Shown here: positions 1 to 55,706 of the stretch, in pieces | How positions within the stretch are numbered: position 1 is the first letter of the stretch | Layout of the letters: each line of letters opens with the position of its first letter | From: Betaproteobacteria bacterium | GTDB taxonomy: Bacteria; Pseudomonadota; Gammaproteobacteria; Burkholderiales; UBA3065 | Assembly: GCA_009927815.1 (NCBI GenBank) | Contig: RFMI01000032.1 | Span: forward strand, 1 to 55,706 | Direction: 5' to 3' | DNA length: 55,706 nucleotides | The notes under the pieces: model-generated | What the model was told of the DNA's origin: nothing | What the model saw: the letters and a program-made list of their open reading frames with translations, nothing else | The model's database searches: none | Position numbers and translations under genes: made by a program

Positions 1-210
1 TCGTTCAAGGGCGCGGCGTTCGGTCTGGAGCCTGTTCTCACCCAGAGTGCGTGGTTCCGTCCGCACAACCGCAGCGAGGACATCCGTGGTCTCTACATGG
101 TCGGCGCCAGCACCCACCCGGGCGCGGGCATGCCGGGCGTTCTGGCCTCGGCTAAGGCGCTGGAGTCGGTTCTGCCTGAGGCGGCCGCCGTTTTGGAGGG
201 ACGCGCATGA
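1..210 (+). CDS. crtI: Phytoene desaturase, 3' end (partial)
   Basis: Frame 1 reads SFKGAAFGLEPVLTQSAWFRPHNRSEDIRGLYMVGASTHPGAGMPGVLASAKA...RA*, the conserved CrtI C-terminus; TGA at 208-210 overlaps the crtB ATG (ATGA). Confidence 0.93.
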   Translation, partial: SFKGAAFGLEPVLTQSAWFRPHNRSEDIRGLYMVGASTHPGAGMPGVLASAKALESVLPEAAAVLEGRA

Positions 211-1262
211 AACGCGAAGACCTGCCCCCGGCGATGCCCCACTACGATGCCTCGGCCAGTTGCCGCGAGATGTTGCGTGGCGGCTCGAAGTCGTTTTTTG
301 CAGCGTCGCGTTTGCTAGGCCGCGATTACCGCGAGCCGGCCACTGCGCTCTACGCGTTTTGTCGGGTGGCAGACGACGCGATCGATTTCGCCGACGATCC
401 CCATCAGGCTCTGGAGCAGCTGTGCCGGCGGCTCGACGCGATCTACGCGGGTCATCCTGAGCAACACACTGCCGACCGCGCGTTTGCGCCGGTCGTGGCG
501 CAGTACGCCATTCCGCGGGCTTTGCCGCAAGCGCTGCTGGAGGGGTTCGCTTGGGATGCGGTCGGTCGTCGGTATGACACGCTAGACGATCTGCTGGACT
601 ACGCGGCGCGGGTGGCGGGGACTGTGGGCGCGATGATGGCCTTGATCATGGGTGCGCGTTCGCCACGGACCCTCGCCCGCGCCTGTGAGCTCGGGCTGGC
701 CATGCAACTCACCAACATTGCTCGCGATGTCGGCGAAGACGCCCGCAATGGCCGGGTTTACCTGCCGCTTGACTGGTTGCGCGAGGCCGGTGTCGATCTG
801 GACGCTTGGCTTGCTGACCCGCAGCCGCTGCCGGCGATTCGCGACATCACACGCCGCCTGCTCGAGGAGGCCGATGTCTGCTATCAGCGCGCCGAATCCG
901 GGATCGCCGACCTGCCGCGCAGTTGCCGGCCAGCGATGATGGCGGCGCGGCTGGTCTACGCCGAAATCGGACGCGAAGTCGAGCGTCGCCAGTTCGATTC
1001 GGTGAGCCAGCGCGCGGTGGTGTCGGGGCAGCGCAAGCTGGCGCTGCTGGTGCGGGCAATGCGTGCAGGCGCCTTGGCGCCGCAGCGGGCACACAGCCAC
1101 CCAGCGCTGCCAGCGGTGCGGTTCTTGGTCGAATCCGTGCTGGATGTGCCCAATCCAGAGCGCCGTCCGCAAAGCTTTGTCGACCGTACGGTGGGCATCG
1201 TGCAGATGTTCGAACGGGTCGCCGAGCGGGACCGCCGTCAGCGCACCCTGCTCGCAGGTTGA
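207..1262 (+). CDS. crtB: Phytoene synthase
   Basis: GSKSFFAAS, LYAFCRVADDAID, YAARVAGTVG and LGLAMQLTNIARDVGED-GRVYLP motifs; follows crtI. Confidence 0.96.
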   Translation: MKREDLPPAMPHYDASASCREMLRGGSKSFFAASRLLGRDYREPATALYAFCRVADDAIDFADDPHQALEQLCRRLDAIYAGHPEQHTADRAFAPVVAQYAIPRALPQALLEGFAWDAVGRRYDTLDDLLDYAARVAGTVGAMMALIMGARSPRTLARACELGLAMQLTNIARDVGEDARNGRVYLPLDWLREAGVDLDAWLADPQPLPAIRDITRRLLEEADVCYQRAESGIADLPRSCRPAMMAARLVYAEIGREVERRQFDSVSQRAVVSGQRKLALLVRAMRAGALAPQRAHSHPALPAVRFLVESVLDVPNPERRPQSFVDRTVGIVQMFERVAERDRRQRTLLAG

Positions 1263-1266
1263 CCCT

Positions 1267-2475
1267 CTAACGCACCCGCGGCATCCGCCAGGGCAGCATC
1301 AACCGCGTGCTTAGCCGTTCGAGCTTGCCCACGTCCAGGCTCTCGTGAAACGTGGTGGCGCGCTCGCCGCAGACCGTCGCGTCCAGGACCGCGCGTTGGT
1401 AGAACGGCGTGTCCTCGAGCGTCTCGACAACCTGGGGTGCATCGGCGCTGCGCATGTGGCGCGGCACTCGCCAGAAGGTGCGCGACAAGGGGTGGCGGGC
1501 GTCGGCAGCAAAGGATTCCACAGCGCCGTCGGGACGGAAACGCAGGGCCAGCAGGCGGTCGGCCCCAGCCTTCTGACGCACGTCGTAGACCACCGCGCTG
1601 CTGCCATCAGCCAGCGTGCTGCGCGACCAATCCCAGCTGGAGAACGGCCGCTCGATGGGTTCGCTGCCTTCGTTCGAATCAAAATAGCCGGCGCCTTCCC
1701 AGCGCAGGTCCGGATGGTCAAGATCCACTTCGACTCGCGATGCGGGTGCCAGTGGCCCCCAGTGATGCCGGGCATCGTCGTCCAAGGGCCAGGTCTGGTT
1801 GAATAGCGCACCCGGATGCAGGCGAATGCGACCGCGCACCCGCTGCGGCAGCGGATTGGACCACTCGTCGACCGTGATGGTCAGCGCGCTGCCGTCCCAG
1901 TGAAGCGCGCTGGGACCCACGGCAAAGTGGTCCACCGAGCGTGACATGCTGGCGCGCGAGCGCTCGGTCATGGTCCAGCGTCGCACGCCTGGTCCGTAGA
2001 GGCAGACATTGATGCAGCAGTGATTCTCGGGATCGGCGTGGCCGCGTTGGCGGGCCCAGTGGTAATACGAGGAGAACACGCTGCCGACAAAGGCGATCAC
2101 GGTCAGGCCGTAGCGTCCGCAATCGCTCAGGGCATCGACGTACCACCAGAGATAGCCACCCGCCGCGACGGGCTGGTCGAATCGAGGTGAGCCATCAGCG
2201 TGGCGGCCGCCAGTCGGCCGGACATGGCTGCCATCGGAACGCCCGGGCCCGGGTGAGCGCTGCCTCCCGCCAGGTAGAGCCCCGGGATCGCCGTCGACGA
2301 CGCAGGTCGCCGGAACGAGGCCATCCAGCCATGGCACGCTTCGCCATATAGGGCTCCGCCCGTCGCCGGAAACAGGCGCTCGAAATCCTGCGGCGTGGTC
2401 AGCACCGTCTGCTGGGGATCGTGCTCCAACTGCAGGCCACAGCGTTGCATTAGGGTCATGGCGTTGGTGTGACAT
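1267..2475 (-). CDS. crtC: Carotenoid 1,2-hydratase (hydroxyneurosporene synthase); start uncertain, N-terminus overlaps crtD
   Basis: PRFDQPVAAGGYLWWYVDALSD, IAFVGSVFS, HHWGPLAP, GYFDSNEGSEP, WDWSR and EDTPFY motifs typical of CrtC. Confidence 0.9.
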   Translation of the reverse strand: MSHQRHDPNATLWPAVGARSPADGADHAAGFRAPVSGDGRSPIWRSVPWLDGLVPATCVVDGDPGALPGGRQRSPGPGRSDGSHVRPTGGRHADGSPRFDQPVAAGGYLWWYVDALSDCGRYGLTVIAFVGSVFSSYYHWARQRGHADPENHCCINVCLYGPGVRRWTMTERSRASMSRSVDHFAVGPSALHWDGSALTITVDEWSNPLPQRVRGRIRLHPGALFNQTWPLDDDARHHWGPLAPASRVEVDLDHPDLRWEGAGYFDSNEGSEPIERPFSSWDWSRSTLADGSSAVVYDVRQKAGADRLLALRFRPDGAVESFAADARHPLSRTFWRVPRHMRSADAPQVVETLEDTPFYQRAVLDATVCGERATTFHESLDVGKLERLSTRLMLPWRMPRVR

Positions 2476-3677
2476 TGCTCGATCTCCTCGGGGTCCAATT
2501 GGCGGAGGTCGCCGATTGCCGGCGCATTAACCAGAGCCAGCAGGCGTTCGCGTTGATGGATGTCGGCATCGTCGTCGTGGCGATCTTGCGCACACAGGTA
2601 GACCGTGCCTTTTCGCGGCAGACGGCCGTGGCCGAAAATGTCGCGGAATTCACTGCGGTAGTCGTCGTCGAAAAAGACGTTGTGGTGAACCAGCGGGAGC
2701 CCGCGCGTCTGTGCGTGCAGACACCAGGTCATGGCTGACAGCGACCGCGCTTGAGGGGTGATCGCGGGCGCCGCGCCTTGAACACCAGACCCCAACAAGC
2801 CTTGTGCCAAGGCGGCGACATCGCCATTGAAGACCACAGAATCTGCCGGAAGCCGCTCACCACCAGCCAGCACCACTGCACTGACTTTGCCGTGGTTCAG
2901 CTCGATCGACTCGACCGGGCTCGCAGTGCGAATCTGGGCGCCGTTGCGTTGTGCCAGTCGCGCCAACGCCCGTCCGATCTCGACCATTCCACCGCCGACG
3001 GTCCAGACGCCTTGTTGCTCGACATGGGCTACCAACATCAATGTGGCGGGCGCCGCAAATGGCGATGAGCCGCAGTAGGTGGCGTACCGGCCGAATAGTT
3101 GTTGCAGGCGTGGGTCGTGGAAGTGCCGAGACAAGGCGCTCCAGAGGTCGCGGAACGGCCCCAGCCCGAACAGCACGGCGGAGCCGTGGAGCCCAAGGTC
3201 GCTCATCATGCTGGGCAGACTCGGTCGCGCCGAGCGAATGTAGGGGCCCTCGAGGGTGTTGTAGACCTCCCGCGACTGAGCGGCAAACGCGAGATAACGC
3301 CGCGCTTCGGCGGGCCCGGCAAATACGCCGATCGCCTCGGCAGACCGTTGTGGATCGGCGAACAGGTCGAGTTGGCCGCCGCTGCTCCACGCATGTCGGG
3401 CAAGGGTTCGTACCGGCGTGAGCACGAGTTCATCCTCAAGGCGCAAGCCTGCCTCGGCGAACAGTCCCTCGAACACCCAGCGCATGGTGAACACCGTCGG
3501 TCCGGCGTCGACGCTGTGACCACCCACAGACACCTGCCGCAACTTGCCGCCGACGTCGTTGGCACGCTCAAGCAGCGTGACGTCAAGACCTTGGCGAGCC
3601 AGTGCGGCGGCTGCCGTCAGACCGCCGACGCCGCCCCCGACCACCACGACGCGGTGCGTTCGCAAGGCTGGCGTCAT
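2127..3677 (-). CDS. crtD: 1-hydroxycarotenoid 3,4-desaturase (methoxyneurosporene dehydrogenase)
   Basis: Rossmann VVVVGGGVGGL, DAGPTVFTMRWVF, GRYATYCGSSPF, GGSAHPGPGVPMAAMSG. Confidence 0.95.
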   Translation of the reverse strand: MTPALRTHRVVVVGGGVGGLTAAAALARQGLDVTLLERANDVGGKLRQVSVGGHSVDAGPTVFTMRWVFEGLFAEAGLRLEDELVLTPVRTLARHAWSSGGQLDLFADPQRSAEAIGVFAGPAEARRYLAFAAQSREVYNTLEGPYIRSARPSLPSMMSDLGLHGSAVLFGLGPFRDLWSALSRHFHDPRLQQLFGRYATYCGSSPFAAPATLMLVAHVEQQGVWTVGGGMVEIGRALARLAQRNGAQIRTASPVESIELNHGKVSAVVLAGGERLPADSVVFNGDVAALAQGLLGSGVQGAAPAITPQARSLSAMTWCLHAQTRGLPLVHHNVFFDDDYRSEFRDIFGHGRLPRKGTVYLCAQDRHDDDADIHQRERLLALVNAPAIGDLRQLDPEEIEQCHTNAMTLMQRCGLQLEHDPQQTVLTTPQDFERLFPATGGALYGEACHGWMASFRRPASSTAIPGLYLAGGSAHPGPGVPMAAMSGRLAAATLMAHLDSTSPSRRVAISGGTSMP

Positions 3678-4366
3678 CCGAAAGCGCGACCCTTGTAGCT
3701 GCCCTCGGGGGCTACAGGAATGAAGCGGGCGAACATCGATTCGGCGAAGAAGCCCGACTTGTGTGCCGCTTTAATGGCGTCGAGATGGGCGCCAGTGCGC
3801 GCGTAATGGTCCATGTCGTCGACCTTGTTCCAGATGCTGAAGGTCGCCTGACGGAGCAGCGGCGCTTCGCCCAAGCCGGTGGCGAGCAGGCAGCCGGGTG
3901 CGTCGGCCAGCGCGTCCTGAGCGGGAGGCGCTTTGCGCCAGAATGCTGCGGCCCGTGCCGGCTTGATCGAGGCCCGGGTGAGGGCGGCTATCGGTCCAGT
4001 CAGGGGCGTTTCGGCAACAATCGGCAGGCTCATGCCGGACCAGCTGCCGCGGCACGAGTAGGTGTGCAGCCGAATACTGAAGAACTCGCGGGCGTGGCTG
4101 CGGTAACGCTCCACCAAGGGGTGCGATCGCACAAACTCTGCGGCCTCGGCGTCGCTGGCAAATACGCAGAACAAGCCTTGTCGGGTGGCGCTGGGTCGCA
4201 GTCCGAATCCACCATCTTCGCCACTGCCCAGCACCTTGAAAAACTGCAGCCCGGGGATGTCGTCCATGTCAAAACGGCCGACAACAAAGCGGGAGAAGCC
4301 CCACATCCGGGACTGCTCTGCAATGTCGAGCAGAATCAGCGTCGCGACCGGACCCTCGGTCGCCAT
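3674..4366 (-). CDS. crtA: Spheroidene monooxygenase
   Basis: KVLGSGEDGGF, PIAALTRASI, GLGEAPLLRQATFSIW, GAHLDAI and ESMFARF motifs; sits among crt genes. Confidence 0.85.
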   Translation of the reverse strand: MATEGPVATLILLDIAEQSRMWGFSRFVVGRFDMDDIPGLQFFKVLGSGEDGGFGLRPSATRQGLFCVFASDAEAAEFVRSHPLVERYRSHAREFFSIRLHTYSCRGSWSGMSLPIVAETPLTGPIAALTRASIKPARAAAFWRKAPPAQDALADAPGCLLATGLGEAPLLRQATFSIWNKVDDMDHYARTGAHLDAIKAAHKSGFFAESMFARFIPVAPEGSYKGRAFG

Positions 4367-4368
4367 CG

Positions 4369-5808
4369 CTAGCTGTCCAGTCGCTCGCCGAGGTCGCCCA
4401 GGCCGTACTGACGGAGTTTGACGTACAGGCTCTGACGCGACAGGCCGAGCATCTCGGCTGCGCTGGCGCGATTGTCGCGGGTCAGTTCGAGGGCGGCTTC
4501 GATGCAGAGCTTCTCGATCAGTTCAGCGGTCTCGCCGACGATGTCCTTCAGCGGGACACGGCCCACCAATTCGGTGAGTTGGCTTGCGCTGCGGGTCAGT
4601 CCATCGGGCGTGGCCGGCTCCTCGAGTCGGGTGGCGACGTCGCGGACGCTGAAGCACAGGAAATTCCGCCCGTTGACATGCAAGGCGCGGGCCGACATCT
4701 CGACCTGGGTCTGCAAGCCGTTTTCGCCGCGCAGGGTCGTGGCAAACAGTCGAACCGAGCCGCGTTGGCGCAGGTTGGCCAGCAGCACCGAGAGGTCTAC
4801 CCCCGAGCGGCCGAGCCAACGGTCCAAGGACTCGCCGAGGAGAGCATTGGGGTGCGCCAATTGCGCCAGATCGGCGAACGCTTGATTTGCGCTGACGACG
4901 ATGCCGCTCGCGTCGGTGACGACAAAACCATCTGGCAATTGGCCGAGCGCCTCGAGGGTCAGCGCCGTGTTGTCTTGGGCTTCCTGGCTCGACGCCAAAC
5001 CTCGGCCAACCAGGCGGATCAAAAACAGGCTCTGGTTGTCTTGGCGGAACACGCTGGCGCTGACTTCGGTCTCGTTGCCACCAACGGCGAGGCGTGCGCT
5101 GCTGGCCTGCCCGCGGCCGGTGCTCAGCACCGAGGTCAATACGCTGTCGAGTTCGTTGCGGTTGGCTGCGTCAAAACAGTCGTTGAACGCTCTTCCAGTG
5201 GGCTTGCGGCCACCGGCCGTCAGCAATTGCTCGGCTGCAGTGTTGGCCTCAAGGATGCGACGACTGGCCGCATCGACCACCAAGGTCGGTTCGGGCGCGG
5301 TTTCGAACAGCAGCCGGTAGCGGGCTTCCATCTGGCGCATGCGTTGATAGTCGCGCTCCATCGCCTGATGCGAATCGACCAGGCGCTGTTGCAATTCGGT
5401 GACGCTGCGCAGATCACGGCCATAGGCGAGGATGCGGCCATCGCTCAAGCGCGCCGACCCATATTGAATGGGCAGCGACTGGCCGTCGCGATCGACATGG
5501 TTGATGTGGCGCCATTTGCGTTGACGACCCACGCGGGCGTCTTCGAGCAGTGCGTCGACCTTGTCGCGGCATTCCGGGCTGACGACATCAACCAGCAAGC
5601 GACCGATCCAGGCCTGGGCTTGCTCAAGCTGCGAGTCGGCTTGGGTCAGTCGCGCGCGCTGGATCCGACCCTCATCGTCGAGGATTAGCGAAATGTCGGC
5701 TGCGGCAGCCAGCAGCGAGGCAGCCGCCAGCGGTTCGACGGTGCTGACGACGTCAACTGCATCGGGGTAGCCGTTCTGGGTGACCTGTCCGGTGGGGCTC
5801 TTGCTCAA
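4369..5808 (-). CDS. ppsR: Photosynthesis gene regulator PpsR/CrtJ (3 PAS domains + Fis-type HTH)
   Basis: Q-linker QQRLVDSHQAMERDY, LVGRVPLKDIV, IEKLCIEAALELTRDNRASAAEMLGLSRQSLYVKL with the redox Cys. Confidence 0.96.
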   Translation of the reverse strand: MSKSPTGQVTQNGYPDAVDVVSTVEPLAAASLLAAAADISLILDDEGRIQRARLTQADSQLEQAQAWIGRLLVDVVSPECRDKVDALLEDARVGRQRKWRHINHVDRDGQSLPIQYGSARLSDGRILAYGRDLRSVTELQQRLVDSHQAMERDYQRMRQMEARYRLLFETAPEPTLVVDAASRRILEANTAAEQLLTAGGRKPTGRAFNDCFDAANRNELDSVLTSVLSTGRGQASSARLAVGGNETEVSASVFRQDNQSLFLIRLVGRGLASSQEAQDNTALTLEALGQLPDGFVVTDASGIVVSANQAFADLAQLAHPNALLGESLDRWLGRSGVDLSVLLANLRQRGSVRLFATTLRGENGLQTQVEMSARALHVNGRNFLCFSVRDVATRLEEPATPDGLTRSASQLTELVGRVPLKDIVGETAELIEKLCIEAALELTRDNRASAAEMLGLSRQSLYVKLRQYGLGDLGERLDS

Positions 5809-6689
5809 TTCGGCTGTGCTCGTTCTTGGATCAGGCGGTCGGCCGCTCGCAGGGCGTCGAGGGCGTCACCGGAGTAGGCTTCAGCGCCCAACATGGCACG
5901 AACGCTGGCATCAAAGACCAGCGGACCGCCGACCATGATGCCGAGTCCCGGGTTCAGCGACGCGCTGCGCACTTCGCGAATCAGTTGGCTCAGCGCATCG
6001 AGGTGGGCGCTGTTGCTGACCGACACGGCTGCGACGTCGTACCAGTCCGAGCGCACCGCGTCGATCAAGGCCGCGGGCTGCGCCTCGATTTCGGCACAGG
6101 CACTCCACCCCGCGCGGCGGAAGAACTGCGTCAGCATGTAAAAGCCCAAGGTGTGCTGACTGCCAGGGGCCGGTGAGAGCAGGATGCGTCGCTGCGGCTG
6201 GCGGAACTCGGGCTCTGCGCAAAACTCTTCGGCGAGCGATTGCACCAGGCTCTGGATACGCCACAGCGCTAGGGTGACTTCGGGGAACGTGCAGTCGTCG
6301 GTTTCCCAAAGTCTGCCAATCTGCCGTGCGGCCGGCGCCAGCAGCTCAAGATAGAGCGCAGGCAATTCGTGGCCCAGCGATCGCAAGCGGGCGAACTCGG
6401 TCTCGTGCGCCGCAGCGTCGAGCGCGAGGCAGGCGCATACATAGTCCTGGACATCGGCGGCGCTCACCGGCGCGGGGATGTGCTGAGGCAGGTCCATCGG
6501 CGGCCGCCGATGCGACCGGAGCAATTGCGGAATGATCTGTGCGCTGAGCGTTTGCATCAGTTGTGATCGCGCGTCGAGACCATCGTCGGCCCGCAGCTCT
6601 TGCCGCTGGCCTGCGGTCGCGGATGAGTTCCCGTGATCGCCGGACGAGGTGCCCTGAAGGCGCTTTGCAGACATCGAATTTGCGCCCAT
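5805..6689 (-). CDS. ppaA: Cobalamin-binding antirepressor PpaA/AerR
   Basis: LYLELLAPAARQIGRLWETDDCTF, PGSQHTLG and IMVGG B12-binding domain features; directly upstream of ppsR and divergent from bchF. Confidence 0.88.
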   Translation of the reverse strand: MGANSMSAKRLQGTSSGDHGNSSATAGQRQELRADDGLDARSQLMQTLSAQIIPQLLRSHRRPPMDLPQHIPAPVSAADVQDYVCACLALDAAAHETEFARLRSLGHELPALYLELLAPAARQIGRLWETDDCTFPEVTLALWRIQSLVQSLAEEFCAEPEFRQPQRRILLSPAPGSQHTLGFYMLTQFFRRAGWSACAEIEAQPAALIDAVRSDWYDVAAVSVSNSAHLDALSQLIREVRSASLNPGLGIMVGGPLVFDASVRAMLGAEAYSGDALDALRAADRLIQERAQPN

Positions 6690-6754
6690 GGCGCCCTCCG
6701 GTTAAGTGGATGTGATACCGGACGTCTGTTTTTATGCACTGCTCTTTTTTGCTG

Positions 6755-6886
6755 ATGGTGTCCCCGGAAGCGCCCTGTGTCAATCAGCAAAGCGGATTTA
6801 TGTGACACCCCACCCTGACAGTTTGCAATTGTCAACGCTAGAGGACGTACAGTTTAGTTGACACTTTGGCTTCGGCGCTCTAGATT
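6755..6886. promoter_or_regulatory. Divergent ppaA/bchF promoter region with imperfect PpsR boxes
   Basis: TTGACA (6858-6863)-17 bp-TAGATT (6881-6886) toward bchF; reverse TTGACA at 6778-6783 toward ppaA; one-mismatch TGT-N12-ACA boxes at 6803-6820, 6830-6847 and 6846-6863. Confidence 0.6.
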
Positions 6887-6922
6887 GGGTTGCACAAGCC
6901 ACTGTAAGGCGGGGCAACGGAC

Positions 6923-8751
<1,829 letters not shown>

Positions 8752-8752
8752 C

Positions 8753-10361
8753 ATGCAACTGACACTGTGGACCTACGAAGGCCCGCCGCACGTGGGTGCG
8801 ATGCGGGTCGCGACTGCGCTGGAAGATGTTCACTACGTGTTGCATGCGCCACAAGGCGACACCTACGCCGATCTGCTCTTCACCATGATCGAGCGACTGC
8901 CCAAGCGCCCGCCGGTCACCTACACCACCTTTCAGGCGCGCGACCTCGGCGGCGATACCGCGGAGCTGTTCAAGAACGCTGCCCGCGAGGCCCATGAGCG
9001 GTTCAAGCCGGCGGCAATGATGGTCGGCGCCTCGTGCACCGCCGAGCTGATCCAGGACGATCCAGGCGGGCTCGCGGCGGCACTTGACCTGCCGATCCCG
9101 GTGGTTGCGCTGGAGTTGCCCTCGTACCAGAAGAAAGAGAACTGGGGCGCGGCCGAAACCTTTTACCAGATGGTCCGTGGCCTGGCTGGACCGCATGCCC
9201 CGGCGCCGGGTACGCCCCGCCCGCCGCGAGTTGCTGGAGCGCAGCCGTCTTGCAACATCCTCGGTCCGACCGCGCTGGGATTCCGCCACCGCGACGATGT
9301 GCGCGAGATTCGGGGCCTGCTGGAGTCGATCGGGGTCGAAGTTCGGGTGGTCGCGCCGCAGGGTGCCACGGCTGCCGATCTGGCCCGCTTGGGCGAGGCC
9401 GATTTCAATGTTGTGCTGTATCCGGAGACGGCGGGCAGTACCGCCAATTGGCTGCAACGCAATTTCGGCCAGCAGTACACCCGCACCATTCCAATCGGCG
9501 CAATCGCCACTCGCGAGTTCATCGCCGAGGTGGCTGACTTGGCTGGCATCGACCCAGAGCGGGCTCAAGCAGCGGGACGCTCGCGTGCGCCGTGGTACTC
9601 GCGATCGGTGGATTCGACCTACCTCACCGGCAAGCGAGTGTTCGTTTTTGGCGACGGCACCCACGCCGTGGCTGCGGCGCGAGTGGCCGCTGAGGAGTTC
9701 GGCTTCACCGTCGTCGGCATCGGCACTTACAGCCGCGAGTTTGCACGTGAGGTGCGTGCTGCCGCCGACAAGTACGGCGTCGAGCCGCTGATCACCGACG
9801 ACTATCTCGAGGTCGAGGCGCGTGTCGCCGAGTTGCAGCCCGAACTGGTCCTCGGTACGCAAATGGAGCGCCACATCGCCAAGCGTCTGGGCGTGCCCTG
9901 CGCGGTGATTTCAGCTCCGGTCCATGTGCAGGACTTCCCCGCCCGCTATGCCCCGCAGATGGGATTTGAAGGCGCCAACGTGCTGTTTGACACGTGGGTT
10001 CACCCGCTGATGATGGGGTTGGAAGAACACCTGCTGGGCATGTTCCGTGAGGACTTTGAGTTCCACGATGGCGCGGCCGCATCGCATCTGGGTCATGGCA
10101 GCTCGCGGCCACAACCGCCCGAGGCGATTTCGCCGATCGCGATGGGCGAGGCTGCCGCGGCGGCAGCGGGTTTGGCCACCAGCGCACCGGCCGGCGAGCC
10201 GGTGGCAGGCGAGCTGGTCTGGGCCGCCGACGCCCAAAAAGAGCTCGGCAAGATCCCCTTTTTCGTGCGCGGCAAGGCTCGCCGCAACACCGAGGCTTAT
10301 GCCAGCCAGCACGGCGTCGCCCTGATTACCGTCGAAACCCTCTACGAGGCCAAGGCCCACT

Positions 10362-10372
<11 letters not shown>
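8753..10372 (+). CDS. bchB: Dark-operative protochlorophyllide reductase subunit B
   Basis: True start [18 protein letters not shown] at ATG 8753 (the track ORF starts too early); [18 protein letters not shown]; C-terminal PCP_red domain [15 protein letters not shown]. Confidence 0.97.
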
Positions 10373-15037
<4,665 letters not shown>

Positions 15038-15045
15038 GCGGCTGA

Positions 15046-15796
15046 TTGGATAAGGGGAGGCCAAGCGTGCACGTCGTCAAGGACCATCTGATCTCTGAGG
15101 CGCCGTCCTATCGGGAGCGGCGGCGGATGATCCAGCACTACTTCGATCGCACCGCCGTCGAGGCTTGGGCGCGGCTCACCTCTACTGCGCCGGTCAGCGG
15201 CATCCGCGCGACCGTACGCGCCGGCCGCGAGACCATGCGCAATCACCTGCTGTCCTATCTGCCAGACGATTTGTCGGGGCGGCGTGTGCTCGACGCAGGG
15301 TGTGGGACCGGCGCGATGGCGGTGGAGATGGCTCGGCGCGGCGCCGAAGTGGTCGCGGTTGATCTGTCGCCGACGCTCATCCAATTGGCTCGCGACCGCA
15401 CACCCACGGACCTGGGCGGCGGTTCAATCGAATTTCGCGCCGGCGACATGCTCAGTCCGCAACTGGGGACCTTCGACCACGTGGTGTCGATGGATGCGCT
15501 CATCCACTATCAGAGCCGTGATGTGGTCCGCGTGCTTGAAGGGCTCGGTCAGCGCACACGGCGCAGCGTGGTGTTCACGTTTGCACCGCAGTCTTTGTTT
15601 CTGGCGGGAATGATGATGGCGGGCAAACTCTTCCCGCGCGGTGATCGCTCGCCGGCGATCTATCCAGTGCGCGAACGTGCCCTGCGCCGGATGATCGAGC
15701 GCGATGCGGCCATGCGCCATTGGCAAGTCGGTCGCACCGACAAGGTCTCGCGGGGGTTTCTACATCTCGCAAGCGTTGGAGCTGACACGCCGATGA
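15046..15796 (+). CDS. bchM: Mg-protoporphyrin IX methyltransferase (single-base frameshift near 3' end, probably a sequencing error; start uncertain)
   Basis: YFDRTAVEAWARLTS, VLDAGCGTG, PRGDRSPAI; removing one G from the G5 at 15752-15756 restores RGFYISQALELTRR* with TGA at 15794-15796. Confidence 0.92.
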
Positions 15797-17227
15797 ACCC
15801 GTTCAGCAAACAGGGTCGTCAGATGTGGCTGCGAATCAGCCCAAGGCTGCTGCCGTTCGCCGACATCGCCACTGCCGACCTGCCTTTGGCGCGCTTGTTG
15901 CGGCTGTCGTTGTTCCAGGTGTCGGTGGGGCTGGTGACGGCTCTGTTGGTCGGTACCCTCAACCGGATCATGATCGTTGAGCTGGGCGTGGGTGCGTGGC
16001 TAGTGTCGCTGATGGTCGCGGTGCCTTTGCTGGTGGCGCCGTTTCGCGCCGTGGTGGGGTTCAAGTCAGATGTTCATCGGTCAGTTCTAGGGTGGCGGCG
16101 GGTGCCGTACATCTGGTTGGGGACCCTGATGCAGTTCGGCGGCCTGGCGATCATGCCGTTCGCCCTCATCTTGTTGTCGGGGGACTCGCATTGGCCCGCC
16201 TGGTTCGGTCAAGCCTCTGCGGCGCTCGCCTTCCTGCTGGTCGGAATGGGTGTGCAGACCACGCAGACCGCAGGTCTGGCGCTGGCCACCGACCTCGCTG
16301 CCGAAACCACCCGGCCGCGGGTTGTGGCGCTGATGTACACCATGCTGCTGCTGGGCATGATGACCAGCGGCATCGTCTTCAGCCTGCTGCTACAGGATTT
16401 CAGTCCGGTCAAGCTGATCAAGGTGGTGCAAGGCGCCGCCGCCTGCACCCTCGCGCTCAATCTCATCGCTTTGTGGAAGCAGGAGCCGCGGCGGCCGCAT
16501 CTGACCCATCCGAGTCTCGAGCGACCGACCTTTGCCGCCAGCTGGAACGCCTTCGCCGCCAATCCGACGACGTTGCGTTTCCTGGTCGCGCTGGGATTGG
16601 GTACGGCGGCATTCAATATGCAGGACATCGTCCTTGAGCCCTACGGTGCCCAAATTCTCGGACTCAGCGTGGCGGAGACCTCGTCGCTGACGGCGCTGAT
16701 GGCTGGCGGTGCGCTGTTCGCCTTCGCGCTGGCGGCGCGCGCTCTGGCGGCGGGCGTCAATCCCTATCGCCTGTCGGCGCTCGGGCTGGTGGTGGGGCTT
16801 TGGGCTTTTGCCGCGGTGTTGTTCGCAGATCCGCTTGAGTCGCCCTTGATGTTCCGGGTCGGTGTGGTGTTGATCGGTTTTGGCGGCGGCTTCTTTTCGG
16901 TGGGCACCCTGACATCTGCCATGGGGTTGGAAGAACGCGGTTTCACGGGCATGGCTTTGGGGCGCATGGGGTGCGGTTCAGGCCAGCTGCATGGGGCTTG
17001 CAATCGCGATCGGTGGCGCCCTGCGCGACTGGGTCTCCGCGCTGGGCGTGCACGGCTTGTTGGGCGAGGCCATGAATTATTCGTCCTCGGGGTACGCAAC
17101 GGTCTACGGACTGGAGCTGGTGCTGTTGTTTGCAGGGCTTGTAGTGATCGGGCCACTGGTTCGCAATCGCAGCGCATCGAGTCAATCAGAGGTTGGCAAG
17201 TTCGGTCTGGCTGAATTCCCCGGCTGA
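15793..17227 (+). CDS. lhaA: LH1 assembly protein LhaA (PucC family MFS); frameshift at ~16960, probably a sequencing error
   Basis: LLPFADIATADLPLARLLRLSLFQVSVG, GTLNRIMIVEL, LGWRRVPYIW, MQDIVLEPYG; removing one G at 16959-16962 restores MALGAWGAVQA and joins the 16991-17227 ORF ending FGLAEFPG. Confidence 0.9.
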
Positions 17228-17250
17228 CCGACGACATAAGGGAGACAACA

Positions 17251-18018
17251 ATGGGAACTGGAGCGATTACCGGATTTTTCGATGTGGCGCAGTTGGCCAT
17301 CTACATGTTCTGGCTGTTCTTTGCCGGCCTCTGTTATTACTTGATCTTCGAGAGCAAGCGAGAGGGCTTCCCCTTGGATTCGGGGCTGCGCAATGGCCGT
17401 CGCGACCCAGGCATCATCGCGATGCCGAAGCCTAAGGTTTACCGCTTGCAGCATGGCGGCGAATACTTGGCCCCGCACGACCGTGACTGGCAGGATCCGC
17501 CGCCCAAAGCCCAAGCCATCGCCGGCTTTGCGGGCGCCCCCATGGAGCCCACCGGCAATCCGATGCTCGACGGCGTGGGTCCTGGTGCCTACACCAACCG
17601 CGCTGATCGTCCCGATATGACCTATGAAGGGCTGCTGCGCATCGTGCCGCTGCGAATCGCTGCCGCCGAGGGCTTCGACATCGAGCATGGTGAGACCGAT
17701 CCGCGCGGATTCGCCGTGTTGGGCGCCGACGGGCAGGCCGGCGGTACGGTGGTGGACCTGTGGGTCGACCGTTCCGAGCACCTGTTCCGTTACATTGAAG
17801 TTGACGCTGCCGGCCACCGCGTTTTGGTGCCGATGAACCTTGCACGGGTCGGCAAACGTGACGTGCGCGTGCAGTCCTTGCTCGGCAGCCAGCTTGCCGC
17901 GATTCCCAAGACGGCCAATCCTGAGCAAGTGACCTGGCTTGAGGAAGAGAAGATCTTCGGTTACTTCGGCGGTGGCACGCTATACGCCGAGCCGAGCCGT
18001 CAGGAGCCACTGTTTTGA
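17251..18018 (+). CDS. puhA: Photosynthetic reaction centre H subunit
   Basis: MGTGAITGFFDVAQLAIYMFWLFF, KREGFPL, PTGNPMLDGVGPG, EEEKIFGYFGGGTLYA. Confidence 0.96.
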   Translation: MGTGAITGFFDVAQLAIYMFWLFFAGLCYYLIFESKREGFPLDSGLRNGRRDPGIIAMPKPKVYRLQHGGEYLAPHDRDWQDPPPKAQAIAGFAGAPMEPTGNPMLDGVGPGAYTNRADRPDMTYEGLLRIVPLRIAAAEGFDIEHGETDPRGFAVLGADGQAGGTVVDLWVDRSEHLFRYIEVDAAGHRVLVPMNLARVGKRDVRVQSLLGSQLAAIPKTANPEQVTWLEEEKIFGYFGGGTLYAEPSRQEPLF

Positions 18019-18704
18019 GCGGCATCGACCACAAGCATTTCCCGGGGCCGGAGCACGATTTCGAGCCGGAGCCCGGGCTCCCTGAGCGGCTGCCAGAGAC
18101 CGAGCAACTGCTGTGGCAGGGGCAGCCTGACACCGCCGCTGTCGCCCGTTCGGTGTTCCACATTCGTGCAGTGGCGGCATATTTCTTGGCGCTGTTGGTC
18201 TGGAAGCTGGTGGCCGATTGGCACGATGGCGCGAGTCTCGGTAGCGCGGCATGGGAGACCCTGAAGGTGGCGCCGTTGCCGATGGCGGGTCTTGGGCTGC
18301 TGTACGGGCTGGCGCATCTGACCGCCCGTAGCACGCTCTACACCATCACCAGCAAGCGAGTGGTGTTGCGCATTGGCATCGTTCTGAGCGTTACATTCAA
18401 CCTGCCGTTCAGTCGCATCGCCGCAGCCGATCTGCGTCGTGATGGCAGCGGTCATGGCGATGTCTCGCTGCGTCTCGCCGAGGGCGAGCGCATCGCGTTT
18501 GCCCACCTATGGCCACATGTCCGGCCGTGGCGTTTCGCACAGCCGCAGCCGACGCTGCGCGGGCTTGCCGACGCGGCCAGCGTCGCCAAGGTGTTGGCTC
18601 AGGCGTGGTCGAGCGCCCGACAGCAGCCGGCCTCGGCCATCGTCGACCGGGCCAGCGTGTTCGATCCGTTGGTCTCGCCGGTGCGTGGGGTGAGCGTCCA
18701 ATGA
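18015..18704 (+). CDS. puhB: Photosynthetic complex assembly protein PuhB
   Basis: EPEPGLPERLPETEQLLWQGQP, YTITSKRVVLRIGI, LWPHVRPW; follows puhA. Confidence 0.9.
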   Translation: MSGIDHKHFPGPEHDFEPEPGLPERLPETEQLLWQGQPDTAAVARSVFHIRAVAAYFLALLVWKLVADWHDGASLGSAAWETLKVAPLPMAGLGLLYGLAHLTARSTLYTITSKRVVLRIGIVLSVTFNLPFSRIAAADLRRDGSGHGDVSLRLAEGERIAFAHLWPHVRPWRFAQPQPTLRGLADAASVAKVLAQAWSSARQQPASAIVDRASVFDPLVSPVRGVSVQ

Positions 18705-19240
18705 GCCGCGGATTCCGGCATCTCCGCCGCCAGACTCCGGCCCTGTTGCGAGTGATCTCGCCATGGCTGCTCCTGGCGTTGGCGGTGTTGCCGGCCCTCG
18801 GTTTTTGGCTGGGCCTGACAGTCAAAGGCGAACCGCAACCGCAGTCCGCCGCCAAGGCTGACAGTCAACAGCGTCCGCGTTCGGTGGTTCGAACCGGAGG
18901 TGACGACCCGCGGATTGTCCGGTACGTCAACCATCGCGACCTGCGATTCGTTGACCGCAGTGACGGTTCGGTGTCGGTGATTGACGCACTCACTGGTCGT
19001 GAAGTGCACCGCGTGGTGGGCGAGGCGGGCTTTGTTCGAGGCGTGTTGCGGGCGATGGCGCGGGAGCGTCGGCGCTTGGCGGCGGACAGCCAGATCCCTT
19101 TTCAGCTCAGTCGAGGCCGGGGCGGTCAATTGACCCTCAGTGACCCGGCCACCGGCGAGTCGATACCGCTCAACTCGTTCGGCTCGACCAATGTCGCGGC
19201 CTTTGCCCGTTTTCTCGAGACCCCGGGAGGCGCGTCATGA
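18701..19240 (+). CDS. puhC: Photosynthetic complex assembly protein PuhC
   Basis: ATG 18701 overlaps the puhB stop; one TM helix; LRFVDRSDGSV, GFVRGVLRAMARER, LSDPATG and SFGSTN motifs. Confidence 0.88.
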   Translation: MSRGFRHLRRQTPALLRVISPWLLLALAVLPALGFWLGLTVKGEPQPQSAAKADSQQRPRSVVRTGGDDPRIVRYVNHRDLRFVDRSDGSVSVIDALTGREVHRVVGEAGFVRGVLRAMARERRRLAADSQIPFQLSRGRGGQLTLSDPATGESIPLNSFGSTNVAAFARFLETPGGAS

Positions 19241-19602
19241 GCGCACGCGCAGCTGAGGCCGTTAGCACCGTGCCGTGTCGCGTCGAATTGGCGCACACCG
19301 CCCACGATTGCTACGCCCACGTCATCTTGCAGGGCATCGACGTGGGCCCTGGCGACGAGGTGCTGGTGCACAACCCGCCGACCCGCATCGCCTGGGGTGA
19401 GCAGTACGCGGTCGAGCGCCGCGCCACGGTGTCGCGTGCCTCGTGGTGGGCGCGCGCCAAGACCTTCCTGCTGTCGCGATTCGAGCTCGATCTGCTCTAC
19501 GAGGTCAGCTTCTCGGAGCGCCGCTTTTCGTCCACTCGCAAGTATCCGCGGCCGCACGCCGCCCACGTCAAGACCCTGGTCGCGCAAAGGAAACAGCCAT
19601 GA
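19237..19602 (+). CDS. Conserved hypothetical photosynthesis-cluster protein (puhC-acsF orf)
   Basis: [43 protein letters not shown]; ATGA overlaps at both ends. Confidence 0.8.
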
Positions 19603-20684
19603 ACGCCATGACCGACGCCGAGCAACTCCAGCAGGAGCATGTGCTCAACGATTCGACGCAGCGCGCGCAGAAGAACACCTTGCTCGATCCGCGCTTCTAC
19701 ACCACCGACTTCGATGCCATGGACCGCATGGACATCGGCAGCGTCCGCGGGCAGTGGGACGCACTCATGGCGGAGTTCAAGGCCGACCCGAATAACGGGC
19801 ACTTCGAGCGACCGGTCGACATGCTCGGCAAGGACTACTCGCACCTGCCCGACGAGCTCTACCAAGAATTCGTCGATTTCCTGATCAGCTCGGTCACCGC
19901 CGAATTCTCTGGTTGCGTGCTCTACGCCGAGATCCGCCGCCGCGTGAAGAATCAGGACATGAAGGACCTGTTCGGTTACATGGCGCGCGACGAGTCGCGC
20001 CACGCCGGGTTCATCAACCAGTGGCTCAAGGATTTTGGCATCGGCGTCGATTTAGGCTTTTTGGTTAAAGCCAAGAAGTACACGTACTTCAAGCCCAAGT
20101 TCATTTTCTACGCCACCTACCTCTCGGAAAAGATCGGGTACGCGCGGTACATCACCATCTACCGACAAATCGAGCGGCATCCGGAGCGCTGCTTCCACCC
20201 GATCTTTCAATGGTTCCAAGAGTGGTGCAACGACGAGTTCCGCCACGGCGAGGCGTTTGCCCTGCTGATGCGCGCCGACCCGACGCTCACCAGCGGCGTC
20301 AACCGCTTGTGGATCCGCTTCTTCACCCTGGCCGTGTTTGCCACCATGTACGTGCGCGACCACGCGCGGCCGGTGTTCCACGAGGCGCTCGGGCTTGAGC
20401 CGGCTGCCTACGATATGGAAGTGTTCCGCGTCACCCGAGAGATCTCGCAACAGGTGTTCCCGGTCACGCTGGATTTTGAGGCGCCGGCGTTCCGCGCCGG
20501 TCTCGAGCGCTTGCGAGTCATCGCCGAAGCCATCGACACGGCCAAGCGTGAGGGCGGCGTACTCAACCGGGTCCGCCGTGTGGTGTTGCCGCTGGCTGCT
20601 GCCGCGACTTTCGTCCGCATGTTCTTTTTGCCGACGCGCAGCCACGCTCTCCCGCAAAACCCGCGCCTCGAGCCGGTCTGGTAA
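19599..20684 (+). CDS. acsF: Aerobic Mg-protoporphyrin IX monomethyl ester cyclase
   Basis: [50 protein letters not shown] and [10 protein letters not shown] di-iron motifs; ATG 19599. Confidence 0.96.
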
Positions 20685-20693
20685 GGGCCCCCG

Positions 20694-21494
20694 ATGTCTG
20701 AGATCGTTCTGCCGGCACTGTTCACCCTGTTCGCATGGTGGATCAGCACTGGCGTGATCATTTGGCTCAACCGTTTGCCGAGGCGCACCTACCGGCTCAC
20801 CTTCACCCTGGCGAGTTGGGTCATGGTGGCGGCGTTCTGGGGTCTTGCGGCGGCTCGTAACGACCAGACCATTGCCGGCGCGTATTGCGGCTTCAGTTGT
20901 GCCCTGTTGATCTGGGCTTGGCAGGAGATCGCGTTCTTGCTCGGCTACGTTACGGGTCCTCGCCGTGTCGACTGCCCGGCGGATGCGGTCGGCTGGCGCC
21001 GGGTCGGCTTCGCGCTCCAGGCGGTGCTGCATCACGAGCTGGCGCTCTTACTGTTGGGCTTCGGGGTCTTTGTGGTTAGCTGGGGCGGCAGCAACCAGGT
21101 GGGGCTCGCCACCTATCTTGTGTTTTGGGTGATGCGGCAGAGCGCCAAGCTCAATGTGTTCCTGGGCGTGCGCAATCTGTCCGAGAGTTTTTTGCCGGCC
21201 CATCTGCGCTACCTGCAGACCTATTTCAGCCGCAAGCCGATCAACGCCCTGTTCCCGCTGTCGGTGACGCTCCCTGCGGCGATCGCCTTCGTGTTGTGGG
21301 AGTCGGCCGCGCGCGCCGGCGCGTCGCCATTTGAGACTACGGCCTGCAGCCTGCTGGGAATGCTGCTGAGCCTCGCCATCCTCGAGCACTGGTTCATGGT
21401 CCTGCCACTGCCGTTCGAACGGCTCTGGCAGTGGGGTATGGGTACACCGGTCGAAGCGCGGCCGGCCACCCGTCTGGGAATGGAGGTCACATGA
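20694..21494 (+). CDS. puhE: Photosynthetic complex assembly membrane protein PuhE
   Basis: [49 protein letters not shown]. Confidence 0.9.
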
Positions 21495-23452
21495 ACTCAT
21501 TCGATCGCAGCGCAACCATCGAGGCGCTGGATAGCGCACAATTCGCGCCCATGGAAGAGTTGGAATCAATCTTGGAGCGGGTCAACAGTCCGGCGCAGGT
21601 GCGTGCGCTGGGTCGTCCCCAACTCAAGCAGCTGGCCGATGAGTTGCGCGAGTTCTTGTTGCGATCGGTGGCCAGCACGGGCGGGCATCTGTCGTCCAAT
21701 TTGGGGACGGTCGAACTCACGGTGGCCATCCACCACGTGTTCAACCTGCCGTATGACCGTCTGATTTGGGACGTGGGTCATCAGAGCTATCCGCACAAGA
21801 TCCTCACCGGCCGCCGCGAGCGCATGGGGAGCCTGCGCCAGCTCAACGGCTTGTCCGGGTTCCCGAGGCGTTGCGAGAGCGAGTACGACCACTTTGGTAC
21901 TGCTCATTCGTCGACCAGCATCTCCGCGGCGCTGGGCATGGCCATCGCGTCGCGCCAGAAGGGCGAGCACGAGGGCCCTGACCGTCGTCGTCATGTCGCG
22001 GTGATTGGCGATGGTGCGATGAGCGCGGGCTTGGCCTTTGAGGCCCTCAACAATGCGGGCATCGAGCGCGACATCGATCTGCTGGTCATCCTCAATGACA
22101 ACGAGATGTCGATCAGCCCGCCGGTGGGCGCGTTGTCGAAATACCTGACCCGCTTGCTCTCGGGGCCGCTGTACACCACCGCCAAAGAGATGGGCAAGCA
22201 GGTGCTCAGCACCATGCCGTCGATGCGCGAGCTCGCGCATCGGGTGGAAGAGGCGGCCAAGGGTTTTGTGACGCCGGGCACGCTGTTCGAGGAGTTCGGA
22301 TTCAACTATGTCGGGCCGATTGATGGCCACGACCTTGACGCGCTGGTGCCGACCCTGTTGAATCTGCGCCGCCTCAAAGGACCGCAATTTCTGCACGTGG
22401 TCACCAAGAAAGGCGCCGGCTACGAGCGCGCCGAGGCCGACCCGATCCTGTATCACGGGCCCGGCAAATTCGATCCGGCTGCGGGCATCAAGCCGGCAGT
22501 CGCGCCGGCCAAACCCACCTACTCGGCGGTGTTCGGCCGTTGGCTGTGCGACGCCGCAGCGGCTGATCCGCGGGTGGTGGCGATCACTCCGGCGATGCGC
22601 GAGGGCTCGGGCATGGTCGAATACGCCGAGCGCTTCCCCGATCGCTACTACGACGTGGGCATCGCCGAGCAGCACGCCGTGACCTTCGCTGCCGGCATCG
22701 CCTGTGAGGGCCTGCGCCCGGTGGTGGCGATTTACAGTACTTTTTTGCAGCGGGCCTACGACCAGCTGATCCACGATGTCGCCTTGCAGAAGTTGCCGGT
22801 CGTGTTCGCGCTCGACCGTGCCGGTCTGGTGGGCGCCGATGGCGCGACCCACGCTGGCATCTACGACTACAGTTTCCTGCGCTGCATCCCGCACATGCTG
22901 ATCATGGCGCCAAAGGACGAGTTGGAATGTCGCCGCATGCTGAGTACGGGCCTCGCCTACGACGGTCCCAGCGCCGTCAGATACCCGCGCGGCGCGGGCA
23001 CGGGTGTTGACGCCACCAATACGCTGGAGCCGCTGCCGATCGCTCGCGCCGAGACGCTGCGCAGCAGCGGCGCCGCCGAGGGCGCGCGGGTGGCTGTCCT
23101 TGCATTCGGGTCGATGGTGGCGCCGGCACTCAAGGCAGCCGAGGCGCTCGACGCGACGGTGGTCAATATGCGCTTCGTCAAGCCGATCGACCTCGAGATG
23201 ATCGAATCTGTGGCGAACAGTCACAGTCTGATTGTCACTGTCGAGGAACACGTCATCCCGGGTGGTGCGGGGTCGGCGTGCGCCGAGGCGCTGGTGGCCT
23301 TGGGTGATCGCATCCCGATGGTGCCGATCCATCATCTGGGCCTGCCCGACCGGTTCATCGACCACGGCGATCACGCGACGCTGTTAGCGATGGAAGGCCT
23401 GGACGCGGCTGGCATCGAGGCCAGCATTCGCCGGCTGCTCGCCGGCGACTAA
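21491..23452 (+). CDS. dxs: 1-deoxy-D-xylulose-5-phosphate synthase
   Basis: [72 protein letters not shown]. Confidence 0.96.
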
Positions 23453-23477
23453 GCGTTTGCCCGCGACGGTGCGTGGC

Positions 23478-24596
23478 TCAGATCAACTGAGCCAGCGTTC
23501 CGGCAGGCATGGGCTGGCCTAGCAGGAAGCCCTGGCCGCAGTCGCAGCCAAGATCGATCAGCACCTGCAATTGGTCGTCGGCCTCGATGCCCTCGGCGAT
23601 GACCAGCATGTCCAGTCGATGGGCCAAGCGGATGATGGTGCCGACCACTTCGCGCGAGATGCTGTCGGTGGCAATGTCGCTGACGAAACTGCGGTCGAGC
23701 TTCAGCGTGTCGATGCGGTAGTCCCGGAGCCGTGACAGTGAGGAATAGCCCACCCCGAAATCGTCGATGGCGATGTGCATGCCCAAGGCTCGCAGCTGTT
23801 CGAGCTTGGACGCTGCGCTCAGTTCGTCGTCGATCAGCGCCGATTCGGTGATCTCGAGGCGCAGCCAGTCCGGGCTGGCGCCGGAGGTGTGGATCGTCGC
23901 GGCGAAGCGCTCGACCAGTTGGCTGCAACGCAACTGGTGGGCCGAGACGTTGACTGACAGCGGCACGATTCTGCCGATGTCGCGCTGCCAAGCTGACAGT
24001 TGTTCGCAGGCGCTGCGAAGCGCGAACAGGCCGAACGCGTCGATGTCGCCGGTGAGTTCGGCCAGTGGGATGAAATGGTCCGGCGTCAAGGTGCCGTGCT
24101 CCGGGTGCTCCCAGCGCAGCAGGACTTCGGCAGAGATGAGCTGACGATCGCGCAATGCGAAGACGGGCTGATAGAGCGCGCGAATCTCTTCGCGACCAAT
24201 GGCGCCCGCAAGCGTCTCGATCAGTCCGGTGGTTTCCAGGGCGTGGGTCGCAGGTGCCCCCAGTGTCAGCGGCCGCAGGATCTCCGACCAGCCGATGACG
24301 CAGCCCTCGGCGTCAAGGATGACCGAGGCGCCCGCATGAATGTCCAGCAAATGGCCGTTGCGGTGTCGGCGTTGAATCCGGCTTCGACCTTCCCTCGGCA
24401 TCACCGGCTGTGCGCTCAGGTGCGGTGCCAGGGCGCCCATCACTTCGTCCGCCGAGAACCCGAGCAGCCGTTCGGCCGCCGCATTCCAGCTGGTGACACG
24501 GCCATCCGCCGAGTAGCTGACGATGGCGTCGCCGGCGCTTTGGATCAGCGCGGAAAAGAGAGCGTCGTCAGGTCGCTGATAAGCAGGGTGGTTCAC
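23478..24596 (-). CDS. PAS-EAL c-di-GMP phosphodiesterase (no GGDEF)
   Basis: N-terminal PAS (SWNAAAERLLGFS); EAL domain YQP..EVLLRW, SVNVS, LEITES, IDDFGVGYSSL, LKLDRSF, AEGIE, QGF. Confidence 0.88.
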   Translation of the reverse strand: MNHPAYQRPDDALFSALIQSAGDAIVSYSADGRVTSWNAAAERLLGFSADEVMGALAPHLSAQPVMPREGRSRIQRRHRNGHLLDIHAGASVILDAEGCVIGWSEILRPLTLGAPATHALETTGLIETLAGAIGREEIRALYQPVFALRDRQLISAEVLLRWEHPEHGTLTPDHFIPLAELTGDIDAFGLFALRSACEQLSAWQRDIGRIVPLSVNVSAHQLRCSQLVERFAATIHTSGASPDWLRLEITESALIDDELSAASKLEQLRALGMHIAIDDFGVGYSSLSRLRDYRIDTLKLDRSFVSDIATDSISREVVGTIIRLAHRLDMLVIAEGIEADDQLQVLIDLGCDCGQGFLLGQPMPAGTLAQLI

Positions 24597-24652
24597 CCGG
24601 CCATTGTTGGGGCATTGACGGCATGGGGCAAGGCCCGGGCAGCCGTGCCCGC

Positions 24653-24666
24653 TTGATCTGCATCAA
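24653..24666. promoter_or_regulatory. FNR/FnrL-type binding site
   Basis: Perfect TTGAT-CTGC-ATCAA in the intergenic region, about 60 bp upstream of the PAS-EAL GTG start. Confidence 0.7.
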
Positions 24667-24767
24667 ATTCCGCGTTGGCTGGACAGCGAGGCCCCGCCTC
24701 GATAGAGTCGAGGGATGTGGCTCAGGCCACCCCGCGATGGTCGAGATTGGCCGTGGCGCGCTCTTTT

Positions 24768-24863
24768 GGCGGGCCTCCCCGCATTGCAAGGTGGTGAACT
24801 TGGTCAGGGCCGGAAGGCAGCAGCCACAGCCGCTCACTGCAAGTGCCGGGGGCAAGGCTCGCC
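24768..24863 (+). ncRNA. ffs: Signal recognition particle 4.5S RNA
   Basis: Helix-8 motif GGTCAGGGCCGGAAGGCAGCAGCC; terminal pairing GGCGGGCCT...AGGCTCGCC; typical position near dnaX. Confidence 0.9.
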
Positions 24864-24905
24864 ACCCTCGCTTGTCGATCTCGCAATATCTGTGAAAGGT
24901 CCAAC

Positions 24906-25451
24906 ATGACACTGTCCGTCCTCCACCGCCGCGCCTTGGTTGCTCTCGCTGCCCTTTTGGTGTCTGCCCCCGCTGCTGCAGTCGATGGCATCTCGTTCAT
25001 TGCCGGAACCGGAGACGACGCCCAGATGGGTTCCGTGGGGCTGGTCTGGAACTGGGACAAGCAGTGGTTCAAGACCGGTGATTGGGCTCTGGGCGGCTAC
25101 TGGGAGGCTGATGCCTCGTACTGGCGAGGCGACGGCGGCGCCGATAAGAATAGCTTCGGCGGGATCGGCTTCACGCCGGTGTTCCGGTTCCAGAACTCGG
25201 GCATGGGCGGTTTGAGCCCGTACGTCGAGGCCGCTGTCGGGATCCACTTCTTCTCCGGGGTGAATCTGGCGGGCGGCAACAAGCTCGGCACGTCGTTCGA
25301 ATTTGGCGACCACGTGGGTGCGGGGTTCACCTTCGGCGACAAGCGTCAGTACGATCTTGGCTACCGTTTCCAGCACTATTCGAACGCGGGCATCTCGGGC
25401 AACAACGGCGGCGTGAACTTCCATCAACTGCGGTTGGGCATCGGTTTCTGA
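24906..25451 (+). CDS. pagL: Acyloxyacyl hydrolase / lipid A 3-O-deacylase (PagL family) outer-membrane beta-barrel
   Basis: Signal peptide, PYVEAAVG, FEFGDHVGAG, catalytic RFQHYSNAGI motif, C-terminal Phe. Confidence 0.8.
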   Translation: MTLSVLHRRALVALAALLVSAPAAAVDGISFIAGTGDDAQMGSVGLVWNWDKQWFKTGDWALGGYWEADASYWRGDGGADKNSFGGIGFTPVFRFQNSGMGGLSPYVEAAVGIHFFSGVNLAGGNKLGTSFEFGDHVGAGFTFGDKRQYDLGYRFQHYSNAGISGNNGGVNFHQLRLGIGF

Positions 25452-25473
25452 GGGCTGTTCTCTGCCGGACCCG

Positions 25474-25500
25474 AGGGGCGCTGCGGCGCCCCTTTTGCTT
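25474..25500 (+). terminator. Intrinsic terminator after pagL-like gene
   Basis: Stem AGGGGCGC-TGCG-GCGCCCCT followed by TTTGCTT. Confidence 0.6.
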
Positions 25501-25535
25501 ATGCGGGGAGCGGACGGCGGGCGCATAATGCCGGC

Positions 25536-27196
25536 ATGCAAGAGCATCGCGTCCTCGCCCGCAAATGGCGTCCAACCTCGTTCGCTGATGTGGTCGGTCA
25601 GGGCCATGTGTTGCAGGCCCTGCGGCATGCCCTGAGCAGTGGGCGACTTCACCATGCGTACCTGTTCACTGGCACACGCGGGGTCGGCAAGACCACGCTG
25701 GCGCGGGTTCTGGCGCGCGCACTCAACTGCGAGACGGGCGTTACGGCCGATCCCTGTGGGGTGTGCGGCGCATGTCAAGCGATCGACCAAGGGCGCTTTG
25801 TCGATCTGATCGAGCTGGACGCGGCCTCCAATACGCAGGTCGACCGGATGCGTGAGTTGCTCGAGAACGCCACTTACGCGCCGGCGGTCGGGCGCTTCAA
25901 GGTGTACGTCATCGATGAGGTGCACCAACTTTCGGGATCGGCGTTCAATGCGATGCTGAAAACGCTCGAAGAGCCGCCAGAGCACGTCAAGTTCGTGCTC
26001 GCGACCACCGACCCGCACAAGATTCCGGTCACGGTACTCAGCCGCTGCATGCAGTTCGGCCTGAAACCGATCGCGGTACCCACAATCTCTGCGCGCATGA
26101 GCCATATCTTGCGGGAAGAGGGCATCACCGCCGAGCCGGCCGCCCTCGACCTCCTGGCCCGAGCGGCGCGCGGCAGCCTTCGCGATGGTCTGTCGCTGCT
26201 GGACCAGGCCATCGCCTTTGGCGGTGGTCAGGTGTCGGCGGGGCCAGTCGCGGCGATGCTCGGGGTGGCCGACACCGATGCGCTGATGGCCGTGCTCGAC
26301 GCAGTCAGTCGGGGAGACCCCTGCCGCTGCGCTGACTGCTGCCGACGCGGTGGTGGACCGTGGCGTGTCGCTCGATGGGGCGCTGCAAGAGCTGGCGCGG
26401 CTGATCAAGCAGGCGGCGCTGCTCAAGGCGCTACCGAGCGGCGACGAGCCTGTTCCCCAGGGGCTGCCCGAATTGGCCGAGCGATGGTCTGCGGCCGATT
26501 TGCAGGTGCTCTACCAGATCGCTGTGCACAGTCGCGCCGACCTCGACTGGGCACCCGACCCCGAGGCGGGTTTCGTGATGGCGGTGCTGCGGATGCTCGC
26601 ACTGGCCGGACCGGCGGGCGATGCCTTGCAGGCCGGCGGCACAGTGACCCGCGCATCGGCACTCCCCACCGCCCGCCTCGTCGGCGCGCGCCTTGGCGTC
26701 GCTGAGCGCATCGCAGCCTGTCGCTGACCTTGCGCCGGTGGTTGTTGACGTCGTCGATTCGCCGCTGCCCCGTGCGGATGCACTTGCGTTCGACGGCGAT
26801 TGGCCAGCCTTGCTTGCGCGCCTCAAATTGGGCGGCCGGGTTCGTTTGTTGGCAGACCGCTGCGTGTTGTTGACGAGCGACAACGCTCATTTGCGGCTAG
26901 GTCTGGCGGCCAATCACCGCCATCTGCTGGACGATGAGGCACAGCAGCGGCTCCGCCGCGAGGTCCAGTCGGCCTTGGGCGAGCAGTGGTCGGTCGGCAT
27001 CGAGGTCAGCGAGCACATGGTGGCGGCTACAACGCCCATGCAACAGCGCGAGTCGGCCCGACAGGAGCGTCAGGCGCAAGCACTCGAATCAATCCACGGC
27101 GACCCGTTCGTGCGTGGACTGGTTGAACAGATGGGCGGTGTGCTGGTGGACGCCAGTGTCCGGCCTTTGAAGGATTCTTCGCAAACCCAACAGTGA
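25536..27196 (+). CDS. dnaX: DNA polymerase III subunit gamma/tau (two +1 frame breaks, probably sequencing errors)
   Basis: [30 protein letters not shown]; domain III continues in the 26350-26727 frame ([20 protein letters not shown]) and the C-terminus in the 26693-27196 frame (IHGDPFV). Confidence 0.9.
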
Positions 27197-27197
27197 G

Positions 27198-27539
27198 GTG
27201 CTTGACGTGATGAAGGGCGGATTGGCCGGGCTGATGAAGCAGGCGCAGCAGATGCAAGAGAAAATGAACCGCGCACAGGAGGAACTCGGCGCGATCGAGG
27301 TTGAGGGCAAGGCGGGCAATGGCGCGGTCTGTGTGGTGATGAGCTGTCGCCATGAGGTGCGCCGGGTACGCATCGATCCGTCCTTGATGGGCGACGCCGA
27401 TGACCGTGAGATGCTAGAAGACCTCATCGTGACCGCCTGCAACGACGCGCTCAAGCAAGTCGAGGCCACCACGCAAGCCAAGATGTCCGGGTTGACCGCT
27501 GGCTTGCCCTTGCCCCCCGGCATGAAGTTGCCGTTCTAA
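27198..27539 (+). CDS. ybaB: YbaB/EbfC nucleoid-associated protein
   Basis: [31 protein letters not shown]; between dnaX and recR (start may be 27207 or 27210). Confidence 0.93.
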
Positions 27540-27558
27540 GCGGCGGCAGTCTCGGGAC

Positions 27559-28155
27559 GTGGACGCTCCTTCGGCCTTGGGTGCTTTGATCGACGCGCTG
27601 CGTTGCCTGCCAGGCGTCGGGCCGAAGTCGGCGCAACGGATGGCGTATCACTTGCTGCAGCGAGATCCGACCGGGGCCGACCGCTTGGCTGCTGCCATCG
27701 GCCACGCCCGTGAGCACATCGGCCATTGTCAGCTCTGCAACACCTTTACCGAGGACGACCTGTGCGGCTTGTGCGCCAACCCCGGCCGTGACCGCAGTCA
27801 ACTGGCGGTGGTCGAGACGCCCGCCGATCTGTTGCGTCTGGAGCAGACTCACACCTACCGCGGCCTCTATTTCGTGTTGTTGGGCAAGCTGTCGCCGCTC
27901 GACGGCGTCGGGCCGCGACAGCTGGCGCTCGATTCGCTGAAGCGCCGCGTGATCGACAGCGAGGTGCGGGAGGTCATCCTGGCGACCGGCTTTACGGTGG
28001 AAGGCGAGGCGACATCCCAGTACATTGGGGCTTGGCTGGCAGACCGCGGCGTTCGGCTGACCCGTATCGCCCGTGGCTTACCGGTGGGCGGCGAGCTCGA
28101 GTTCGTCGACAGCGGCACGCTGGCGCAGGCGCTGCTTGATCGGCGGGACATTTAA
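27559..28155 (+). CDS. recR: Recombination mediator RecR
   Basis: [13 protein letters not shown] HhH, CQLC..CGLC zinc finger, Toprim domain, [13 protein letters not shown]. Confidence 0.95.
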
Positions 28156-28188
28156 ACGCGGGCGCGGCCCGCACAGAGGAGATTGCGG

Positions 28189-28812
28189 ATGCGCAGCATT
28201 TTGGTGGTGAATCCCAAGGGCGGTGCCGGCAAGACCACCTTGTCGACCAACGTTGCCGGCTATCTGGCTCGCGAGGGCGAGCGAGTGGTCATCGGCGACC
28301 TCGATCGTCAGCAGTCGGCGATGGCCTGGCTGGATTTTCGCGCCGAACATTTGCCGCACATCAGTGGCTTCGATGCCCGCGACGGTTGGGACAAAGGTCG
28401 CCCCAAGGGCTCGACCGCGTTGGTCATCGATGCGCCGGCGGGGATTCATGGCAAAGGCTTGAGCGAGGCGCTGAAGCAGGCTGACAAGGTTCTGGTGCCG
28501 GTACAGCCGTCGCTGTTCGACATGGCTGCAACGGAGGAATTTTTGCGCTTGGTGGTCGAGGAGAAGGCTGTGCGTAAGCAAAAGACCTTCGTTGCGCTGG
28601 TTGCGATGCGAGTCGACCCGCGCACGCGCACCGCCGCCATGTTGGAGCGGTTCCTCTCACACTTCGAGTTGCCGGTGCTCACCTATCTGCGCGATACGCA
28701 GATCTATCCAGCGGCGGCGGCAGAGGGAAAAACGCTGTTCGATCTCGCGCCCAGTCGCACCCGACGCGAGCTTGAGAACTGGCAGCCCTTAGTCGATTGG
28801 ATTCGGGCCTGA
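28189..28812 (+). CDS. ParA-family ATPase (orphan)
   Basis: Deviant Walker A NPKGGAGKTT, DLDRQQS, VIDAPAG, VPVQPSLFD. Confidence 0.85.
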   Translation: MRSILVVNPKGGAGKTTLSTNVAGYLAREGERVVIGDLDRQQSAMAWLDFRAEHLPHISGFDARDGWDKGRPKGSTALVIDAPAGIHGKGLSEALKQADKVLVPVQPSLFDMAATEEFLRLVVEEKAVRKQKTFVALVAMRVDPRTRTAAMLERFLSHFELPVLTYLRDTQIYPAAAAEGKTLFDLAPSRTRRELENWQPLVDWIRA

Positions 28813-28815
28813 GGC

Positions 28816-28938
28816 TTAGTGATGGCGCTCGCTGATGATGCGGCGCAGGCGCGCTGCTTCACACTCGAAGTGGACCCACAACACCAGTCCGTTGAACGCC
28901 GCGATGCTGCAGATGAAAAAAAGGGTGTGGCTGGTCAT
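28816..28938 (-). CDS. Small putative membrane protein (40 aa)
   Basis: ATG..TAA reads MTSHTLFFICSIAAFNGLVLWVHFECEAARLRRIISERHH; GGAGAG RBS just upstream; one hydrophobic helix; below the ORF-track cutoff. Confidence 0.5.
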   Translation of the reverse strand: MTSHTLFFICSIAAFNGLVLWVHFECEAARLRRIISERHH

Positions 28939-29054
28939 GCCGGTCTCTCCAAGGATTTGTCCTAGACAATAGGCGAGTCGACCGCAGTTGTCGATAGCCT
29001 GGCCTCCAGGTCTGGAGTTCTTCGGTCGAATCAGATAGACTCTCGAATCTCAGA

Positions 29055-29130
29055 CGCGGGGTGGAGCAGTTGGCAGCTCGTCGGGCTCATAACCCGAAGG
29101 TCGCAGGTTCAAGTCCTGCCCCCGCAACCA
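29055..29130 (+). tRNA. tRNA-fMet (CAT), initiator
   Basis: CGCGGGG...GGGCTCATAACCC...GGTTCAAGTCC...CCCGCAACCA; C1:A72 mismatch, three G-C pairs in the anticodon stem, encoded CCA. Confidence 0.97.
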
Positions 29131-29135
29131 ACAGC

Positions 29136-29171
29136 AGCCCGTTGATCATCGATCAGCGGGCTTTTTGTTTT
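29136..29171 (+). terminator. Intrinsic terminator after tRNA
   Basis: AGCCCGTTGATC-ATC-GATCAGCGGGCT hairpin followed by TTTTGTTTT. Confidence 0.8.
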
Positions 29172-29287
29172 GGGGTGGGGCGGGTTGAAAACACCGCGAC
29201 TGCTGGTAGTGTAGGAGCTGGTTGGCTCTATGGCCGGTCCGCCCCGGGTAAGCATCGGCGGAGGGCCCACATTGTCAGGGGGGTGTT

Positions 29288-29530
29288 ATGGGTTCGTTCA
29301 GTATCTGGCACTGGCTCGTCGTTCTTCTGCTCGTCGTACTTGTGTTCGGCACCAAGAAGCTCAAGGGTGTGGGAACCGACCTCGGCGAAGCGGTGAAGGG
29401 CTTCAAGAAGGGCGTCCGCGAGGGAGAGCCTGAGCAAACGTCAACTGACGATGCGTCGGTCAAACGTATCGGCGGCGCTGATGCCCAGTCCGCCCCGAGC
29501 GGCTCCCGCCAGCACCCACCGCCGGCCTGA
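29288..29530 (+). CDS. tatA: Twin-arginine translocase subunit TatA
   Basis: [38 protein letters not shown]. Confidence 0.95.
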
Positions 29531-29532
29531 CC

Positions 29533-30000
29533 ATGTTCGACATCGGTTTCGGCGAACTCGTCGTGATCGGCGTGGTTGCGCTGCTGGTGCTCGGCCCCGA
29601 GCGCTTACCGCGGGTGGCGCGCGACGTCGGGCGGTGGATCGGTCGCGCCCGCCGGTACGTTGAGCGGATGCGCGAGGAGATCGATCGCGAGGTCGAGCTG
29701 ACCGAGTTGCAGCGACTGCGTGACGAGATCGAGACCAAGGTTCGCGCGGCGGCCGAGAGTGTCGACGAGGCCGCTGGGGCAGTCCGACTCAGCCTCGATG
29801 ATGTCGCTCAACCCCGCCCAGAGGCAACGGCCGTTGCTGCCGTCGAGCCAAAACCCCACGAAACCCCATCCAGCAAGCCGGCCAGGACGCGGGCCCGCAC
29901 CCGCAAGCCCGCGGCCACCGGTGATGGGGCTCAAACGGGCGGGGTGTCCGCCCCGTCTGCGCCGGCTCGACGTCGGCGTACTCCAGCCAAGCTCGACTGA
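29533..30000 (+). CDS. tatB: Twin-arginine translocase subunit TatB
   Basis: MFDIGFGELVVIGVVALLVLGPERLP..AR. Confidence 0.95.
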   Translation: MFDIGFGELVVIGVVALLVLGPERLPRVARDVGRWIGRARRYVERMREEIDREVELTELQRLRDEIETKVRAAAESVDEAAGAVRLSLDDVAQPRPEATAVAAVEPKPHETPSSKPARTRARTRKPAATGDGAQTGGVSAPSAPARRRRTPAKLD

Positions 30001-30208
30001 GCCCCGGCGCACCTTCGGTGCACCCAATACCCTAGACGATTTCAAAAATCTTTTAGATTTAATCTCTTATAGACAATATGAAATTCATGCCCTATTTTTG
30101 ATCGTGCTGCGGAATTGGCTGGCGGATAGACACCCTAAAACAACCCGATGCCGTTCTATACACACGTGGCGCACTGGCTGCACAACGACAAAAAACGGAG
30201 GAGGAGTT

Positions 30209-31219
30209 ATGGATCACAAGAAGGATAGACGCGAGTTCCTTCAGCTCACCGGCAAAGCCGGATTGTCGACTATCGTCGGCAGCGCTGCAGGCATCAACCT
30301 TGGGGTGTTCGATCTGGCGCACGCACAACCGGGCAATAAAGTTGCCCCGTTCCGCTTCGCCATGATCACCGATTCGCACCTTTTCAGCGGCGACGACCAC
30401 AAGTTCGACCGCCAGCTCGAAGACGCTGTCGAGCAGGTCAACAGCATGGAAATCAAGCCTGATTTCGTGCTGTACGGCGGCGACATTGCCCAGAACGGCA
30501 CCGAGGATCAACTCGTCAAGGGCCGCAAGTTGCTCTCCAAGCTCGACACCAAACTGGTGTTGATTCCCGGCGAGCACGACTGGTATGTCGATATGGGCGC
30601 GGCTTGGAAAGGCATGTTCGGTCAGGACCACTGGTCGTTCGACCACAAGGGCGTGCACTTCATCGGCATGAATTCGATTTTGGTGAAGGATTTCTGGACC
30701 GCCAAACAGATGTCCCCGCGTGAGCGGATGGCCGCCATGGAGATGCTCGAGGGACCGATCGGCGGCCTCTGGGGCGTCGGTGAGAAGCAACTCGAGTGGC
30801 TCAAGAAAGACGTCGCGAAGCTGTCTCCGGACACGCCCATCGTCACCTTCACTCACTCGCCGCTGTGGGACTACTACCCGCGCTGGAACTTCCAGACTGT
30901 CGATGGGCCGCAGATCCGCGAGATTCTCTCCAAGTTCGAGAACTTCACGTCGATCCACGGCCACGTGCACCAGACGGTCTACAACAAGGTCGGCAACATG
31001 ACTTCGATCGGCGCGATGAGCACGTCGTGGCCGTGGCCGTACCCGCCGGTCACGTTGGCGTATCCGGGTTCGCAAATGAACCGTCACGATCCGGGCAACG
31101 AAGTCGATGGCATGGGCACCCTGGCGGTGAGCGTCAAGGCCGGTGGCCAGAAGCTCGCCGAGTACCAGCCTTTCGGCGATTCGCTAACCCCGTACCTTAA
31201 AAAGGGCCTCAAGGCCTAA
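30209..31219 (+). CDS. Tat-exported metallophosphoesterase (calcineurin-like, Icc/CpdA-related)
   Basis: RBS GGAGGAG; Tat motif DRREFLQ; metal motifs DSH, GGD, PGEHD, TH, HGHVH. Confidence 0.88.
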   Translation: MDHKKDRREFLQLTGKAGLSTIVGSAAGINLGVFDLAHAQPGNKVAPFRFAMITDSHLFSGDDHKFDRQLEDAVEQVNSMEIKPDFVLYGGDIAQNGTEDQLVKGRKLLSKLDTKLVLIPGEHDWYVDMGAAWKGMFGQDHWSFDHKGVHFIGMNSILVKDFWTAKQMSPRERMAAMEMLEGPIGGLWGVGEKQLEWLKKDVAKLSPDTPIVTFTHSPLWDYYPRWNFQTVDGPQIREILSKFENFTSIHGHVHQTVYNKVGNMTSIGAMSTSWPWPYPPVTLAYPGSQMNRHDPGNEVDGMGTLAVSVKAGGQKLAEYQPFGDSLTPYLKKGLKA

Positions 31220-31232
31220 TCGGGAGACAGAT

Positions 31233-31742
31233 ATGAAAGCGACATTCAAGCCTACGCTCGCCATCGCCGTCCCCCTGTTTGTTCTCACCGCTTTGGCGTC
31301 TGGAAGCGCCTCGGCGCGTGAGCCATTCAGCAAGGAGGAATTGGACAAGCAGCAAGCCAAGTTGCTCGAGCTGGTGGAGCAGGGCTACAACCTCTGGCAC
31401 GGTAGCAACCCCGAGATGTCTGGCAACGGTCTGGCTTGCGGAAATTGCCACCCGGATGCCGGCGCCTCTAACCCGCAGACCTTCCCCAAGTACATCCAAA
31501 ACATGAACCGGGTTGTGCAGTGGGGCGAAATGGTCAACTGGTGTATCCAGAATCCGCAAGCGGGTAAAGCACTGGCGCTCGAAAGTGAGGACATGACGGC
31601 GATGTATGCCTACGCCATGAACCTTCACCGCGGCTTGCCGATCCAGCCGGGACTGGCTTCACTGCAGACCAAGCCGGTTCCTGTTAAGTACGGCAAGGGT
31701 TTCCCGTCGAAGCCGTCCGGCATTGGTTTTGACACCAAGTAA
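31233..31742 (+). CDS. Monoheme c-type cytochrome, SoxA/TsdA-like
   Basis: Signal peptide; GNGLACGNCH heme motif; downstream FPKY and MVNWCIQNP with a conserved-looking extra Cys. Confidence 0.75.
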   Translation: MKATFKPTLAIAVPLFVLTALASGSASAREPFSKEELDKQQAKLLELVEQGYNLWHGSNPEMSGNGLACGNCHPDAGASNPQTFPKYIQNMNRVVQWGEMVNWCIQNPQAGKALALESEDMTAMYAYAMNLHRGLPIQPGLASLQTKPVPVKYGKGFPSKPSGIGFDTK

Positions 31743-32325
31743 GTCGGTGTGGCTGCCAGTTGTTATGGCAGCCATGTTGCCGGCTGTCGCAGTACACGCG
31801 CAGTCCTGCGTCGACCAGTTCGTCCCGAATTCGTCGATGCAGGATTTCGCAGACCACGGCGACGGCACCCTGACCGACCGGCGAACGGGGCTCACCTGGT
31901 CGCGATGTTCGGCCGGACAGTCTTGGCAGAGCGGGTCTTGCGTTGATAAGGCCGCCGAATTCGATTGGACGGCCGCCGAGTCGTATGTGCGCGAGGTCAA
32001 CGAGCGGGGTGATCTGTTTTACGCCGATTGGCGTTTGCCGAATCTGCGTGAGCTGGCAACCATCAGTGAAGTGAACTGCCAGGATCCCCGCATCAACCTC
32101 GAGGCGTTCCCGGGTACGGCTCAAGGATTTTATTGGACGGCGTCCCGAAAGCTGATCGAAGGCCCGGAACTCGCTGCGTTTGCGATGAGTTTTGGTGCTG
32201 AGGGGATGCGCGTCAGTCGTTCGGTCGAGACCCACCACGTGCGACTGGTTCGTCGTAGCGACCATGCGCTGTCGGACTCAGGAGCACAGTTTCAGATTCT
32301 TACATCCATCAGGAGCATTCGATGA
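31723..32325 (+). CDS. DUF1566 (Lcl C-terminal-like) secreted protein
   Basis: DGTLTDRRTGLTWSRC, DWRLPNLREL, FYWTAS, HVRLVR motifs; start uncertain. Confidence 0.8.
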   Translation: MVLTPSKSVWLPVVMAAMLPAVAVHAQSCVDQFVPNSSMQDFADHGDGTLTDRRTGLTWSRCSAGQSWQSGSCVDKAAEFDWTAAESYVREVNERGDLFYADWRLPNLRELATISEVNCQDPRINLEAFPGTAQGFYWTASRKLIEGPELAAFAMSFGAEGMRVSRSVETHHVRLVRRSDHALSDSGAQFQILTSIRSIR

Positions 32326-32639
32326 AGCAATCCCGCAGAACCTTCATGATCCGGGCAGTGGCCGGTGTCGCCGCAGCGACCGTGCTGCCGCAAGTCGCTC
32401 ACGCGACGACGGAAAAACTGTCCGAATCCGATCCCTATGCCAAGTCGATGGGCTTCAAGCTCAACCACGAGGAAGTTGATCCGGCCAAGTACAAGCGTTG
32501 GACAGCCGAGCAGCAGTGCAATAAGTGCCAACTCTGGGGTGGTAAGGCCGGAGATGAATACGGCGAGTGTTCGTTTTTTGAGCGCTACACACCCTCTGGT
32601 GGCTGGTGCAAGAATTTCAAGGCGGTCAAAAAAGCCTGA
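32322..32639 (+). CDS. High-potential iron-sulfur protein (HiPIP)
   Basis: Tat signal SRRTFM; LSESDPYAKSMGF; four Cys in CNKC..C..GWC pattern. Confidence 0.9.
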   Translation: MKQSRRTFMIRAVAGVAAATVLPQVAHATTEKLSESDPYAKSMGFKLNHEEVDPAKYKRWTAEQQCNKCQLWGGKAGDEYGECSFFERYTPSGGWCKNFKAVKKA

Positions 32640-32667
32640 CGCTTTTCAACGCGCTAAACGTTTCTCC

Positions 32668-32695
32668 CTGTGGGCCTCGATGTCGAGGCCCACAG
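32668..32695. terminator. Perfect inverted repeat after HiPIP (likely terminator)
   Basis: CTGTGGGCCTCGA-TG-TCGAGGCCCACAG, 13-bp arms; weak T tail. Confidence 0.6.
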
Positions 32696-32706
32696 TTCAT
32701 TCTGAA

Positions 32707-32750
32707 TGTCATTTTTTATAGACATTAATGATAGTCAGAGTAAAGTGACA
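32707..32750 (+). promoter_or_regulatory. Tandem PpsR boxes over the putative pufC promoter
   Basis: TGTC-N10-GACA at 32707-32724 (perfect TGT-N12-ACA) and AGTC-N10-GACA at 32733-32750, 8 bp apart; overlap TAGACA (32719-32724) and TAAAGT (32741-32746). Confidence 0.8.
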
Positions 32751-32849
32751 CTCATGGTCGGGCGGCGTCCGTCGTTCGAGGATGGGGTCAGGTGTCGTGT
32801 CCTCCGTTGTTTGCATTCGAATGGCGGCGCGGTGCTTGGGGGGGGTTCG

Positions 32850-33995
32850 ATGATGCGCATCTTTGCCGTCTTGGCCGCCGGCCTTGCAGGCGTGCTGTTC
32901 TTCGCTTTCATGATCACGGACTCGACGCAGGCAGTGCAGCGCGGTCATCGAGGTACAGGCATGGCGCTGATGTACAAGCCCGCAGCACTGGAAGCGCTCA
33001 AGCCTCTCAATGCCATCCCCGAAGCCGAAGACCCGGCCGACCCGCCGATCATCGGGCAGCCGACAATCACCGAGCGCTACAAGAACATCCAGGTTCTTAA
33101 AGATTTGAGCGTCAACGAACTCTCGCGGGTGATGGCTGGATTCGTGGCTTGGGTCGCGCCCGAAGAAGGCTGCGTCTATTGCCACAACACGCAGAACATG
33201 GCGTCGGATGAGAAGTACACCAAGGTCGTCGCGCGGCGCATGCTGCAGATGACTCGAACAATCAACAATGAGTGGACCCAGCATGTGGGTTCTACGGGCG
33301 TGACTTGCTGGACTTGCCACCGTGGCCAACACGTACCCAGCGGGGACTGGTTCTCTGCGGCGCCGCAGAAGGCGCGAATGCTGGGCAACCGCGACGGCCA
33401 GGACACGGCGGGCGTTGCGACCAATGGCAATACCTCTTTGCCGTACGACCCCCTGACCACCTACCTCACCACGCCCGATGCGAATGTTCGCGTTCAGGGC
33501 ACGCGGCCGCTGGCGGGTAGCAACCCAACCTCAGTGAAAAAGGCTGAGCACACCTACGCGTTGATGATCTACATGGCGAAATCTTTGGGTGTGAACTGTG
33601 ATTATTGCCACAACACCCGGGCCCTCGCGCGATGGGAACAGAGTTCACCGCAGCGCGTCACGGCTTGGTATGGCTTGCGCATGGTGCGCAGCCTCAACAT
33701 CAACTACCTGGTTCCGCTAAAGCCCTTGTTCCCGGAATATCGGTTGAGCCCCGAGGGTGATGGCCCTAAGGTTGCCTGTGCGACGTGCCACAAGGGCACC
33801 TACAAACCACTGTACGGGGTCAGCATGAAGGCTGACTGGCCGGAGTTCTGGCGGCGCGGCGGTGTCGACACCAGCAATGAGGTCCGCACCCTCCCAGTCA
33901 ACCATCCTCGGCCCGATCCGCAGCTGGCCAAGGCGGGCTTGCCGGACTGGGAGACGGGTTACGCGCCTGAGCCAATCCCAGCCGAGGAAGACTGA
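32850..33995 (+). CDS. pufC: Photosynthetic reaction-centre tetraheme cytochrome c subunit (stand-alone)
   Basis: QRGHRGTGM, YKNIQVL, WVAPEEGCVYCH, YTKVVARRMLQMT, HVGSTGVTCWTCHRG, SLGVNCDYCHNTR, KVACATCHKG..KPLYG; ATG 32850. Confidence 0.93.
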   Translation: MMRIFAVLAAGLAGVLFFAFMITDSTQAVQRGHRGTGMALMYKPAALEALKPLNAIPEAEDPADPPIIGQPTITERYKNIQVLKDLSVNELSRVMAGFVAWVAPEEGCVYCHNTQNMASDEKYTKVVARRMLQMTRTINNEWTQHVGSTGVTCWTCHRGQHVPSGDWFSAAPQKARMLGNRDGQDTAGVATNGNTSLPYDPLTTYLTTPDANVRVQGTRPLAGSNPTSVKKAEHTYALMIYMAKSLGVNCDYCHNTRALARWEQSSPQRVTAWYGLRMVRSLNINYLVPLKPLFPEYRLSPEGDGPKVACATCHKGTYKPLYGVSMKADWPEFWRRGGVDTSNEVRTLPVNHPRPDPQLAKAGLPDWETGYAPEPIPAEED

Positions 33996-34012
33996 GGCTC
34001 TACCCCGAGGCG

Positions 34013-35098
34013 CTAGTTTGACAGGGTCGTGGCCGTCGGGTAGTCGGTGTAACCGGCCTCGTTGCCACCGTAGTAGCTCGCCGCGTCGCCGCCGGCCAGG
34101 GCAATGCCGAGCCGGACCCGCGTGACCAGATCGGGATTGGCGATGAACGGCCGACCAAAAGCCACCAGATCGGCGCGACCGCCACGCAGAGCCGCTGCGG
34201 CCTTGTCGGGCGTGTAGTTGCAACAAGCCATGTAGGTGCCACCAAACGCCGAACGCAGCTTGGCGTAATCGACGCGCGCTTGCGCCAGGTCGTTGCGGTC
34301 TTCGCCCTCAACCACGTGCAGATACTCGACGCGCCCTTTGAGCATGGCGGCCACCGCCGAGAACAGTGCTTGCGGGTCGCTGTCGTCAATGTCGTTGAAC
34401 GTGTTCTCCGGCGAGATGCGCACGCCCACGCGGCCTTCGCCGGCCACTGCTGTAACCGCACTGACCACTTCGTCCAGCAAACGCACGCGGTTGGCGATCG
34501 TGCCGCCGTACGCATCGGTGCGATGGTTCGTTTTGTCGCGCAGGAACTGGTCGAGCAGGTAACCGTTGGCGGCGTGAATCTCGACACCGTCAAAACCGGC
34601 GGCAAGCGCGTTGCGCGCCGCTTGGGCGTAGGCCTCGACCAGCGGCGGAATCTCGGCGAGTTCGAGCGCTCGCGGCACCGGCAGCGGCTGAAATCCATCG
34701 AAGGTGTAGGCTTGGCCATCAGCAGCGATGGCCGACGGCGCCACTGGCGCTACGCCGCCCGGCTGGAAGCTCGCATGCGAGATGCGGCCGACGTGCCACA
34801 GTTGCAGAAACATCCGGCCGCCGGCGGCATGAACCGCTTCGGTCACCACAGTCCAGCCGTTGATCTGGGCTGGACTGTGGATGCCGGGCGTCAGGATGTA
34901 GCCCTGACCCTCTGGCACGATCTGCGTCGCTTCGGAGATGATCAGGCCGGCACTGGCGCGCTGTGCGTAATAGAGGGCTGTCAGCGGGGTGACTGCGTTG
35001 TCGCGGTTGGCACGGCAGCGGGTCAGTGGCGCCATGACGATGCGATTGGGCAGCTGCAAGGCGCCGAGGCGCAGCGGCGAGAACAGGTCAGTGCTCAT
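34013..35098 (-). CDS. Old yellow enzyme family alkene reductase (NemA-like)
   Basis: NRIVMAPLTR, YYAQRASAGLIISEAT, QLWHVGRISH, EIHAANGYLLDQF, AFGRPFIANPDL, GYTDYP. Confidence 0.93.
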   Translation of the reverse strand: MSTDLFSPLRLGALQLPNRIVMAPLTRCRANRDNAVTPLTALYYAQRASAGLIISEATQIVPEGQGYILTPGIHSPAQINGWTVVTEAVHAAGGRMFLQLWHVGRISHASFQPGGVAPVAPSAIAADGQAYTFDGFQPLPVPRALELAEIPPLVEAYAQAARNALAAGFDGVEIHAANGYLLDQFLRDKTNHRTDAYGGTIANRVRLLDEVVSAVTAVAGEGRVGVRISPENTFNDIDDSDPQALFSAVAAMLKGRVEYLHVVEGEDRNDLAQARVDYAKLRSAFGGTYMACCNYTPDKAAAALRGGRADLVAFGRPFIANPDLVTRVRLGIALAGGDAASYYGGNEAGYTDYPTATTLSN

Positions 35099-35109
35099 GG
35101 GTCTCCGGG

Positions 35110-35700
35110 GTGGGCGAACAAAAACGAGCGCTAGTCTCCCACAGCCGACGCTGCATTCGTTGCGTGACCGGTGCGCGGCAGCGCAAAACAGACATCGCCA
35201 CGCTACCGGGCTTGTGTACCATCTGGACTAAGCACTCCGCTGCCCCATCACACACCGTGTCGACAACCGCCGTGACTGCCCAAGACGATGTGCAATTCTT
35301 GCACGACCGCGAAATCGCGCAGATGAAGGCGACGATCGCCGCCATGCGCGATTCGCTTGAAGAGCAGCGACGGCTCGAGGCGGTACACGTTCAAGAAGCG
35401 GTGCAAGCGCAAGCCGATGAGATGCGGCAGATGAAAGACACCGTTCAGGCACTGCGCGACGCGTTGGAGCAGGCGCATCGCGCCACGGACGAGGCGGTGC
35501 AGGCAACCACTCAGCGGTTTGCCGCTGAATTGGCGCAGATGCGAGAGATCGCGCAAGCCATGCGGGACAAACTGGACACTGAACGCGGTGAGCTCAATCA
35601 ACGCGTTCAAGCGGCGGTACAACGTCTGGAGGCCGAGAACGTGCAGCTGCGCTCGACCATCCAGACCATGCGTGACTCGATGGAGAACCCCAAGCAATGA
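35110..35700 (+). CDS. Coiled-coil protein with 36-aa tandem repeats (true start probably a GTG near 35257-35272)
   Basis: Four copies of E-x-x-Q-[ML]-x5-[AT]-[ML]-R-D-x-[LM]-[ED] at 36-residue spacing; stop overlaps the next ATG (ATGA at 35697). Confidence 0.7.
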   Translation: MGEQKRALVSHSRRCIRCVTGARQRKTDIATLPGLCTIWTKHSAAPSHTVSTTAVTAQDDVQFLHDREIAQMKATIAAMRDSLEEQRRLEAVHVQEAVQAQADEMRQMKDTVQALRDALEQAHRATDEAVQATTQRFAAELAQMREIAQAMRDKLDTERGELNQRVQAAVQRLEAENVQLRSTIQTMRDSMENPKQ

Positions 35701-35772
35701 CCGTCGCCAAGCCCGCCACTCGCGCTTCAAGGGCCAAAAAACCCGGCCAAAGCGTCCGCTTATTCGGTTGCC

Positions 35773-38019
35773 ATGGTCGGCAAGACCTGGCAAGAGAGCC
35801 TCCTGCGTCTCTTGCTCTCGATTTCCGAAAAGGTCGCGGCGCTGGATTCGCTCGACGACATCCTGAACCTTCTGGTCGAGGTGAGCACCGAGCAACTGGG
35901 CGCCGACCGTAGCACGCTGTTCCTGAACGATCCCGGTACCAACGAGCTGTACTCGCGGGTGGCGCAAGGCAATCTCAGCCAAGAGATTCGGCTGATGAAC
36001 GATCGCGGCGTGGCCGGCTGGGTCTATCAAAAGGGCGAGCCAGCGATCATTCACGATGCCTACAAGGACAAGCGCTTCGACAGCTCGGTTGACCAGCGCA
36101 CCGGCTACACCACGCACAGCATCCTTTGCGTACCGATCCGCAACGCCAAGGGTGAGTTGATTGGCGTTGCGCAGGCGCTGAACAAGAAGGACGGAAAATT
36201 CAGCAAGGAAGACCAGGAGTTGCTCGCCGCCATCACCACCCAAGGTGCCTTGGGTCTGGAGAGCATGGCGCTGGTCGAGCGGATGAAAAAGATCCGCGAG
36301 CAGGAACTGGAGTTCTTGGAGGTGGTGAGCGACCTCACCTCCGACATCAAGATCGACTCGCTGCTCAACAAGGTGATGGCCGAAGCGACGCGCATGCTCA
36401 ATGCCGAGCGCAGCACGTTGTTTCTAAACGACGAAAAGACCCAGACGCTGTGGTCGCAGGTGGGACAGGGGCTCGGCTCGCTGCAGATCCGCCTGCCCAA
36501 CACGGCGGGCATCGCCGGCGCAGTGTTTAGCAGCGGCAAGACCATCAACATCCCGCACGCGTACGCCGATCTGCGCTTCAACCCGGCCTTCGACAAGAAA
36601 TCCGGCTTCTTCACCCGCAGCATCCTCTGCGTGCCGATCATCAACCAGAAGGGCAAGGTGATCGGCGTCACCCAGGTGCTGAACAAAAAGAATGGCGTAT
36701 TCACGCTTGAGGACGAGTCGCGCCTCAAGGCGTTTACTGCACAGATCGCTATCTCGCTGGAAAACGCCAGCCTGTTTGCCGACGTGCAGAACATGAAGAA
36801 CTACAACGAGTCGATGCTCGAATCGATGAGCAACGGCGTGATCACGCTCGACGACGAAGGGCGCATCGTCACCTGTAACACGGCGGGTGCCAAGATTCTG
36901 CGTCTGCGGGTCGAGGAGATCATTGGTACCAAGGCGGAGGTGTTGTTCAACGAGGCCAACGCTTGGATCATGGACAAGATCCGCAAACTGGCCGACGACC
37001 CGACGCCGGACATCACGATGGACGCCGAGATGACGGTGGTCGGCGAGACGGTGTCGGTCAACAGCACCATCCTGCCGCTCTCCAACACCGAGGGCGAGCA
37101 CCTCGGCAGCATGTTCATGTTCGAAGACATCTCGTCCGAGAAGCGGATGAAGTCGACGATGTCGCGCTACGTCGATCCGGCGATCGCCGACCAGTTGCTG
37201 TCGAAGGGCGGCGAGGCGATGGGCGGCCAAAGCGTCAACGCGACGCTGCTGTTCTCCGACATCCGCGGCTTCACTACGCTCACCGAGGCGCTGGGCCCGC
37301 AGGCGACCGTGACCCTGCTCAACGAATACTTCGAGATCATGGTCGATTGCATCACCCGTGAGGGCGGGATGCTCGACAAGTTCATCGGCGACGCCATCAT
37401 GGCGGCCTTCGGCATCCCGCTGGCGCACGACGACGACGAAGACCGTGCGGTACGGGCGGCGGTGGCCATGATCAGCGAACTGCAAACGTGGAACACCGAG
37501 CGCGAAGCCGAGGGCAAGCTGCCGGTCAACATCGGTATTGGGCTCAACACCGACATCGTGGTGAGCGGAAACATCGGCTCCAAGAAGCGTATGGACTACA
37601 CCGTGATCGGTGACGGCGTGAACCTGGCCGCACGTCTGGAGTCCGCGTGCAAGCAGTACTCAGCGAAGATCCTGATCAGCGAGTTCACGCAGGCCAAGCT
37701 GCGCGGCATCTACCGCATGCGCGAGGTCGATCTGGTGGTGGTGAAGGGCAAGACCCAGCCCGTGAGCATCTACGAGGTGCTGGATTACCACACGTCCGCG
37801 AGCTTCCCCAACATGATGGATGTGCTGGGTAACTTCACCGAAGGCCTGTCACGCTACCGTGCCGGCAACTGGGACACCGCCATCGCCTCTTTTCAGAAAG
37901 CGCTGTCGCTCAATCCCAAGGACAAACTCACCGGCACCTACATCGAGCGTTGCGAGCTGATGAAGGCGCATCCACCCGAAGGCGAGTGGGACGGCGTCTG
38001 GGTGATGACCGACAAATAA
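35773..38019 (+). CDS. Class III adenylate cyclase GAF-GAF-PAS-cyclase-TPR (true start may be 35697 via a frameshift)
   Basis: Two GAF domains with NKKDG..F..ED and NKKNG..F..ED; PAS; LFSDIRGFT, DKFIGDAIMA, DYTVIGDGVNLAARLE; TPR-like tail ending WDGVW. Confidence 0.92.
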   Translation: MVGKTWQESLLRLLLSISEKVAALDSLDDILNLLVEVSTEQLGADRSTLFLNDPGTNELYSRVAQGNLSQEIRLMNDRGVAGWVYQKGEPAIIHDAYKDKRFDSSVDQRTGYTTHSILCVPIRNAKGELIGVAQALNKKDGKFSKEDQELLAAITTQGALGLESMALVERMKKIREQELEFLEVVSDLTSDIKIDSLLNKVMAEATRMLNAERSTLFLNDEKTQTLWSQVGQGLGSLQIRLPNTAGIAGAVFSSGKTINIPHAYADLRFNPAFDKKSGFFTRSILCVPIINQKGKVIGVTQVLNKKNGVFTLEDESRLKAFTAQIAISLENASLFADVQNMKNYNESMLESMSNGVITLDDEGRIVTCNTAGAKILRLRVEEIIGTKAEVLFNEANAWIMDKIRKLADDPTPDITMDAEMTVVGETVSVNSTILPLSNTEGEHLGSMFMFEDISSEKRMKSTMSRYVDPAIADQLLSKGGEAMGGQSVNATLLFSDIRGFTTLTEALGPQATVTLLNEYFEIMVDCITREGGMLDKFIGDAIMAAFGIPLAHDDDEDRAVRAAVAMISELQTWNTEREAEGKLPVNIGIGLNTDIVVSGNIGSKKRMDYTVIGDGVNLAARLESACKQYSAKILISEFTQAKLRGIYRMREVDLVVVKGKTQPVSIYEVLDYHTSASFPNMMDVLGNFTEGLSRYRAGNWDTAIASFQKALSLNPKDKLTGTYIERCELMKAHPPEGEWDGVWVMTDK

Positions 38020-38064
38020 GCGTCTGGTGCGGCTTGGTGGGCGCCAGCTTTAGGGCTGGCGGCG

Positions 38065-38496
38065 TTACTGCCCTTGCCGGTACCGCGCCTCGACCGCGGC
38101 GCGCTGGGCTTCGCTGAGTTCCGGAACATCGGGCACTTGGGCGCGCGCTGCGATCATGCGGCGGGTGATCCACACGCCCGCGACCACCAGGATGAACGGT
38201 CCGACCCACAGCAGTGCGTTGCTGACCGAAAACGGCGGGTCGTACAGCACGAACTCGCCATAGCGATCGACCATGTACTGTTTGATCTCGGTATCGGTTT
38301 TGCCCTGGCTCATCAGCTTGGCGACCTGATTGCGCAAGTCGACGGCCAGTCCGGCGTTGGAATCGGCGATGGTCTGGTTTTGGCAGACCAAGCAGCGCAA
38401 GTCGCTGGCGATGTCCTTGAGCCGCACGAGGTCGGTGCCTGGTGGCAGTCCGTTGGCAGCCGCGGCGGTGTCGCTGGAAGTCACATCGGTGGCCAT
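38065..38496 (-). CDS. ccmH: Cytochrome c maturation protein CcmH
   Basis: LRCLVCQNQTIADS, YMVDRYGEFVLYDP, LLWVGP TM helix. Confidence 0.92.
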   Translation of the reverse strand: MATDVTSSDTAAAANGLPPGTDLVRLKDIASDLRCLVCQNQTIADSNAGLAVDLRNQVAKLMSQGKTDTEIKQYMVDRYGEFVLYDPPFSVSNALLWVGPFILVVAGVWITRRMIAARAQVPDVPELSEAQRAAVEARYRQGQ

Positions 38497-38497
38497 G

Positions 38498-39030
38498 TCA
38501 GTGTGCCTCCTGGGCTAGCAGCGGTGCCACGTGCTCGGTAAAGAATGCCTCGTCGACCGGTCCGACCTGTTTGTAACGGATGACGCCGGCGCCGTCGATG
38601 ACGAAGGTCTCCGGCACGCCGTAGACCCGTAATCGATGCCGACCAGACCGTTGCGGTCGATGGCGATCTGCGTGTAAGGATTGCCACGCTGTGCCAGCCA
38701 TTCGCGGGTGTCGGCGGGCTCGTCCTTGTAGGCCAGGCCGACCAGCGGCACGGCGTTTTTGGCCGCGATGGCGAGCAGCAATGGGTGCTCGGCGACACAG
38801 GCGCCGCACCAGCTGGCGAACACGTTCATCAGCCAGACCTTGCCTTTGAGTGCGTCCGGGGTGACCACGGTCTGGCCCTCACTCAGAGCCGGCAGGCTGA
38901 AGGCCGGTGCCGGCTTGTCAACCAGCACTGAGGGCAGCTTGCGCGGGTCGTGCTGCAGGCCAATCACGAAGACCACTGCCAGTGCAATGAGCACCAGCAG
39001 CGGCAGGATGATGCGCAAGCGTCCGCCCAT
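38498..39030 (-). CDS. ccmG: Thiol:disulfide interchange protein CcmG/DsbE (frameshift at ~38627)
   Basis: LPSVLVDKPAPAF, NVFASWCGACVAEH; adding one G (minus strand) at 38626-38628 restores GIDYGVYGVPETFVID. Confidence 0.9.
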
Positions 39031-39032
39031 GC

Positions 39033-41074
39033 TCAGGCCTGCGCGGGCGACGAAGCCGATGCTGCATCGGTGGCCGGCGCAGCGGCGCGACGCAGGCGGT
39101 AGCGCCGATCGAACAGGGTGGTGCCCCGCCGATGGCCATCATGAGGCAGGCGATCCAGACCCAGGCCATGAACGGCTTGACGTAGATGCGCACACTCCAG
39201 CCTTGGTCGCTGGCGGCCTCGCCGGGCTTCGGTTCGACCGGTTCACCCAGCGAGACATACACGTCACGGAACATGCCGTAGTCGATCGCGGCTTCGGTCA
39301 TGACCTGCCGGCCGGCTTGGTACATGCGCTTTTGCGGCTCCATCAAGTAGATGACTTTGCCCTCACCCTCGGTGAGCTCGAACACCCCGTGTTGGGCCAC
39401 GTAATTAGGCCCGCTGCCCTGATCGACGCCGATGAAGGTGATGCGATTGCTGCCGACCTGCACGGTCTCGGCGGGCTTCATCACCAGGTCGCGCTCAAAC
39501 TCGTACGATTTGACCATGCTGACGCCGGCGACGAAGGCCGCGACGCCAAGGTGCGCAATGACCATGCCCCAGTAGCTCGCGCCGAGTTTGCCGGCCCTGG
39601 CTCCCAACGATCCGCTATCGCCATTGGTGGACAGCTTCGCCAGTTGCCGGCGGGCGTGGTCGGCGGTGCCCCAGGCGAGGATCAGCGCGCCGGTGAGGCC
39701 TAGCACAGTCAGCCACTTGAACGGTCCGAGCCACAGCACCGCCGCAGTGGCGAGCAACAGCGCCGCCAGCGTGGGCAGTAGCATCGGCCGCAACACTGCA
39801 GGCAGTGTCGACTCTTTCCAGCGTAGATTCGGCGCGACCGCCATGAGGTAGGCGGCAGGCAACAGCAGCGGCACGAACACCGCCTCGAAGTAGGGCGGTC
39901 CGACGGACATCTTGCGACCGCTGAGCACCTCGGCGAAAAGCGGATAGAGCGTGCCGAGCATCACCGCGCCCAATGCGGCGCTCATCAGCACGTTGTTGGC
40001 GAGCAAAAAGCTCTCGCGCGAGACCTTTCCAAAGCGCCCGCCGAGGCCAATGTCGCGCGTGCGCAACGCGTAAAGCACCAGCGAGGCGCCCACGATGAGC
40101 ATGAGCATCGACAGGATGAAGATTCCGCGCTTGGGGTCGGTGGCAAAGGCATGTACCGAGGTGAGCACACCGGAGCGAACCAGGAAGGTGCCGAGCAGCG
40201 ACAGTGCGAACGCCACCAGTGACAGCAGGATGGTCCAGCTCTTCAGCGCATCGCGTTTATCGGTGACCGCCAGCGAGTGGATCAGAGCGGTGCCGGCCAG
40301 CCAAGGCATCAGCGAGGCATTCTCGACCGGATCCCAGAACCACCAGCCACCCCAGCCGAGTTCGCGGTAGGCCCACCACGATCCCAGCAGAATGCCGATG
40401 GTCAAAAACGACCACGCGGCGTTGGCCCACGGCCGGCTCCAGCGCGCCCAGGTCGGGTCGAGGCGCCCCTCCATCAAGGCGGCCACGGCAAACGCGAACG
40501 CCACGGCAAAACCCACGTAGCCCATGTAGAGCATCGGCGGGTGGATGACCATGAACGGGTCTTGCAGCAACGGGTTCAGGTCGCGGCCCTCAGCCACCGC
40601 CGGCAAGAGGCGCTCGAAGGGATTGGAGCTGCTCAGCAGAAACAGCAAAAAGAAGGCTTGCAGCACCAGCAGCAGCGTCAGTACTCGAGCGCGATACCCC
40701 GCCGCCAGCGCGTTGGAGGCGAGTGCCACGGCTGCGGTCCAGCCGCACAGCATCAGGTTCCACAGCAGGAACGAGCCTTCGTGCGAACCCCAGGTGGCGG
40801 CGAATTTATATTGCAGCGGCAGCAGTGTGTTCGAGTTCTCGGCGACATTCAGCACCGAAAAGTCGCTGCCCATGAACAAGGTCGCCAGCAGCCCGAAACT
40901 GGCGGCGACCAGTACGAAGGTCAAGAACGCCGTGGTGCCAAGAATGCGATTGGCGGCAGCGAGGTCGACGCCCGGAGCCGCGACGCGGCGCAAGCCCCAC
41001 AAGTGCTGAAGGCCGATGACCAAGCTGGCGGCGAAGGCCAGCGACAGCAGCAGTTGTCCGATTTCAGCGATCAC
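39033..41074 (-). CDS. ccmF: Heme lyase CcmF (frameshift at ~39125 near C-terminus)
   Basis: WGSHEGS, LNPLLQDP..IHPP, WAYRELGWGGWWFWDPVEN, RSGVLTSVHAFA; corrected tail LFDRRYR..AQA* ends at 39033. Confidence 0.94.
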
Positions 41075-41484
41075 TTTGCGTCCTTGCCCAGCTTGGGCGG
41101 CATGTAGTTCTCATCGTGTTTGGCGAGGATCTCGCTGGCGGAGAACACGCCAGATTTCAGCTCGCCCTGCGCCACCGCGCCCTTGCCCTCGCGGAACAAG
41201 TCAGGCAACACACCGGTGTAGCTCACCGGCACGCTGTGTTTGAGGTCGGTCATGCGGAAGCTGATGGTCAGGCCTTCGCGCTGGACGCTCCCAGTCTCAA
41301 CCATCCCGCCAATGCGCACCGACCGGCCGGACGGCGCCTCGCCAGCCAGCACTTGGGTCGGGGTGTAGAAAAACACCATATTGTCGTTGAAGGCCCGAAT
41401 CACGCCCCACGCGGTCGCAACGACGGCGACGGCGATAGCAACGATCCACAGCAGGCGTTTGCGGCGGGTGGGCGATTTGATCAT
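41071..41484 (-). CDS. ccmE: Heme chaperone CcmE
   Basis: FFYTP, RIGGMV, YTGVLPDLFREG, LAKHDENYMPP. Confidence 0.95.
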   Translation of the reverse strand: MIKSPTRRKRLLWIVAIAVAVVATAWGVIRAFNDNMVFFYTPTQVLAGEAPSGRSVRIGGMVETGSVQREGLTISFRMTDLKHSVPVSYTGVLPDLFREGKGAVAQGELKSGVFSASEILAKHDENYMPPKLGKDAK

Positions 41485-41612
41485 TCGGGCGCGGCGTCTT
41501 CTTCAATGAGGGCGCGAGCAGCGGCCTCGAGCCGTCGGGCTTGCCATGCGTCAGCCGCCAGCGCGAACAGGCCTAAGGCGTAGCTGATGACAATGGCGGT
41601 CAAGGCGGTCAT
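41481..41612 (-). CDS. ccmD: Heme exporter small subunit CcmD
   Basis: 43 aa MTALTAIVISYALGLFALAADAWQARR..; hydrophobic N-terminus with SY, charged tail; between ccmC and ccmE. Confidence 0.7.
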   Translation of the reverse strand: MTALTAIVISYALGLFALAADAWQARRLEAAARALIEEDAAPE

Positions 41613-41613
41613 G

Positions 41614-42340
41614 TCAGATCTCCCGAACCCATTTGGCGCGCGCCTCGCGCAGTGCAAGCAGCCAACGGCCACGCACTAGAACAATGGCAGCGCAGGCAAA
41701 CCAAACGGCGAACGTGCATATCAGCAAAGTGATCTTCATCTCCGGGGCCATCCGGGCAGCTCCGGGTGCACCTATAGACATGCCCTGATGGAGGGTGTTC
41801 CAGAACACCACTGAGAAATAGATCAAGGGAATGTTGACCATGCCGACCACCGTGAACAGCGCCAGCGCCCGATCGGTCTTGTGTTCGTCCTCCACCAAAC
41901 TGGAGAGCGCCATCAATCCCAAGTAAATAAAGAGAAGCATGAGCTCCGAGGTGAGACGCGCGTCCCACACCCAGTAGGTGCCCCAGGTCGGCTTGCCCCA
42001 CAGCGATCCGGTAACCAGTGCCACCACGGTCATCCAGGCGCCAGTGGGCAGCAGGGCGCGCATCATCACCGCTGACACCGGGCTGCGCCAAATCCAGAAC
42101 AGCACCGCGTAGCCCGTGGCTACCGAGTACAGGAACATCGACATCCAGGCTGCAGGAACGTGCAGGTAGATGATGCGATACACCTCGCCCTGCTGGGCAT
42201 CGGTGGGGGTGCCCGCCAGCGCCAGCCACAGACCGGGAATCGCCAGCAGGACTGGCCGCGCGGGCGAGCCATACGGCGGCCGGCCCGCTCAGGCGAAAAA
42301 AAACCGGCGGTGAGCCGAGTTGCTTAAGGAACGTCAACAT
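41614..42340 (-). CDS. ccmC: Heme exporter CcmC (frameshift at ~42254)
   Basis: LGSPPVFFRLS N-terminus; DAQQGEVYRIIYLHVPAAW; WWD-type motif GSLWGKPTWGTYWVWDARLTS; WNTLHQ. Confidence 0.92.
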
Positions 42341-42391
42341 GACTCATATTCTAGCGTCCCTCGCGGGCTTGGCCCGGACAATCGCCAGCCA

Positions 42392-43756
42392 TCACTCGAT
42401 GGCAAGGTCGAGCACGCGACGCGCCATCGGCGGCACCAGCAGCAGCGACAGCGCGCTGATGCCCACCAGCGTCGCGAGGGGACCGGTCAGACTCTGGTCG
42501 GCTTGCGCCGCCGTCACCGTCGTCACGCCGAAGATCAGCACCGGGACGAACACCGGAAAGCTCATCAGGCTGATCAGGACCTGTGCTTGCCGCGCCATCA
42601 GCGCCAGAGCGCTAAACAGCACGGTGAAGGCACCCAAGGCCAACGTACCCGCCGCCAGCGACAGCGCCAGTGCGGCAATGCCGGCGGTGTCGAGGTTGTA
42701 GAGCAGTGCCAATGGCACGCTGTAGAGCGCCATTGGCAGGCCGAACAGCAGCCAATGGGCGATGACCTTGCCAGCCAGCAATGCACTGAGCGGAAAGCTC
42801 ACGGCCTTGAGTTGTGACAGGATGCCGCTGCGGAAATCCGCTTCCAGATGGCGGCTGGCCGAGAGCAGGGTCACCAGCAGGGCGCTGACCCACACCATCC
42901 CTGGTGCGATGCGAGCCAGTTGTTGCGGGTCGGTGCCGATACCGAACGGGATCAGGCTCAGGATCATCCAGTGGAAGATGCCGGGCCACACCAGTTCGCG
43001 GGGCGCGGCCATGGCCAGGCGCAGTTCGCGGCGCAAGGCCCAGCGCAGCGGCGTCGGGCTGGTTCGGGTGCTGAAGGCGCCGGTAGCGATCGGAGCTGCC
43101 GCGGCGATTGCGGCCACCGGTTGCAGGGTCGCCGATCGGCCGCTCAACTCGACGCGGGCGTGGCACAGCGGCTCGAGTGTTGGGTCGAGTTCGGACAGCC
43201 GGCGGTGGGTGGCGACGACGGCGATGCCGCCAGCCGCCAGATGGTCTTTGAGCAGCTCGATGAACAGTGCAATGCCGGCCGCATCCAGCGCGTTGACCGG
43301 TTCATCAATCAGCCACACGCGACGCTGGCTCGCGGCCATCACCGCCAGCACCAATCGCCGCCGCTGGCCCTCAGAGAGCTGCTCGACTCGCTTGTTGGCT
43401 GCGCGTTGCAGACCGACCCGCTGCAGAGCCATGCGAGCCTCATCGGCGCCGAGTCGTACGGCCATTGGTTCGAGCGCAGCGTGCAAGTGTTCGCCCGCAG
43501 GCAACTCGCCACGCAAAGCCGGGTTCTGTTCGAACAAGAAGATCTCGCCATCGGCCGGCCAGACCGAATGCAGCGACAGCCGGGGCTGCAATCCCGCAAG
43601 CGTTCGCAGCAGCGTGCTTTTGCCGCTGCCATTCGGACCGACCAGTTCGACGAAGCGACCTGCGGGCAGGTCCACCGACAGGGACTCGGCCAAAGTGCTC
43701 TGGCCCCGGGTCAGCCGCAGGTCGCGGATCTGCAGGGTGTCGGTGCGGCCGGTCAT
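42392..43756 (-). CDS. ccmAB: Fused heme exporter CcmA (ABC ATPase) - CcmB (permease)
   Basis: GPNGSGKST, LSEGQRRR, WLIDEP, ATH, then in frame LRRELRLA..PFGIG..LARIAPG..ADFRSG..FVPVLIFG. Confidence 0.85.
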   Translation of the reverse strand: MTGRTDTLQIRDLRLTRGQSTLAESLSVDLPAGRFVELVGPNGSGKSTLLRTLAGLQPRLSLHSVWPADGEIFLFEQNPALRGELPAGEHLHAALEPMAVRLGADEARMALQRVGLQRAANKRVEQLSEGQRRRLVLAVMAASQRRVWLIDEPVNALDAAGIALFIELLKDHLAAGGIAVVATHRRLSELDPTLEPLCHARVELSGRSATLQPVAAIAAAAPIATGAFSTRTSPTPLRWALRRELRLAMAAPRELVWPGIFHWMILSLIPFGIGTDPQQLARIAPGMVWVSALLVTLLSASRHLEADFRSGILSQLKAVSFPLSALLAGKVIAHWLLFGLPMALYSVPLALLYNLDTAGIAALALSLAAGTLALGAFTVLFSALALMARQAQVLISLMSFPVFVPVLIFGVTTVTAAQADQSLTGPLATLVGISALSLLLVPPMARRVLDLAIE

Positions 43757-43770
43757 GGCGGAAAGGCCTA

Positions 43771-45087
43771 TCAGCGGGCCGGGGCAGGCTCGATCTGCAA
43801 GGGTACTGCCTCCTTGCCTACAGTCACCGGCGACTTCGCCGCCGACCAGTCACCGGGCTGGCGGATCGCGTTGCCGTTCATCGAGATGCGCGCTTCGACG
43901 GACACTTGCCGGAACTTCGACAGCTGCAATTGCGGACTCATGGCCTGCGTGTCGTCGAGTTGGAAAGGCAGCATGCGGCCGGCCACCAGATCAGCAACCG
44001 GGAGTCGCAGCACCGCCAAGGGCATCGGTGGGCCGTCCACCGCCTTGGCGAGAATGAAGAGCACGGCGGCGTCCGGGAGCGGCTGCTTTTTGAGCTGCTG
44101 GAGCGCTGCTGGACTGAGCGCCACTTGGCCGCGCACCACGGCGCTCGGGTCGGCGGGGCTGGCAGCTTGGGGTCTTGCGCCGGTGGTTGGTCCGGAGGCG
44201 GCAGGTTCGGGAGCGCCGGCGGGCGGTTGTTCGCCGAGTTGCGCGAGGATGTTGCCGATCTGTTGGTAGTCGGGCGACGCCGGCAGGAACTGGCTTTGCA
44301 GGGCTCGCCAGAGCTTGACAGCGTTGTCACGCTCGCCGGCCTGCATCGCTGCCGTTGCGGCAAGCGCCAGAGACTTTTGATGCTTCGGGTCGGACTTGAG
44401 TGCTTCCGCGACCAGTTCCATCGGCCGACCTGCCAGCTTTTCGCCTTGCATCATGGCCGTCGCGTCAGCCAAGTCGGCCAGCAGATCAGGGTGCCCGGGC
44501 GCCAGCCGCAGGGCTTGCTCCAACGCTTTTACGGCTTCGGGGTAGTTGCGTTGCAGGCCTCGCGACCGGGCCAAGATCACCCAACCCTCGAGGTTGTCCG
44601 GCTGCTCTTTAAGTTTGGCCTCGAGCGCTGCGATGCGCTCTTCGATCGAACCTTGCCCGCCGGGGTGGTTCTCGCCTGCTTTCGGCGGAGCTTCCCGAAT
44701 CAATACAGACGGCGTGCTGAAACCCCTAAACGCCAGCTTCATGGCCGGTTCATTGGGGTTGCCGATAAAGGCGTAAACGCTACCCGCGATGAGTACAACC
44801 GCCACCGGTATCCACGCAGAGTGGACCGTAATCCGGGTTGGTGCGGTCGACGGTGGGTCGCTGCGCTGGGCGGCGGCTTGGGATTGCCACTCCTCGATCA
44901 AGGTGGCACGCAGCGCCGGGTCGAGACTGGCGTCTTCGTCGATCTCTCGACGTCGCGCCACCATCACGGCCCACTCGGCAGAGTCATCGTTGGCGGGCAC
45001 ACGGCGTCCAGCGCGCGTCAGCGTCCACCACAGCACACAGGCGACAGCGGAAGCGATGAGGACGGTCAGGAGAATAAAGAGGAGCAT
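43771..45087 (-). CDS. ccmI: Cytochrome c maturation TPR protein CcmI/CycH
   Basis: Two N-terminal TM helices, PDNLEGWVILARS TPR, C-terminal GPPMPLAV..FQLDDTQAMSP..ARIS..G domain. Confidence 0.88.
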   Translation of the reverse strand: MLLFILLTVLIASAVACVLWWTLTRAGRRVPANDDSAEWAVMVARRREIDEDASLDPALRATLIEEWQSQAAAQRSDPPSTAPTRITVHSAWIPVAVVLIAGSVYAFIGNPNEPAMKLAFRGFSTPSVLIREAPPKAGENHPGGQGSIEERIAALEAKLKEQPDNLEGWVILARSRGLQRNYPEAVKALEQALRLAPGHPDLLADLADATAMMQGEKLAGRPMELVAEALKSDPKHQKSLALAATAAMQAGERDNAVKLWRALQSQFLPASPDYQQIGNILAQLGEQPPAGAPEPAASGPTTGARPQAASPADPSAVVRGQVALSPAALQQLKKQPLPDAAVLFILAKAVDGPPMPLAVLRLPVADLVAGRMLPFQLDDTQAMSPQLQLSKFRQVSVEARISMNGNAIRQPGDWSAAKSPVTVGKEAVPLQIEPAPAR

Positions 45088-45181
45088 GGGGTCAGGCGAA
45101 GATAGTGAGCCCGAACTCTAGGCATTTGCCCGACGACTGTCCACGCTGCGGTCGCGAAATTTTTTGGAACTTTTTTACGGG

Positions 45182-45204
45182 TGTAACAGAATCTTTCTGT
45201 CACA
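45182..45204. promoter_or_regulatory. Imperfect palindrome (putative operator) between divergent ccm and multiheme operons
   Basis: TGTAACAGAA-TCT-TTCTGTCACA, 9/10 arm match, in an AT-rich intergenic stretch. Confidence 0.5.
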
Positions 45205-45301
45205 TCGGGTAGATTTGAATTGGTTGTAGTGCACGAGGCGCGCGAGCTTTGTCGGCGCGGTGTCCAGAAAATCCGGCATTTTGAACATCCAGGGTAAGGC
45301 C

Positions 45302-46165
45302 ATGTTGCAAGAAAGCGTTTTGAGTCTTGGGGGGTTTCGTTACCTCAAGCTCGCGGCTTTGGTCGCGTTGGCCAGCCTGATCGCCTACATCGGGGACGAC
45401 CCGCGGACGGTGGCCTATGGGGGTACCGTTCTCGGGTACGCGCTCGGCATCATTGGTGCGCTGCTCATCGTTTGGCTGATCCTCTTCGGCGCTCGCAAGC
45501 GATCCTACCGTTCGAGTCTTGGAACCGTTCAGGGCTGGCTGTCTGCCCACATCTGGTTGGGTTTGTCGCTGCTTGTGGTGGCCACCTTGCATACCGGTTT
45601 CCAGTTCGGTATCAACCTTCACACCTTGGCCTACGCCGTGATGGTGGTGGTGATTGTTAGCGGCATCTGGGGTGTGACGGTGTACATGCGCAACCCCTCG
45701 CTGATGAGCGGTTTGGTCGGCGGGAAATCGCTGCAGCAGCACGGCGTGATGCTCGCCGAACTCGACGCCGAATCGCGGAATCTGTGTAAGGACATGGGCG
45801 ACGACATCAAGCGGCTGGTCGAGGCATCGGCGCACACGCCCATCGTTAATGGACTATTTGGCCGCTTTGGCGGGCCTGGCCGTTGTTCGACCGGCGTTGC
45901 GGTGGAGGCACTCAAGGCGATCGGTCTCCGCGGTGACAAAGCGGTGCGTGATTTGTACGCGGTGCAGGTGAAGCGCCAGGCGCAACTGCAACGCATGCGC
46001 GACTTCCTGCGGGTCAAGGCATGGACCGACGTATGGCTGATGTTTCACGTGCCGTTGTCGGTTGGCCTGATTGCTTTGCTGGCGGCGCACATCGTCGCCG
46101 TCCTCTTCTATTACAACGGCAACGTGCTGTTTGACGGCAGCACATTCTCCTGGAGCAGGGGCTGA
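45302..46165 (+). CDS. His-rich polytopic membrane protein, putative cytochrome b
   Basis: About 5-6 hydrophobic helices; WLSAHIWLG, LHTGF, LHTL, WLMFHVPLS, AAHI His motifs in or next to TMs. Confidence 0.7.
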   Translation: MLQESVLSLGGFRYLKLAALVALASLIAYIGDDPRTVAYGGTVLGYALGIIGALLIVWLILFGARKRSYRSSLGTVQGWLSAHIWLGLSLLVVATLHTGFQFGINLHTLAYAVMVVVIVSGIWGVTVYMRNPSLMSGLVGGKSLQQHGVMLAELDAESRNLCKDMGDDIKRLVEASAHTPIVNGLFGRFGGPGRCSTGVAVEALKAIGLRGDKAVRDLYAVQVKRQAQLQRMRDFLRVKAWTDVWLMFHVPLSVGLIALLAAHIVAVLFYYNGNVLFDGSTFSWSRG

Positions 46166-46167
46166 GC

Positions 46168-47760
46168 ATGAGCGGTCACACGCCTGAAGATCCGATTACG
46201 CTAGAGGTCCGCCGGCTGCAGCGTCCTATGGCGGGCCGCAGGCTGCTGTCGTGGCTGTTGTTTTTGGCGGGCGGTCTGGTCTTTCTCGTTGCGCCGCTTT
46301 TGGCTTCCTTGCACGGCGGTGATGCGGCGGCTCTGCGTGATCTGCCGGTGCTGGGGGCGATGTTCGCCGACGCGGCTGTCCAGGACGAGGCTCGCACCCT
46401 CGGCCGCCGCCCTGATCCGCACGCCACGCCCGACTTTGCCAAGGGCGATGCGGCCGGCAGTTATCAGCTTGCCGACCTGAGCAACTATCAAGCGGCGGCG
46501 CCCACGCTGATGGCGCTGGACCGCTGGTGGAATCCCGGCCCGCTGGCGTCTGCCCACCAGCCCTGGGCCAATGACTGTCGCGTTTGCCACAGTGCCGGCT
46601 TTGCTCAAGTCAAAGACGCCGATTGCCTGAGTTGCCACAAGGCGGTCAGTGATCACGTCGACCGTAAAGTGGTGCACGACGCCCGCTTGGATGTGCGGTG
46701 CGCCACCTGTCACCTTGACCACCAGGGCGCTTTTGCCTTGGCGGAGCAAAACAAGCACGCCGCCGGTCGCGATTGCGCCGACTGTCATGGCGATATCAAA
46801 AAGAGTTTTGCCAAGACCGAGACCCAGAACGTTCGCGATTTCGCCGACGAGCATCCCAACTTCCGGGTGCAGATCGCTCAGTCAGGCGAGCCAGGTGCTG
46901 GCGTTCGCGAGCTGCGGCGCGTGCGTTTGCCTGCCAAAGGGCAGCTCACAGAGCCGTCCAATCTGAAATTTCCGCATGATGTGCACGTCGCCAAGAAGGG
47001 CATCAGCAGCCCCGAGGGCAAGGTGGTGATGAAGTGCGCCAATTGCCACGAGCCCGACGCTAACGGCGTGGACTACAAGCCGGTCAATATGAAAGACCAT
47101 TGCCAAAGCTGCCACGCACTCAAGATGGAACCCAATCTGTCCAACCGTGAAGTACCGCACGGATCGGTGACCGAGGTGCTGAGCACTTTGGCCGAGTTCT
47201 ACAGCTTCGTCGGTAGCAGCGGTAGCGTGCCACGTGGCCCTGAGCCGCTGACCAAGACGATCGCCATCCAGCGCCCTGGCGAGCCGGATCGCGCGCCACA
47301 AAGCTTTGTACGGACTGGCGGCAGCGCTCAAGGTCGGGCCAGCGCCGCTGCGGTGGAGCTGTTCGAGAAGACCAGCTGCGTGATTTGCCACGAGGTCAGT
47401 CGCGTGGCTGGCCCGGGCAAGGCGGGCACGCCGGGCCGCGATTTGCCGCAGTGGAAGATCGCGGCGATCGCTCCCACCCACGTGTGGATGCCGAAATCGC
47501 CGTTTAGCCACGCCGCGCACACCAGTGCCAAGTGCGAGAGCTGTCACGCCGCGACTGAGTCCAAGAAGTCGAGCGATGTGCTGATGCCGGCTATCGACGG
47601 CTGCCGCGACTGCCATGCAGGCGCCAAGCCGGTGGCCGACAAGATCGTCTCCAATTGCAGCCTGTGCCACGGCTTCCATATTCCGGTAGCTAAACCCGAG
47701 GCTTCGCCAGCGAAGCCCTTGCAGAAGGTTGCTGCGGCAGCCGCCGGGGCGCGCCCGTGA
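46168..47760 (+). CDS. Membrane-anchored decaheme cytochrome c (cytochrome c3/c7-like motifs)
   Basis: 10 CxxCH: CRVCH, CLSCH, CATCH, CADCH, CANCH, CQSCH, CVICH, CESCH, CRDCH, CSLCH; N-terminal TM; FPHDVH and FSHAAH. Confidence 0.9.
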   Translation: MSGHTPEDPITLEVRRLQRPMAGRRLLSWLLFLAGGLVFLVAPLLASLHGGDAAALRDLPVLGAMFADAAVQDEARTLGRRPDPHATPDFAKGDAAGSYQLADLSNYQAAAPTLMALDRWWNPGPLASAHQPWANDCRVCHSAGFAQVKDADCLSCHKAVSDHVDRKVVHDARLDVRCATCHLDHQGAFALAEQNKHAAGRDCADCHGDIKKSFAKTETQNVRDFADEHPNFRVQIAQSGEPGAGVRELRRVRLPAKGQLTEPSNLKFPHDVHVAKKGISSPEGKVVMKCANCHEPDANGVDYKPVNMKDHCQSCHALKMEPNLSNREVPHGSVTEVLSTLAEFYSFVGSSGSVPRGPEPLTKTIAIQRPGEPDRAPQSFVRTGGSAQGRASAAAVELFEKTSCVICHEVSRVAGPGKAGTPGRDLPQWKIAAIAPTHVWMPKSPFSHAAHTSAKCESCHAATESKKSSDVLMPAIDGCRDCHAGAKPVADKIVSNCSLCHGFHIPVAKPEASPAKPLQKVAAAAAGARP

Positions 47761-49613
47761 TGAGTCGCGGTCTCAAGGGTGGTCTGGCGCTGATGCTGGC
47801 CTTGGCGGCGTCGCCGGCGTGGTCGGCGGCATGCCACTCGGTGAGTGCTGAGCCACAGGCGCTTTCGCAGACGGAGGTGGACGGCTTGGTCAAGACCACC
47901 GCAACGGTGGCGCGGCAGCTCAACCAAACCAAGGCCACCATTGCGGTCGTCGATCGCGTCGGCAATGTGCTGGCGGTCTGGCGCACTGGCGATGCGTTTG
48001 ATGTACGCATCCGCAGCGGCTTGGTCGCTAGTACGGCGTTTGGCGGATTCGGCTTGGAGAATGCGGTGTTGCCAAGTGCAGTGGGTGGCGATGCTCTGGC
48101 CGCCATTGCCAAGGCCGTCACGGGGGCCTATCTGTCGTCATCTGGCAATGCGTTCAGCACGCGTACGGCGAGCTTTATCGTGCAGAAGAACTTCATCCCG
48201 ACGATTCGCAACTTTCCTTCAGGGCCGCTGTTTGGCGTGCAGTTCAGCCAGCTGCCATGCGGCGATCTGGTGCAGAAGGGCGATTCTCTCGGCATCGGGC
48301 CGCGCCGTTCGCCGTTGGGCCTGTCGGCCGATCCGGGCGGATTCCCGCTGTACAAGAACGGTCGCGTGGTCGGTGGCATCGGCGTGGTGGTTGACGGCAG
48401 CGATTACGCACTCGACTTGAACCCGATTAACACTGATTACGACGTCGAGGAGGTGATTGCACAGGCTGGATCGAAGGCCTACGCCGCCCCAACCTGCATT
48501 CGCGCCGATCACATCACCGCCGGTGGCTTCAACCTGCGTTACTCGGACGCCGATAAGCGCCTGCCCAAGGCCCCAGCGATACAGTCCTTCGCAGGTGCGT
48601 ACATTGCCGTCACCGGTTATTTACCCACCGCGGCAGCGCGCGCGGGTCAGGCCTACGGCACGGCTTCGTCCGGCTATCAGTTGCAGGCTTCAGGGGACTT
48701 CGCGTCGCGCAGTGGCATGCTTTTGGTGGACAGCGGCGGGGCCAATCGGTATGCGCCGCGGGCCTCATTGGCACCGGCGAACGCCAGCGGTGGCTTGTCC
48801 GCGGGCGAAGTCACGACCCTCCTACAGCAGGCGCTAGGCGTTGCCAACCAGGCCCGCGCCCAGATTCGTCGCGCGCTCAACTCGCCGGCCGAGGTCACCA
48901 TCTCGGTGATCGACCGCGACGGTAACGTGCTTGGCCTGGTGCGCACGCCAGACGCCCCGGTGTTCGGCACCGACGTGTCCTTGCAGAAAGCGCGCACGGT
49001 GGCGTTTTTCTCTCGCACTGACGCCGCGACCCGCTTGCAAGCGCTTGGACAGTCCGCCTACGCCAGCAACGCCGTGGCCTTCTTTGGCAGCGGTGCATTG
49101 AGTGATGGCGTCGCCTTCTCCGACCGGGCCATCGGCAATATCGCTCGGCCGAATTTCCCTGACGGCATTGCCGGGCGTCCTCCGGGGCCTTTGTCCAAGC
49201 CTGAAGGCACGTGGAGCCCGTTCAATGACGGCCTGCAACTTGATCTGGTGGCGGGCAAGGTGCTCGATGCGCTCGTTGCAACTGGAATCAACAGCTGCAC
49301 AACGACAGCCGCCGGTATCGATAACGGCATCCAGATTTTCCCGGGAGCGGTGCCGATCTACCGCGGTTCGACTTTGATTGGCGCTATCGGTATTTCGGGT
49401 GACGGTGTCGACCAAGATGACATGATCGCGTCGCTCGGTCTGCAGCGTGCCTTCCTGGCACTCGGTGGCCGCTTTGGCACCGACCCCGGTCATGCCCCGC
49501 CGGCTATTCGCTCAGATCGGTTGGCGGTGCCAGGCCCGGGTACGTTGCGCTACGTGCAGTGCCCACAATCGCCCTTTATCAGCAGCCAGGCCCAAAATGT
49601 CTGCAACTTCTAG
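47757..49613 (+). CDS. Secreted protein with two GlcG/HbpS-like heme-binding domains
   Basis: Signal peptide; ATIAVVDRVGNVL..AIAKAVT..GGFPLYKNGRVVGGIGV and VTISVIDRDGNVL..QKART..GAVPIYRGSTLIGAIGISGDGVDQDD. Confidence 0.8.
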   Translation: MMSRGLKGGLALMLALAASPAWSAACHSVSAEPQALSQTEVDGLVKTTATVARQLNQTKATIAVVDRVGNVLAVWRTGDAFDVRIRSGLVASTAFGGFGLENAVLPSAVGGDALAAIAKAVTGAYLSSSGNAFSTRTASFIVQKNFIPTIRNFPSGPLFGVQFSQLPCGDLVQKGDSLGIGPRRSPLGLSADPGGFPLYKNGRVVGGIGVVVDGSDYALDLNPINTDYDVEEVIAQAGSKAYAAPTCIRADHITAGGFNLRYSDADKRLPKAPAIQSFAGAYIAVTGYLPTAAARAGQAYGTASSGYQLQASGDFASRSGMLLVDSGGANRYAPRASLAPANASGGLSAGEVTTLLQQALGVANQARAQIRRALNSPAEVTISVIDRDGNVLGLVRTPDAPVFGTDVSLQKARTVAFFSRTDAATRLQALGQSAYASNAVAFFGSGALSDGVAFSDRAIGNIARPNFPDGIAGRPPGPLSKPEGTWSPFNDGLQLDLVAGKVLDALVATGINSCTTTAAGIDNGIQIFPGAVPIYRGSTLIGAIGISGDGVDQDDMIASLGLQRAFLALGGRFGTDPGHAPPAIRSDRLAVPGPGTLRYVQCPQSPFISSQAQNVCNF

Positions 49614-51723
49614 GACCTTCGCCGGGGTGCGCCCGCGTTCAGCAGCGAGCGCCGTCGCGGCGTTGATGGGTCTCGCGGTCCAACCGCTGTGGGCGGACGA
49701 GGTCGCGCCAGCGCTTGGCCCCAACGACCACAACCCGGCCTATATTGCGCGCAAGACGGTCGAGCAGATCCAGGTGGTGGCTCCCATCCTGCGCCTCCGG
49801 CTCGAGCCAGATCTGGGTTCTTTGGTGGTTGGCGAGGCCGATCGGGGTCAGCTGTTCACGGTGCTCGAGCAGCGTGCTGACTGGTTCCGCGTGCGTATCA
49901 AGTCAGATCCCGAGACCTCGGCTTGGGCTTTGCGTGAGCCGGCTGAGTACGGCGACTCCACCTTCGACCTCATCTACGCCGCTGGCGACACCGGCTTTGC
50001 CGCCGAGGCGATTGGCGCCACTGAGCCGGGAACCCCGGCCATCGACGCGGCGCGACCCGCTGTTCCGCGTCGCGTGGTTACGCTGCCGCCGATCGACCCC
50101 GAGCAACTGCCGCCCCCGCAGGCCAATTTGCCGCGAGAGTCGGTGCCCATCCCCGACCGCTGGCGGCTGATGCAGGCACTTGGTTTCAAGTTCCCGTGGT
50201 ACGACCCGTACAACCAGAATGTGCTGAAGGGCGATATTCCGGTGCACGAGATCGGCGAGGAGTGGTTCTTCACCTTCACTGGCATCTCGGACTCGCTGGC
50301 GGAATTCCGTTCGACGCCGTTGCCCGTGTCGCAACAGATCGGCTTTCGCCCGGACGCCAACAACATCTACGGCCGCTATGACCAGCGGATCCTCGCGCAG
50401 AACCTGATCTTGAGTTTTGGGCTGGTCAAAGGCAACACAACCTACAAGCCGCCCGAACTGGAATTCCGGTTCGTCCCGGTGATCAACTACGTCAACGCAC
50501 GCCTGCCCGAGTCGGGTTTGTTGCGGGTTAATCCGCAAGAAGGCCTGTCGCGCGAGACCAGCTTCGTCGGCATTCAGGAAGCGTTTGTCGACTACCACTT
50601 GCGCAACGTGTCGGATCGCTACGACTTCGATTCGCTGCGCGTGGGCATTCAGCCCTTCACCAGCGACTTCCGCGGATTCCTGTTTCAGGACACGCAGTTT
50701 GGCGTGCGCCTGTTCGGCAACCGCCACAACAACGTCTACCAGTACAACCTGGCGTGGTTCCGACGCGTCGAGAAGGACACCAATTCGGGGCTTAACGACA
50801 TCACCCGACGTCTGCGGGACGATGACATTTTTGCTGCCAACGTCTACCGCCAAGACTTTCCGTTCACGGGCATGACGTCGCAGGGCACGGTTATCCACAA
50901 CCGCAACAATGAGGATTCGTTCCGCTACGACACGAACGGCTTCTTGGTGCGGCCGTCGCTGCTGGGCGACGCAAGGCCGCGCAAGTACCAGGTGACCTAC
51001 CTCGGGGCGACTTTTGACGGCCACACCGGCTTCGTGTTGCCCAAGCTGCGTCTTAACGTCAGCAGTTCGACCTATTTGGCGCTGGGCCATGACGACCACG
51101 GCGCGATCGCCGAGAAGCCGCAGGACATCCGCGCCTTCTTCCATGCCACCGAGGTGTCACGAGACTTCAGCTGGATCCGCCTTCGGGGCAGTTTCCTCTA
51201 CGCCAGCGGCGACAAGAACCCGTACGACGGTCGTGCGACTGGGTTCGATGCCATCTTCGAGAACCCCCAATTTGCCGGTGCCGACACCAGCTATTTCATT
51301 CGCCAAGGCATTCCGCTGATTGGCGGGGGCGGGGTTGCCCTGTCGGGCCGCAACGGCTTGCTGGTGTCCCTGCGCTCGAGCAAAGACCAAGGACAGTCAA
51401 ACTTCGTCAACCCAGGGCTACTTTTGCTGGGCATGGGCGCCGACTTTGACGTCAAACCGGAGCTGCGCCTGACTGCCAACGTTAACCACTTGCGCTTCGA
51501 CGAGACCGCCGTGTTGGGCGCCCTGCGCAATGAGCGCAACCCTGACAACTCGATTGGCATGGACTATTCGGTTGGCGCTCAGTGGCGGCCGTTCTATAAC
51601 CAGAACGTGATCATCAATGCCTCAATGTCGATGCTCTCGCCAGGCCAGGGCTTGAAAGACCTCTATGGCGACCGCAAGACACCGTTCTACTCTGGCTTCA
51701 TCAACGCCATCCTGACGTACTGA
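49597..51723 (+). CDS. Putative outer-membrane beta-barrel with N-terminal SH3b-like domain
   Basis: Signal peptide (ATG 49597); LRLRLEPD..GQLFTVLEQRADWFRV SH3b-like; Pro-rich linker; alternating beta-strand pattern; C-terminal FINAILTY. Confidence 0.7.
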   Translation: MSATSRTFAGVRPRSAASAVAALMGLAVQPLWADEVAPALGPNDHNPAYIARKTVEQIQVVAPILRLRLEPDLGSLVVGEADRGQLFTVLEQRADWFRVRIKSDPETSAWALREPAEYGDSTFDLIYAAGDTGFAAEAIGATEPGTPAIDAARPAVPRRVVTLPPIDPEQLPPPQANLPRESVPIPDRWRLMQALGFKFPWYDPYNQNVLKGDIPVHEIGEEWFFTFTGISDSLAEFRSTPLPVSQQIGFRPDANNIYGRYDQRILAQNLILSFGLVKGNTTYKPPELEFRFVPVINYVNARLPESGLLRVNPQEGLSRETSFVGIQEAFVDYHLRNVSDRYDFDSLRVGIQPFTSDFRGFLFQDTQFGVRLFGNRHNNVYQYNLAWFRRVEKDTNSGLNDITRRLRDDDIFAANVYRQDFPFTGMTSQGTVIHNRNNEDSFRYDTNGFLVRPSLLGDARPRKYQVTYLGATFDGHTGFVLPKLRLNVSSSTYLALGHDDHGAIAEKPQDIRAFFHATEVSRDFSWIRLRGSFLYASGDKNPYDGRATGFDAIFENPQFAGADTSYFIRQGIPLIGGGGVALSGRNGLLVSLRSSKDQGQSNFVNPGLLLLGMGADFDVKPELRLTANVNHLRFDETAVLGALRNERNPDNSIGMDYSVGAQWRPFYNQNVIINASMSMLSPGQGLKDLYGDRKTPFYSGFINAILTY

Positions 51724-51745
51724 CCTGATTCGGCGACCCCTAAAC

Positions 51746-54700
51746 GTGTTCAAGCTGCCCCTTCGATCCCTGCCGACCAACGCCCTGATGCGCGGAGCCC
51801 TGTTGCGCGGCGCGTCCGTGCTGGCCTTGCTAGTGCCGGCGTTGCTGGGCGCAGCTTTGATGTACGAGCCGGCGAGTGCCTCCGAACGCAAGCTCACCGA
51901 GCGTCACTACGTGATGGCCCCCTCCGCGCCCAAGGCGCAGACCTGGGCGCAGGCCAAATCGAAGTCTGATGGCTGCATGACCTGCCACACCGAGACCGAC
52001 CAGCACACCATGCACGCCAACCCTGGCGTGGTGCTGGGCTGTACCGACTGTCACGGTGGCGACAACAGCATCCGCCGTGCTGAGAAGGGTCCCGAAGCCG
52101 AGCGCAAGCACCCGGCCTACGAGCGGGCGATGGAACTGGCGCACATCCTGCCGCGCGACGAGCATCTGTGGCAGGGTTCGCGCAACCCGGAGGGCAGCTA
52201 CGCTCGTCTCAACAAGGAGCACGCGGCTTTCGTTCGCTTCATCAACCCGGGCGATTTGCGCGTGGCGCGCGAAGCCTGCGGCGCCTGCCATCTGCCGATC
52301 ATCCAGGCGCAAGAACGCAGCTTGATGAGCACGTCCAGCATGCTCTGGGGCGGCGCTGCCTATAACAACGGCATCCTGCCGTTCAAGCGCTACATGCTCG
52401 GCGAGGCCTACACGCAAGACGGCACCGCAGCGGCCATCGTCAACCCGGTCAAGCCTGACGAAGATCTTTACGTCTTCAAGGGCGTGCTCGAGAAGCTCTA
52501 CCCGCTGCCGGCCTGGGAGACCATCCCGCCGGGCGATATCTTCCGTGTGTTCGAGCGTGGCGGTCGCGTCATCAACAGCAGCTTCCCCGAAATCGGCCTG
52601 CCCAACAGCAGCGGCACGTTGCAAAAGCTCGACGAGCCGGGCCGTCCCGACATCAAGCAGAGCAACCGCGGCCCGGGAACTGGCAACCGCATCTCGGTGC
52701 CGGTCATCAACCTGACCAAAACTCGCCTCAACGACCCGCACCTGTGGTTCCTCGGCACCAACGACAACCCGGGTGACTACCGCTCGTCCGGTTGCACCGC
52801 GTGCCACGTGGTCTACGCCAACGATCGTCAGCCCGAACACAGCGGGCCCTACGCGCAGTTCGGCAACATGGGCCGCACGCAGACCAAAGATCCGACTATC
52901 CCCAGGGATGAGTCCGGACATCCGCTCAAGCACGAGTTCACTCGTGCGATGCCGAGTTCGCTGTGTATGAACTGCCACATGCACCAGCCGAACATTTACA
53001 TCAACTCGTTCTACGGCAACATCCAGTACGACTACGAGCCGGACGCGCCGCGCATGTTCCCGGCCAAGCAGCACTATCCGACCGACGCCGAGATTCGCGA
53101 GGTCAACCAGCGCAATCCGGAAGAAGCGGTGATTCGCGGCAATTGGCGCGACCGTGACTTCCTCAACGACCTTTGGCTCAAAAACGGCGAGATGAAGGAC
53201 ACCCAGTTCGCCGACTACCACGGCCACGGCTGGGCGTTCCGCGCAGTGTTCAAGCGCAACCGGAAGGGCAATCTGCTGGACAAAGTTGGCAACATCGTCA
53301 GCGACGATGATCCGGACAAGTTCAAGAAGGCGGTGCACATGGCCTCGATCCACATGGATCTGGGTATGCACTGCGTCGACTGCCACTTCTCGCAAGACAT
53401 GCACGGCAACGGCCACATCTATGGCGAAGTGGCCGCCGCGGTAGAGATCGATTGCGCCGACTGCCACGGCACCGCCAAGAACTACCCGACCCTGCACACC
53501 AGCGGTCCGGCGTCGCGTCCGGGCGGCATGGACCTGACCCTGCTCAAGACCCAGGATGGTCGCAAGCGCTTCGAGTGGCGCGACGGCAAGCTGTATCAGC
53601 GCGCTGCGCTCGACCCCAACAAAGAGTGGGAAATGTCGCTGGTGAAGGACACGGTCAATCCCAAGCACCCGCAGTACAACGAAAAGGCGGCGCGGGCCAA
53701 GCTCATGGCTGCCGGTGAGGACGGCCGCAACGGCAAGTGGGGTCAGGGTGTCGACAAGCTGGCCCACGACAACGACAAGATGTTGTGCTTCACCTGCCAC
53801 TTGAGCTGGACCACCAGTTGTGCGGGCTGTCACTTGCCGATTCAGGCCAACTGGAAAACCGAACGCAACCACTTTGAGGGCGGCGAGACACGCAACTACG
53901 CCACCTACAACGTGCAAGTCGCGCGCGACGACATGTTCTTCCTTGGCAAGCACGGCCCGGTCAAGAACAGCCGCATCGCACCGTTCCGCTCGAGTTCAGC
54001 GTTGGTGCTGTCCTCCATGAACAGTAACCGCGAGCGCATCTACTACCAGCAGCCGCCGATCGCTGCCAGCGGCTTCTCCAGTCAGGCGTTTGCGCCGCAT
54101 TACCCGCACACCGAGCGCAAGGAAGAGACCAAGACCTGTACCGACTGCCACGTCTCGCGTGACAACGACAACAACGCAATCATGGCGCAGCTGCTGTTGC
54201 AGGGTACTAATTTCGTCAACTTCGTCGGCCGCTATGCTTGGGTTGGCGCCGAGAAGGACGTCGAGTCGGTGGGTGTGACCGAGTGGGATGAGCCGCAGGC
54301 GGTGCTGGGTTCCTACCTGCAGAAGTACGCCTACCCCGACTGGTATGCGGAGCACCAGGCGGCCGGTCGCGAGATCGTTGACACCCCGCGCCACGAAGCG
54401 GCCAATCACTTGGCGACGCCGAGTGGGGATGCGGCGCGCTGTCTGCAGATGCGCGGCGAGTACCTGTTCGTTGCCGAGGGCAAGGGTGGCTTCCGCGTGT
54501 ACGACATCGCCGGCAACGGCAACAAGGGTGTGAGCCAGCGCATCATCACTGCGCCGTATTCGCCGCTGGGGCAAGACACGCATGTGCCGTCGAAGAACGC
54601 CACCTGCGTTGCGCTGCCAACCAACCAGCCGATTGCGCCGACGCGCAACGAGGGCGACCTGATGCGCAAGGTCAACCTGGAGCAGCCGTTCCATCCGATC

Positions 54701-55618
54701 TACCACTACGCCTTCGTGGTCGATGCCGAGGAGGGTCTGTACGCAGTCAACCTCGACACCTTCGCCGACGGTGAGGCGCGCAACAATTTCCTCAAGCGTG
54801 CCGTGACGTGGAATCCGAATGGCATGCTGAACGGCGCGCGGCACATCGTTGTGGCGGGCCACTACGCCTACATCACCACGCCGAAGGGTCTTGAGATCGT
54901 CGACCTTGACGACCCGCTGCACCCCAAGCCCCTCGCCTCCATCCCGCTGAACGACGCCCGGGCGAGCGCGGTGCAGTTCCGCTATGTCTACGTGACGACT
55001 GCGGAAGGCTTGCGCGTGGTCGACATCACCAATATGAAGCCGAAGCTTTTGCCGGCGGTGGTACCGCTTAAGGATGCGCGCCGCGTCTACCTGGCCCGTA
55101 CCTATGCCTATGTGGCGGCCGGCGCCGAGGGTCTGGCGATCGTCGACATCGAGAAGGCCGATAAGCCGCGCGTGTATCAAATGTTCGACGCCGACGGCAA
55201 GATCAACGATGCCCAGGACGTGATTGTCGGCAGCACCAACGCATCGTTGTTCGCCTACATCGCTGATGGCCGCAATGGCCTCAAGGTGCTGCAACTGACC
55301 TCACCTGAAAGCCAGCCCGGCTTCTACGGTTTCTCGCCAGAGCCCAAGCCTGAGCTGATCGCTTGGCGCAAGACCACCTCGCGGGCCTTGGCGCTGAGTA
55401 AAGGTCTCGACCGTGACCGTGCCGTGGACGAGACCGGTGGGCAGATCGCCATCGTCGGCCGTATCGGCGCACGGCCGTTCACCCGCAAGGAGATGGACAA
55501 GATGTACTTGAATCCCAAGGGTGAGCTGTGGACGGTAACCGACCGCGGCCAGTCGGGCGACTATGTGCCGCGCAAGGCGCCAACCGCCGGGGCCAGTGAC
55601 AAACGAGGCAAGCCATGA
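51746..55618 (+). CDS. Large exported decaheme cytochrome c with C-terminal LVIVD-repeat beta-propeller
   Basis: 10 CxxCH: CMTCH, CTDCH, CGACH, CTACH, CMNCH, CVDCH, CADCH, CFTCH, CAGCH, CTDCH; LVIVD-like repeats YLFVAEG..FRVYDI, YAYITT..LEIVDL, YVYVTT..LRVVDI, YAYVAAG..LAIVDI. Confidence 0.88.
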   Translation: MFKLPLRSLPTNALMRGALLRGASVLALLVPALLGAALMYEPASASERKLTERHYVMAPSAPKAQTWAQAKSKSDGCMTCHTETDQHTMHANPGVVLGCTDCHGGDNSIRRAEKGPEAERKHPAYERAMELAHILPRDEHLWQGSRNPEGSYARLNKEHAAFVRFINPGDLRVAREACGACHLPIIQAQERSLMSTSSMLWGGAAYNNGILPFKRYMLGEAYTQDGTAAAIVNPVKPDEDLYVFKGVLEKLYPLPAWETIPPGDIFRVFERGGRVINSSFPEIGLPNSSGTLQKLDEPGRPDIKQSNRGPGTGNRISVPVINLTKTRLNDPHLWFLGTNDNPGDYRSSGCTACHVVYANDRQPEHSGPYAQFGNMGRTQTKDPTIPRDESGHPLKHEFTRAMPSSLCMNCHMHQPNIYINSFYGNIQYDYEPDAPRMFPAKQHYPTDAEIREVNQRNPEEAVIRGNWRDRDFLNDLWLKNGEMKDTQFADYHGHGWAFRAVFKRNRKGNLLDKVGNIVSDDDPDKFKKAVHMASIHMDLGMHCVDCHFSQDMHGNGHIYGEVAAAVEIDCADCHGTAKNYPTLHTSGPASRPGGMDLTLLKTQDGRKRFEWRDGKLYQRAALDPNKEWEMSLVKDTVNPKHPQYNEKAARAKLMAAGEDGRNGKWGQGVDKLAHDNDKMLCFTCHLSWTTSCAGCHLPIQANWKTERNHFEGGETRNYATYNVQVARDDMFFLGKHGPVKNSRIAPFRSSSALVLSSMNSNRERIYYQQPPIAASGFSSQAFAPHYPHTERKEETKTCTDCHVSRDNDNNAIMAQLLLQGTNFVNFVGRYAWVGAEKDVESVGVTEWDEPQAVLGSYLQKYAYPDWYAEHQAAGREIVDTPRHEAANHLATPSGDAARCLQMRGEYLFVAEGKGGFRVYDIAGNGNKGVSQRIITAPYSPLGQDTHVPSKNATCVALPTNQPIAPTRNEGDLMRKVNLEQPFHPIYHYAFVVDAEEGLYAVNLDTFADGEARNNFLKRAVTWNPNGMLNGARHIVVAGHYAYITTPKGLEIVDLDDPLHPKPLASIPLNDARASAVQFRYVYVTTAEGLRVVDITNMKPKLLPAVVPLKDARRVYLARTYAYVAAGAEGLAIVDIEKADKPRVYQMFDADGKINDAQDVIVGSTNASLFAYIADGRNGLKVLQLTSPESQPGFYGFSPEPKPELIAWRKTTSRALALSKGLDRDRAVDETGGQIAIVGRIGARPFTRKEMDKMYLNPKGELWTVTDRGQSGDYVPRKAPTAGASDKRGKP

Positions 55619-55706
55619 CAACCGCCATTCATTCCATCCTGACGTCCGTACTGGGCGCTGCTGCGGCGCTGATGCTGGTTGCAGCGCCGGTGCAGGCCCG
55701 GACGAC
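55615..55706 (+). CDS. Exported protein, 5' end (partial)
   Basis: ATG overlaps the previous stop; MTTAIHSILTSVLGAAAALMLVAAPVQA looks like a Sec signal peptide; runs off the window. Confidence 0.6.
   Translation, partial: MTTAIHSILTSVLGAAAALMLVAAPVQART

What the first reader, a model, noticed from the sequence alone, without database searches (positions are those of the whole stretch)
30209..55706. The 25-kb block could form a light-driven electron-uptake chain into the reaction centre
Seen: within about 7-30 kb of the photosynthesis cluster lie a HiPIP, a PpsR-boxed PufC, a TsdA/SoxA-like cytochrome, a full ccm operon and the two-decaheme/barrel operon. The block carries 25 CxxCH motifs (1+4+10+10). 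Known: HiPIP reduces PufC in purple bacteria, and R. palustris pioABC combines a decaheme, a porin and a HiPIP for phototrophic Fe(II) oxidation. Inference: the block supplies donor-oxidising modules, a shuttle, an RC entry point and maturation machinery. Co-location alone does not prove a shared pathway.
Basis: inference. Interest (0 to 1): 0.75.

Follow-up and report, generated by a model that had tools for sequence, protein, structure and literature searches.

The report
Second reaction-centre cytochrome cassette beside unrelated multihaem operon
The block is not one light-driven electron-uptake chain: it holds a small conserved gene set that probably feeds electrons to the photosynthetic reaction centre, the cell's general cytochrome-maturation genes, and a widespread multihaem operon that mostly occurs in non-photosynthetic bacteria.

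Summary
The single-pathway reading fails its own refutation test.

(1) The multihaem operon is the first five genes of a seven-gene operon that continues on another contig. It has its own cytoplasmic FAD/NAD(P)-FeS-cNMP subunit and a two-b-haem membrane subunit. This scan has met the operon before on other DNA; it resembles PCC4/ptd. In samples of the class and the order, 12 of 13 and 11 of 12 holders outside the genus have no pufLM. HiPIP was found in 2 of 10 tested.

(2) Inside the genus the two units lie about 94-100 kb apart in two species, and each occurs without the other.

(3) The ccm operon is the assembly's only System I copy.

(4) The window's PufC is a second paralog; the canonical pufBALMC is on another contig.

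A conserved, apparently undescribed cassette did emerge: Tat-metallophosphoesterase, His/Cys monohaem SoxA/TsdA-like cytochrome, DUF1566 protein, HiPIP and PufC2, behind PpsR-type boxes. It occurs in several freshwater phototrophic Burkholderiales.

The parts
30212..31219 (+). Tat-exported metallophosphoesterase ('Mphos', 335 aa), first gene of the cassette
   Evidence: PF00149. Twin-arginine leader DRREFLQ. Metal-site motifs invariant in 16 of 16 homologs (A1). Followed directly by the SoxA-like gene in 9 of 10 fetched order loci.
31233..31742 (+). Monohaem SoxA/TsdA-family cytochrome c with a probable His/Cys-ligated haem
   Evidence: PF21342 44.4 bits against 27. PDB matches to the SoxA N-domain (E 7.6e-7) and to TsdA domain 1 (E 3.5e-6), with Cys104 aligned to the TsdA/SoxA cysteine. 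CxxCH and Cys104 invariant in 16 of 16 (A2).
31723..32325 (+). Secreted Lcl_C (DUF1566) domain protein; start uncertain (the Atlas record starts at residue 15)
   Evidence: PF07603 93 bits. Conserved in the cassette across lineages. Atlas hits are Lcl_C clusters only. No PDB sequence relative.
32322..32639 (+). HiPIP with Tat leader; the only HiPIP found in the genome
   Evidence: PF01355. One match in the whole assembly. Four cluster cysteines conserved.
32668..32695 (+). Terminator-like hairpin after the HiPIP gene
   Evidence: 12-pair stem, 9 G-C pairs.
32707..32750 (+). Two PpsR/CrtJ-type boxes 26 nt apart, overlying a promoter-like site (32719-32746)
   Evidence: The same 26-nt tandem lies upstream of PufC2 in 7 of 11 loci. 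A like tandem lies at the bchF promoter, 6803 and 6830.
32850..33995 (+). PufC2: second reaction-centre-type tetrahaem cytochrome, with an N-terminal membrane helix and no lipobox
   Evidence: NF040706 420 bits. 52.5% identical to the canonical PufC on contig C49. Falls in a separate clade with SH-aLRT 99.
34013..35098 (-). Old-yellow-enzyme family flavoprotein (a neighbour, not a member)
   Evidence: PF00724. It stays in place in G006, where the cassette is missing.
35773..38019 (+). GAF-GAF-PAS-nucleotide cyclase-TPR protein (a neighbour)
   Evidence: It travels with the cassette in G002/G003 and with ccm in G000/G006.
38065..45087 (-). System I cytochrome c maturation operon ccmI-AB(fused)-C-D-E-F-G-H
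   Evidence: No second copy of ccmC/E/F/H/I in the assembly.
45260..46165 (+). Inner-membrane ferric-reductase-like protein, gene 1 of the seven-gene operon
   Evidence: Weak PF01794 hit. Two WX3HX13H motifs and SGXXG are read in the sequence printed. These are the motifs He et al. describe for PCC3/PCC4 inner-membrane proteins.
46168..47760 (+). Membrane-anchored decahaem cytochrome (MHC1)
   Evidence: 10 CxxCH. TIGR03508 only 32.7 bits against 192.2. No significant PDB relative.
47757..49613 (+). Secreted protein with two HbpS/GlcG-like domains
   Evidence: PF03928, two stretches. The least conserved operon member within the genus, 47-70%.
49597..51723 (+). Outer-membrane beta-barrel protein (signal peptide; C-terminal ...ILTY)
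   Evidence: No Pfam barrel family over its cut-off and no PDB sequence relative.
51746..55618 (+). Decahaem cytochrome fused to an LVIVD beta-propeller (MHC2), the best conserved member
   Evidence: 10 CxxCH. PF08309. 7572 database proteins at E <= 0.001 among 8000 candidates scored, with the listed best 120 at 68-92% identity.
55615..55706 (+). Start (signal peptide) of the sixth gene, cut by the contig end. It continues as the 4 CxxCH + CX4CH cytochrome on contig C50, followed by the FAD/NAD(P)-2x cNMP-4Fe4S protein.
   Evidence: The same gene order is contiguous in G002, G003 and G006.

Best explanation
The 25-kb block holds three independent units that lie side by side in this small-genome freshwater betaproteobacterial phototroph.

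Unit A (30212-33995) is an accessory donor-side cassette for the reaction centre. PufC2 is a membrane-anchored paralog of the reaction-centre tetrahaem subunit. It is expressed from its own promoter under PpsR-type boxes, and it most likely takes the place of the canonical lipoprotein PufC on a share of the reaction centres. The cassette's HiPIP, the only one in the genome, is its matched soluble donor. HiPIP is in turn reduced by a periplasmic two-protein enzyme made of a Tat-exported metallophosphoesterase and a monohaem cytochrome that keeps the His/Cys haem of SoxA/TsdA. The substrate is unknown; a reduced sulfur compound is my best guess.

Shown: gene content, conservation, the paralog clade, the boxes, and restriction of PufC2 to pufLM genomes. 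Inferred: every electron-transfer step.

Unit B (38065-45087) is the cell's general System I ccm operon.

Unit C (45260 to the contig end, plus two genes on C50) is the widespread seven-gene PCC4/ptd-like multihaem operon. It has a cytoplasmic FAD/NAD(P)-FeS-cNMP protein, a two-b-haem membrane protein, 25 c-haem sites and an outer-membrane barrel. That build suggests electrons move from cytoplasmic NAD(P)H outwards, not inwards to the reaction centre. Its function remains untested.
For: Independence of unit C.
- Seven-gene order confirmed in three genus-mates. Its last two genes lie on C50.
- Class sample: MHC2 in 13 of 400 genomes, pufLM in 10 of 399, both in 1.
- Order sample: MHC2 in 17 of 350 (12 outside the genus), pufLM in 39 of 350. 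Outside the genus, both occur only in G529.
- HiPIP in 2 of 10 tested holders, on other contigs.
- Named holders are Janthinobacterium, Duganella, Limnobacter and Undibacterium. That these are non-phototrophs is recalled.
- The cassette marker Mphos is in 0 of the 12 non-genus MHC2 holders.
- Within the genus: G002 and G003 have the units about 94 and 100 kb apart. G006 has the operon, and an intact tatA|OYE junction without the cassette. G005 has the cassette, and no MHC2 was found there.
- Eight operon loci from other families show no HiPIP, PufC, Mphos or SoxA-like gene nearby.

Unit A.
- Canonical pufBALMC is on C49.
- PufC2 forms a clade of 12 (SH-aLRT 99) apart from the canonical PufC of the same genomes.
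- HiPIP lies within 4 kb of PufC2 in 12 of 14 loci; the other two are cut by contig ends.
- In L043-L045 and L059 the cassette abuts pufLMC.
- 5 of 5 further holders have pufLM.
- Tandem boxes in 7 of 11 loci overlie the promoter-like site.
- The SoxA/TsdA cysteine is invariant.
- HiPIP is named as the natural partner of A. vinosum TsdA (PMC6879331, passages).
- SoxY and SoxZ lie inside the cassette in G586.
- Mphos and the SoxA-like gene are adjacent in 9 of 10 loci.
- Complex prediction for this pair: weak support. Score 0.38, best of 3 controls 0.00. The mark was reached by 116 of 157 solved complexes and 2 of 215 mismatched pairs, but at 0.60 or under by only 18 of those 157 and by both mismatches. 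The runs agree in at least 4% of contacts, and the partner pLDDT is at least 71.
- Contigs from four lake-water RNA libraries cover parts of units A, B and C.

Unit B: no second ccm copy.
Against: - No experiment shows that PufC2 binds the reaction centre or that HiPIP reduces it.
- The Mphos/SoxA-like pair also occurs without HiPIP or PufC2 in genomes without pufLM: 10 of the 12 non-genus holders. So its link to the reaction centre is lineage-specific.
- The arginines at -4 and +8 of the TsdA cysteine are Met and Lys here (read from the alignment).
- 4 of 5 other holders keep a canonical SoxB and SoxZ. G448 has neither SoxB nor SoxZ yet has Mphos, the SoxA-like gene and LclC. A SoxYZ-dependent or SoxB-replacing role is therefore not general.
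- L039 and L040 (Polynucleobacter) show no boxes, and L037 and L085 show only one, by my criterion.
- ccm genes sit beside or inside the multihaem operon in the genus and in 2 of 8 loci of other families. Units B and C may therefore be functionally associated rather than fully independent.
- One phototroph outside the genus in each sample does carry the operon (G289, G529).
- Incomplete genomes can hide genes.
- The tree is the quick version with a midpoint root.
- The outward direction of electron flow in unit C is inferred from its domain content only.
Confidence: 0.7

Rival explanations
1. The decahaem/barrel operon takes electrons from an extracellular donor such as Fe(II). It passes them to HiPIP and then to the PufC copy and the reaction centre, in the manner of PioABC.
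For: All parts are present within 25 kb in this genome and in G006's relative arrangement. The genus keeps both units in at least four species. PCC4-type clusters were proposed as Fe(II)-oxidation conduits by He et al. (PMC5566968, passages). Two phototrophs outside the genus carry the operon.
Against: - The units are about 94-100 kb apart in G002 and G003, and each is found without the other.
- 12 of 13 and 11 of 12 holders outside the genus lack pufLM. 8 of 10 lack HiPIP.
- The operon encodes its own cytoplasmic FAD/NAD(P)-FeS partner.
- No PpsR-type tandem lies upstream of the operon; there is only a single one-mismatch box at 45261.
- MHC1 fails the DmsE/MtrA-family cut-off, 32.7 against 192.2 bits. 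The barrel has no MtrB/PioB-type hit.
Confidence: 0.07
2. PufC2 is not a reaction-centre subunit. The cassette is a respiratory side branch in which the Mphos/cytochrome enzyme reduces HiPIP and a free membrane-anchored tetrahaem, and these feed a terminal oxidase.
For: In G039 the Mphos/SoxA-like pair is followed by cbb3-type oxidase genes. The pair occurs in genomes without pufLM. NCBIfam holds a PufC-like family for non-phototrophs, which PufC2 also touches (NF033196). The organism lacks RuBisCO (not found), so it has little need for net photosynthetic electron input.
Against: - PufC2 itself was seen only in pufLM genomes: the genus, 5 of 5 others, and G586.
- It scores far above the PufC equivalog cut-off, 420 against 150.
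- The cassette abuts pufLMC in one lineage.
- PpsR-type boxes sit on its promoter.
Confidence: 0.15
3. PufC2 and HiPIP are simply an alternative donor pair for cyclic electron flow under other oxygen or light conditions. The Mphos, SoxA-like and DUF1566 genes are unrelated neighbours.
For: L039 has HiPIP-PufC2 alone, with 5 kb of upstream sequence showing none of the other three. In this window a terminator-like hairpin and a separate promoter split PufC2 from the four upstream genes. The complex prediction gave only weak support.
Against: All five genes stay together in at least four lineages, in two different gene orders. That is hard to explain without a shared function. HiPIP is transcribed with the three upstream genes here, not with PufC2.
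Confidence: 0.15

Closest known systems
HiPIP to tetrahaem PufC to reaction centre, the donor path of purple bacteria (Rubrivivax gelatinosus, Allochromatium vinosum; recalled; only the listing and abstract of PMC10991045 were seen)
   Same: A HiPIP gene beside a PufC-family tetrahaem with all four CxxCH, in a genome with pufLM.
   Different: The PufC here is an extra paralog, 52.5% identical. It lies away from pufLM, has a membrane helix instead of the lipobox of the canonical copy, and has its own PpsR-type promoter. No paper on a second pufC was found.
TsdA thiosulfate dehydrogenase of A. vinosum, with HiPIP as partner (PMC6879331, passages)
   Same: The SoxA/TsdA cytochrome domain, with the cysteine aligned to the catalytic haem's ligand, and HiPIP encoded alongside.
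   Different: It has one haem, not two, so there is no haem-2 domain. Arginines near the cysteine are not kept. It is always paired with a Tat-metallophosphoesterase. The substrate is unknown.
SoxAX-SoxB-SoxYZ thiosulfate oxidation
   Same: A SoxA-family cytochrome lies next to a metallophosphoesterase-superfamily protein. That SoxB belongs to this superfamily is recalled. SoxY and SoxZ lie inside the cassette in G586.
   Different: There is no SoxX. Mphos does not match the SoxB model: the whole-genome search found no match. The SoxA equivalog cut-off is not reached, 42.8 against 110. G448 has the trio without SoxYZ, and 4 of 5 holders also keep a canonical SoxB.
PioABC / MtrAB / MtoAB porin-cytochrome conduits
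   Same: A decahaem cytochrome gene and an outer-membrane barrel gene in one operon, with a HiPIP elsewhere in the block.
   Different: MHC1 scores 32.7 bits against the 192.2 cut-off of the DmsE/MtrA family. The barrel has no family or PDB match. HiPIP is not in the operon. The operon adds an NAD(P)-type flavo-FeS protein, an FRD-like b-haem protein, a double HbpS-like protein and a decahaem-propeller fusion.
PCC4 (He et al. 2017, PMC5566968, passages) and ptdABCDEFG (Elbon et al., bioRxiv 10.1101/2023.11.21.568154, outline and passages); function unknown
   Same: A porin, several periplasmic multihaem cytochromes and an FRD-like membrane protein with two WX3HX13H motifs and SGXXG. Also FAD/NAD(P), cNMP-binding and 4Fe-4S parts.
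   Different: The haem counts are 10, 10 and 4+1, not 4, 5 and 10. A decahaem-LVIVD propeller stands where PtdA (a pentahaem with a beta-sandwich) would be. There is an extra HbpS-like gene, and the PtdC-like and PtdE-like parts are fused. I made no sequence comparison with the published proteins. The supplements of the preprint are closed and may hold relevant tables.

Membership tests
PufC (reaction-centre tetrahaem cytochrome) | Matches the PufC equivalog model over its cut-off | tested here: met
   NF040706 420.1 bits against 150; PF02276 403 bits.
PufC (reaction-centre tetrahaem cytochrome) | Four CxxCH haem sites | tested here: met
   Positions 156, 201, 298 and 358 of the ORF.
PufC (reaction-centre tetrahaem cytochrome) | Encoded with pufLM | tested here: not met
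   pufBALM plus another pufC are on contig C49. In L043-L045 and L059 the paralog does lie next to pufLMC.
PufC (reaction-centre tetrahaem cytochrome) | Bound to the reaction centre | not testable with these tools
   Needs purification or cryo-EM.
HiPIP | Family model over its cut-off and four cluster cysteines | tested here: met
   PF01355 50.3 against 22. The cysteines are conserved in 9 sequences.
SoxA/TsdA cytochromes | SoxA-TsdA cytochrome domain with a cysteine ligand | tested here: met
   PF21342 44.4 against 27. Cys104 aligns with the TsdA/SoxA cysteine and is invariant in 16 of 16. Ligation itself is not testable here.
SoxA/TsdA cytochromes | SoxA equivalog score, or the dihaem TsdA architecture | tested here: not met
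   TIGR04484 42.8 against 110. There is one CxxCH only.
SoxB | Matches the SoxB equivalog model | tested here: not met
   No match to TIGR04486 anywhere in the genome at E <= 0.001. The PDB relatives of Mphos are Rv0805, Icc and GpdQ-type phosphodiesterases.
MtrA/PioA/DmsE decahaem family | Family model over its cut-off | tested here: not met
   TIGR03508 32.7 against 192.2. No significant PDB match.
MtrB/PioB barrel | Sequence match to the family; 26-strand barrel (strand number recalled) | tested here: not met
   Pfam hits are only SH3_3 and a sub-threshold Alginate_exp. A profile of 11 homologs finds no PDB chain at E <= 1. Strand number was not determined, because the structure job could not be sent.
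PioABC | HiPIP encoded in the operon with the decahaem and the barrel | tested here: not met
   HiPIP lies 12.6 kb upstream in another unit, and about 94-100 kb away in G002 and G003.
PCC4 / ptd | Inner-membrane protein with two WX3HX13H motifs and SGXXG (He et al.) | tested here: met
   Read in the 301-aa sequence printed.
PCC4 / ptd | Porin plus three periplasmic cytochromes of 4, 5 and 10 haems | tested here: not met
   The counts here are 10, 10 and 4 CxxCH + 1 CX4CH.
PCC4 / ptd | FAD/NAD(P) oxidoreductase and cNMP-binding 4Fe-4S proteins in the cluster (Elbon et al.) | tested here: met
   Present as one 813-aa fusion on C50.
PCC4 / ptd | Sequence homology to the published Ptd/PCC4 proteins | not tested
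   No published sequences were at hand.
System I cytochrome c maturation | ccmA-I present | tested here: met
   In the window, ccmC and ccmG carry single-base differences from RNA-library contigs.

The most novel reading that the evidence does not exclude
Abundant freshwater phototrophic Burkholderiales (this genus, a Polynucleobacter isolate, several Burkholderiaceae MAGs) carry a second, PpsR-gated reaction-centre cytochrome subunit with its own HiPIP. They also carry a new kind of two-subunit periplasmic oxidoreductase: a Tat-exported binuclear-metal phosphoesterase-fold protein plus a single His/Cys-haem cytochrome. Together these would let light pull electrons from an inorganic donor, probably a sulfur compound, by a route distinct from both Sox and TsdA.
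Probability: 0.25. Interest if true: 0.75.

Novelty: new variant of a known kind. Interest (0 to 1): 0.5.

Why it matters
Aerobic anoxygenic phototrophs of this kind are common in lakes. Contigs from lake-water RNA libraries cover this locus.

A second reaction-centre cytochrome with a dedicated HiPIP and a donor enzyme would mean that these photoheterotrophs can switch the electron-input side of their photosystem. It would also mean they may use light to oxidise an inorganic compound, which changes how their energy budget and sulfur turnover are modelled.

The Mphos/His-Cys-cytochrome pair would be a new enzyme type.

On the negative side, the result warns against reading the widespread PCC4/ptd-like operon as a phototrophic iron-oxidation conduit merely because it lies near photosynthesis genes.

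Tried and rejected
- The idea that the cassette replaces a missing SoxB/SoxAX and works on the orphan SoxYZ of contig C131. G000 fits it: no SoxB, no other SoxA, and an orphan soxYZ with a GGCGG end. But 4 of 5 other holders keep a canonical SoxB and SoxZ, and G448 has neither. I rejected it as a general rule.
- Read laying returned contigs only, so depth cannot rank genes and co-expression could not be judged. The lack of cover over 30209-32876 in X1-X3 says nothing.
- Atlas look-ups of Mphos and LclC returned only their Pfam family names.
- PDB sequence searches found nothing significant for the barrel profile, MHC1, MHC2 or LclC.
- Paper searches for 'pufC2', for 'second/two/additional pufC', 'pufC paralog/homolog' and 'pufC-like', and for pufC+HiPIP+Polynucleobacter found no description of the paralog. 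'LVIVD'+'multiheme' found one unrelated preprint.
- Window-wide enrichment of TGT-N12-ACA is not significant.
- In the tree, my automatic label put one Rhodobacteraceae canonical PufC (L067) among 'C2'. It is a canonical copy next to pufLM.

Full report
WHAT IS IN THE WINDOW

The window is the whole of contig C34 of a 1.76-Mb, 140-contig assembly rated 94% complete, with about 64% G+C.

- Positions 207-23452 hold part of a photosynthesis gene cluster: crtB, a crtI-like gene, ppsR, a B12-binding regulator, bchFNBHLM with lhaA, puhA, acsF, puhE and dxs.
- The finding's block then holds a Tat-exported metallophosphoesterase (Mphos, 30212-31219) and a monohaem SoxA/TsdA-family cytochrome (31233-31742).
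- Next come an Lcl_C/DUF1566 protein (31723-32325), a HiPIP (32322-32639) and a PufC-family tetrahaem cytochrome (likely start 32850, end 33995).
- Then an old-yellow-enzyme gene on the other strand, a GAF-GAF-PAS-cyclase gene, and ccmI-AB-C-D-E-F-G-H on the minus strand (38065-45087).
- From 45260 there is an operon of a ferric-reductase-like membrane protein, a decahaem cytochrome, a protein with two HbpS-like domains, an outer-membrane barrel and a 1290-aa decahaem cytochrome with LVIVD repeats.

THE PufC IS A SECOND COPY

The genome has two PufC genes. The canonical one follows pufB, A, L and M on contig C49 and carries a lipobox. The window's copy is 52.5% identical and starts with an uncleaved-looking hydrophobic helix. 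The genome has one HiPIP, the one in the window.

THE MULTIHAEM OPERON IS CUT BY THE CONTIG END

A new gene starts at 55615 with an ATGA overlap and a signal peptide. Contig C50 begins, in reverse, inside a cytochrome with four CxxCH and one CX4CH. This is followed by an 813-aa protein with FAD/NAD(P)-binding, two cNMP-binding and 4Fe-4S domains.

In three genus-mates the order is contiguous: FRD-like, decahaem, HbpS-like, barrel, decahaem-LVIVD, pentahaem, flavo-FeS. So the operon has seven genes and the join of C34 to C50 is well supported.

The membrane protein carries two WX3HX13H motifs and SGXXG (sequence). These are the features He et al. describe for the inner-membrane proteins of their PCC3/PCC4 clusters, which they compare with the two-b-haem ferric-reductase domain (PMC5566968, passages).

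Earlier notes of this scan had already met the same operon on other DNA and pointed to PCC4 and to ptdABCDEFG. I read the relevant passages of both papers.

- The architecture is similar to both.
- It is not identical. The haem counts differ, a decahaem-propeller fusion stands in place of the pentahaem PtdA, there is an extra HbpS-like gene, and the flavoprotein and FeS-cNMP parts are fused.
- Both papers state that the function is unknown.

DOES THE OPERON GO WITH PHOTOTROPHY, HiPIP OR PufC?

The decahaem-LVIVD protein has 7572 database relatives at E <= 0.001 among the 8000 candidates scored. The 120 listed are 68-92% identical. The named ones come from Janthinobacterium, Duganella, Limnobacter, Undibacterium and a Moraxellaceae MAG. 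That these are not phototrophs is my recollection.

Even sample of the class:
- 13 of 400 other genomes have the protein.
- 10 of 399 scored have pufLM.
- One genome, G289, has both.
- Three of the 13 holders are under 90% complete. One, G079, is flagged unpublished; without it the count is 12 of 399.

Sample of the order:
- 39 of 350 other genomes have pufLM, 6 of them in the genus.
- 17 of 350 have the protein, 5 of them in the genus.
- Outside the genus only G529 has both. So 11 of 12 holders lack pufLM, and 32 of 33 phototrophs lack the operon.

I tested 10 of those 12 holders for HiPIP, leaving out G529 and G677. Two have one, on a contig other than the operon's.

Eight operon loci from seven genomes of other families show the same gene set, with no HiPIP, PufC, Mphos or SoxA-like gene in the 10-40 kb fetched.

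INSIDE THE GENUS (seven species)

- G002 carries PufC2 at 100 kb and the decahaem-LVIVD gene at 2-6 kb of one contig.
- G003 carries them at 116 kb and 12-16 kb of one contig.
- G006 (88% complete) has parA-tatA-OYE-cyclase-ccm-operon. Only about 200 bp lie where the five cassette genes would be. No Mphos or second PufC was found anywhere in it.
- G005 (91% complete) has the cassette, and no decahaem-LVIVD match was found.

The adjacency seen in the window is therefore one of two arrangements within a single genus, and each unit exists without the other. Only co-expression remained untested.

THE ccm OPERON

No second copy of ccmC, E, F, H or I is in the assembly, so this is the general maturation system. 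I did not search for System II.

The operon does sit divergently next to the multihaem operon in all four genus members where the junction is visible. ccm genes also lie beside or inside the operon in G253 and G275, from other families. A loose association with this haem-rich operon is possible.

THE CASSETTE

A scan of one genome per species with PufC2 returned 35 loci.

- Besides four genus-mates, PufC2-type genes appear in L039, L040 (title: Polynucleobacter sp. CS-Odin-A6), L041, L043-L046 and, in part, L059.
- A further one appears in G586 of the order sample.
- L040 has the window's order: Mphos, SoxA-like, LclC, HiPIP, PufC2.
- L043-L045 and L059 have PufC2, Mphos, SoxA-like, LclC, HiPIP, running head-on into pufL-M-C(canonical).
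- HiPIP lies within 4 kb of PufC2 in 12 of 14 loci. The other two, L041 and L046, are cut by contig ends.
- L039 has only HiPIP-PufC2.
- All five further genomes tested have pufLM, and so does G586.

I built a quick maximum-likelihood tree of 42 PufC sequences. Before building I dropped 4 rows: three duplicates of the same records and one fragment. The tree puts the 12 cassette-linked copies in one clade (SH-aLRT 99, branch length 0.44). That clade stands apart from the canonical copies of the same genomes. The careful search did not finish, and the root is a midpoint.

REGULATION

In the window a terminator-like hairpin (32668-32695) follows the HiPIP gene. After it the only promoter-like site (32719-32746) is overlaid by an exact TGTC-N10-GACA box and a one-mismatch box, 26 nt apart.

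- A pair with the same 26-nt spacing lies upstream of PufC2 in 7 of 11 loci, from three lineages.
- L037 and L085 show one box. L039 and L040 show none.
- A similar pair lies in the ppaA-bchF intergenic region.
- That this is the PpsR/CrtJ operator pattern is recalled knowledge.
- Upstream of the multihaem operon there is only a single one-mismatch box.

THE DONOR ENZYME

The SoxA-like protein matches the haem-1 domains of Rhodovulum SoxA and A. vinosum TsdA. Its Cys104 stands at the position of their cysteine.

In TsdA this is the ligand of the catalytic haem, and mutating it abolishes activity. HiPIP is named as the enzyme's natural partner (PMC6879331, passages).

- CxxCH and Cys104 are invariant in 16 sequences down to 30% identity.
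- The protein has only this one haem.
- The residues aligned with two TsdA arginines near the cysteine are Met and Lys.

Mphos has a twin-arginine leader in all homologs and invariant metal-site motifs.

In the order sample Mphos was found in 16 of 350 other genomes: 4 in the genus and 12 outside.

- In 9 of 10 loci fetched, a SoxA-like gene follows it directly. This is 8 of 9 without the unpublished G031.
- Only 2 of the 12 outside holders have pufLM, so the pair is a wider enzyme that some phototrophs have coupled to HiPIP and PufC2.
- In G586, SoxY and SoxZ lie between LclC and HiPIP. In G039 the pair is followed by cbb3-type oxidase genes. Both fit an enzyme that oxidises something and hands electrons to high-potential acceptors.

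A complex prediction for the pair gave weak support only.

- Score 0.38; best of 3 controls 0.00.
- The mark was reached by 116 of 157 solved complexes and 2 of 215 mismatched pairs.
- At 0.60 or under it was reached by only 18 of those 157 solved complexes and by both mismatches.
- The runs agree in at least 4% of contacts, and the partner pLDDT is at least 71.

Against a Sox-like mechanism:

- Mphos does not match SoxB.
- 4 of 5 other holders keep a canonical SoxB.
- G448 has the trio without any SoxZ.

The substrate is therefore open.

EXPRESSION

Contigs from four lake-water RNA libraries lie on 26-29 of 30 bins of 30209-50208.

- Long pieces with few differences cover Mphos/SoxA-like and LclC/HiPIP (run X4), PufC2 (runs X1 and X2), ccm, and the first operon genes.
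- These are contigs, so they show presence in RNA libraries only. They do not show level, strand or co-expression.

VERDICT

The proposed single chain is not supported for the decahaem operon, and ccm is general machinery. The HiPIP/PufC/SoxA-like part is supported as a unit, and it turns out to be more specific and more interesting than proposed.

- Confidence in the three-unit reading: about 0.7.
- Confidence that HiPIP feeds PufC2 on the reaction centre: about 0.6.
- Confidence in a sulfur substrate: about 0.3.

Claims that rest partly on genomes flagged unpublished are the class tally (G079), the Mphos tally and the adjacency count (G031). None changes in substance without them.

Noticed in passing
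window 38625, 39125 (ccmG/ccmF end) and 42253 (ccmC): Contigs of all four RNA libraries carry one extra base after 38625 and after 39125. Two of them lack one base at 42253. In the window ccmC is split over two frames and ccmG matches only part of the Redoxin model. These are probably single-base assembly errors, or strain differences, in the MAG.
   Followed up: partly
window 42392-43756 (-): ccmA and ccmB are one 454-aa ORF. It aligns as a single piece at 72-76% identity in three genus-mates, so the fusion looks real.
   Followed up: partly
L006 (contig C50) 3518-6211; also the G275 and G195 operon loci: A CHASE2-nucleotide cyclase lies just beyond the flavo-FeS gene, which has two cNMP-binding domains. 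Cyclase homologs sit within a few kb of the operon in G275 and at both G195 loci. This hints at cyclic-nucleotide control of the operon.
   Followed up: no
G275:C77 (L072/L073) and G253:C1 (L070): ccm genes are interleaved with, or lie near, the seven-gene operon in two other families.
   Followed up: partly
window 47757-49613: The double HbpS-like gene is far more divergent within the genus (47-70%) than its neighbours; MHC2 is 88-92%. RNA contigs of runs X1 and X2 depart from the window exactly at 47761 (table 7).
   Followed up: no
L086 (G039:C1) 8643-13526: In this phototroph the Mphos/SoxA-like pair is followed by COX1 and FixO-cytochrome c genes of a cbb3-type oxidase.
   Followed up: partly
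L094 (C24) 7740-9688 and L096 (C41) 10320-14074: Two fused SoxY-SoxZ genes are each followed by a metallo-beta-lactamase-fold gene. One of them lies next to a PQQ dehydrogenase and a cytochrome c.
   Followed up: no
L037, L045 (record titles): Two freshwater betaproteobacterial MAG contigs bear titles naming Klebsiella pneumoniae and Bordetella parapertussis. Their content (puf genes, the cassette) shows the names are wrong.
   Followed up: no
window 31723-32325: By predicted structure, one Atlas cluster near this Lcl_C protein (54 members) fuses an Lcl_C domain to a cytochrome c7-type multihaem domain. This is a hint that the domain can work with redox proteins.
   Followed up: no
window 30000-30212 against L036 1478-3345: Genus-mates have about 1.8 kb between the tatA/B-like gene and Mphos, where the window has about 200 bp. 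I did not examine the content.
   Followed up: no
L054 6973-7257: A more distant HiPIP (37% identity) lies directly downstream of a canonical-type PufC in another Burkholderiales MAG.
   Followed up: no

Follow-up and report, generated by a model that had tools for sequence, protein, structure and literature searches.

A second, HiPIP-linked reaction-centre-type cytochrome, PufC2, with a predicted PpsR operator in a betaproteobacterial phototroph

Introduction

Why should a gene for a reaction-centre (RC) cytochrome stand without the RC genes beside it? Excerpts from PMC6920907 and PMC12654162 treat the cytochrome subunit of the RC as a single optional gene that ends the puf operon. In the window (that is, the whole stretch of 55,706 nucleotides analysed here, from a lake bacterium), however, an intact pufC follows a HiPIP gene, and no pufLM is present. 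An earlier, sequence-only reading of the window had offered two explanations, namely that the gene is a relocated sole pufC, or that it is a second, swappable RC cytochrome for an alternative electron donor. We asked which of the two holds, how the gene may be regulated and which partners it may have. The coordinates of the features are collected in Table 1.

Table 1. Features in the window that bear on pufC2, its neighbours and its presumed regulator.
Feature	Position	Strand	Basis
Metallophosphoesterase, twin-arginine-exported, GEHD replacing the usual GNHD	30209..31219	+	PF00149 44 bits, alignments
SoxA/TsdA-type monohaem cytochrome c, invariant Cys in N-W-C motif	31233..31742	+	PF21342 44.4 bits
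Exported Lcl_C/DUF1566 protein gene, overlapping both neighbours	31723..32325	+	PF07603 93.1 bits
HiPIP gene, twin-arginine signal	32322..32639	+	PF01355 50.3 bits, cut-off 22
Terminator-like hairpin closing the HiPIP operon	32668..32695	+	12 pairs, 9 G-C
PpsR/CrtJ-type box 1, TGTCATTTTTTATAGACA	32707..32724	.	exact TGT-N12-ACA; TGT and ACA invariant in 5/5 species
Sigma-70-like promoter, -35 TAGACA 32719-32724, -10 TAAAGT 32741-32746	32719..32746	+	predicted, consensus scan
PpsR/CrtJ-type box 2, AGTCAGAGTAAAGTGACA	32733..32750	.	one mismatch; GTC and ACA invariant in 5/5 species
pufC2, stand-alone second RC-type tetrahaem cytochrome	32850..33995	+	PF02276, NF040706, 7xxf_C, conserved start codon
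ppsR, presumed regulator of the boxes	4369..5808	-	TIGR02040 467.8 bits, cut-off 275.4, match at 4399-5715
B12-binding AerR/PpaA-like gene adjoining ppsR	5805..6689	-	PF02310, PF02607

Two pufC genes in one genome

The gene in the window, which we call pufC2, encodes 381 amino acids inside an open reading frame at 32706-33995. Its start codon is a conserved ATG with a G-rich ribosome-binding site ahead of it; position 32707, with which the stretch marked by the earlier reading begins, is the first base of box 1 and not of the gene. The protein matches the CytoC_RC profile PF02276 with 403.3 bits (cut-off 22.4) over profile positions 5-308 of 310, that is, over the whole domain, and the NCBIfam PufC model NF040706 with 420.7 bits (cut-off 150), as a member of the PufC family does. 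It can also be aligned over its whole length with RC cytochromes of known structure, best with 7xxf_C (E 2.1e-97, query 5-334). Its four CxxCH motifs occupy residues 108-112, 153-157, 250-254 and 310-314, and Met95, Met131/134, His145 and Met239 are invariant in 12/12 members of the clade described below, so that the earlier description of an intact tetrahaem PufC was borne out. These residues would be the distal haem ligands (three Met and one His), as in the structure of Blastochloris viridis. In pairwise comparisons between species, the dN/dS of pufC2 lies between 0.06 and 0.12 in 10/10 pairs, which indicates strong purifying selection.

A profile search of the genome gave two PF02276 matches, one in the window and one after pufLM on contig C49. 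The latter is a canonical pufC (PufC1), located 14 bp past pufM as measured between the edges of the tblastn hits, and it is 55% identical to PufC2. Both pufL and pufM lie on C49 and are absent from the window. The earlier reading was therefore right that no pufLM stands beside the gene, and the additional pufC that it proposed to look for at pufLM is there; the idea of a relocated sole pufC has to be given up. Among 401 genomes sampled from the order, the same 47 have both pufLM and a PufC match, and the coordinates of pufC and pufM in this set were compared for examples such as G140. A canonical pufC is also present in each of the 11 genomes with a HiPIP-linked copy.

A separate clade of HiPIP-linked PufC proteins

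To place PufC2 among its relatives, we calculated a FastTree phylogeny of 134 PufC sequences labelled by their genomic context. A single clade with a support of 1.0 holds 27/27 of the HiPIP- or cassette-linked sequences and 0/92 of the pufM-linked ones, and a quick IQ-TREE tree gives the same clade (SH-aLRT 96). Seen from the other side, each of the 27 copies in the clade with a visible context has the HiPIP/cassette setting. A full-text literature search, with some subscription journals outside its scope, found no paper on a second pufC or on its cassette. PufC2 belongs to a separate and apparently undescribed lineage of PufC.

Three further ideas about the clade were followed. A recent duplication within the genome was rejected, since PufC2 and PufC1 belong to different clades and PufC2 reaches up to 68% identity with database proteins, more than the 55% that it shares with PufC1; the database holds roughly 5,000 PufC relatives. 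We also discarded the ratio of bit scores as a classifier of the two types, as four HiPIP-linked sequences (L121, L123, L126 and L129) score higher with PufC1 nevertheless. As for an origin from purple sulfur bacteria, a sample at the level of the class gave a match in 9/401 genomes, with 45-51% identity, no closer than PufC1.

The two proteins differ in how they are anchored. PufC1 has a lipobox, whereas PufC2 of this genus and of the nearest groups has a transmembrane anchor at its N-terminus and lacks the lipobox Cys. This hydrophobic, Cys-free segment is found in 12/12 relatives with known context, and its aligned counterpart in 7xxf_C is the membrane helix; of the two kinds of membrane anchor found in PufC proteins, a lipidated Cys or an N-terminal helix, PufC2 thus has the second. 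The transmembrane anchor is not a trait of the whole clade, which includes a large lipobox subgroup (among others the cassette copy of G183).

The 7xxf_C chain is PufC of the LH1-RC complex of Rhodopila globiformis, which belongs to the same family and has the four haem motifs and the same Met/His columns as PufC2. According to excerpts from PMC9640540, it also keeps an uncleaved N-terminal membrane helix. Unlike PufC proteins encoded in the operon, PufC2 does not follow pufM, occurs as a second copy beside a lipobox PufC1, falls in a clade of its own, has a predicted promoter and operator of its own, and is constantly linked to a HiPIP and a periplasmic oxidation cassette.

An RC-type multihaem cytochrome encoded apart from pufLM has a parallel in Chloroflexus, where the gene for cytochrome c-554 (Puf2C) is likewise not adjacent to pufLM. 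There, however, it is the sole RC cytochrome and not a second copy; moreover, Chloroflexus belongs to a different phylum, and the match of PufC2 to the respective model is weak (NF043009, 68.4 bits with a cut-off of 800). In Rhodoferax fermentans an RC-bound tetrahaem cytochrome oxidises HiPIP. PMC6920907 reports that this species has no pufC behind its pufLM.

The HiPIP and its cassette

The gene upstream of pufC2 is indeed a HiPIP, as the sequence-only reading had stated: besides the profile match, the product has the four Cys residues and an RR export signal, and it is the only PF01355 match found in the whole genome. Ahead of it lie an exported metallophosphoesterase, a SoxA/TsdA-like cytochrome and a DUF1566 protein, joined in relatives by SoxYZ. 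In the protein atlas, the names given to the phosphoesterase and the cytochrome are generic only. The PF21342 domain of the latter is the only such domain found in the genome, and its invariant Cys shares an alignment column with the Cys found in the haem domains of TsdA and SoxA.

The resemblance to sulfur oxidation by TsdA or Sox consists of this cytochrome and, in relatives, of SoxYZ; the difference is that a short exported GEHD metallophosphoesterase is found where SoxB would be expected. In this genome (94% completeness) neither SoxB nor another SoxA/TsdA-type domain was found, and soxYZ is an orphan on contig C131, away from the cassette, which it enters or adjoins in relatives only. The combination of SoxXA, SoxYZ and SoxB that makes up the thiosulfate-oxidising Sox system was therefore not found here, the SoxA/TsdA-like domain being monohaem only. 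In Allochromatium, TsdA donates electrons to HiPIP. HiPIP is the major RC donor in Rubrivivax gelatinosus, according to work cited in PMC10037100. The present locus resembles such HiPIP-donor systems (Rvi. gelatinosus and purple sulfur bacteria) in that a HiPIP is encoded together with an RC-type cytochrome.

In the species of this genus, either both HiPIP and PufC2 were found or neither was. G000, G001, G002 and G003 each have a single HiPIP match, located in the cassette, and for G005 tblastn places a HiPIP in the cassette; no HiPIP was found in G004 and G006, and these two also lack PufC2 and the phosphoesterase. In the sister species G006 the whole cassette is absent from the same site; recR-parA-tatAB and the OYE gene are direct neighbours there, and the space that the cassette would fill measures about 210 bp.

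The promoter region of pufC2

The hairpin described by the earlier reading lies between HiPIP and pufC2 and is conserved in 5/5 species, with a T-run following it in sister species. Downstream of it, each hexamer of the predicted promoter (16-nt spacer, 9/12 consensus positions) overlaps with one of two palindromes of the PpsR/CrtJ type, and a transcript would be expected to start at about 32753-32760. What had been claimed, two PpsR palindromes 8 bp apart on a -35/-10 pair, needs one amendment: the exact box 1, the spacing and the overlap stand, while box 2 reads AGT-N12-ACA and departs from TGT-N12-ACA at one position. In 2/5 species (G001 and G005) its homologue is exact, and the spacer of 8 bp is kept in all five.

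We scanned the 1.76-Mb genome for the tandem (TGTCA-N8-TGACA)-N8-(same), allowing up to 2 mismatches in 20 positions, and found the double box of pufC2 only. No such tandem came up in 300 random genomes matched to this one in composition, nor in 50 Mb of sequence with the local composition. In the same genome, bchC, bchG and aerR/bchF have similar tandems of boxes. Across the five species the cores of the boxes and the spacer are invariant, although the flanks have diverged and synonymous changes approach saturation (dS 0.7-1.4). Other lineages, whose gene order differs (L035-L038, L111, L115, L119, L125 and L129), likewise have the 8-bp tandem ahead of pufC2. On the other hand, we did not find a recognisable box upstream of the gene in Polynucleobacter sp. 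CS-Odin-A6 (L032, the one cultured record with a name among the loci), in L031 and in 6/16 cassette loci from metagenomes, so that control by PpsR would not be universal in the clade. Upstream of the phosphoesterase operon no PpsR box was found either; within the block, pufC2 alone carries a photosynthesis operator.

The presumed regulator, PpsR, has its gene within the photosynthesis gene cluster, 27 kb upstream of the boxes. A double operator for PpsR/CrtJ is known from bchC of Rhodobacter capsulatus. Others are the crtI and pucB operators of Rvi. gelatinosus (PMC4452267). What pufC2 shares with these operators is a pair of TGT-N12-ACA-type palindromes, of which one has a degenerate first base, placed 8 bp apart over the promoter hexamers. 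Excerpts from PMC4452267 report that PpsR binds the native site (TGa-N12-ACA)-N8-(cGT-N12-ACA), that degenerate first bases are present in experimentally bound sites, and that binding at the 8-bp spacing is redox-independent. The regulatory logic of pufC2 may consequently differ from classical aerobic repression. In contrast to these cases, the gene behind the predicted operator is here a paralogue of an RC cytochrome and stands apart from the photosynthesis gene cluster. Taken as predictions, PpsR sites at pufC2 are well supported by the conservation of the boxes and by the positive controls within the genome.

Contigs from 4/4 lake RNA libraries, each from a different study, cover pufC2; such libraries can contain DNA, and the gene is apparently expressed. 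Two of these contigs start just past the predicted -10, at 32760 (X16) and 32767 (X17), and another (X15, 31350-32761) spans the hairpin, contig ends not being evidence in themselves. The convergent OYE gene (34325-34867) is covered by no contig in any of the four RNA runs, and uncovered parts are not evidence either.

Discussion

What could a second RC-type cytochrome be for? The reading that we favour, and consider moderately likely, is that PufC2 is a PpsR-gated, HiPIP-specific alternative RC cytochrome; its binding to the RC is something we infer. PufC2 would be an accessory tetrahaem cytochrome with a transmembrane anchor, transcribed from its own promoter. PpsR would occupy this promoter through the two boxes, which would tie the production of PufC2 to that of the photosystem. 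Once made, it would replace the lipoprotein PufC1 on the RC's periplasmic side, where the HiPIP from the adjacent upstream gene would dock and its electrons would enter. The HiPIP gene would close an operon with a transcript of its own, which also encodes the phosphoesterase, the His/Cys cytochrome of the SoxA/TsdA type and the DUF1566 protein (and, in relatives, SoxYZ). This operon probably serves to oxidise a substrate in the periplasm, for which a reduced sulfur compound is the most plausible candidate. In this way PufC2 may couple the donor branch to the photo-oxidised special pair.

Some points count against this reading, among them the clade members without a recognisable box, the few residues that set PufC2 apart from PufC1, the lipobox subgroup in the clade and, in this genome, a soxYZ that is not next to the cassette. 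An RC holds one cytochrome subunit, and here the puf operon already encodes PufC1, which speaks against PufC2 on the RC; the imperfect box 2 speaks against gating by PpsR. The earlier proposal of an additional RC cytochrome that serves another donor fits the comparative evidence, namely the separate clade, the HiPIP cassette, the co-variation and the conserved boxes; that the subunit is swapped on the RC is its conjectural part.

Alternatively, PufC2 might be a free-standing, membrane-anchored tetrahaem relay that does not belong to the RC. It would take electrons from the phosphoesterase, cytochrome and SoxYZ or from HiPIP and pass them to the RC via PufC1, to cytochrome bc1 or to a terminal oxidase, and the role of PpsR would be no more than to keep it in step with the photosystem. 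This would fit the position of pufC2 away from pufLM, its gain and loss with the cassette rather than with the puf operon, and the fact that the canonical pufC is always retained. A model of PufC-like cytochromes outside phototrophs, NCBIfam NF033196, is also matched, at 102.6 bits; however, the score with the full PufC model is four times as high, and the whole architecture of an RC cytochrome is kept, including the membrane helix of 7XXF. Moreover, PufC2 is seen only in genomes with pufLM (11/11), whereas the pair of phosphoesterase and cytochrome occurs without PufC2 in genomes that lack pufLM (G043, G227 and others), and pufC2 is the only gene of the block with a photosynthesis operator. 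We therefore regard a relay outside the RC as rather unlikely.

Less probable still is that PufC2 is an equivalent spare of PufC1, kept for dosage or conditional assembly (e.g. for its different anchoring chemistry) and with no specialisation for a donor. All haem sites are kept in both proteins, and only two or three residues discriminate the clades: R136 instead of Q, Y241 instead of H, and H234 instead of W or R. With so few residues, and with a charge difference at the haem-1 lobe that is modest, donor specificity is not readable from the sequence. A mere spare, on the other hand, would not be expected to keep its linkage to the cassette through rearrangements of the gene order; nor does this explanation agree well with two old, cleanly separated lineages, with the HiPIP/cassette context in 27/27 copies where it is visible, or with the co-variation of HiPIP and PufC2 in the genus.

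Finally, it is very improbable that the two boxes belong to another regulator or are only A+T-rich sequence associated with the promoter: box 2 is imperfect, some members of the clade have no boxes and binding by PpsR is a prediction, but the random controls gave zero comparable tandems, neither the TGT/ACA cores nor the spacer vary, in contrast to the diverged flanks, the arrangement recurs in unrelated gene orders, and the same format stands at bchC and aerR/bchF in this genome.

If PufC2 is an alternative RC cytochrome, one can go a step further, though here we are doubtful and offer the idea tentatively. Streamlined freshwater phototrophs of the Burkholderiales might carry a plug-in "photolithotrophy adaptor", in which PufC2 is swapped onto the RC under PpsR and, with its own HiPIP, serves a light-driven oxidation of reduced sulfur by a minimal, hitherto unrecognised Sox-like enzyme. 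In such an enzyme the GEHD metallophosphoesterase would stand in for SoxB and the monohaem His/Cys cytochrome for SoxXA, both acting on SoxYZ. Were this true, inorganic compounds would be an electron source for organisms that are now counted among the aerobic photoheterotrophs.

In any case, a second ancient lineage of PufC changes the picture of a single optional gene: it is conserved, apparently expressed, separately regulated as far as its promoter region suggests, and tied to a HiPIP and a periplasmic oxidation module. PufC2 and HiPIP together suggest a dedicated extra route for electrons into the photosystem, and this would imply that certain abundant phototrophs of lakes are able to switch the port through which electrons enter the same RC. 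PufC2 is thus a testable handle on the determinants of donor specificity in tetrahaem RC cytochromes and on inorganic donors in freshwater aerobic anoxygenic phototrophs, and species with and without the cassette occur naturally within one genus, where they can be compared directly.

A canonical and a second pufC

The sequence-only reading had offered two explanations for the stand-alone pufC of the window (pufC2), namely a relocated sole pufC or a second, swappable cytochrome of the reaction centre (RC). The first can be dismissed, since contig C49 of the same genome carries pufB, pufL and pufM and, 14 bp after pufM (as judged by the edges of the tblastn hits), a canonical pufC (pufC1). According to two curated profiles and full-length similarity to solved RC cytochromes, PufC2 is an intact PufC that retains the Met/His columns along with all four CxxCH motifs, so that the earlier description of an intact tetraheme protein holds. 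The coordinate 32707 given at that time is the first base of an operator box (box 1); the true gene start is a conserved ATG at 32850. PufC1 and PufC2 share 55% identity; the N-terminus of the former is a lipobox (LTGC), that of the latter a hydrophobic helix without Cys. The dN/dS of pufC2 is 0.06-0.12 in all ten species pairs. Both pufC2 and the operon upstream of it are covered by RNA contigs of at least 95% likeness from four lake libraries (four studies); such libraries may contain DNA, and the depth of contigs is no basis for ranking genes.

Features of the window, with positions on the forward strand
Feature	Position	Strand
Photosynthesis genes: crtB, crtD, crtA-like, ppsR, AerR-like B12-binding, bchF, bchN, bchB, bchH, bchL, bchM, PucC-family gene, puhA, puhB, acsF, dxs	200-23450	
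Housekeeping genes: dnaX, ybaB, recR, parA-like, tatA, tatB	between photosynthesis genes and cassette	
Exported metallophosphoesterase	30209-31219	
SoxA/TsdA-type monohaem cytochrome	31233-31742	
DUF1566/Lcl_C protein	31723-32325	
HiPIP	32322-32639	
Hairpin, box 1, 8-bp spacer, box 2	between HiPIP gene and pufC2	
pufC2	32850-33995	+
GAF-GAF-PAS adenylate/guanylate cyclase with TPR repeats	35773-38019	
Full cytochrome c maturation set: ccmA/B fusion, ccmC, ccmE, ccmF, ccmH, ccmI-like	38065-45087	-
Multihaem cluster	45260-55618	+

In a FastTree phylogeny of 134 context-labelled rows, one clade (support 1.0) contained all 27 genes linked to the cassette (phosphoesterase to PufC2, with SoxYZ in relatives), none of the 92 linked to pufM, and nine of unknown context. 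This tree excluded context-free database hits, L109 (which does not differ from the window), the duplicates L013-L016 and the fragmentary L012 and L058. A quick IQ-TREE of 43 rows gave the same split (SH-aLRT 96 and 97). With 119 database hits added, the cassette clade grew to 132 rows at weaker support (0.68), comprising a transmembrane-anchored and a lipobox subgroup.

Few residues separate the clades: at residue 136 PufC2 has Arg where the other clade has Gln, at 234 His in place of Trp or Arg, and at 241 Tyr in place of His (window positions about 33255, 33549 and 33570). Two of these residues flank the Met239 column beside the third haem motif. The net charge of the haem-1 lobe is -2 in PufC2 and +3 in PufC1 of this genome.

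The second copy as part of an accessory cassette

Within the genus, PufC2 occurs in five of seven species genomes with identical synteny. A pattern scan of species genomes yielded eight further carriers, including Polynucleobacter sp. CS-Odin-A6 and several Burkholderiaceae MAGs; some have the gene order of the window, and in others pufC2 comes first and the block is convergent on pufM-pufC1. Canonical pufC was also present in all five extra cassette genomes checked. An even sample of the order (401 genomes) contained 47 genomes with pufLM and a PufC match in the same 47, two full copies being confined to this genus and genome G183. Among 80 metagenome loci, 16 had a HiPIP/cassette context, 53 had pufM directly upstream, none had both and 11 could not be judged. 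The MAG G401 has one pufM without pufC after it, convergent on the cassette (L035 8903-9892; L090), and a second pufLM-pufC set on another contig of different G+C; the PufM pair is 89.8% identical, and the MAG either has two puf operons or mixes two strains in one bin.

The sister species G006 (88% complete) lacks the entire cassette, pufC2 included, at an otherwise syntenic site, where recR-parA-tatA-tatB is followed, after about 210 bp, by an OYE gene and the GAF-cyclase gene. HiPIP was found once per genome, inside the cassette, in G000 (the genome of the window) and its relatives G001, G002 and G003, and by tblastn also in the cassette of G005. G004 (82% complete) and G006 yielded no HiPIP, and both also lack PufC2 and the phosphoesterase. 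The cyclase is kept beside the cassette site at 88-90% identity in all five sister genomes examined, including G006.

In the small cassette cytochrome, a single CxxCH is accompanied by an invariant N-W-C motif, whose Cys corresponds in the alignment to that of the haem domains of TsdA and SoxA. The phosphoesterase carries a twin-arginine signal and a GEHD motif, whereas relatives such as Rv0805 have GNHD; it was matched in 17 genomes, one of them (G031) unpublished and not used for any conclusion. The two genes also occur as a pair, without HiPIP or PufC, in genomes that lack pufLM (G043, G227 and others). In G002, G003 and G005 the SoxYZ genes lie upstream of that for the phosphoesterase, in divergent orientation; in G183, L119, L121 and L125 they separate the DUF1566 gene from HiPIP. 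Unlike its sister species, the window has neither tatC nor soxYZ in the interval from tatB to the phosphoesterase gene (30000-30209). In this genome soxYZ is an orphan pair beside ribosomal protein genes (C131:2483-3276), and tatC lies on C138:1274-2280 adjoining a second tatA/B-family gene; this may be a genuine rearrangement or be due to the assembly. Neither SoxB nor a further SoxA/TsdA domain was found in the genome (about 94% complete).

A tandem operator upstream of pufC2

The hairpin, paired boxes and plausible promoter hexamers described from the sequence are all present, although box 2 is imperfect. The hairpin has a 12-bp stem; box 1 is TGTCATTTTTTATAGACA, and box 2, 8 bp further on, is AGTCAGAGTAAAGTGACA, with one mismatch. 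A predicted -35/-10 pair overlaps both. This tandem is the only one in the genome with at most 2/20 mismatches to the extended consensus, and comparable tandems were absent from 300 random genomes and from 50 Mb of random sequence with the local composition. Elsewhere in the genome, which has both ppsR and the AerR-like gene, tandem boxes of this format precede bchC and bchG and also occur in the interval from the AerR-like gene to bchF. In front of pufC2, five species show no variation in the TGT/ACA and GTC/ACA cores or in the 8-bp spacer; between these species, synonymous sites have nearly reached saturation (dS 0.7-1.4). The 8-bp tandem also precedes pufC2 in lineages of different gene order (L035-L038, L111, L115, L119, L125, L129). 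Among the 16 metagenome cassette loci, seven have a tandem upstream of the gene, three one strong box and six no box; there is none upstream of the gene in Polynucleobacter L032 or in L031, and none was found upstream of the phosphoesterase operon. For Rubrivivax gelatinosus, a passage in PMC4452267 describes PpsR binding to a native (TGa-N12-ACA)-N8-(cGT-N12-ACA) site, redox-independent at 8-bp spacing.

Genomic surroundings

The assembly comprises 1.76 Mb in 140 contigs (64.6% G+C); its nearest relatives are freshwater MAGs labelled "Betaproteobacteria" or "Rhodocyclaceae bacterium". The window, which is contig C34, carries half a photosynthesis gene cluster. Within it, a single 722-aa ORF (15046-17214) joins a BchM methyltransferase part (residues 26-240 approximately) to a PucC/LhaA-family part (304-642), and may be a fusion or two genes joined in one frame by the ORF call. 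The maturation set separates the pufC2 block from the multihaem cluster. This cluster encodes a membrane protein resembling ferric reductases, two cytochromes with ten CxxCH each (one of 530 aa, the other of 1290 aa and with LVIVD repeats) and a 758-aa protein in which signals of an outer-membrane barrel are weak; it resembles an electron conduit of the extracellular or outer-membrane type.

Discussion

In passages of two papers, pufC is presented as one optional gene that follows pufM (PMC6920907, PMC12654162), and in parts of two others lipid-anchored and helix-anchored PufC forms are contrasted between species (PMC10715153, PMC9640540). For Roseateles, a hip gene is placed in the gene cluster in a section of PMC10037100. 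A full-text literature search found no description of a second pufC lineage.

The comparative pattern of sequences fits best with PufC2 as a PpsR-gated, HiPIP-dedicated alternative RC cytochrome. It favours the earlier proposal of a second RC cytochrome with an alternative donor, where RC binding and donor specificity, like PpsR binding and the substrate, are what we infer. On the other hand, PufC2 could be a relay of the cassette that does not bind the RC, which is the main alternative and which we consider less likely. As an alternative RC cytochrome, PufC2 would connect the RC with a module of the periplasm that is probably sulfur-oxidising.

What the first reader, a model, noticed from the sequence alone, without database searches (positions are those of the whole stretch)
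45302..55706. Uncharacterised envelope-spanning multiheme operon: a candidate non-Mtr/Pio porin-cytochrome conduit in a phototroph
Seen: six tightly packed, mostly overlapping genes. They encode a His-rich inner-membrane protein, a TM-anchored decaheme cytochrome, a tandem GlcG/HbpS protein, an SH3b beta-barrel, a 1290-aa decaheme LVIVD protein and a further exported protein. Known: trans-envelope electron transfer (MtrCAB/CymA, PioAB, MtoAB) uses a quinone-linked membrane protein, a periplasmic multiheme, a porin and an outer multiheme. Inference: this operon has one part per compartment, but I recognise no MtrA/PioA/MtrB-type motifs, so it may be an independent conduit or a large redox enzyme complex. 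Direction and substrate are unknown.
Basis: partly seen in the sequence, partly recalled or inferred. Interest (0 to 1): 0.85.

Follow-up and report, generated by a model that had tools for sequence, protein, structure and literature searches.

The report
NAD(P)H-fed multiheme chain with outer-membrane channel
This is a real, widely conserved and uncharacterised gene cluster that probably carries electrons from the cytoplasm to about 25 hemes in the periplasm, beside a narrow outer-membrane channel, so it looks more like a periplasmic reductase than an Mtr-type wire through the outer membrane.

Summary
The genes are there as described, with three corrections. The membrane protein is not His-rich. 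The SH3 domain is marginal. The sixth gene encodes a c554-like pentaheme cytochrome that continues on contig C50.

A seventh gene follows on C50. It encodes a cytoplasmic FAD/NAD(P)-type, 2x cNMP-binding, 4Fe-4S protein.

At least 594 species genomes carry the LVIVD decaheme. Gene order is conserved across Alpha-, Beta- and Gammaproteobacteria, including cultured strains.

The barrel is an 18-strand AlgE/OprD-type channel, not an MtrB-type sheath.

Four components are distant homologues of PtdD/E/F/G of the uncharacterised Ptd (PCC4-like) cluster: the membrane protein, the anchored decaheme, the c554-like cytochrome and the cNMP/Fe-S protein. The membrane protein also carries the published PCC3/PCC4 motif signature. 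The LVIVD decaheme, the barrel and the tandem GlcG protein have no Ptd counterpart.

In other genomes the membrane protein is fused to NAD(P)H-type flavoproteins. This points to outward electron flow from NAD(P)H rather than a quinone link.

Best reading (0.5): a cNMP-gated periplasmic multiheme reductase with its own substrate channel. The substrate is unknown.

It is a new variant of a known, still putative, kind.

The parts
45260..46165 (+). Inner-membrane protein (301 aa from GTG 45260; 287 aa from ATG 45302). Predicted di-heme-b, ferric-reductase-domain-like electron carrier across the inner membrane.
   Evidence: Five hydrophobic segments, two WX3HX13H motifs (residues 93 and 259) and SGIWG at 134. 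The same motifs occur in 35 of 35 (WX3HX13H x2) and 34 of 35 (SGXXG) homologues. This is the signature given for the PCC3/PCC4 IMPs in PMC5566968, section 17 passages. Pfam Ferric_reduct scores 21.7 bits, below its cut-off of 28. BLASTP to the PtdF-like protein of L128: 26% over 225 aa, E 1e-8.
46168..47760 (+). Membrane-anchored periplasmic decaheme c-type cytochrome (530 aa).
   Evidence: 10 CXXCH. One hydrophobic segment at 30-48 after an Arg-rich N-terminus. Pfam Cytochrome_C7 and Cytochrom_c3_2. 44 of 47 homologues have 10 CXXCH. Both alphaproteobacterial homologues tested carry an N-terminal FHA domain, which places the N-terminus in the cytoplasm. Weak similarity to the PtdG-like decaheme, E 4e-7.
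47757..49613 (+). Exported tandem GlcG/HbpS-like protein (618 aa). Possibly a lipoprotein. Accessory role unknown.
   Evidence: Pfam HbpS-like 76.4 bits, two stretches. PDB sequence relatives: 2a2l, the formaldehyde sensor EfgA (6bws) and a putative extracellular heme-binding protein (4nkp). Of the 12 homologue N-termini printed, six beta/gamma ones have a clear lipobox followed by a Gly-rich tether and four alpha ones an ordinary signal peptide. Always directly upstream of the barrel gene.
49597..51723 (+). Outer-membrane 18-strand beta-barrel (708 aa from ATG 49597). It has a signal peptide, a marginal SH3_3 domain and a conserved periplasmic segment.
   Evidence: AlphaFold2 model m3bbbed4c616c: 18 long strands between residues 223 and 707, barrel blocks mostly pLDDT 80-95. 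Foldseek top hit AlgE 3rbh, E 1.2e-15, TMt 0.65, followed by the OccD/OccK/OprD family. VIA-align over 48,161 chains: AlgE 4xnk Z 26.9, then OpdQ 24.1, MOMP 23.5, OccAB3 23.2. The C-terminus ends in ...ILTY.
51746..55618 (+). Decaheme c-type cytochrome (about 800 aa heme domain) fused to a C-terminal seven-bladed LVIVD beta-propeller (1290 aa). Candidate terminal reductase.
   Evidence: 10 CXXCH. 77 of 78 homologues have 10. Pfam LVIVD 61 bits. Model m1304bd369f4e: propeller pLDDT above 90, heme domain 40-70. The propeller matches the YVTN S-layer propeller 1l0q (Z 29.2) and lactonase-type propellers. Mean column identity is 61% over 57 sequences from three classes. It has a signal peptide and no lipobox. 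No PDB relative by sequence.
55615..55706 (+). First 30 codons (signal peptide) of a c554-like pentaheme cytochrome, cut by the contig end. The remainder lies on G000 contig C50 (10385-11638, minus strand). An 813-aa flavo-Fe-S gene follows at C50:7925-10363 (minus strand).
   Evidence: Translation of the window's end. The C50 end reads in frame and matches the same position of the intact L004 orthologue. 4 CXXCH and 1 CX4CH. Pfam Cytochrome_C554. 44 of 45 homologues have 4 CXXCH plus one CX3-4CH. A contig of an RNA library runs 4,281 nt past the window's end (record 24); I did not see its sequence.
38918..45087 (-). Context: cytochrome c maturation (System I) genes, divergent from the operon. 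They are not shown to be dedicated to it.
   Evidence: Pfam: CcmF (38918-41074), a CcmA/CcmB-type ORF (42392-43756) and CycH/CcmI (43771-45087). The ORF at 41609-42340 gave no Pfam match. In L015 the three ORFs downstream of the LVIVD gene look like ccmA/B/C by their N-termini; that is my reading and was not tested.

Best explanation
The window holds five and a bit genes of a conserved seven-gene system built from two modules.

Module A is an electron-export chassis.
- A cytoplasmic protein combines a Pyr_redox (FAD/NAD(P)H) domain, two cNMP-binding domains and a 4Fe-4S dicluster. Its gene lies on contig C50.
- It passes electrons to a five-helix, di-heme-b membrane protein of the ferric-reductase-domain type.
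- That protein hands them to a decaheme cytochrome anchored in the inner membrane and facing the periplasm.

Module B is the working head.
- A c554-like pentaheme cytochrome.
- A decaheme cytochrome fused to a seven-bladed LVIVD propeller.
- A tandem GlcG/HbpS protein, a lipoprotein in many relatives.
- An 18-strand AlgE/OprD-type outer-membrane channel.

I infer that electrons flow outward, from NAD(P)H through 2 b-hemes and up to 25 c-hemes. They end on an oxidised substrate that reaches the periplasm through the dedicated channel, where the LVIVD decaheme reduces it. Cyclic nucleotide made by a neighbouring CHASE2 cyclase probably gates the flavoprotein.

Shown: the parts, their conservation, the homology of the chassis to PtdD/E/F/G, the fusions, and the barrel type.
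Inferred: the direction of flow, the order of carriers, periplasmic location of the LVIVD cytochrome, and cNMP gating.
Unknown: the substrate. Candidates to test are Fe(III) chelates, reactive O/N/Cl species, and S or Se oxyanions.
For: 1. Conservation.
- At least 594 candidate stretches in species genomes encode a relative of the LVIVD cytochrome.
- 7970 of the 8000 candidates scored reach E <= 1e-10 in the protein collection. The named rows among the 120 listed read 'hypothetical protein', 'LVIVD repeat-containing protein', 'multiheme c-type cytochrome', 'Cytochrome c-552/4 domain-containing protein' or 'Uncharacterized protein'.
- In 80 fetched loci, many cut by contig ends, the families occur as follows: 78 LVIVD, 65 barrel, 59 GlcG2, 47 anchored decaheme, 45 c554-like, 39 flavo-Fe-S and 35 IMP.
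- They form two blocks: flavoFeS-IMP-decaheme and (c554)-GlcG2-barrel-LVIVD(-c554).

2. Cytoplasmic NAD(P)H-type input.
- The flavo-Fe-S gene has Pyr_redox_2/3, 2x cNMP_binding and Fer4 domains.
- In G018 it is fused in one 1135-aa frame to the IMP: 47% identity over 793 aa, then 31% over 317 aa. G042 has a similar 1118-aa frame.
- In G175, and by length and N-terminus in G187, a different NAD(P)H flavoprotein is fused to a related IMP next to a 10-heme cytochrome. It is rubredoxin-reductase-like with a BFD 2Fe-2S domain.
- The ptd-like locus L128 has an FNR-type FAD/NAD/2Fe-2S protein plus a cNMP/4Fe-4S protein.

3. Topology.
- The IMP has five hydrophobic segments with basic loops on the inside.
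- Both alphaproteobacterial decaheme homologues tested carry an N-terminal FHA domain.

4. The ferric-reductase-domain family moves electrons from cytoplasmic NAD(P)H outward. This is established knowledge. The HX13H heme-b ligands are discussed in PMC5566968.

5. The barrel has 18 strands and is AlgE/OprD-like.

6. A CHASE2 adenylate/guanylate cyclase gene lies convergent to the flavo-Fe-S gene in G000 and in L004. It is present in 19 of 80 loci, and a metallophosphoesterase gene in 23 of 80.

7. Contigs of four lake metatranscriptome libraries cover 28-30 of 30 bins and bridge the gene junctions. DNA carry-over in those libraries is not excluded.
Against: - No catalytic site was identified. 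The heme domain of the model has low confidence (pLDDT about 40-70), and its fold was effectively untested, because every listed structural match falls on the propeller.
- LVIVD repeats are typical of surface proteins, as cited in the Tenderiales preprint passage.
- G000 has three secretin matches and three T2SS-F-type genes, each matched in two halves. Secretion of the LVIVD cytochrome to the cell surface is therefore not excluded.
- Conserved acidic and basic residues of the barrel are about balanced (my count). I cannot name a substrate class.
- The direction of electron flow and NAD(P)H use rest on domain content and fusions, not on any assay.
- The flavo-Fe-S gene is on another contig. 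The join of C34 and C50 is inferred from reading frame and orthologue order, not from sequence overlap.
- He et al. 2017 proposed a quinone link for the related IMPs, and that is not excluded.
Confidence: 0.5

Rival explanations
1. It is a true extracellular electron-transfer conduit. The LVIVD decaheme would be exported to the cell surface. Electrons would cross the outer membrane either with the help of the barrel and the GlcG lipoprotein, or by a diffusible shuttle that passes the channel. They would reach insoluble or extracellular acceptors such as Fe(III)/Mn(IV) minerals or humics.
For: - The cluster has one part per compartment and three multiheme cytochromes.
- LVIVD repeats are associated with cell surfaces (passage in bioRxiv 10.1101/2022.05.06.490989).
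- The propeller's best structural match is an archaeal S-layer propeller.
- G000 encodes secretins and T2SS-F-type proteins.
- The authors of PCC3/PCC4 and Ptd proposed this role for the related clusters.
Against: - The barrel has 18 strands and resembles AlgE/OprD substrate channels. It does not resemble a wide cytochrome sheath.
- The LVIVD cytochrome has no lipobox.
- T2SS genes are linked in only 5 of 80 loci.
- The named carriers belong to genera I know as aerobic heterotrophs. That physiology is recalled, not tested.
- Amino acids per heme are 53 and 129, which is not wire-like. The published PCC3 range is 22-39.
Confidence: 0.2
2. Electrons flow inward. A periplasmic or imported donor, such as Fe(II), Mn(II) or a reduced S or N compound, is oxidised by the LVIVD decaheme. 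The electrons pass via the anchored decaheme and the di-heme-b protein to the quinone pool. In this phototroph they could then feed the photosynthetic chain.
For: - He et al. 2017 proposed this model for the PCC3 and PCC4 IMPs: quinone-active, cytochrome-b-like.
- The window belongs to a phototroph with a reaction-centre cytochrome gene.
- Limnobacter, a carrier, is known as a thiosulfate oxidiser (recalled).
Against: - The IMP is regularly partnered with, and in other genomes fused to, cytoplasmic NAD(P)H-type flavoproteins of three different architectures.
- Pushing electrons from typical periplasmic donors to NAD(P)+ through a plain two-heme wire against the membrane potential is unfavourable (inference from bioenergetics).
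- Most named carrier genera in the 80 loci are, as far as I recall, neither phototrophs nor known lithotrophs.
Confidence: 0.15
3. It is mainly a sensing device. The periplasmic heme chain would report envelope redox state to the cytoplasm. The cNMP-binding flavo-Fe-S protein and the neighbouring CHASE2 cyclase would then form a signalling circuit rather than a metabolic one.
For: - Two cNMP-binding domains in the flavo-Fe-S protein.
- A CHASE2 cyclase gene beside it in G000 and L004, and in 19 of 80 loci. A metallophosphoesterase gene in 23 of 80.
- An FHA domain on both alphaproteobacterial decahemes tested.
- GlcG-family relatives include sensors (EfgA).
Against: - Twenty-five c-hemes, a dedicated outer-membrane channel and a 1290-aa protein kept at about 60% identity across classes are expensive for a sensor, especially in a 1.76-Mb genome.
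- No output domain such as a kinase or DNA-binding domain was seen in the core genes.
Confidence: 0.1

Closest known systems
ptdABCDEFG cluster (bioRxiv 10.1101/2023.11.21.568154). From its published parts I judge it equivalent to 'PCC4' of He et al. 2017 (PMC5566968). Both are putative and their function is unknown.
   Same: An exemplar found here (L128, genome G395) has the published Ptd domain set. Four of our components are its distant homologues.
- IMP ~ PtdF: 26% over 225 aa, E 1e-8, with both WX3HX13H motifs.
- Residues 441-815 of the flavo-Fe-S protein ~ PtdE: 28% over 409 aa, E 6e-39.
- c554-like cytochrome (L004 orthologue) ~ PtdD: E 1e-8.
- Anchored decaheme ~ PtdG: E 4e-7.
Both clusters also include an outer-membrane barrel gene.
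   Different: - The head differs. PtdA is a pentaheme, NrfA-COG protein with a beta-sandwich. Here it is replaced by a decaheme-LVIVD propeller protein; hhalign gives 24% probability, on one heme motif only.
- The barrels are unrelated by profile (0.1%).
- A tandem GlcG protein is added.
- The NAD(P)H module is a Pyr_redox domain fused to the PtdE-like part, instead of a separate FNR-type PtdC.
- Ptd was reported from marine or saline organisms. This variant also occurs in named freshwater MAGs and in genera I know from soil.
PCC3 of He et al. 2017 (PMC5566968; sections 15 and 16 read, passages of sections 17 and 18 seen)
   Same: An inner-membrane protein of about 300 aa with five helices, SGXXG and two WX3HX13H motifs. 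BLASTP to a PCC3-type IMP (L127): 36% over 87 aa, E 2e-8. Both have a gene set spanning inner membrane, periplasm and outer membrane.
   Different: PCC3 cytochromes are low-complexity 'wires'. Their median heme counts are 34 and 21, with 22-39 aa per heme, and their porins have up to 42 strands. The loci I fetched have 21-24 and 46 CXXCH. Here there are 10+10+5 hemes, 53 and 129 aa per heme, and an 18-strand barrel.
MtrCAB / PioAB / MtoAB porin-cytochrome complexes
   Same: The general idea is shared: multiheme cytochromes and an outer-membrane barrel encoded together.
   Different: - The DmsE/MtrA-family model scores 32.7 bits against a cut-off of 192.2.
- The MtrC/MtrF domain model scores 21.1 bits, below its cut-off of 30, and only in the anchored decaheme.
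- The barrel is AlgE-like with 18 strands.
- Electron input is probably NAD(P)H, not quinol via CymA (inference).
Ferric-reductase-domain electron exporters (NOX, FRE, STEAP, MsrQ of MsrPQ)
   Same: A two-heme-b transmembrane wire with paired His ligands on two helices, coupled to a cytoplasmic NAD(P)H flavoprotein. Fused forms exist. MsrPQ likewise feeds a periplasmic reductase (recalled).
   Different: Pfam Ferric_reduct scores 21.7 bits, below its cut-off of 28. The protein has five rather than six helices. The flavoprotein is of the Pyr_redox type, with Fe-S clusters and cNMP domains. The acceptor is a chain of c-type cytochromes.
AlgE / OprD (Occ) family outer-membrane channels
   Same: The fold: AlgE Z 26.9 with 368 of 421 residues aligned, OpdQ Z 24.1, and Foldseek E 1e-15. 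The Pfam Alginate_exp match is weak.
   Different: Sequence identity is only 12-13%. Pfam scores 18.8 bits against a cut-off of 25.2, and 4 of 48 homologues match. There is an extra periplasmic N-terminal region of about 200 aa. The genetic context is cytochromes, not polysaccharide export.
ExtM (NCBIfam NF040943, selenite/tellurite reduction operon cytochrome)
   Same: A 54-residue stretch around a paired CXXCH motif matches (residues 531-583).
   Different: 63.3 bits against a cut-off of 800. It is not a member.

Membership tests
MtrCAB/PioAB/MtoAB | Periplasmic decaheme of the MtrA/DmsE/PioA family | tested here: not met
   NCBIfam TIGR03508 (DmsE family decaheme) scores 32.7 bits against a cut-off of 192.2 for the 530-aa decaheme. 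There is no match for the 1290-aa one.
MtrCAB/PioAB/MtoAB | Large MtrB/PioB-type barrel that sheathes the cytochrome (26 strands; recalled) | tested here: not met
   The model has 18 long strands. Best fold matches are AlgE and OprD-family channels. The Pfam scan at E <= 0.01 lists only SH3_3 and Alginate_exp.
MtrCAB/PioAB/MtoAB | Outer-membrane lipoprotein decaheme of the MtrC/OmcA type | tested here: not met
   No MtrC/MtrF domain match in the LVIVD cytochrome. The anchored decaheme scores 21.1 bits, below the cut-off of 30. The LVIVD cytochrome has no lipobox.
PCC3/PCC4-type inner-membrane protein (He et al. 2017) | About 300 aa, five TM helices, SGXXG on helix 4, WX3HX13H on helices 3 and 5 | tested here: met
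   301 aa, five hydrophobic segments, WX3HX13H at residues 93 and 259, SGIWG at 134. The definition comes from PMC5566968 section 17 passages. The WX3HX13H motifs occur in 35 of 35 homologues.
PCC3 (He et al. 2017) | Very heme-rich, low-complexity extracellular and periplasmic cytochromes (22-39 aa per heme) and a very large porin | tested here: not met
   53 and 129 aa per heme, and an 18-strand barrel.
Ptd / PCC4 | PtdE (cNMP + 2x 4Fe-4S), PtdF (FRD-like IMP), PtdG (decaheme) and PtdD (c554-like tetraheme) | tested here: met
   BLASTP against the Ptd-type locus L128 gives E 6e-39, 1e-8, 4e-7 and 1e-8. PtdE- and PtdD-like genes lie on contig C50. The PtdD comparison used the L004 orthologue.
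Ptd / PCC4 | PtdA pentaheme with beta-sandwich, PtdB porin and a separate FNR-type PtdC | tested here: not met
   hhalign of A2 against PtdA-like: probability 24%, 37 columns on one heme motif. A1 against PtdB-like: probability 0.1%. No BLASTP match to PtdC-like.
Ferric reductase transmembrane domain (PF01794) | Profile match over the gathering score; four His ligands in two HX13H pairs | tested here: inconclusive
   21.7 bits against a cut-off of 28. Both HX13H pairs are present.
Alginate_exp / AlgE-like barrels (PF13372) | Profile match and an 18-strand barrel fold | tested here: inconclusive
   The fold criterion is met: Z 26.9, rmsd 3.0, 368 aligned. The profile scores 18.8 bits against a cut-off of 25.2, and 4 of 48 homologues match at E <= 0.01.
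LVIVD repeat (PF08309) | Profile match over the gathering score; beta-propeller | tested here: met
   61 bits against a cut-off of 20.2. Seven-bladed propeller, Z 29.2 to 1l0q.
HbpS-like / GlcG (PF03928) | Profile match over the gathering score | tested here: met
   76.4 bits against a cut-off of 25, two stretches.
ExtM (NF040943) | Equivalog score of 800 bits or more | tested here: not met
   63.3 bits, over 54 residues only.

The most novel reading that the evidence does not exclude
Many obligately aerobic Proteobacteria of lakes, soils and seas may carry a previously unrecognised class of respiratory-chain-independent machine. It would be powered by NAD(P)H and gated by a cyclic nucleotide, and it would export electrons through about 27 hemes to a periplasmic or outer-membrane-proximal decaheme-propeller enzyme served by its own channel. 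Its job in oxic water could be reductive acquisition of Fe or Mn, or turnover of photochemically produced oxidants. That would give a molecular basis for 'extracellular' redox activities of ordinary heterotrophs that so far have none.
Probability: 0.25. Interest if true: 0.85.

Novelty: new variant of a known kind. Interest (0 to 1): 0.62.

Why it matters
- The cluster is common. At least 594 species genomes carry it, 7 of 400 sampled Pseudomonadota have a full-length copy, and thousands of protein clusters belong to the family.
- It is highly conserved, and the named rows among the 120 relatives listed carry only generic names.
- It sits in organisms not thought of as electroactive. Several are cultured and, from recall rather than test, genetically tractable: Limnobacter, Sphingobium, Novosphingobium, Sphingomonas, Janthinobacterium and Duganella.
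- It is found in contigs of lake metatranscriptome libraries.
- It is retained in a 1.76-Mb streamlined phototroph genome, which argues for real value to the cell.
- The chassis (flavo-Fe-S, FRD-like IMP, decaheme) is shared with Ptd/PCC4. Its IMP type also occurs in PCC3, and it exists fused to NAD(P)H flavoproteins. This changes the working model for all of these putative 'porin-cytochrome' clusters, from quinone-linked metal oxidation to NAD(P)H-driven electron export.
- The cultured carriers make that model directly testable.

Tried and rejected
- Complex prediction (barrel residues 150-708 with the LVIVD propeller): no verdict, with scores 0.00, 0.56 and 0.00. This says nothing either way.

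- Structure searches with the whole 1200-residue model of the LVIVD cytochrome. All listed hits fall on the propeller, so the heme domain's fold remains effectively untested.

- MtrB did not appear among the 50 Foldseek rows or the 50 VIA rows shown for the barrel. I record this absence here only.

- PDB sequence searches found nothing significant for the two decahemes, the barrel and the c554-like protein.

- ESM Atlas search with the heme domain: only unnamed multiheme clusters.

- I looked by eye for a Fur or CRP box in the 45088-45301 intergenic region. I saw only a weak inverted repeat (TGTAACAG...CTGTCACA). The promoter and terminator scans were at or below chance level.

- Localisation could not be settled from secretion genes. 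G000 has secretin and T2SS-F matches.

- Two 12-heme proteins of about 800 aa matched residues 538-738 of the LVIVD cytochrome (G350, G164). Their neighbourhoods gave no functional lead.

- A paper hit on 'DUF336' (PMC9230427) was a false lead; the text says DUF3365.

- Literature: nine searches found no paper describing a decaheme-LVIVD/GlcG cluster. Subscription-only papers are not covered. The supplementary tables of PMC5566968 and of the ptd preprint list the carrier genomes and could include this variant.

Full report
WHAT IS IN THE SEQUENCE

The window is the whole of contig C34 of a 1.76-Mb assembly of 140 contigs, rated 94% complete. From 45260 to its end the + strand carries a tight gene row.

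- A 301-aa membrane protein, 45260-46165. An ATG lies at 45302.
- A 530-aa protein, 46168-47760.
- A 618-aa protein, 47757-49613.
- A 708-aa protein from the ATG at 49597 to 51723.
- A 1290-aa protein, 51746-55618.
- A sixth ORF whose ATG at 55615 overlaps the previous stop. It is cut after 30 codons by the contig end.

Gaps and overlaps between the genes are +2, -4, -17, +22 and -4 nt.

The 530-aa and 1290-aa proteins each have exactly ten CXXCH motifs. The others have none. Pfam finds two HbpS-like (GlcG) stretches in the 618-aa protein and LVIVD repeats in the 1290-aa protein. It also finds a borderline SH3_3 domain and a sub-threshold Alginate_exp match in the 708-aa protein.

Three details need correcting. 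The membrane protein has only 7 His. The SH3 domain is marginal, and only 3 of 48 homologues match it. The sixth product is itself a cytochrome.

THE OPERON CONTINUES ON ANOTHER CONTIG

In the closest intact relatives (L004 from Limnobacter alexandrii, and L003), two genes follow the LVIVD gene.

- A gene of about 450 aa for a c554-like cytochrome.
- A gene of about 820 aa encoding Pyr_redox (FAD/NAD(P)), two cNMP-binding domains and a 4Fe-4S dicluster.

Searching the window's own genome with the L004 flavoprotein gives one strong match on contig C50 (56% identity, E 3e-304). The end of C50 reads, in frame, the rest of the c554-like gene. It starts at the same position of the L004 orthologue at which the window stops.

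That remainder is 418 aa, with four CXXCH and one CX4CH, and it matches Pfam Cytochrome_C554. The flavo-Fe-S gene is 813 aa. A 5,922-nt contig of an RNA library does run 4,281 nt past the window's end, but I did not see its sequence.

CONSERVATION

Of these, 594 encode a relative of the LVIVD cytochrome, and 80 loci were kept.

The named carriers come from all three classes.
- Limnobacter, Oceanibacterium, Sphingobium, Sphingomonas and Novosphingobium.
- Croceicoccus, Tsuneonella, Rhizorhabdus and Sphingoaurantiacus.
- Many MAGs of Caulobacterales, Lysobacterales and Burkholderiales.

The protein collection holds at least 7970 relatives at E <= 1e-10, of the 8000 candidates scored. The named rows among the 120 listed read 'hypothetical protein', 'LVIVD repeat-containing protein', 'multiheme c-type cytochrome', 'Cytochrome c-552/4 domain-containing protein' or 'Uncharacterized protein'. 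Janthinobacterium, Duganella and Undibacterium are among the carriers.

I clustered the ORFs of the 80 loci, many of which are cut by contig ends. The families and the number of loci holding them are as follows.

| Family | Loci (of 80) |
|---|---|
| LVIVD cytochrome | 78 |
| Barrel | 65 |
| GlcG2 | 59 |
| Anchored decaheme | 47 |
| c554-like | 45 |
| Flavo-Fe-S | 39 |
| IMP | 35 |
| Metallophosphoesterase | 23 |
| CHASE2 adenylate/guanylate cyclase | 19 |
| T2SS GspF | 5 |

The last three identifications rest; the GspF label is my reading of the protein's N-terminus, not a Pfam result.

The genes form two blocks. Block A is flavoFeS-IMP-decaheme. Block B is (c554)-GlcG2-barrel-LVIVD(-c554). 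The blocks are either co-directional and adjacent, or convergent and a few kb apart.

Heme counts are fixed.
- 77 of 78 LVIVD proteins have 10 CXXCH.
- 44 of 47 anchored decahemes have 10.
- 44 of 45 c554-like proteins have 4 CXXCH plus one CX3-4CH.

The LVIVD protein keeps 61% mean column identity over 57 sequences from three classes.

THE BARREL

An AlphaFold2 model built on 48 homologues has mean pLDDT 69.8, with barrel blocks mostly 80-95. It shows 18 long strands between residues 223 and 707.

Foldseek against the PDB puts the alginate exporter AlgE first (E 1.2e-15, TMt 0.65), followed by OccD/OccK/OprD channels, sucrose porin and chitoporin. An independent all-against-representatives alignment agrees: AlgE Z 26.9 (rmsd 3.0, 368 aligned), OpdQ 24.1, MOMP 23.5 and OccAB3 23.2.

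These are 18-strand substrate channels. MtrB-type sheaths are much wider (26 strands; recalled, not tested). This is the main reason to doubt cytochrome insertion.

The barrel interior is highly conserved, with about equal numbers of invariant acidic and basic residues. I therefore cannot infer the charge of the substrate.

THE LVIVD CYTOCHROME

The model of residues 58-1257 has pTM 0.72. The C-terminal seven-bladed propeller is confident (pLDDT above 90). The heme domain is poor (about 40-70).

Every listed fold match lies on the propeller: the YVTN S-layer propeller 1l0q at Z 29.2, lactonase-type propellers at Z 27-29, and hydrazine synthase beta at Z 25.2 among many others. Nothing can be said about the heme domain's fold.

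Other points:
- There is no PDB relative by sequence.
- The ExtM match is a 54-residue heme motif, 63 bits against a cut-off of 800.
- The protein has an ordinary signal peptide and no lipobox.
- The propeller has few conserved His, so a His-ligated metal centre of the N2O-reductase kind seems unlikely (inference).

THE CHASSIS AND ITS RELATIVES

The membrane protein has five hydrophobic segments, WX3HX13H at residues 93 and 259, and SGIWG at 134. All 35 homologues keep both His motifs, and 34 of 35 keep SGXXG. This is exactly the signature that He et al. 2017 gave for the conserved inner-membrane proteins of their putative PCC3 and PCC4 clusters. They likened those proteins to the ferric-reductase domain with two b hemes (PMC5566968; sections 15 and 16 read, passages of 17 and 18 seen).

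A 2024 preprint names a 'ptdABCDEFG' operon (bioRxiv 10.1101/2023.11.21.568154; passages seen). Its parts are:
[quoted passage not shown] - a tetraheme (PtdD);
- a cNMP plus two 4Fe-4S protein (PtdE);
- a ferric-reductase-like membrane protein (PtdF);
- a decaheme (PtdG).

From its parts I take it to be the same thing as PCC4.

To test the relationship I searched 400 sampled genomes of the phylum with the membrane protein and with the LVIVD cytochrome.
- Seven of the 400 have a full-length LVIVD cytochrome, and all seven have a strong IMP match.
- Five more have a strong IMP match (E <= 1e-34) but no LVIVD match at E <= 1e-5.
- Eleven have weak IMP matches (E 1e-5 to 1e-9).

I looked at four of those five. 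They carry block A without an adjacent block B. One of the four (G001) ends at its contig end shortly after the decaheme gene. In G018 and G042 the flavo-Fe-S protein and the IMP form a single frame of 1135 and 1118 aa.

I looked at seven of the eleven weak matches.
- Two are Ptd/PCC4-type. G395 (locus L128) is complete, with 5-, 4- and 10-heme proteins. G205 is partial.
- Three are PCC3-type, with an IMP plus cytochromes of 21-24 and 46 hemes.
- Two have a different flavoprotein fused to an IMP, followed by a decaheme. The flavoprotein is rubredoxin-reductase-like with a BFD-type 2Fe-2S domain (Pfam for G175 only).

Pfam confirmed the Ptd domain set of L128. BLASTP of our proteins against L128 gave the following.

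| Our protein | L128 protein | Result |
|---|---|---|
| IMP | PtdF-like | E 1e-8 |
| Flavo-Fe-S residues 441-815 | PtdE-like | E 6e-39 |
| c554-like (L004 orthologue) | PtdD-like | E 1e-8 |
| Anchored decaheme | PtdG-like | E 4e-7 |
| Barrel | any | no match |
| GlcG protein | any | no match |
| LVIVD cytochrome | PtdD-like | one short match (E 0.002, 51 aa) |

Profile comparisons confirmed that the heads are unrelated: 24% probability on one heme motif, and 0.1%. The cluster therefore shares an electron-supply chassis with Ptd/PCC4 and an IMP type with PCC3, but has its own head.

DIRECTION OF ELECTRON FLOW (INFERRED)

Three different NAD(P)H-type flavoprotein architectures are encoded beside or fused to this IMP family. 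A fusion places the Fe-S domain at the cytoplasmic N-terminus of the IMP. Both alphaproteobacterial anchored decahemes tested carry a cytoplasmic N-terminal FHA domain. This fixes their topology as N-in with the hemes outside.

Ferric-reductase-domain proteins carry electrons from cytoplasmic NAD(P)H outward (established knowledge). Outward electron movement is also favoured by the membrane potential.

I therefore read the path as follows: NAD(P)H, FAD, 4Fe-4S, two b hemes, anchored decaheme, c554-like pentaheme, LVIVD decaheme, then the substrate. The order of the periplasmic carriers is a guess.

The cNMP domains may gate the flow. A CHASE2 cyclase gene lies convergent to the flavo-Fe-S gene in G000 and in L004. 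Metallophosphoesterase genes that could be cNMP phosphodiesterases occur in 23 of 80 loci. That role is my reading and was not tested.

EXPRESSION

Twenty public runs from 14 coded studies hold half or more of the stretch's sampled words. All are labelled lake-water or freshwater metagenomes. Six of them are metatranscriptome libraries holding 54-79%.

Contigs of four such libraries cover 28-30 of 30 bins of 43000-55706. They bridge the IMP/decaheme, GlcG/barrel and barrel/LVIVD junctions.

Contigs give no strand or expression level, and DNA carry-over is possible. This is a hint of transcription in lake water, not proof.

VERDICT

The 'porin-cytochrome conduit' and 'quinone-linked' parts are not supported. 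'Uncharacterised' is right as far as I could search, but the chassis belongs to a family of putative clusters already noted in print in 2017 and 2024.

The best-supported mechanism is an NAD(P)H-fed, probably cNMP-gated, periplasmic multiheme reductase with a dedicated outer-membrane substrate channel (confidence 0.5). The rivals are a true extracellular conduit (0.2), inward donor oxidation (0.15) and a sensor (0.1).

Novelty: a new variant of a known, still putative, kind. Interest: 0.62.

Noticed in passing
window 47761: Contigs of two RNA libraries (X15, X16) follow the window up to 47761, one base after the stop of the anchored decaheme gene. They then continue with unrelated, AT-richer sequence containing a ribosome-binding-site-like GGAG and an ATG (table 7). 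A related strain apparently has something else at the boundary between block A and block B.
   Followed up: no
window 35773-38019 and 29720-31219: A GAF-GAF-PAS adenylate/guanylate cyclase gene and a 499-aa metallophosphoesterase gene lie 7-15 kb upstream of the operon. This may be relevant because the operon's flavo-Fe-S protein has two cNMP-binding domains.
   Followed up: no
G000 contig C50 (locus L130) 403-7902: Four genes lie convergent to the flavo-Fe-S gene: a TPR protein, a CHAT-domain protein, a CHASE2 adenylate/guanylate cyclase (897 aa) and a ShlB/POTRA outer-membrane protein. In L004 the CHASE2 cyclase is followed by a FecR-domain protein instead.
   Followed up: partly
window 8156-17214 and 32706-33995: Photosynthesis genes are present: a protochlorophyllide-reductase subunit, BchH, a BchM/PucC-like ORF and the reaction-centre cytochrome c subunit. 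The genome is only 1.76 Mb at 94% completeness, so this is a streamlined freshwater phototroph.
   Followed up: no
L111 (G018) 6880-10287; L114 (G042) 7350-10706: The flavo-Fe-S protein and the IMP are fused in one 1118-1135-aa frame and followed by an 8-9-CXXCH cytochrome. No barrel, GlcG or LVIVD genes lie nearby. Block A can therefore stand alone.
   Followed up: partly
L123 (G175) 8374-11922; L124 (G187) 5338-8771: A rubredoxin-reductase-like flavoprotein with a BFD-type 2Fe-2S domain is fused to a related IMP. It is followed by a 10-heme cytochrome of about 475 aa, two monoheme proteins and two more small ORFs. I did not annotate these by any tool.
   Followed up: partly
L009 3467-5221; L011 18204-19991: The anchored decaheme of alphaproteobacterial relatives carries an N-terminal FHA domain (about 30 bits, cut-off 20.7). 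The window's shorter protein lacks it. This hints at phospho-threonine-dependent control.
   Followed up: partly
L003 1775-3735: In this MAG the barrel gene is split into two ORFs (1775-2980 and 2974-3735). The cause could be a frameshift, a pseudogene or an assembly error.
   Followed up: no
L009 5262-6197: An extra 311-aa exported protein with a biotin-lipoyl/HlyD-like barrel-sandwich domain sits between the anchored decaheme and GlcG genes of Oceanibacterium.
   Followed up: no
L131 (G350) 9044-11425; L132 (G164) 8177-10741: These are stand-alone 12-CXXCH cytochromes of about 800 aa without a propeller. They share 36-37% identity with residues 538-738 of the LVIVD cytochrome. Each is followed by two small exported proteins.
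   Followed up: partly
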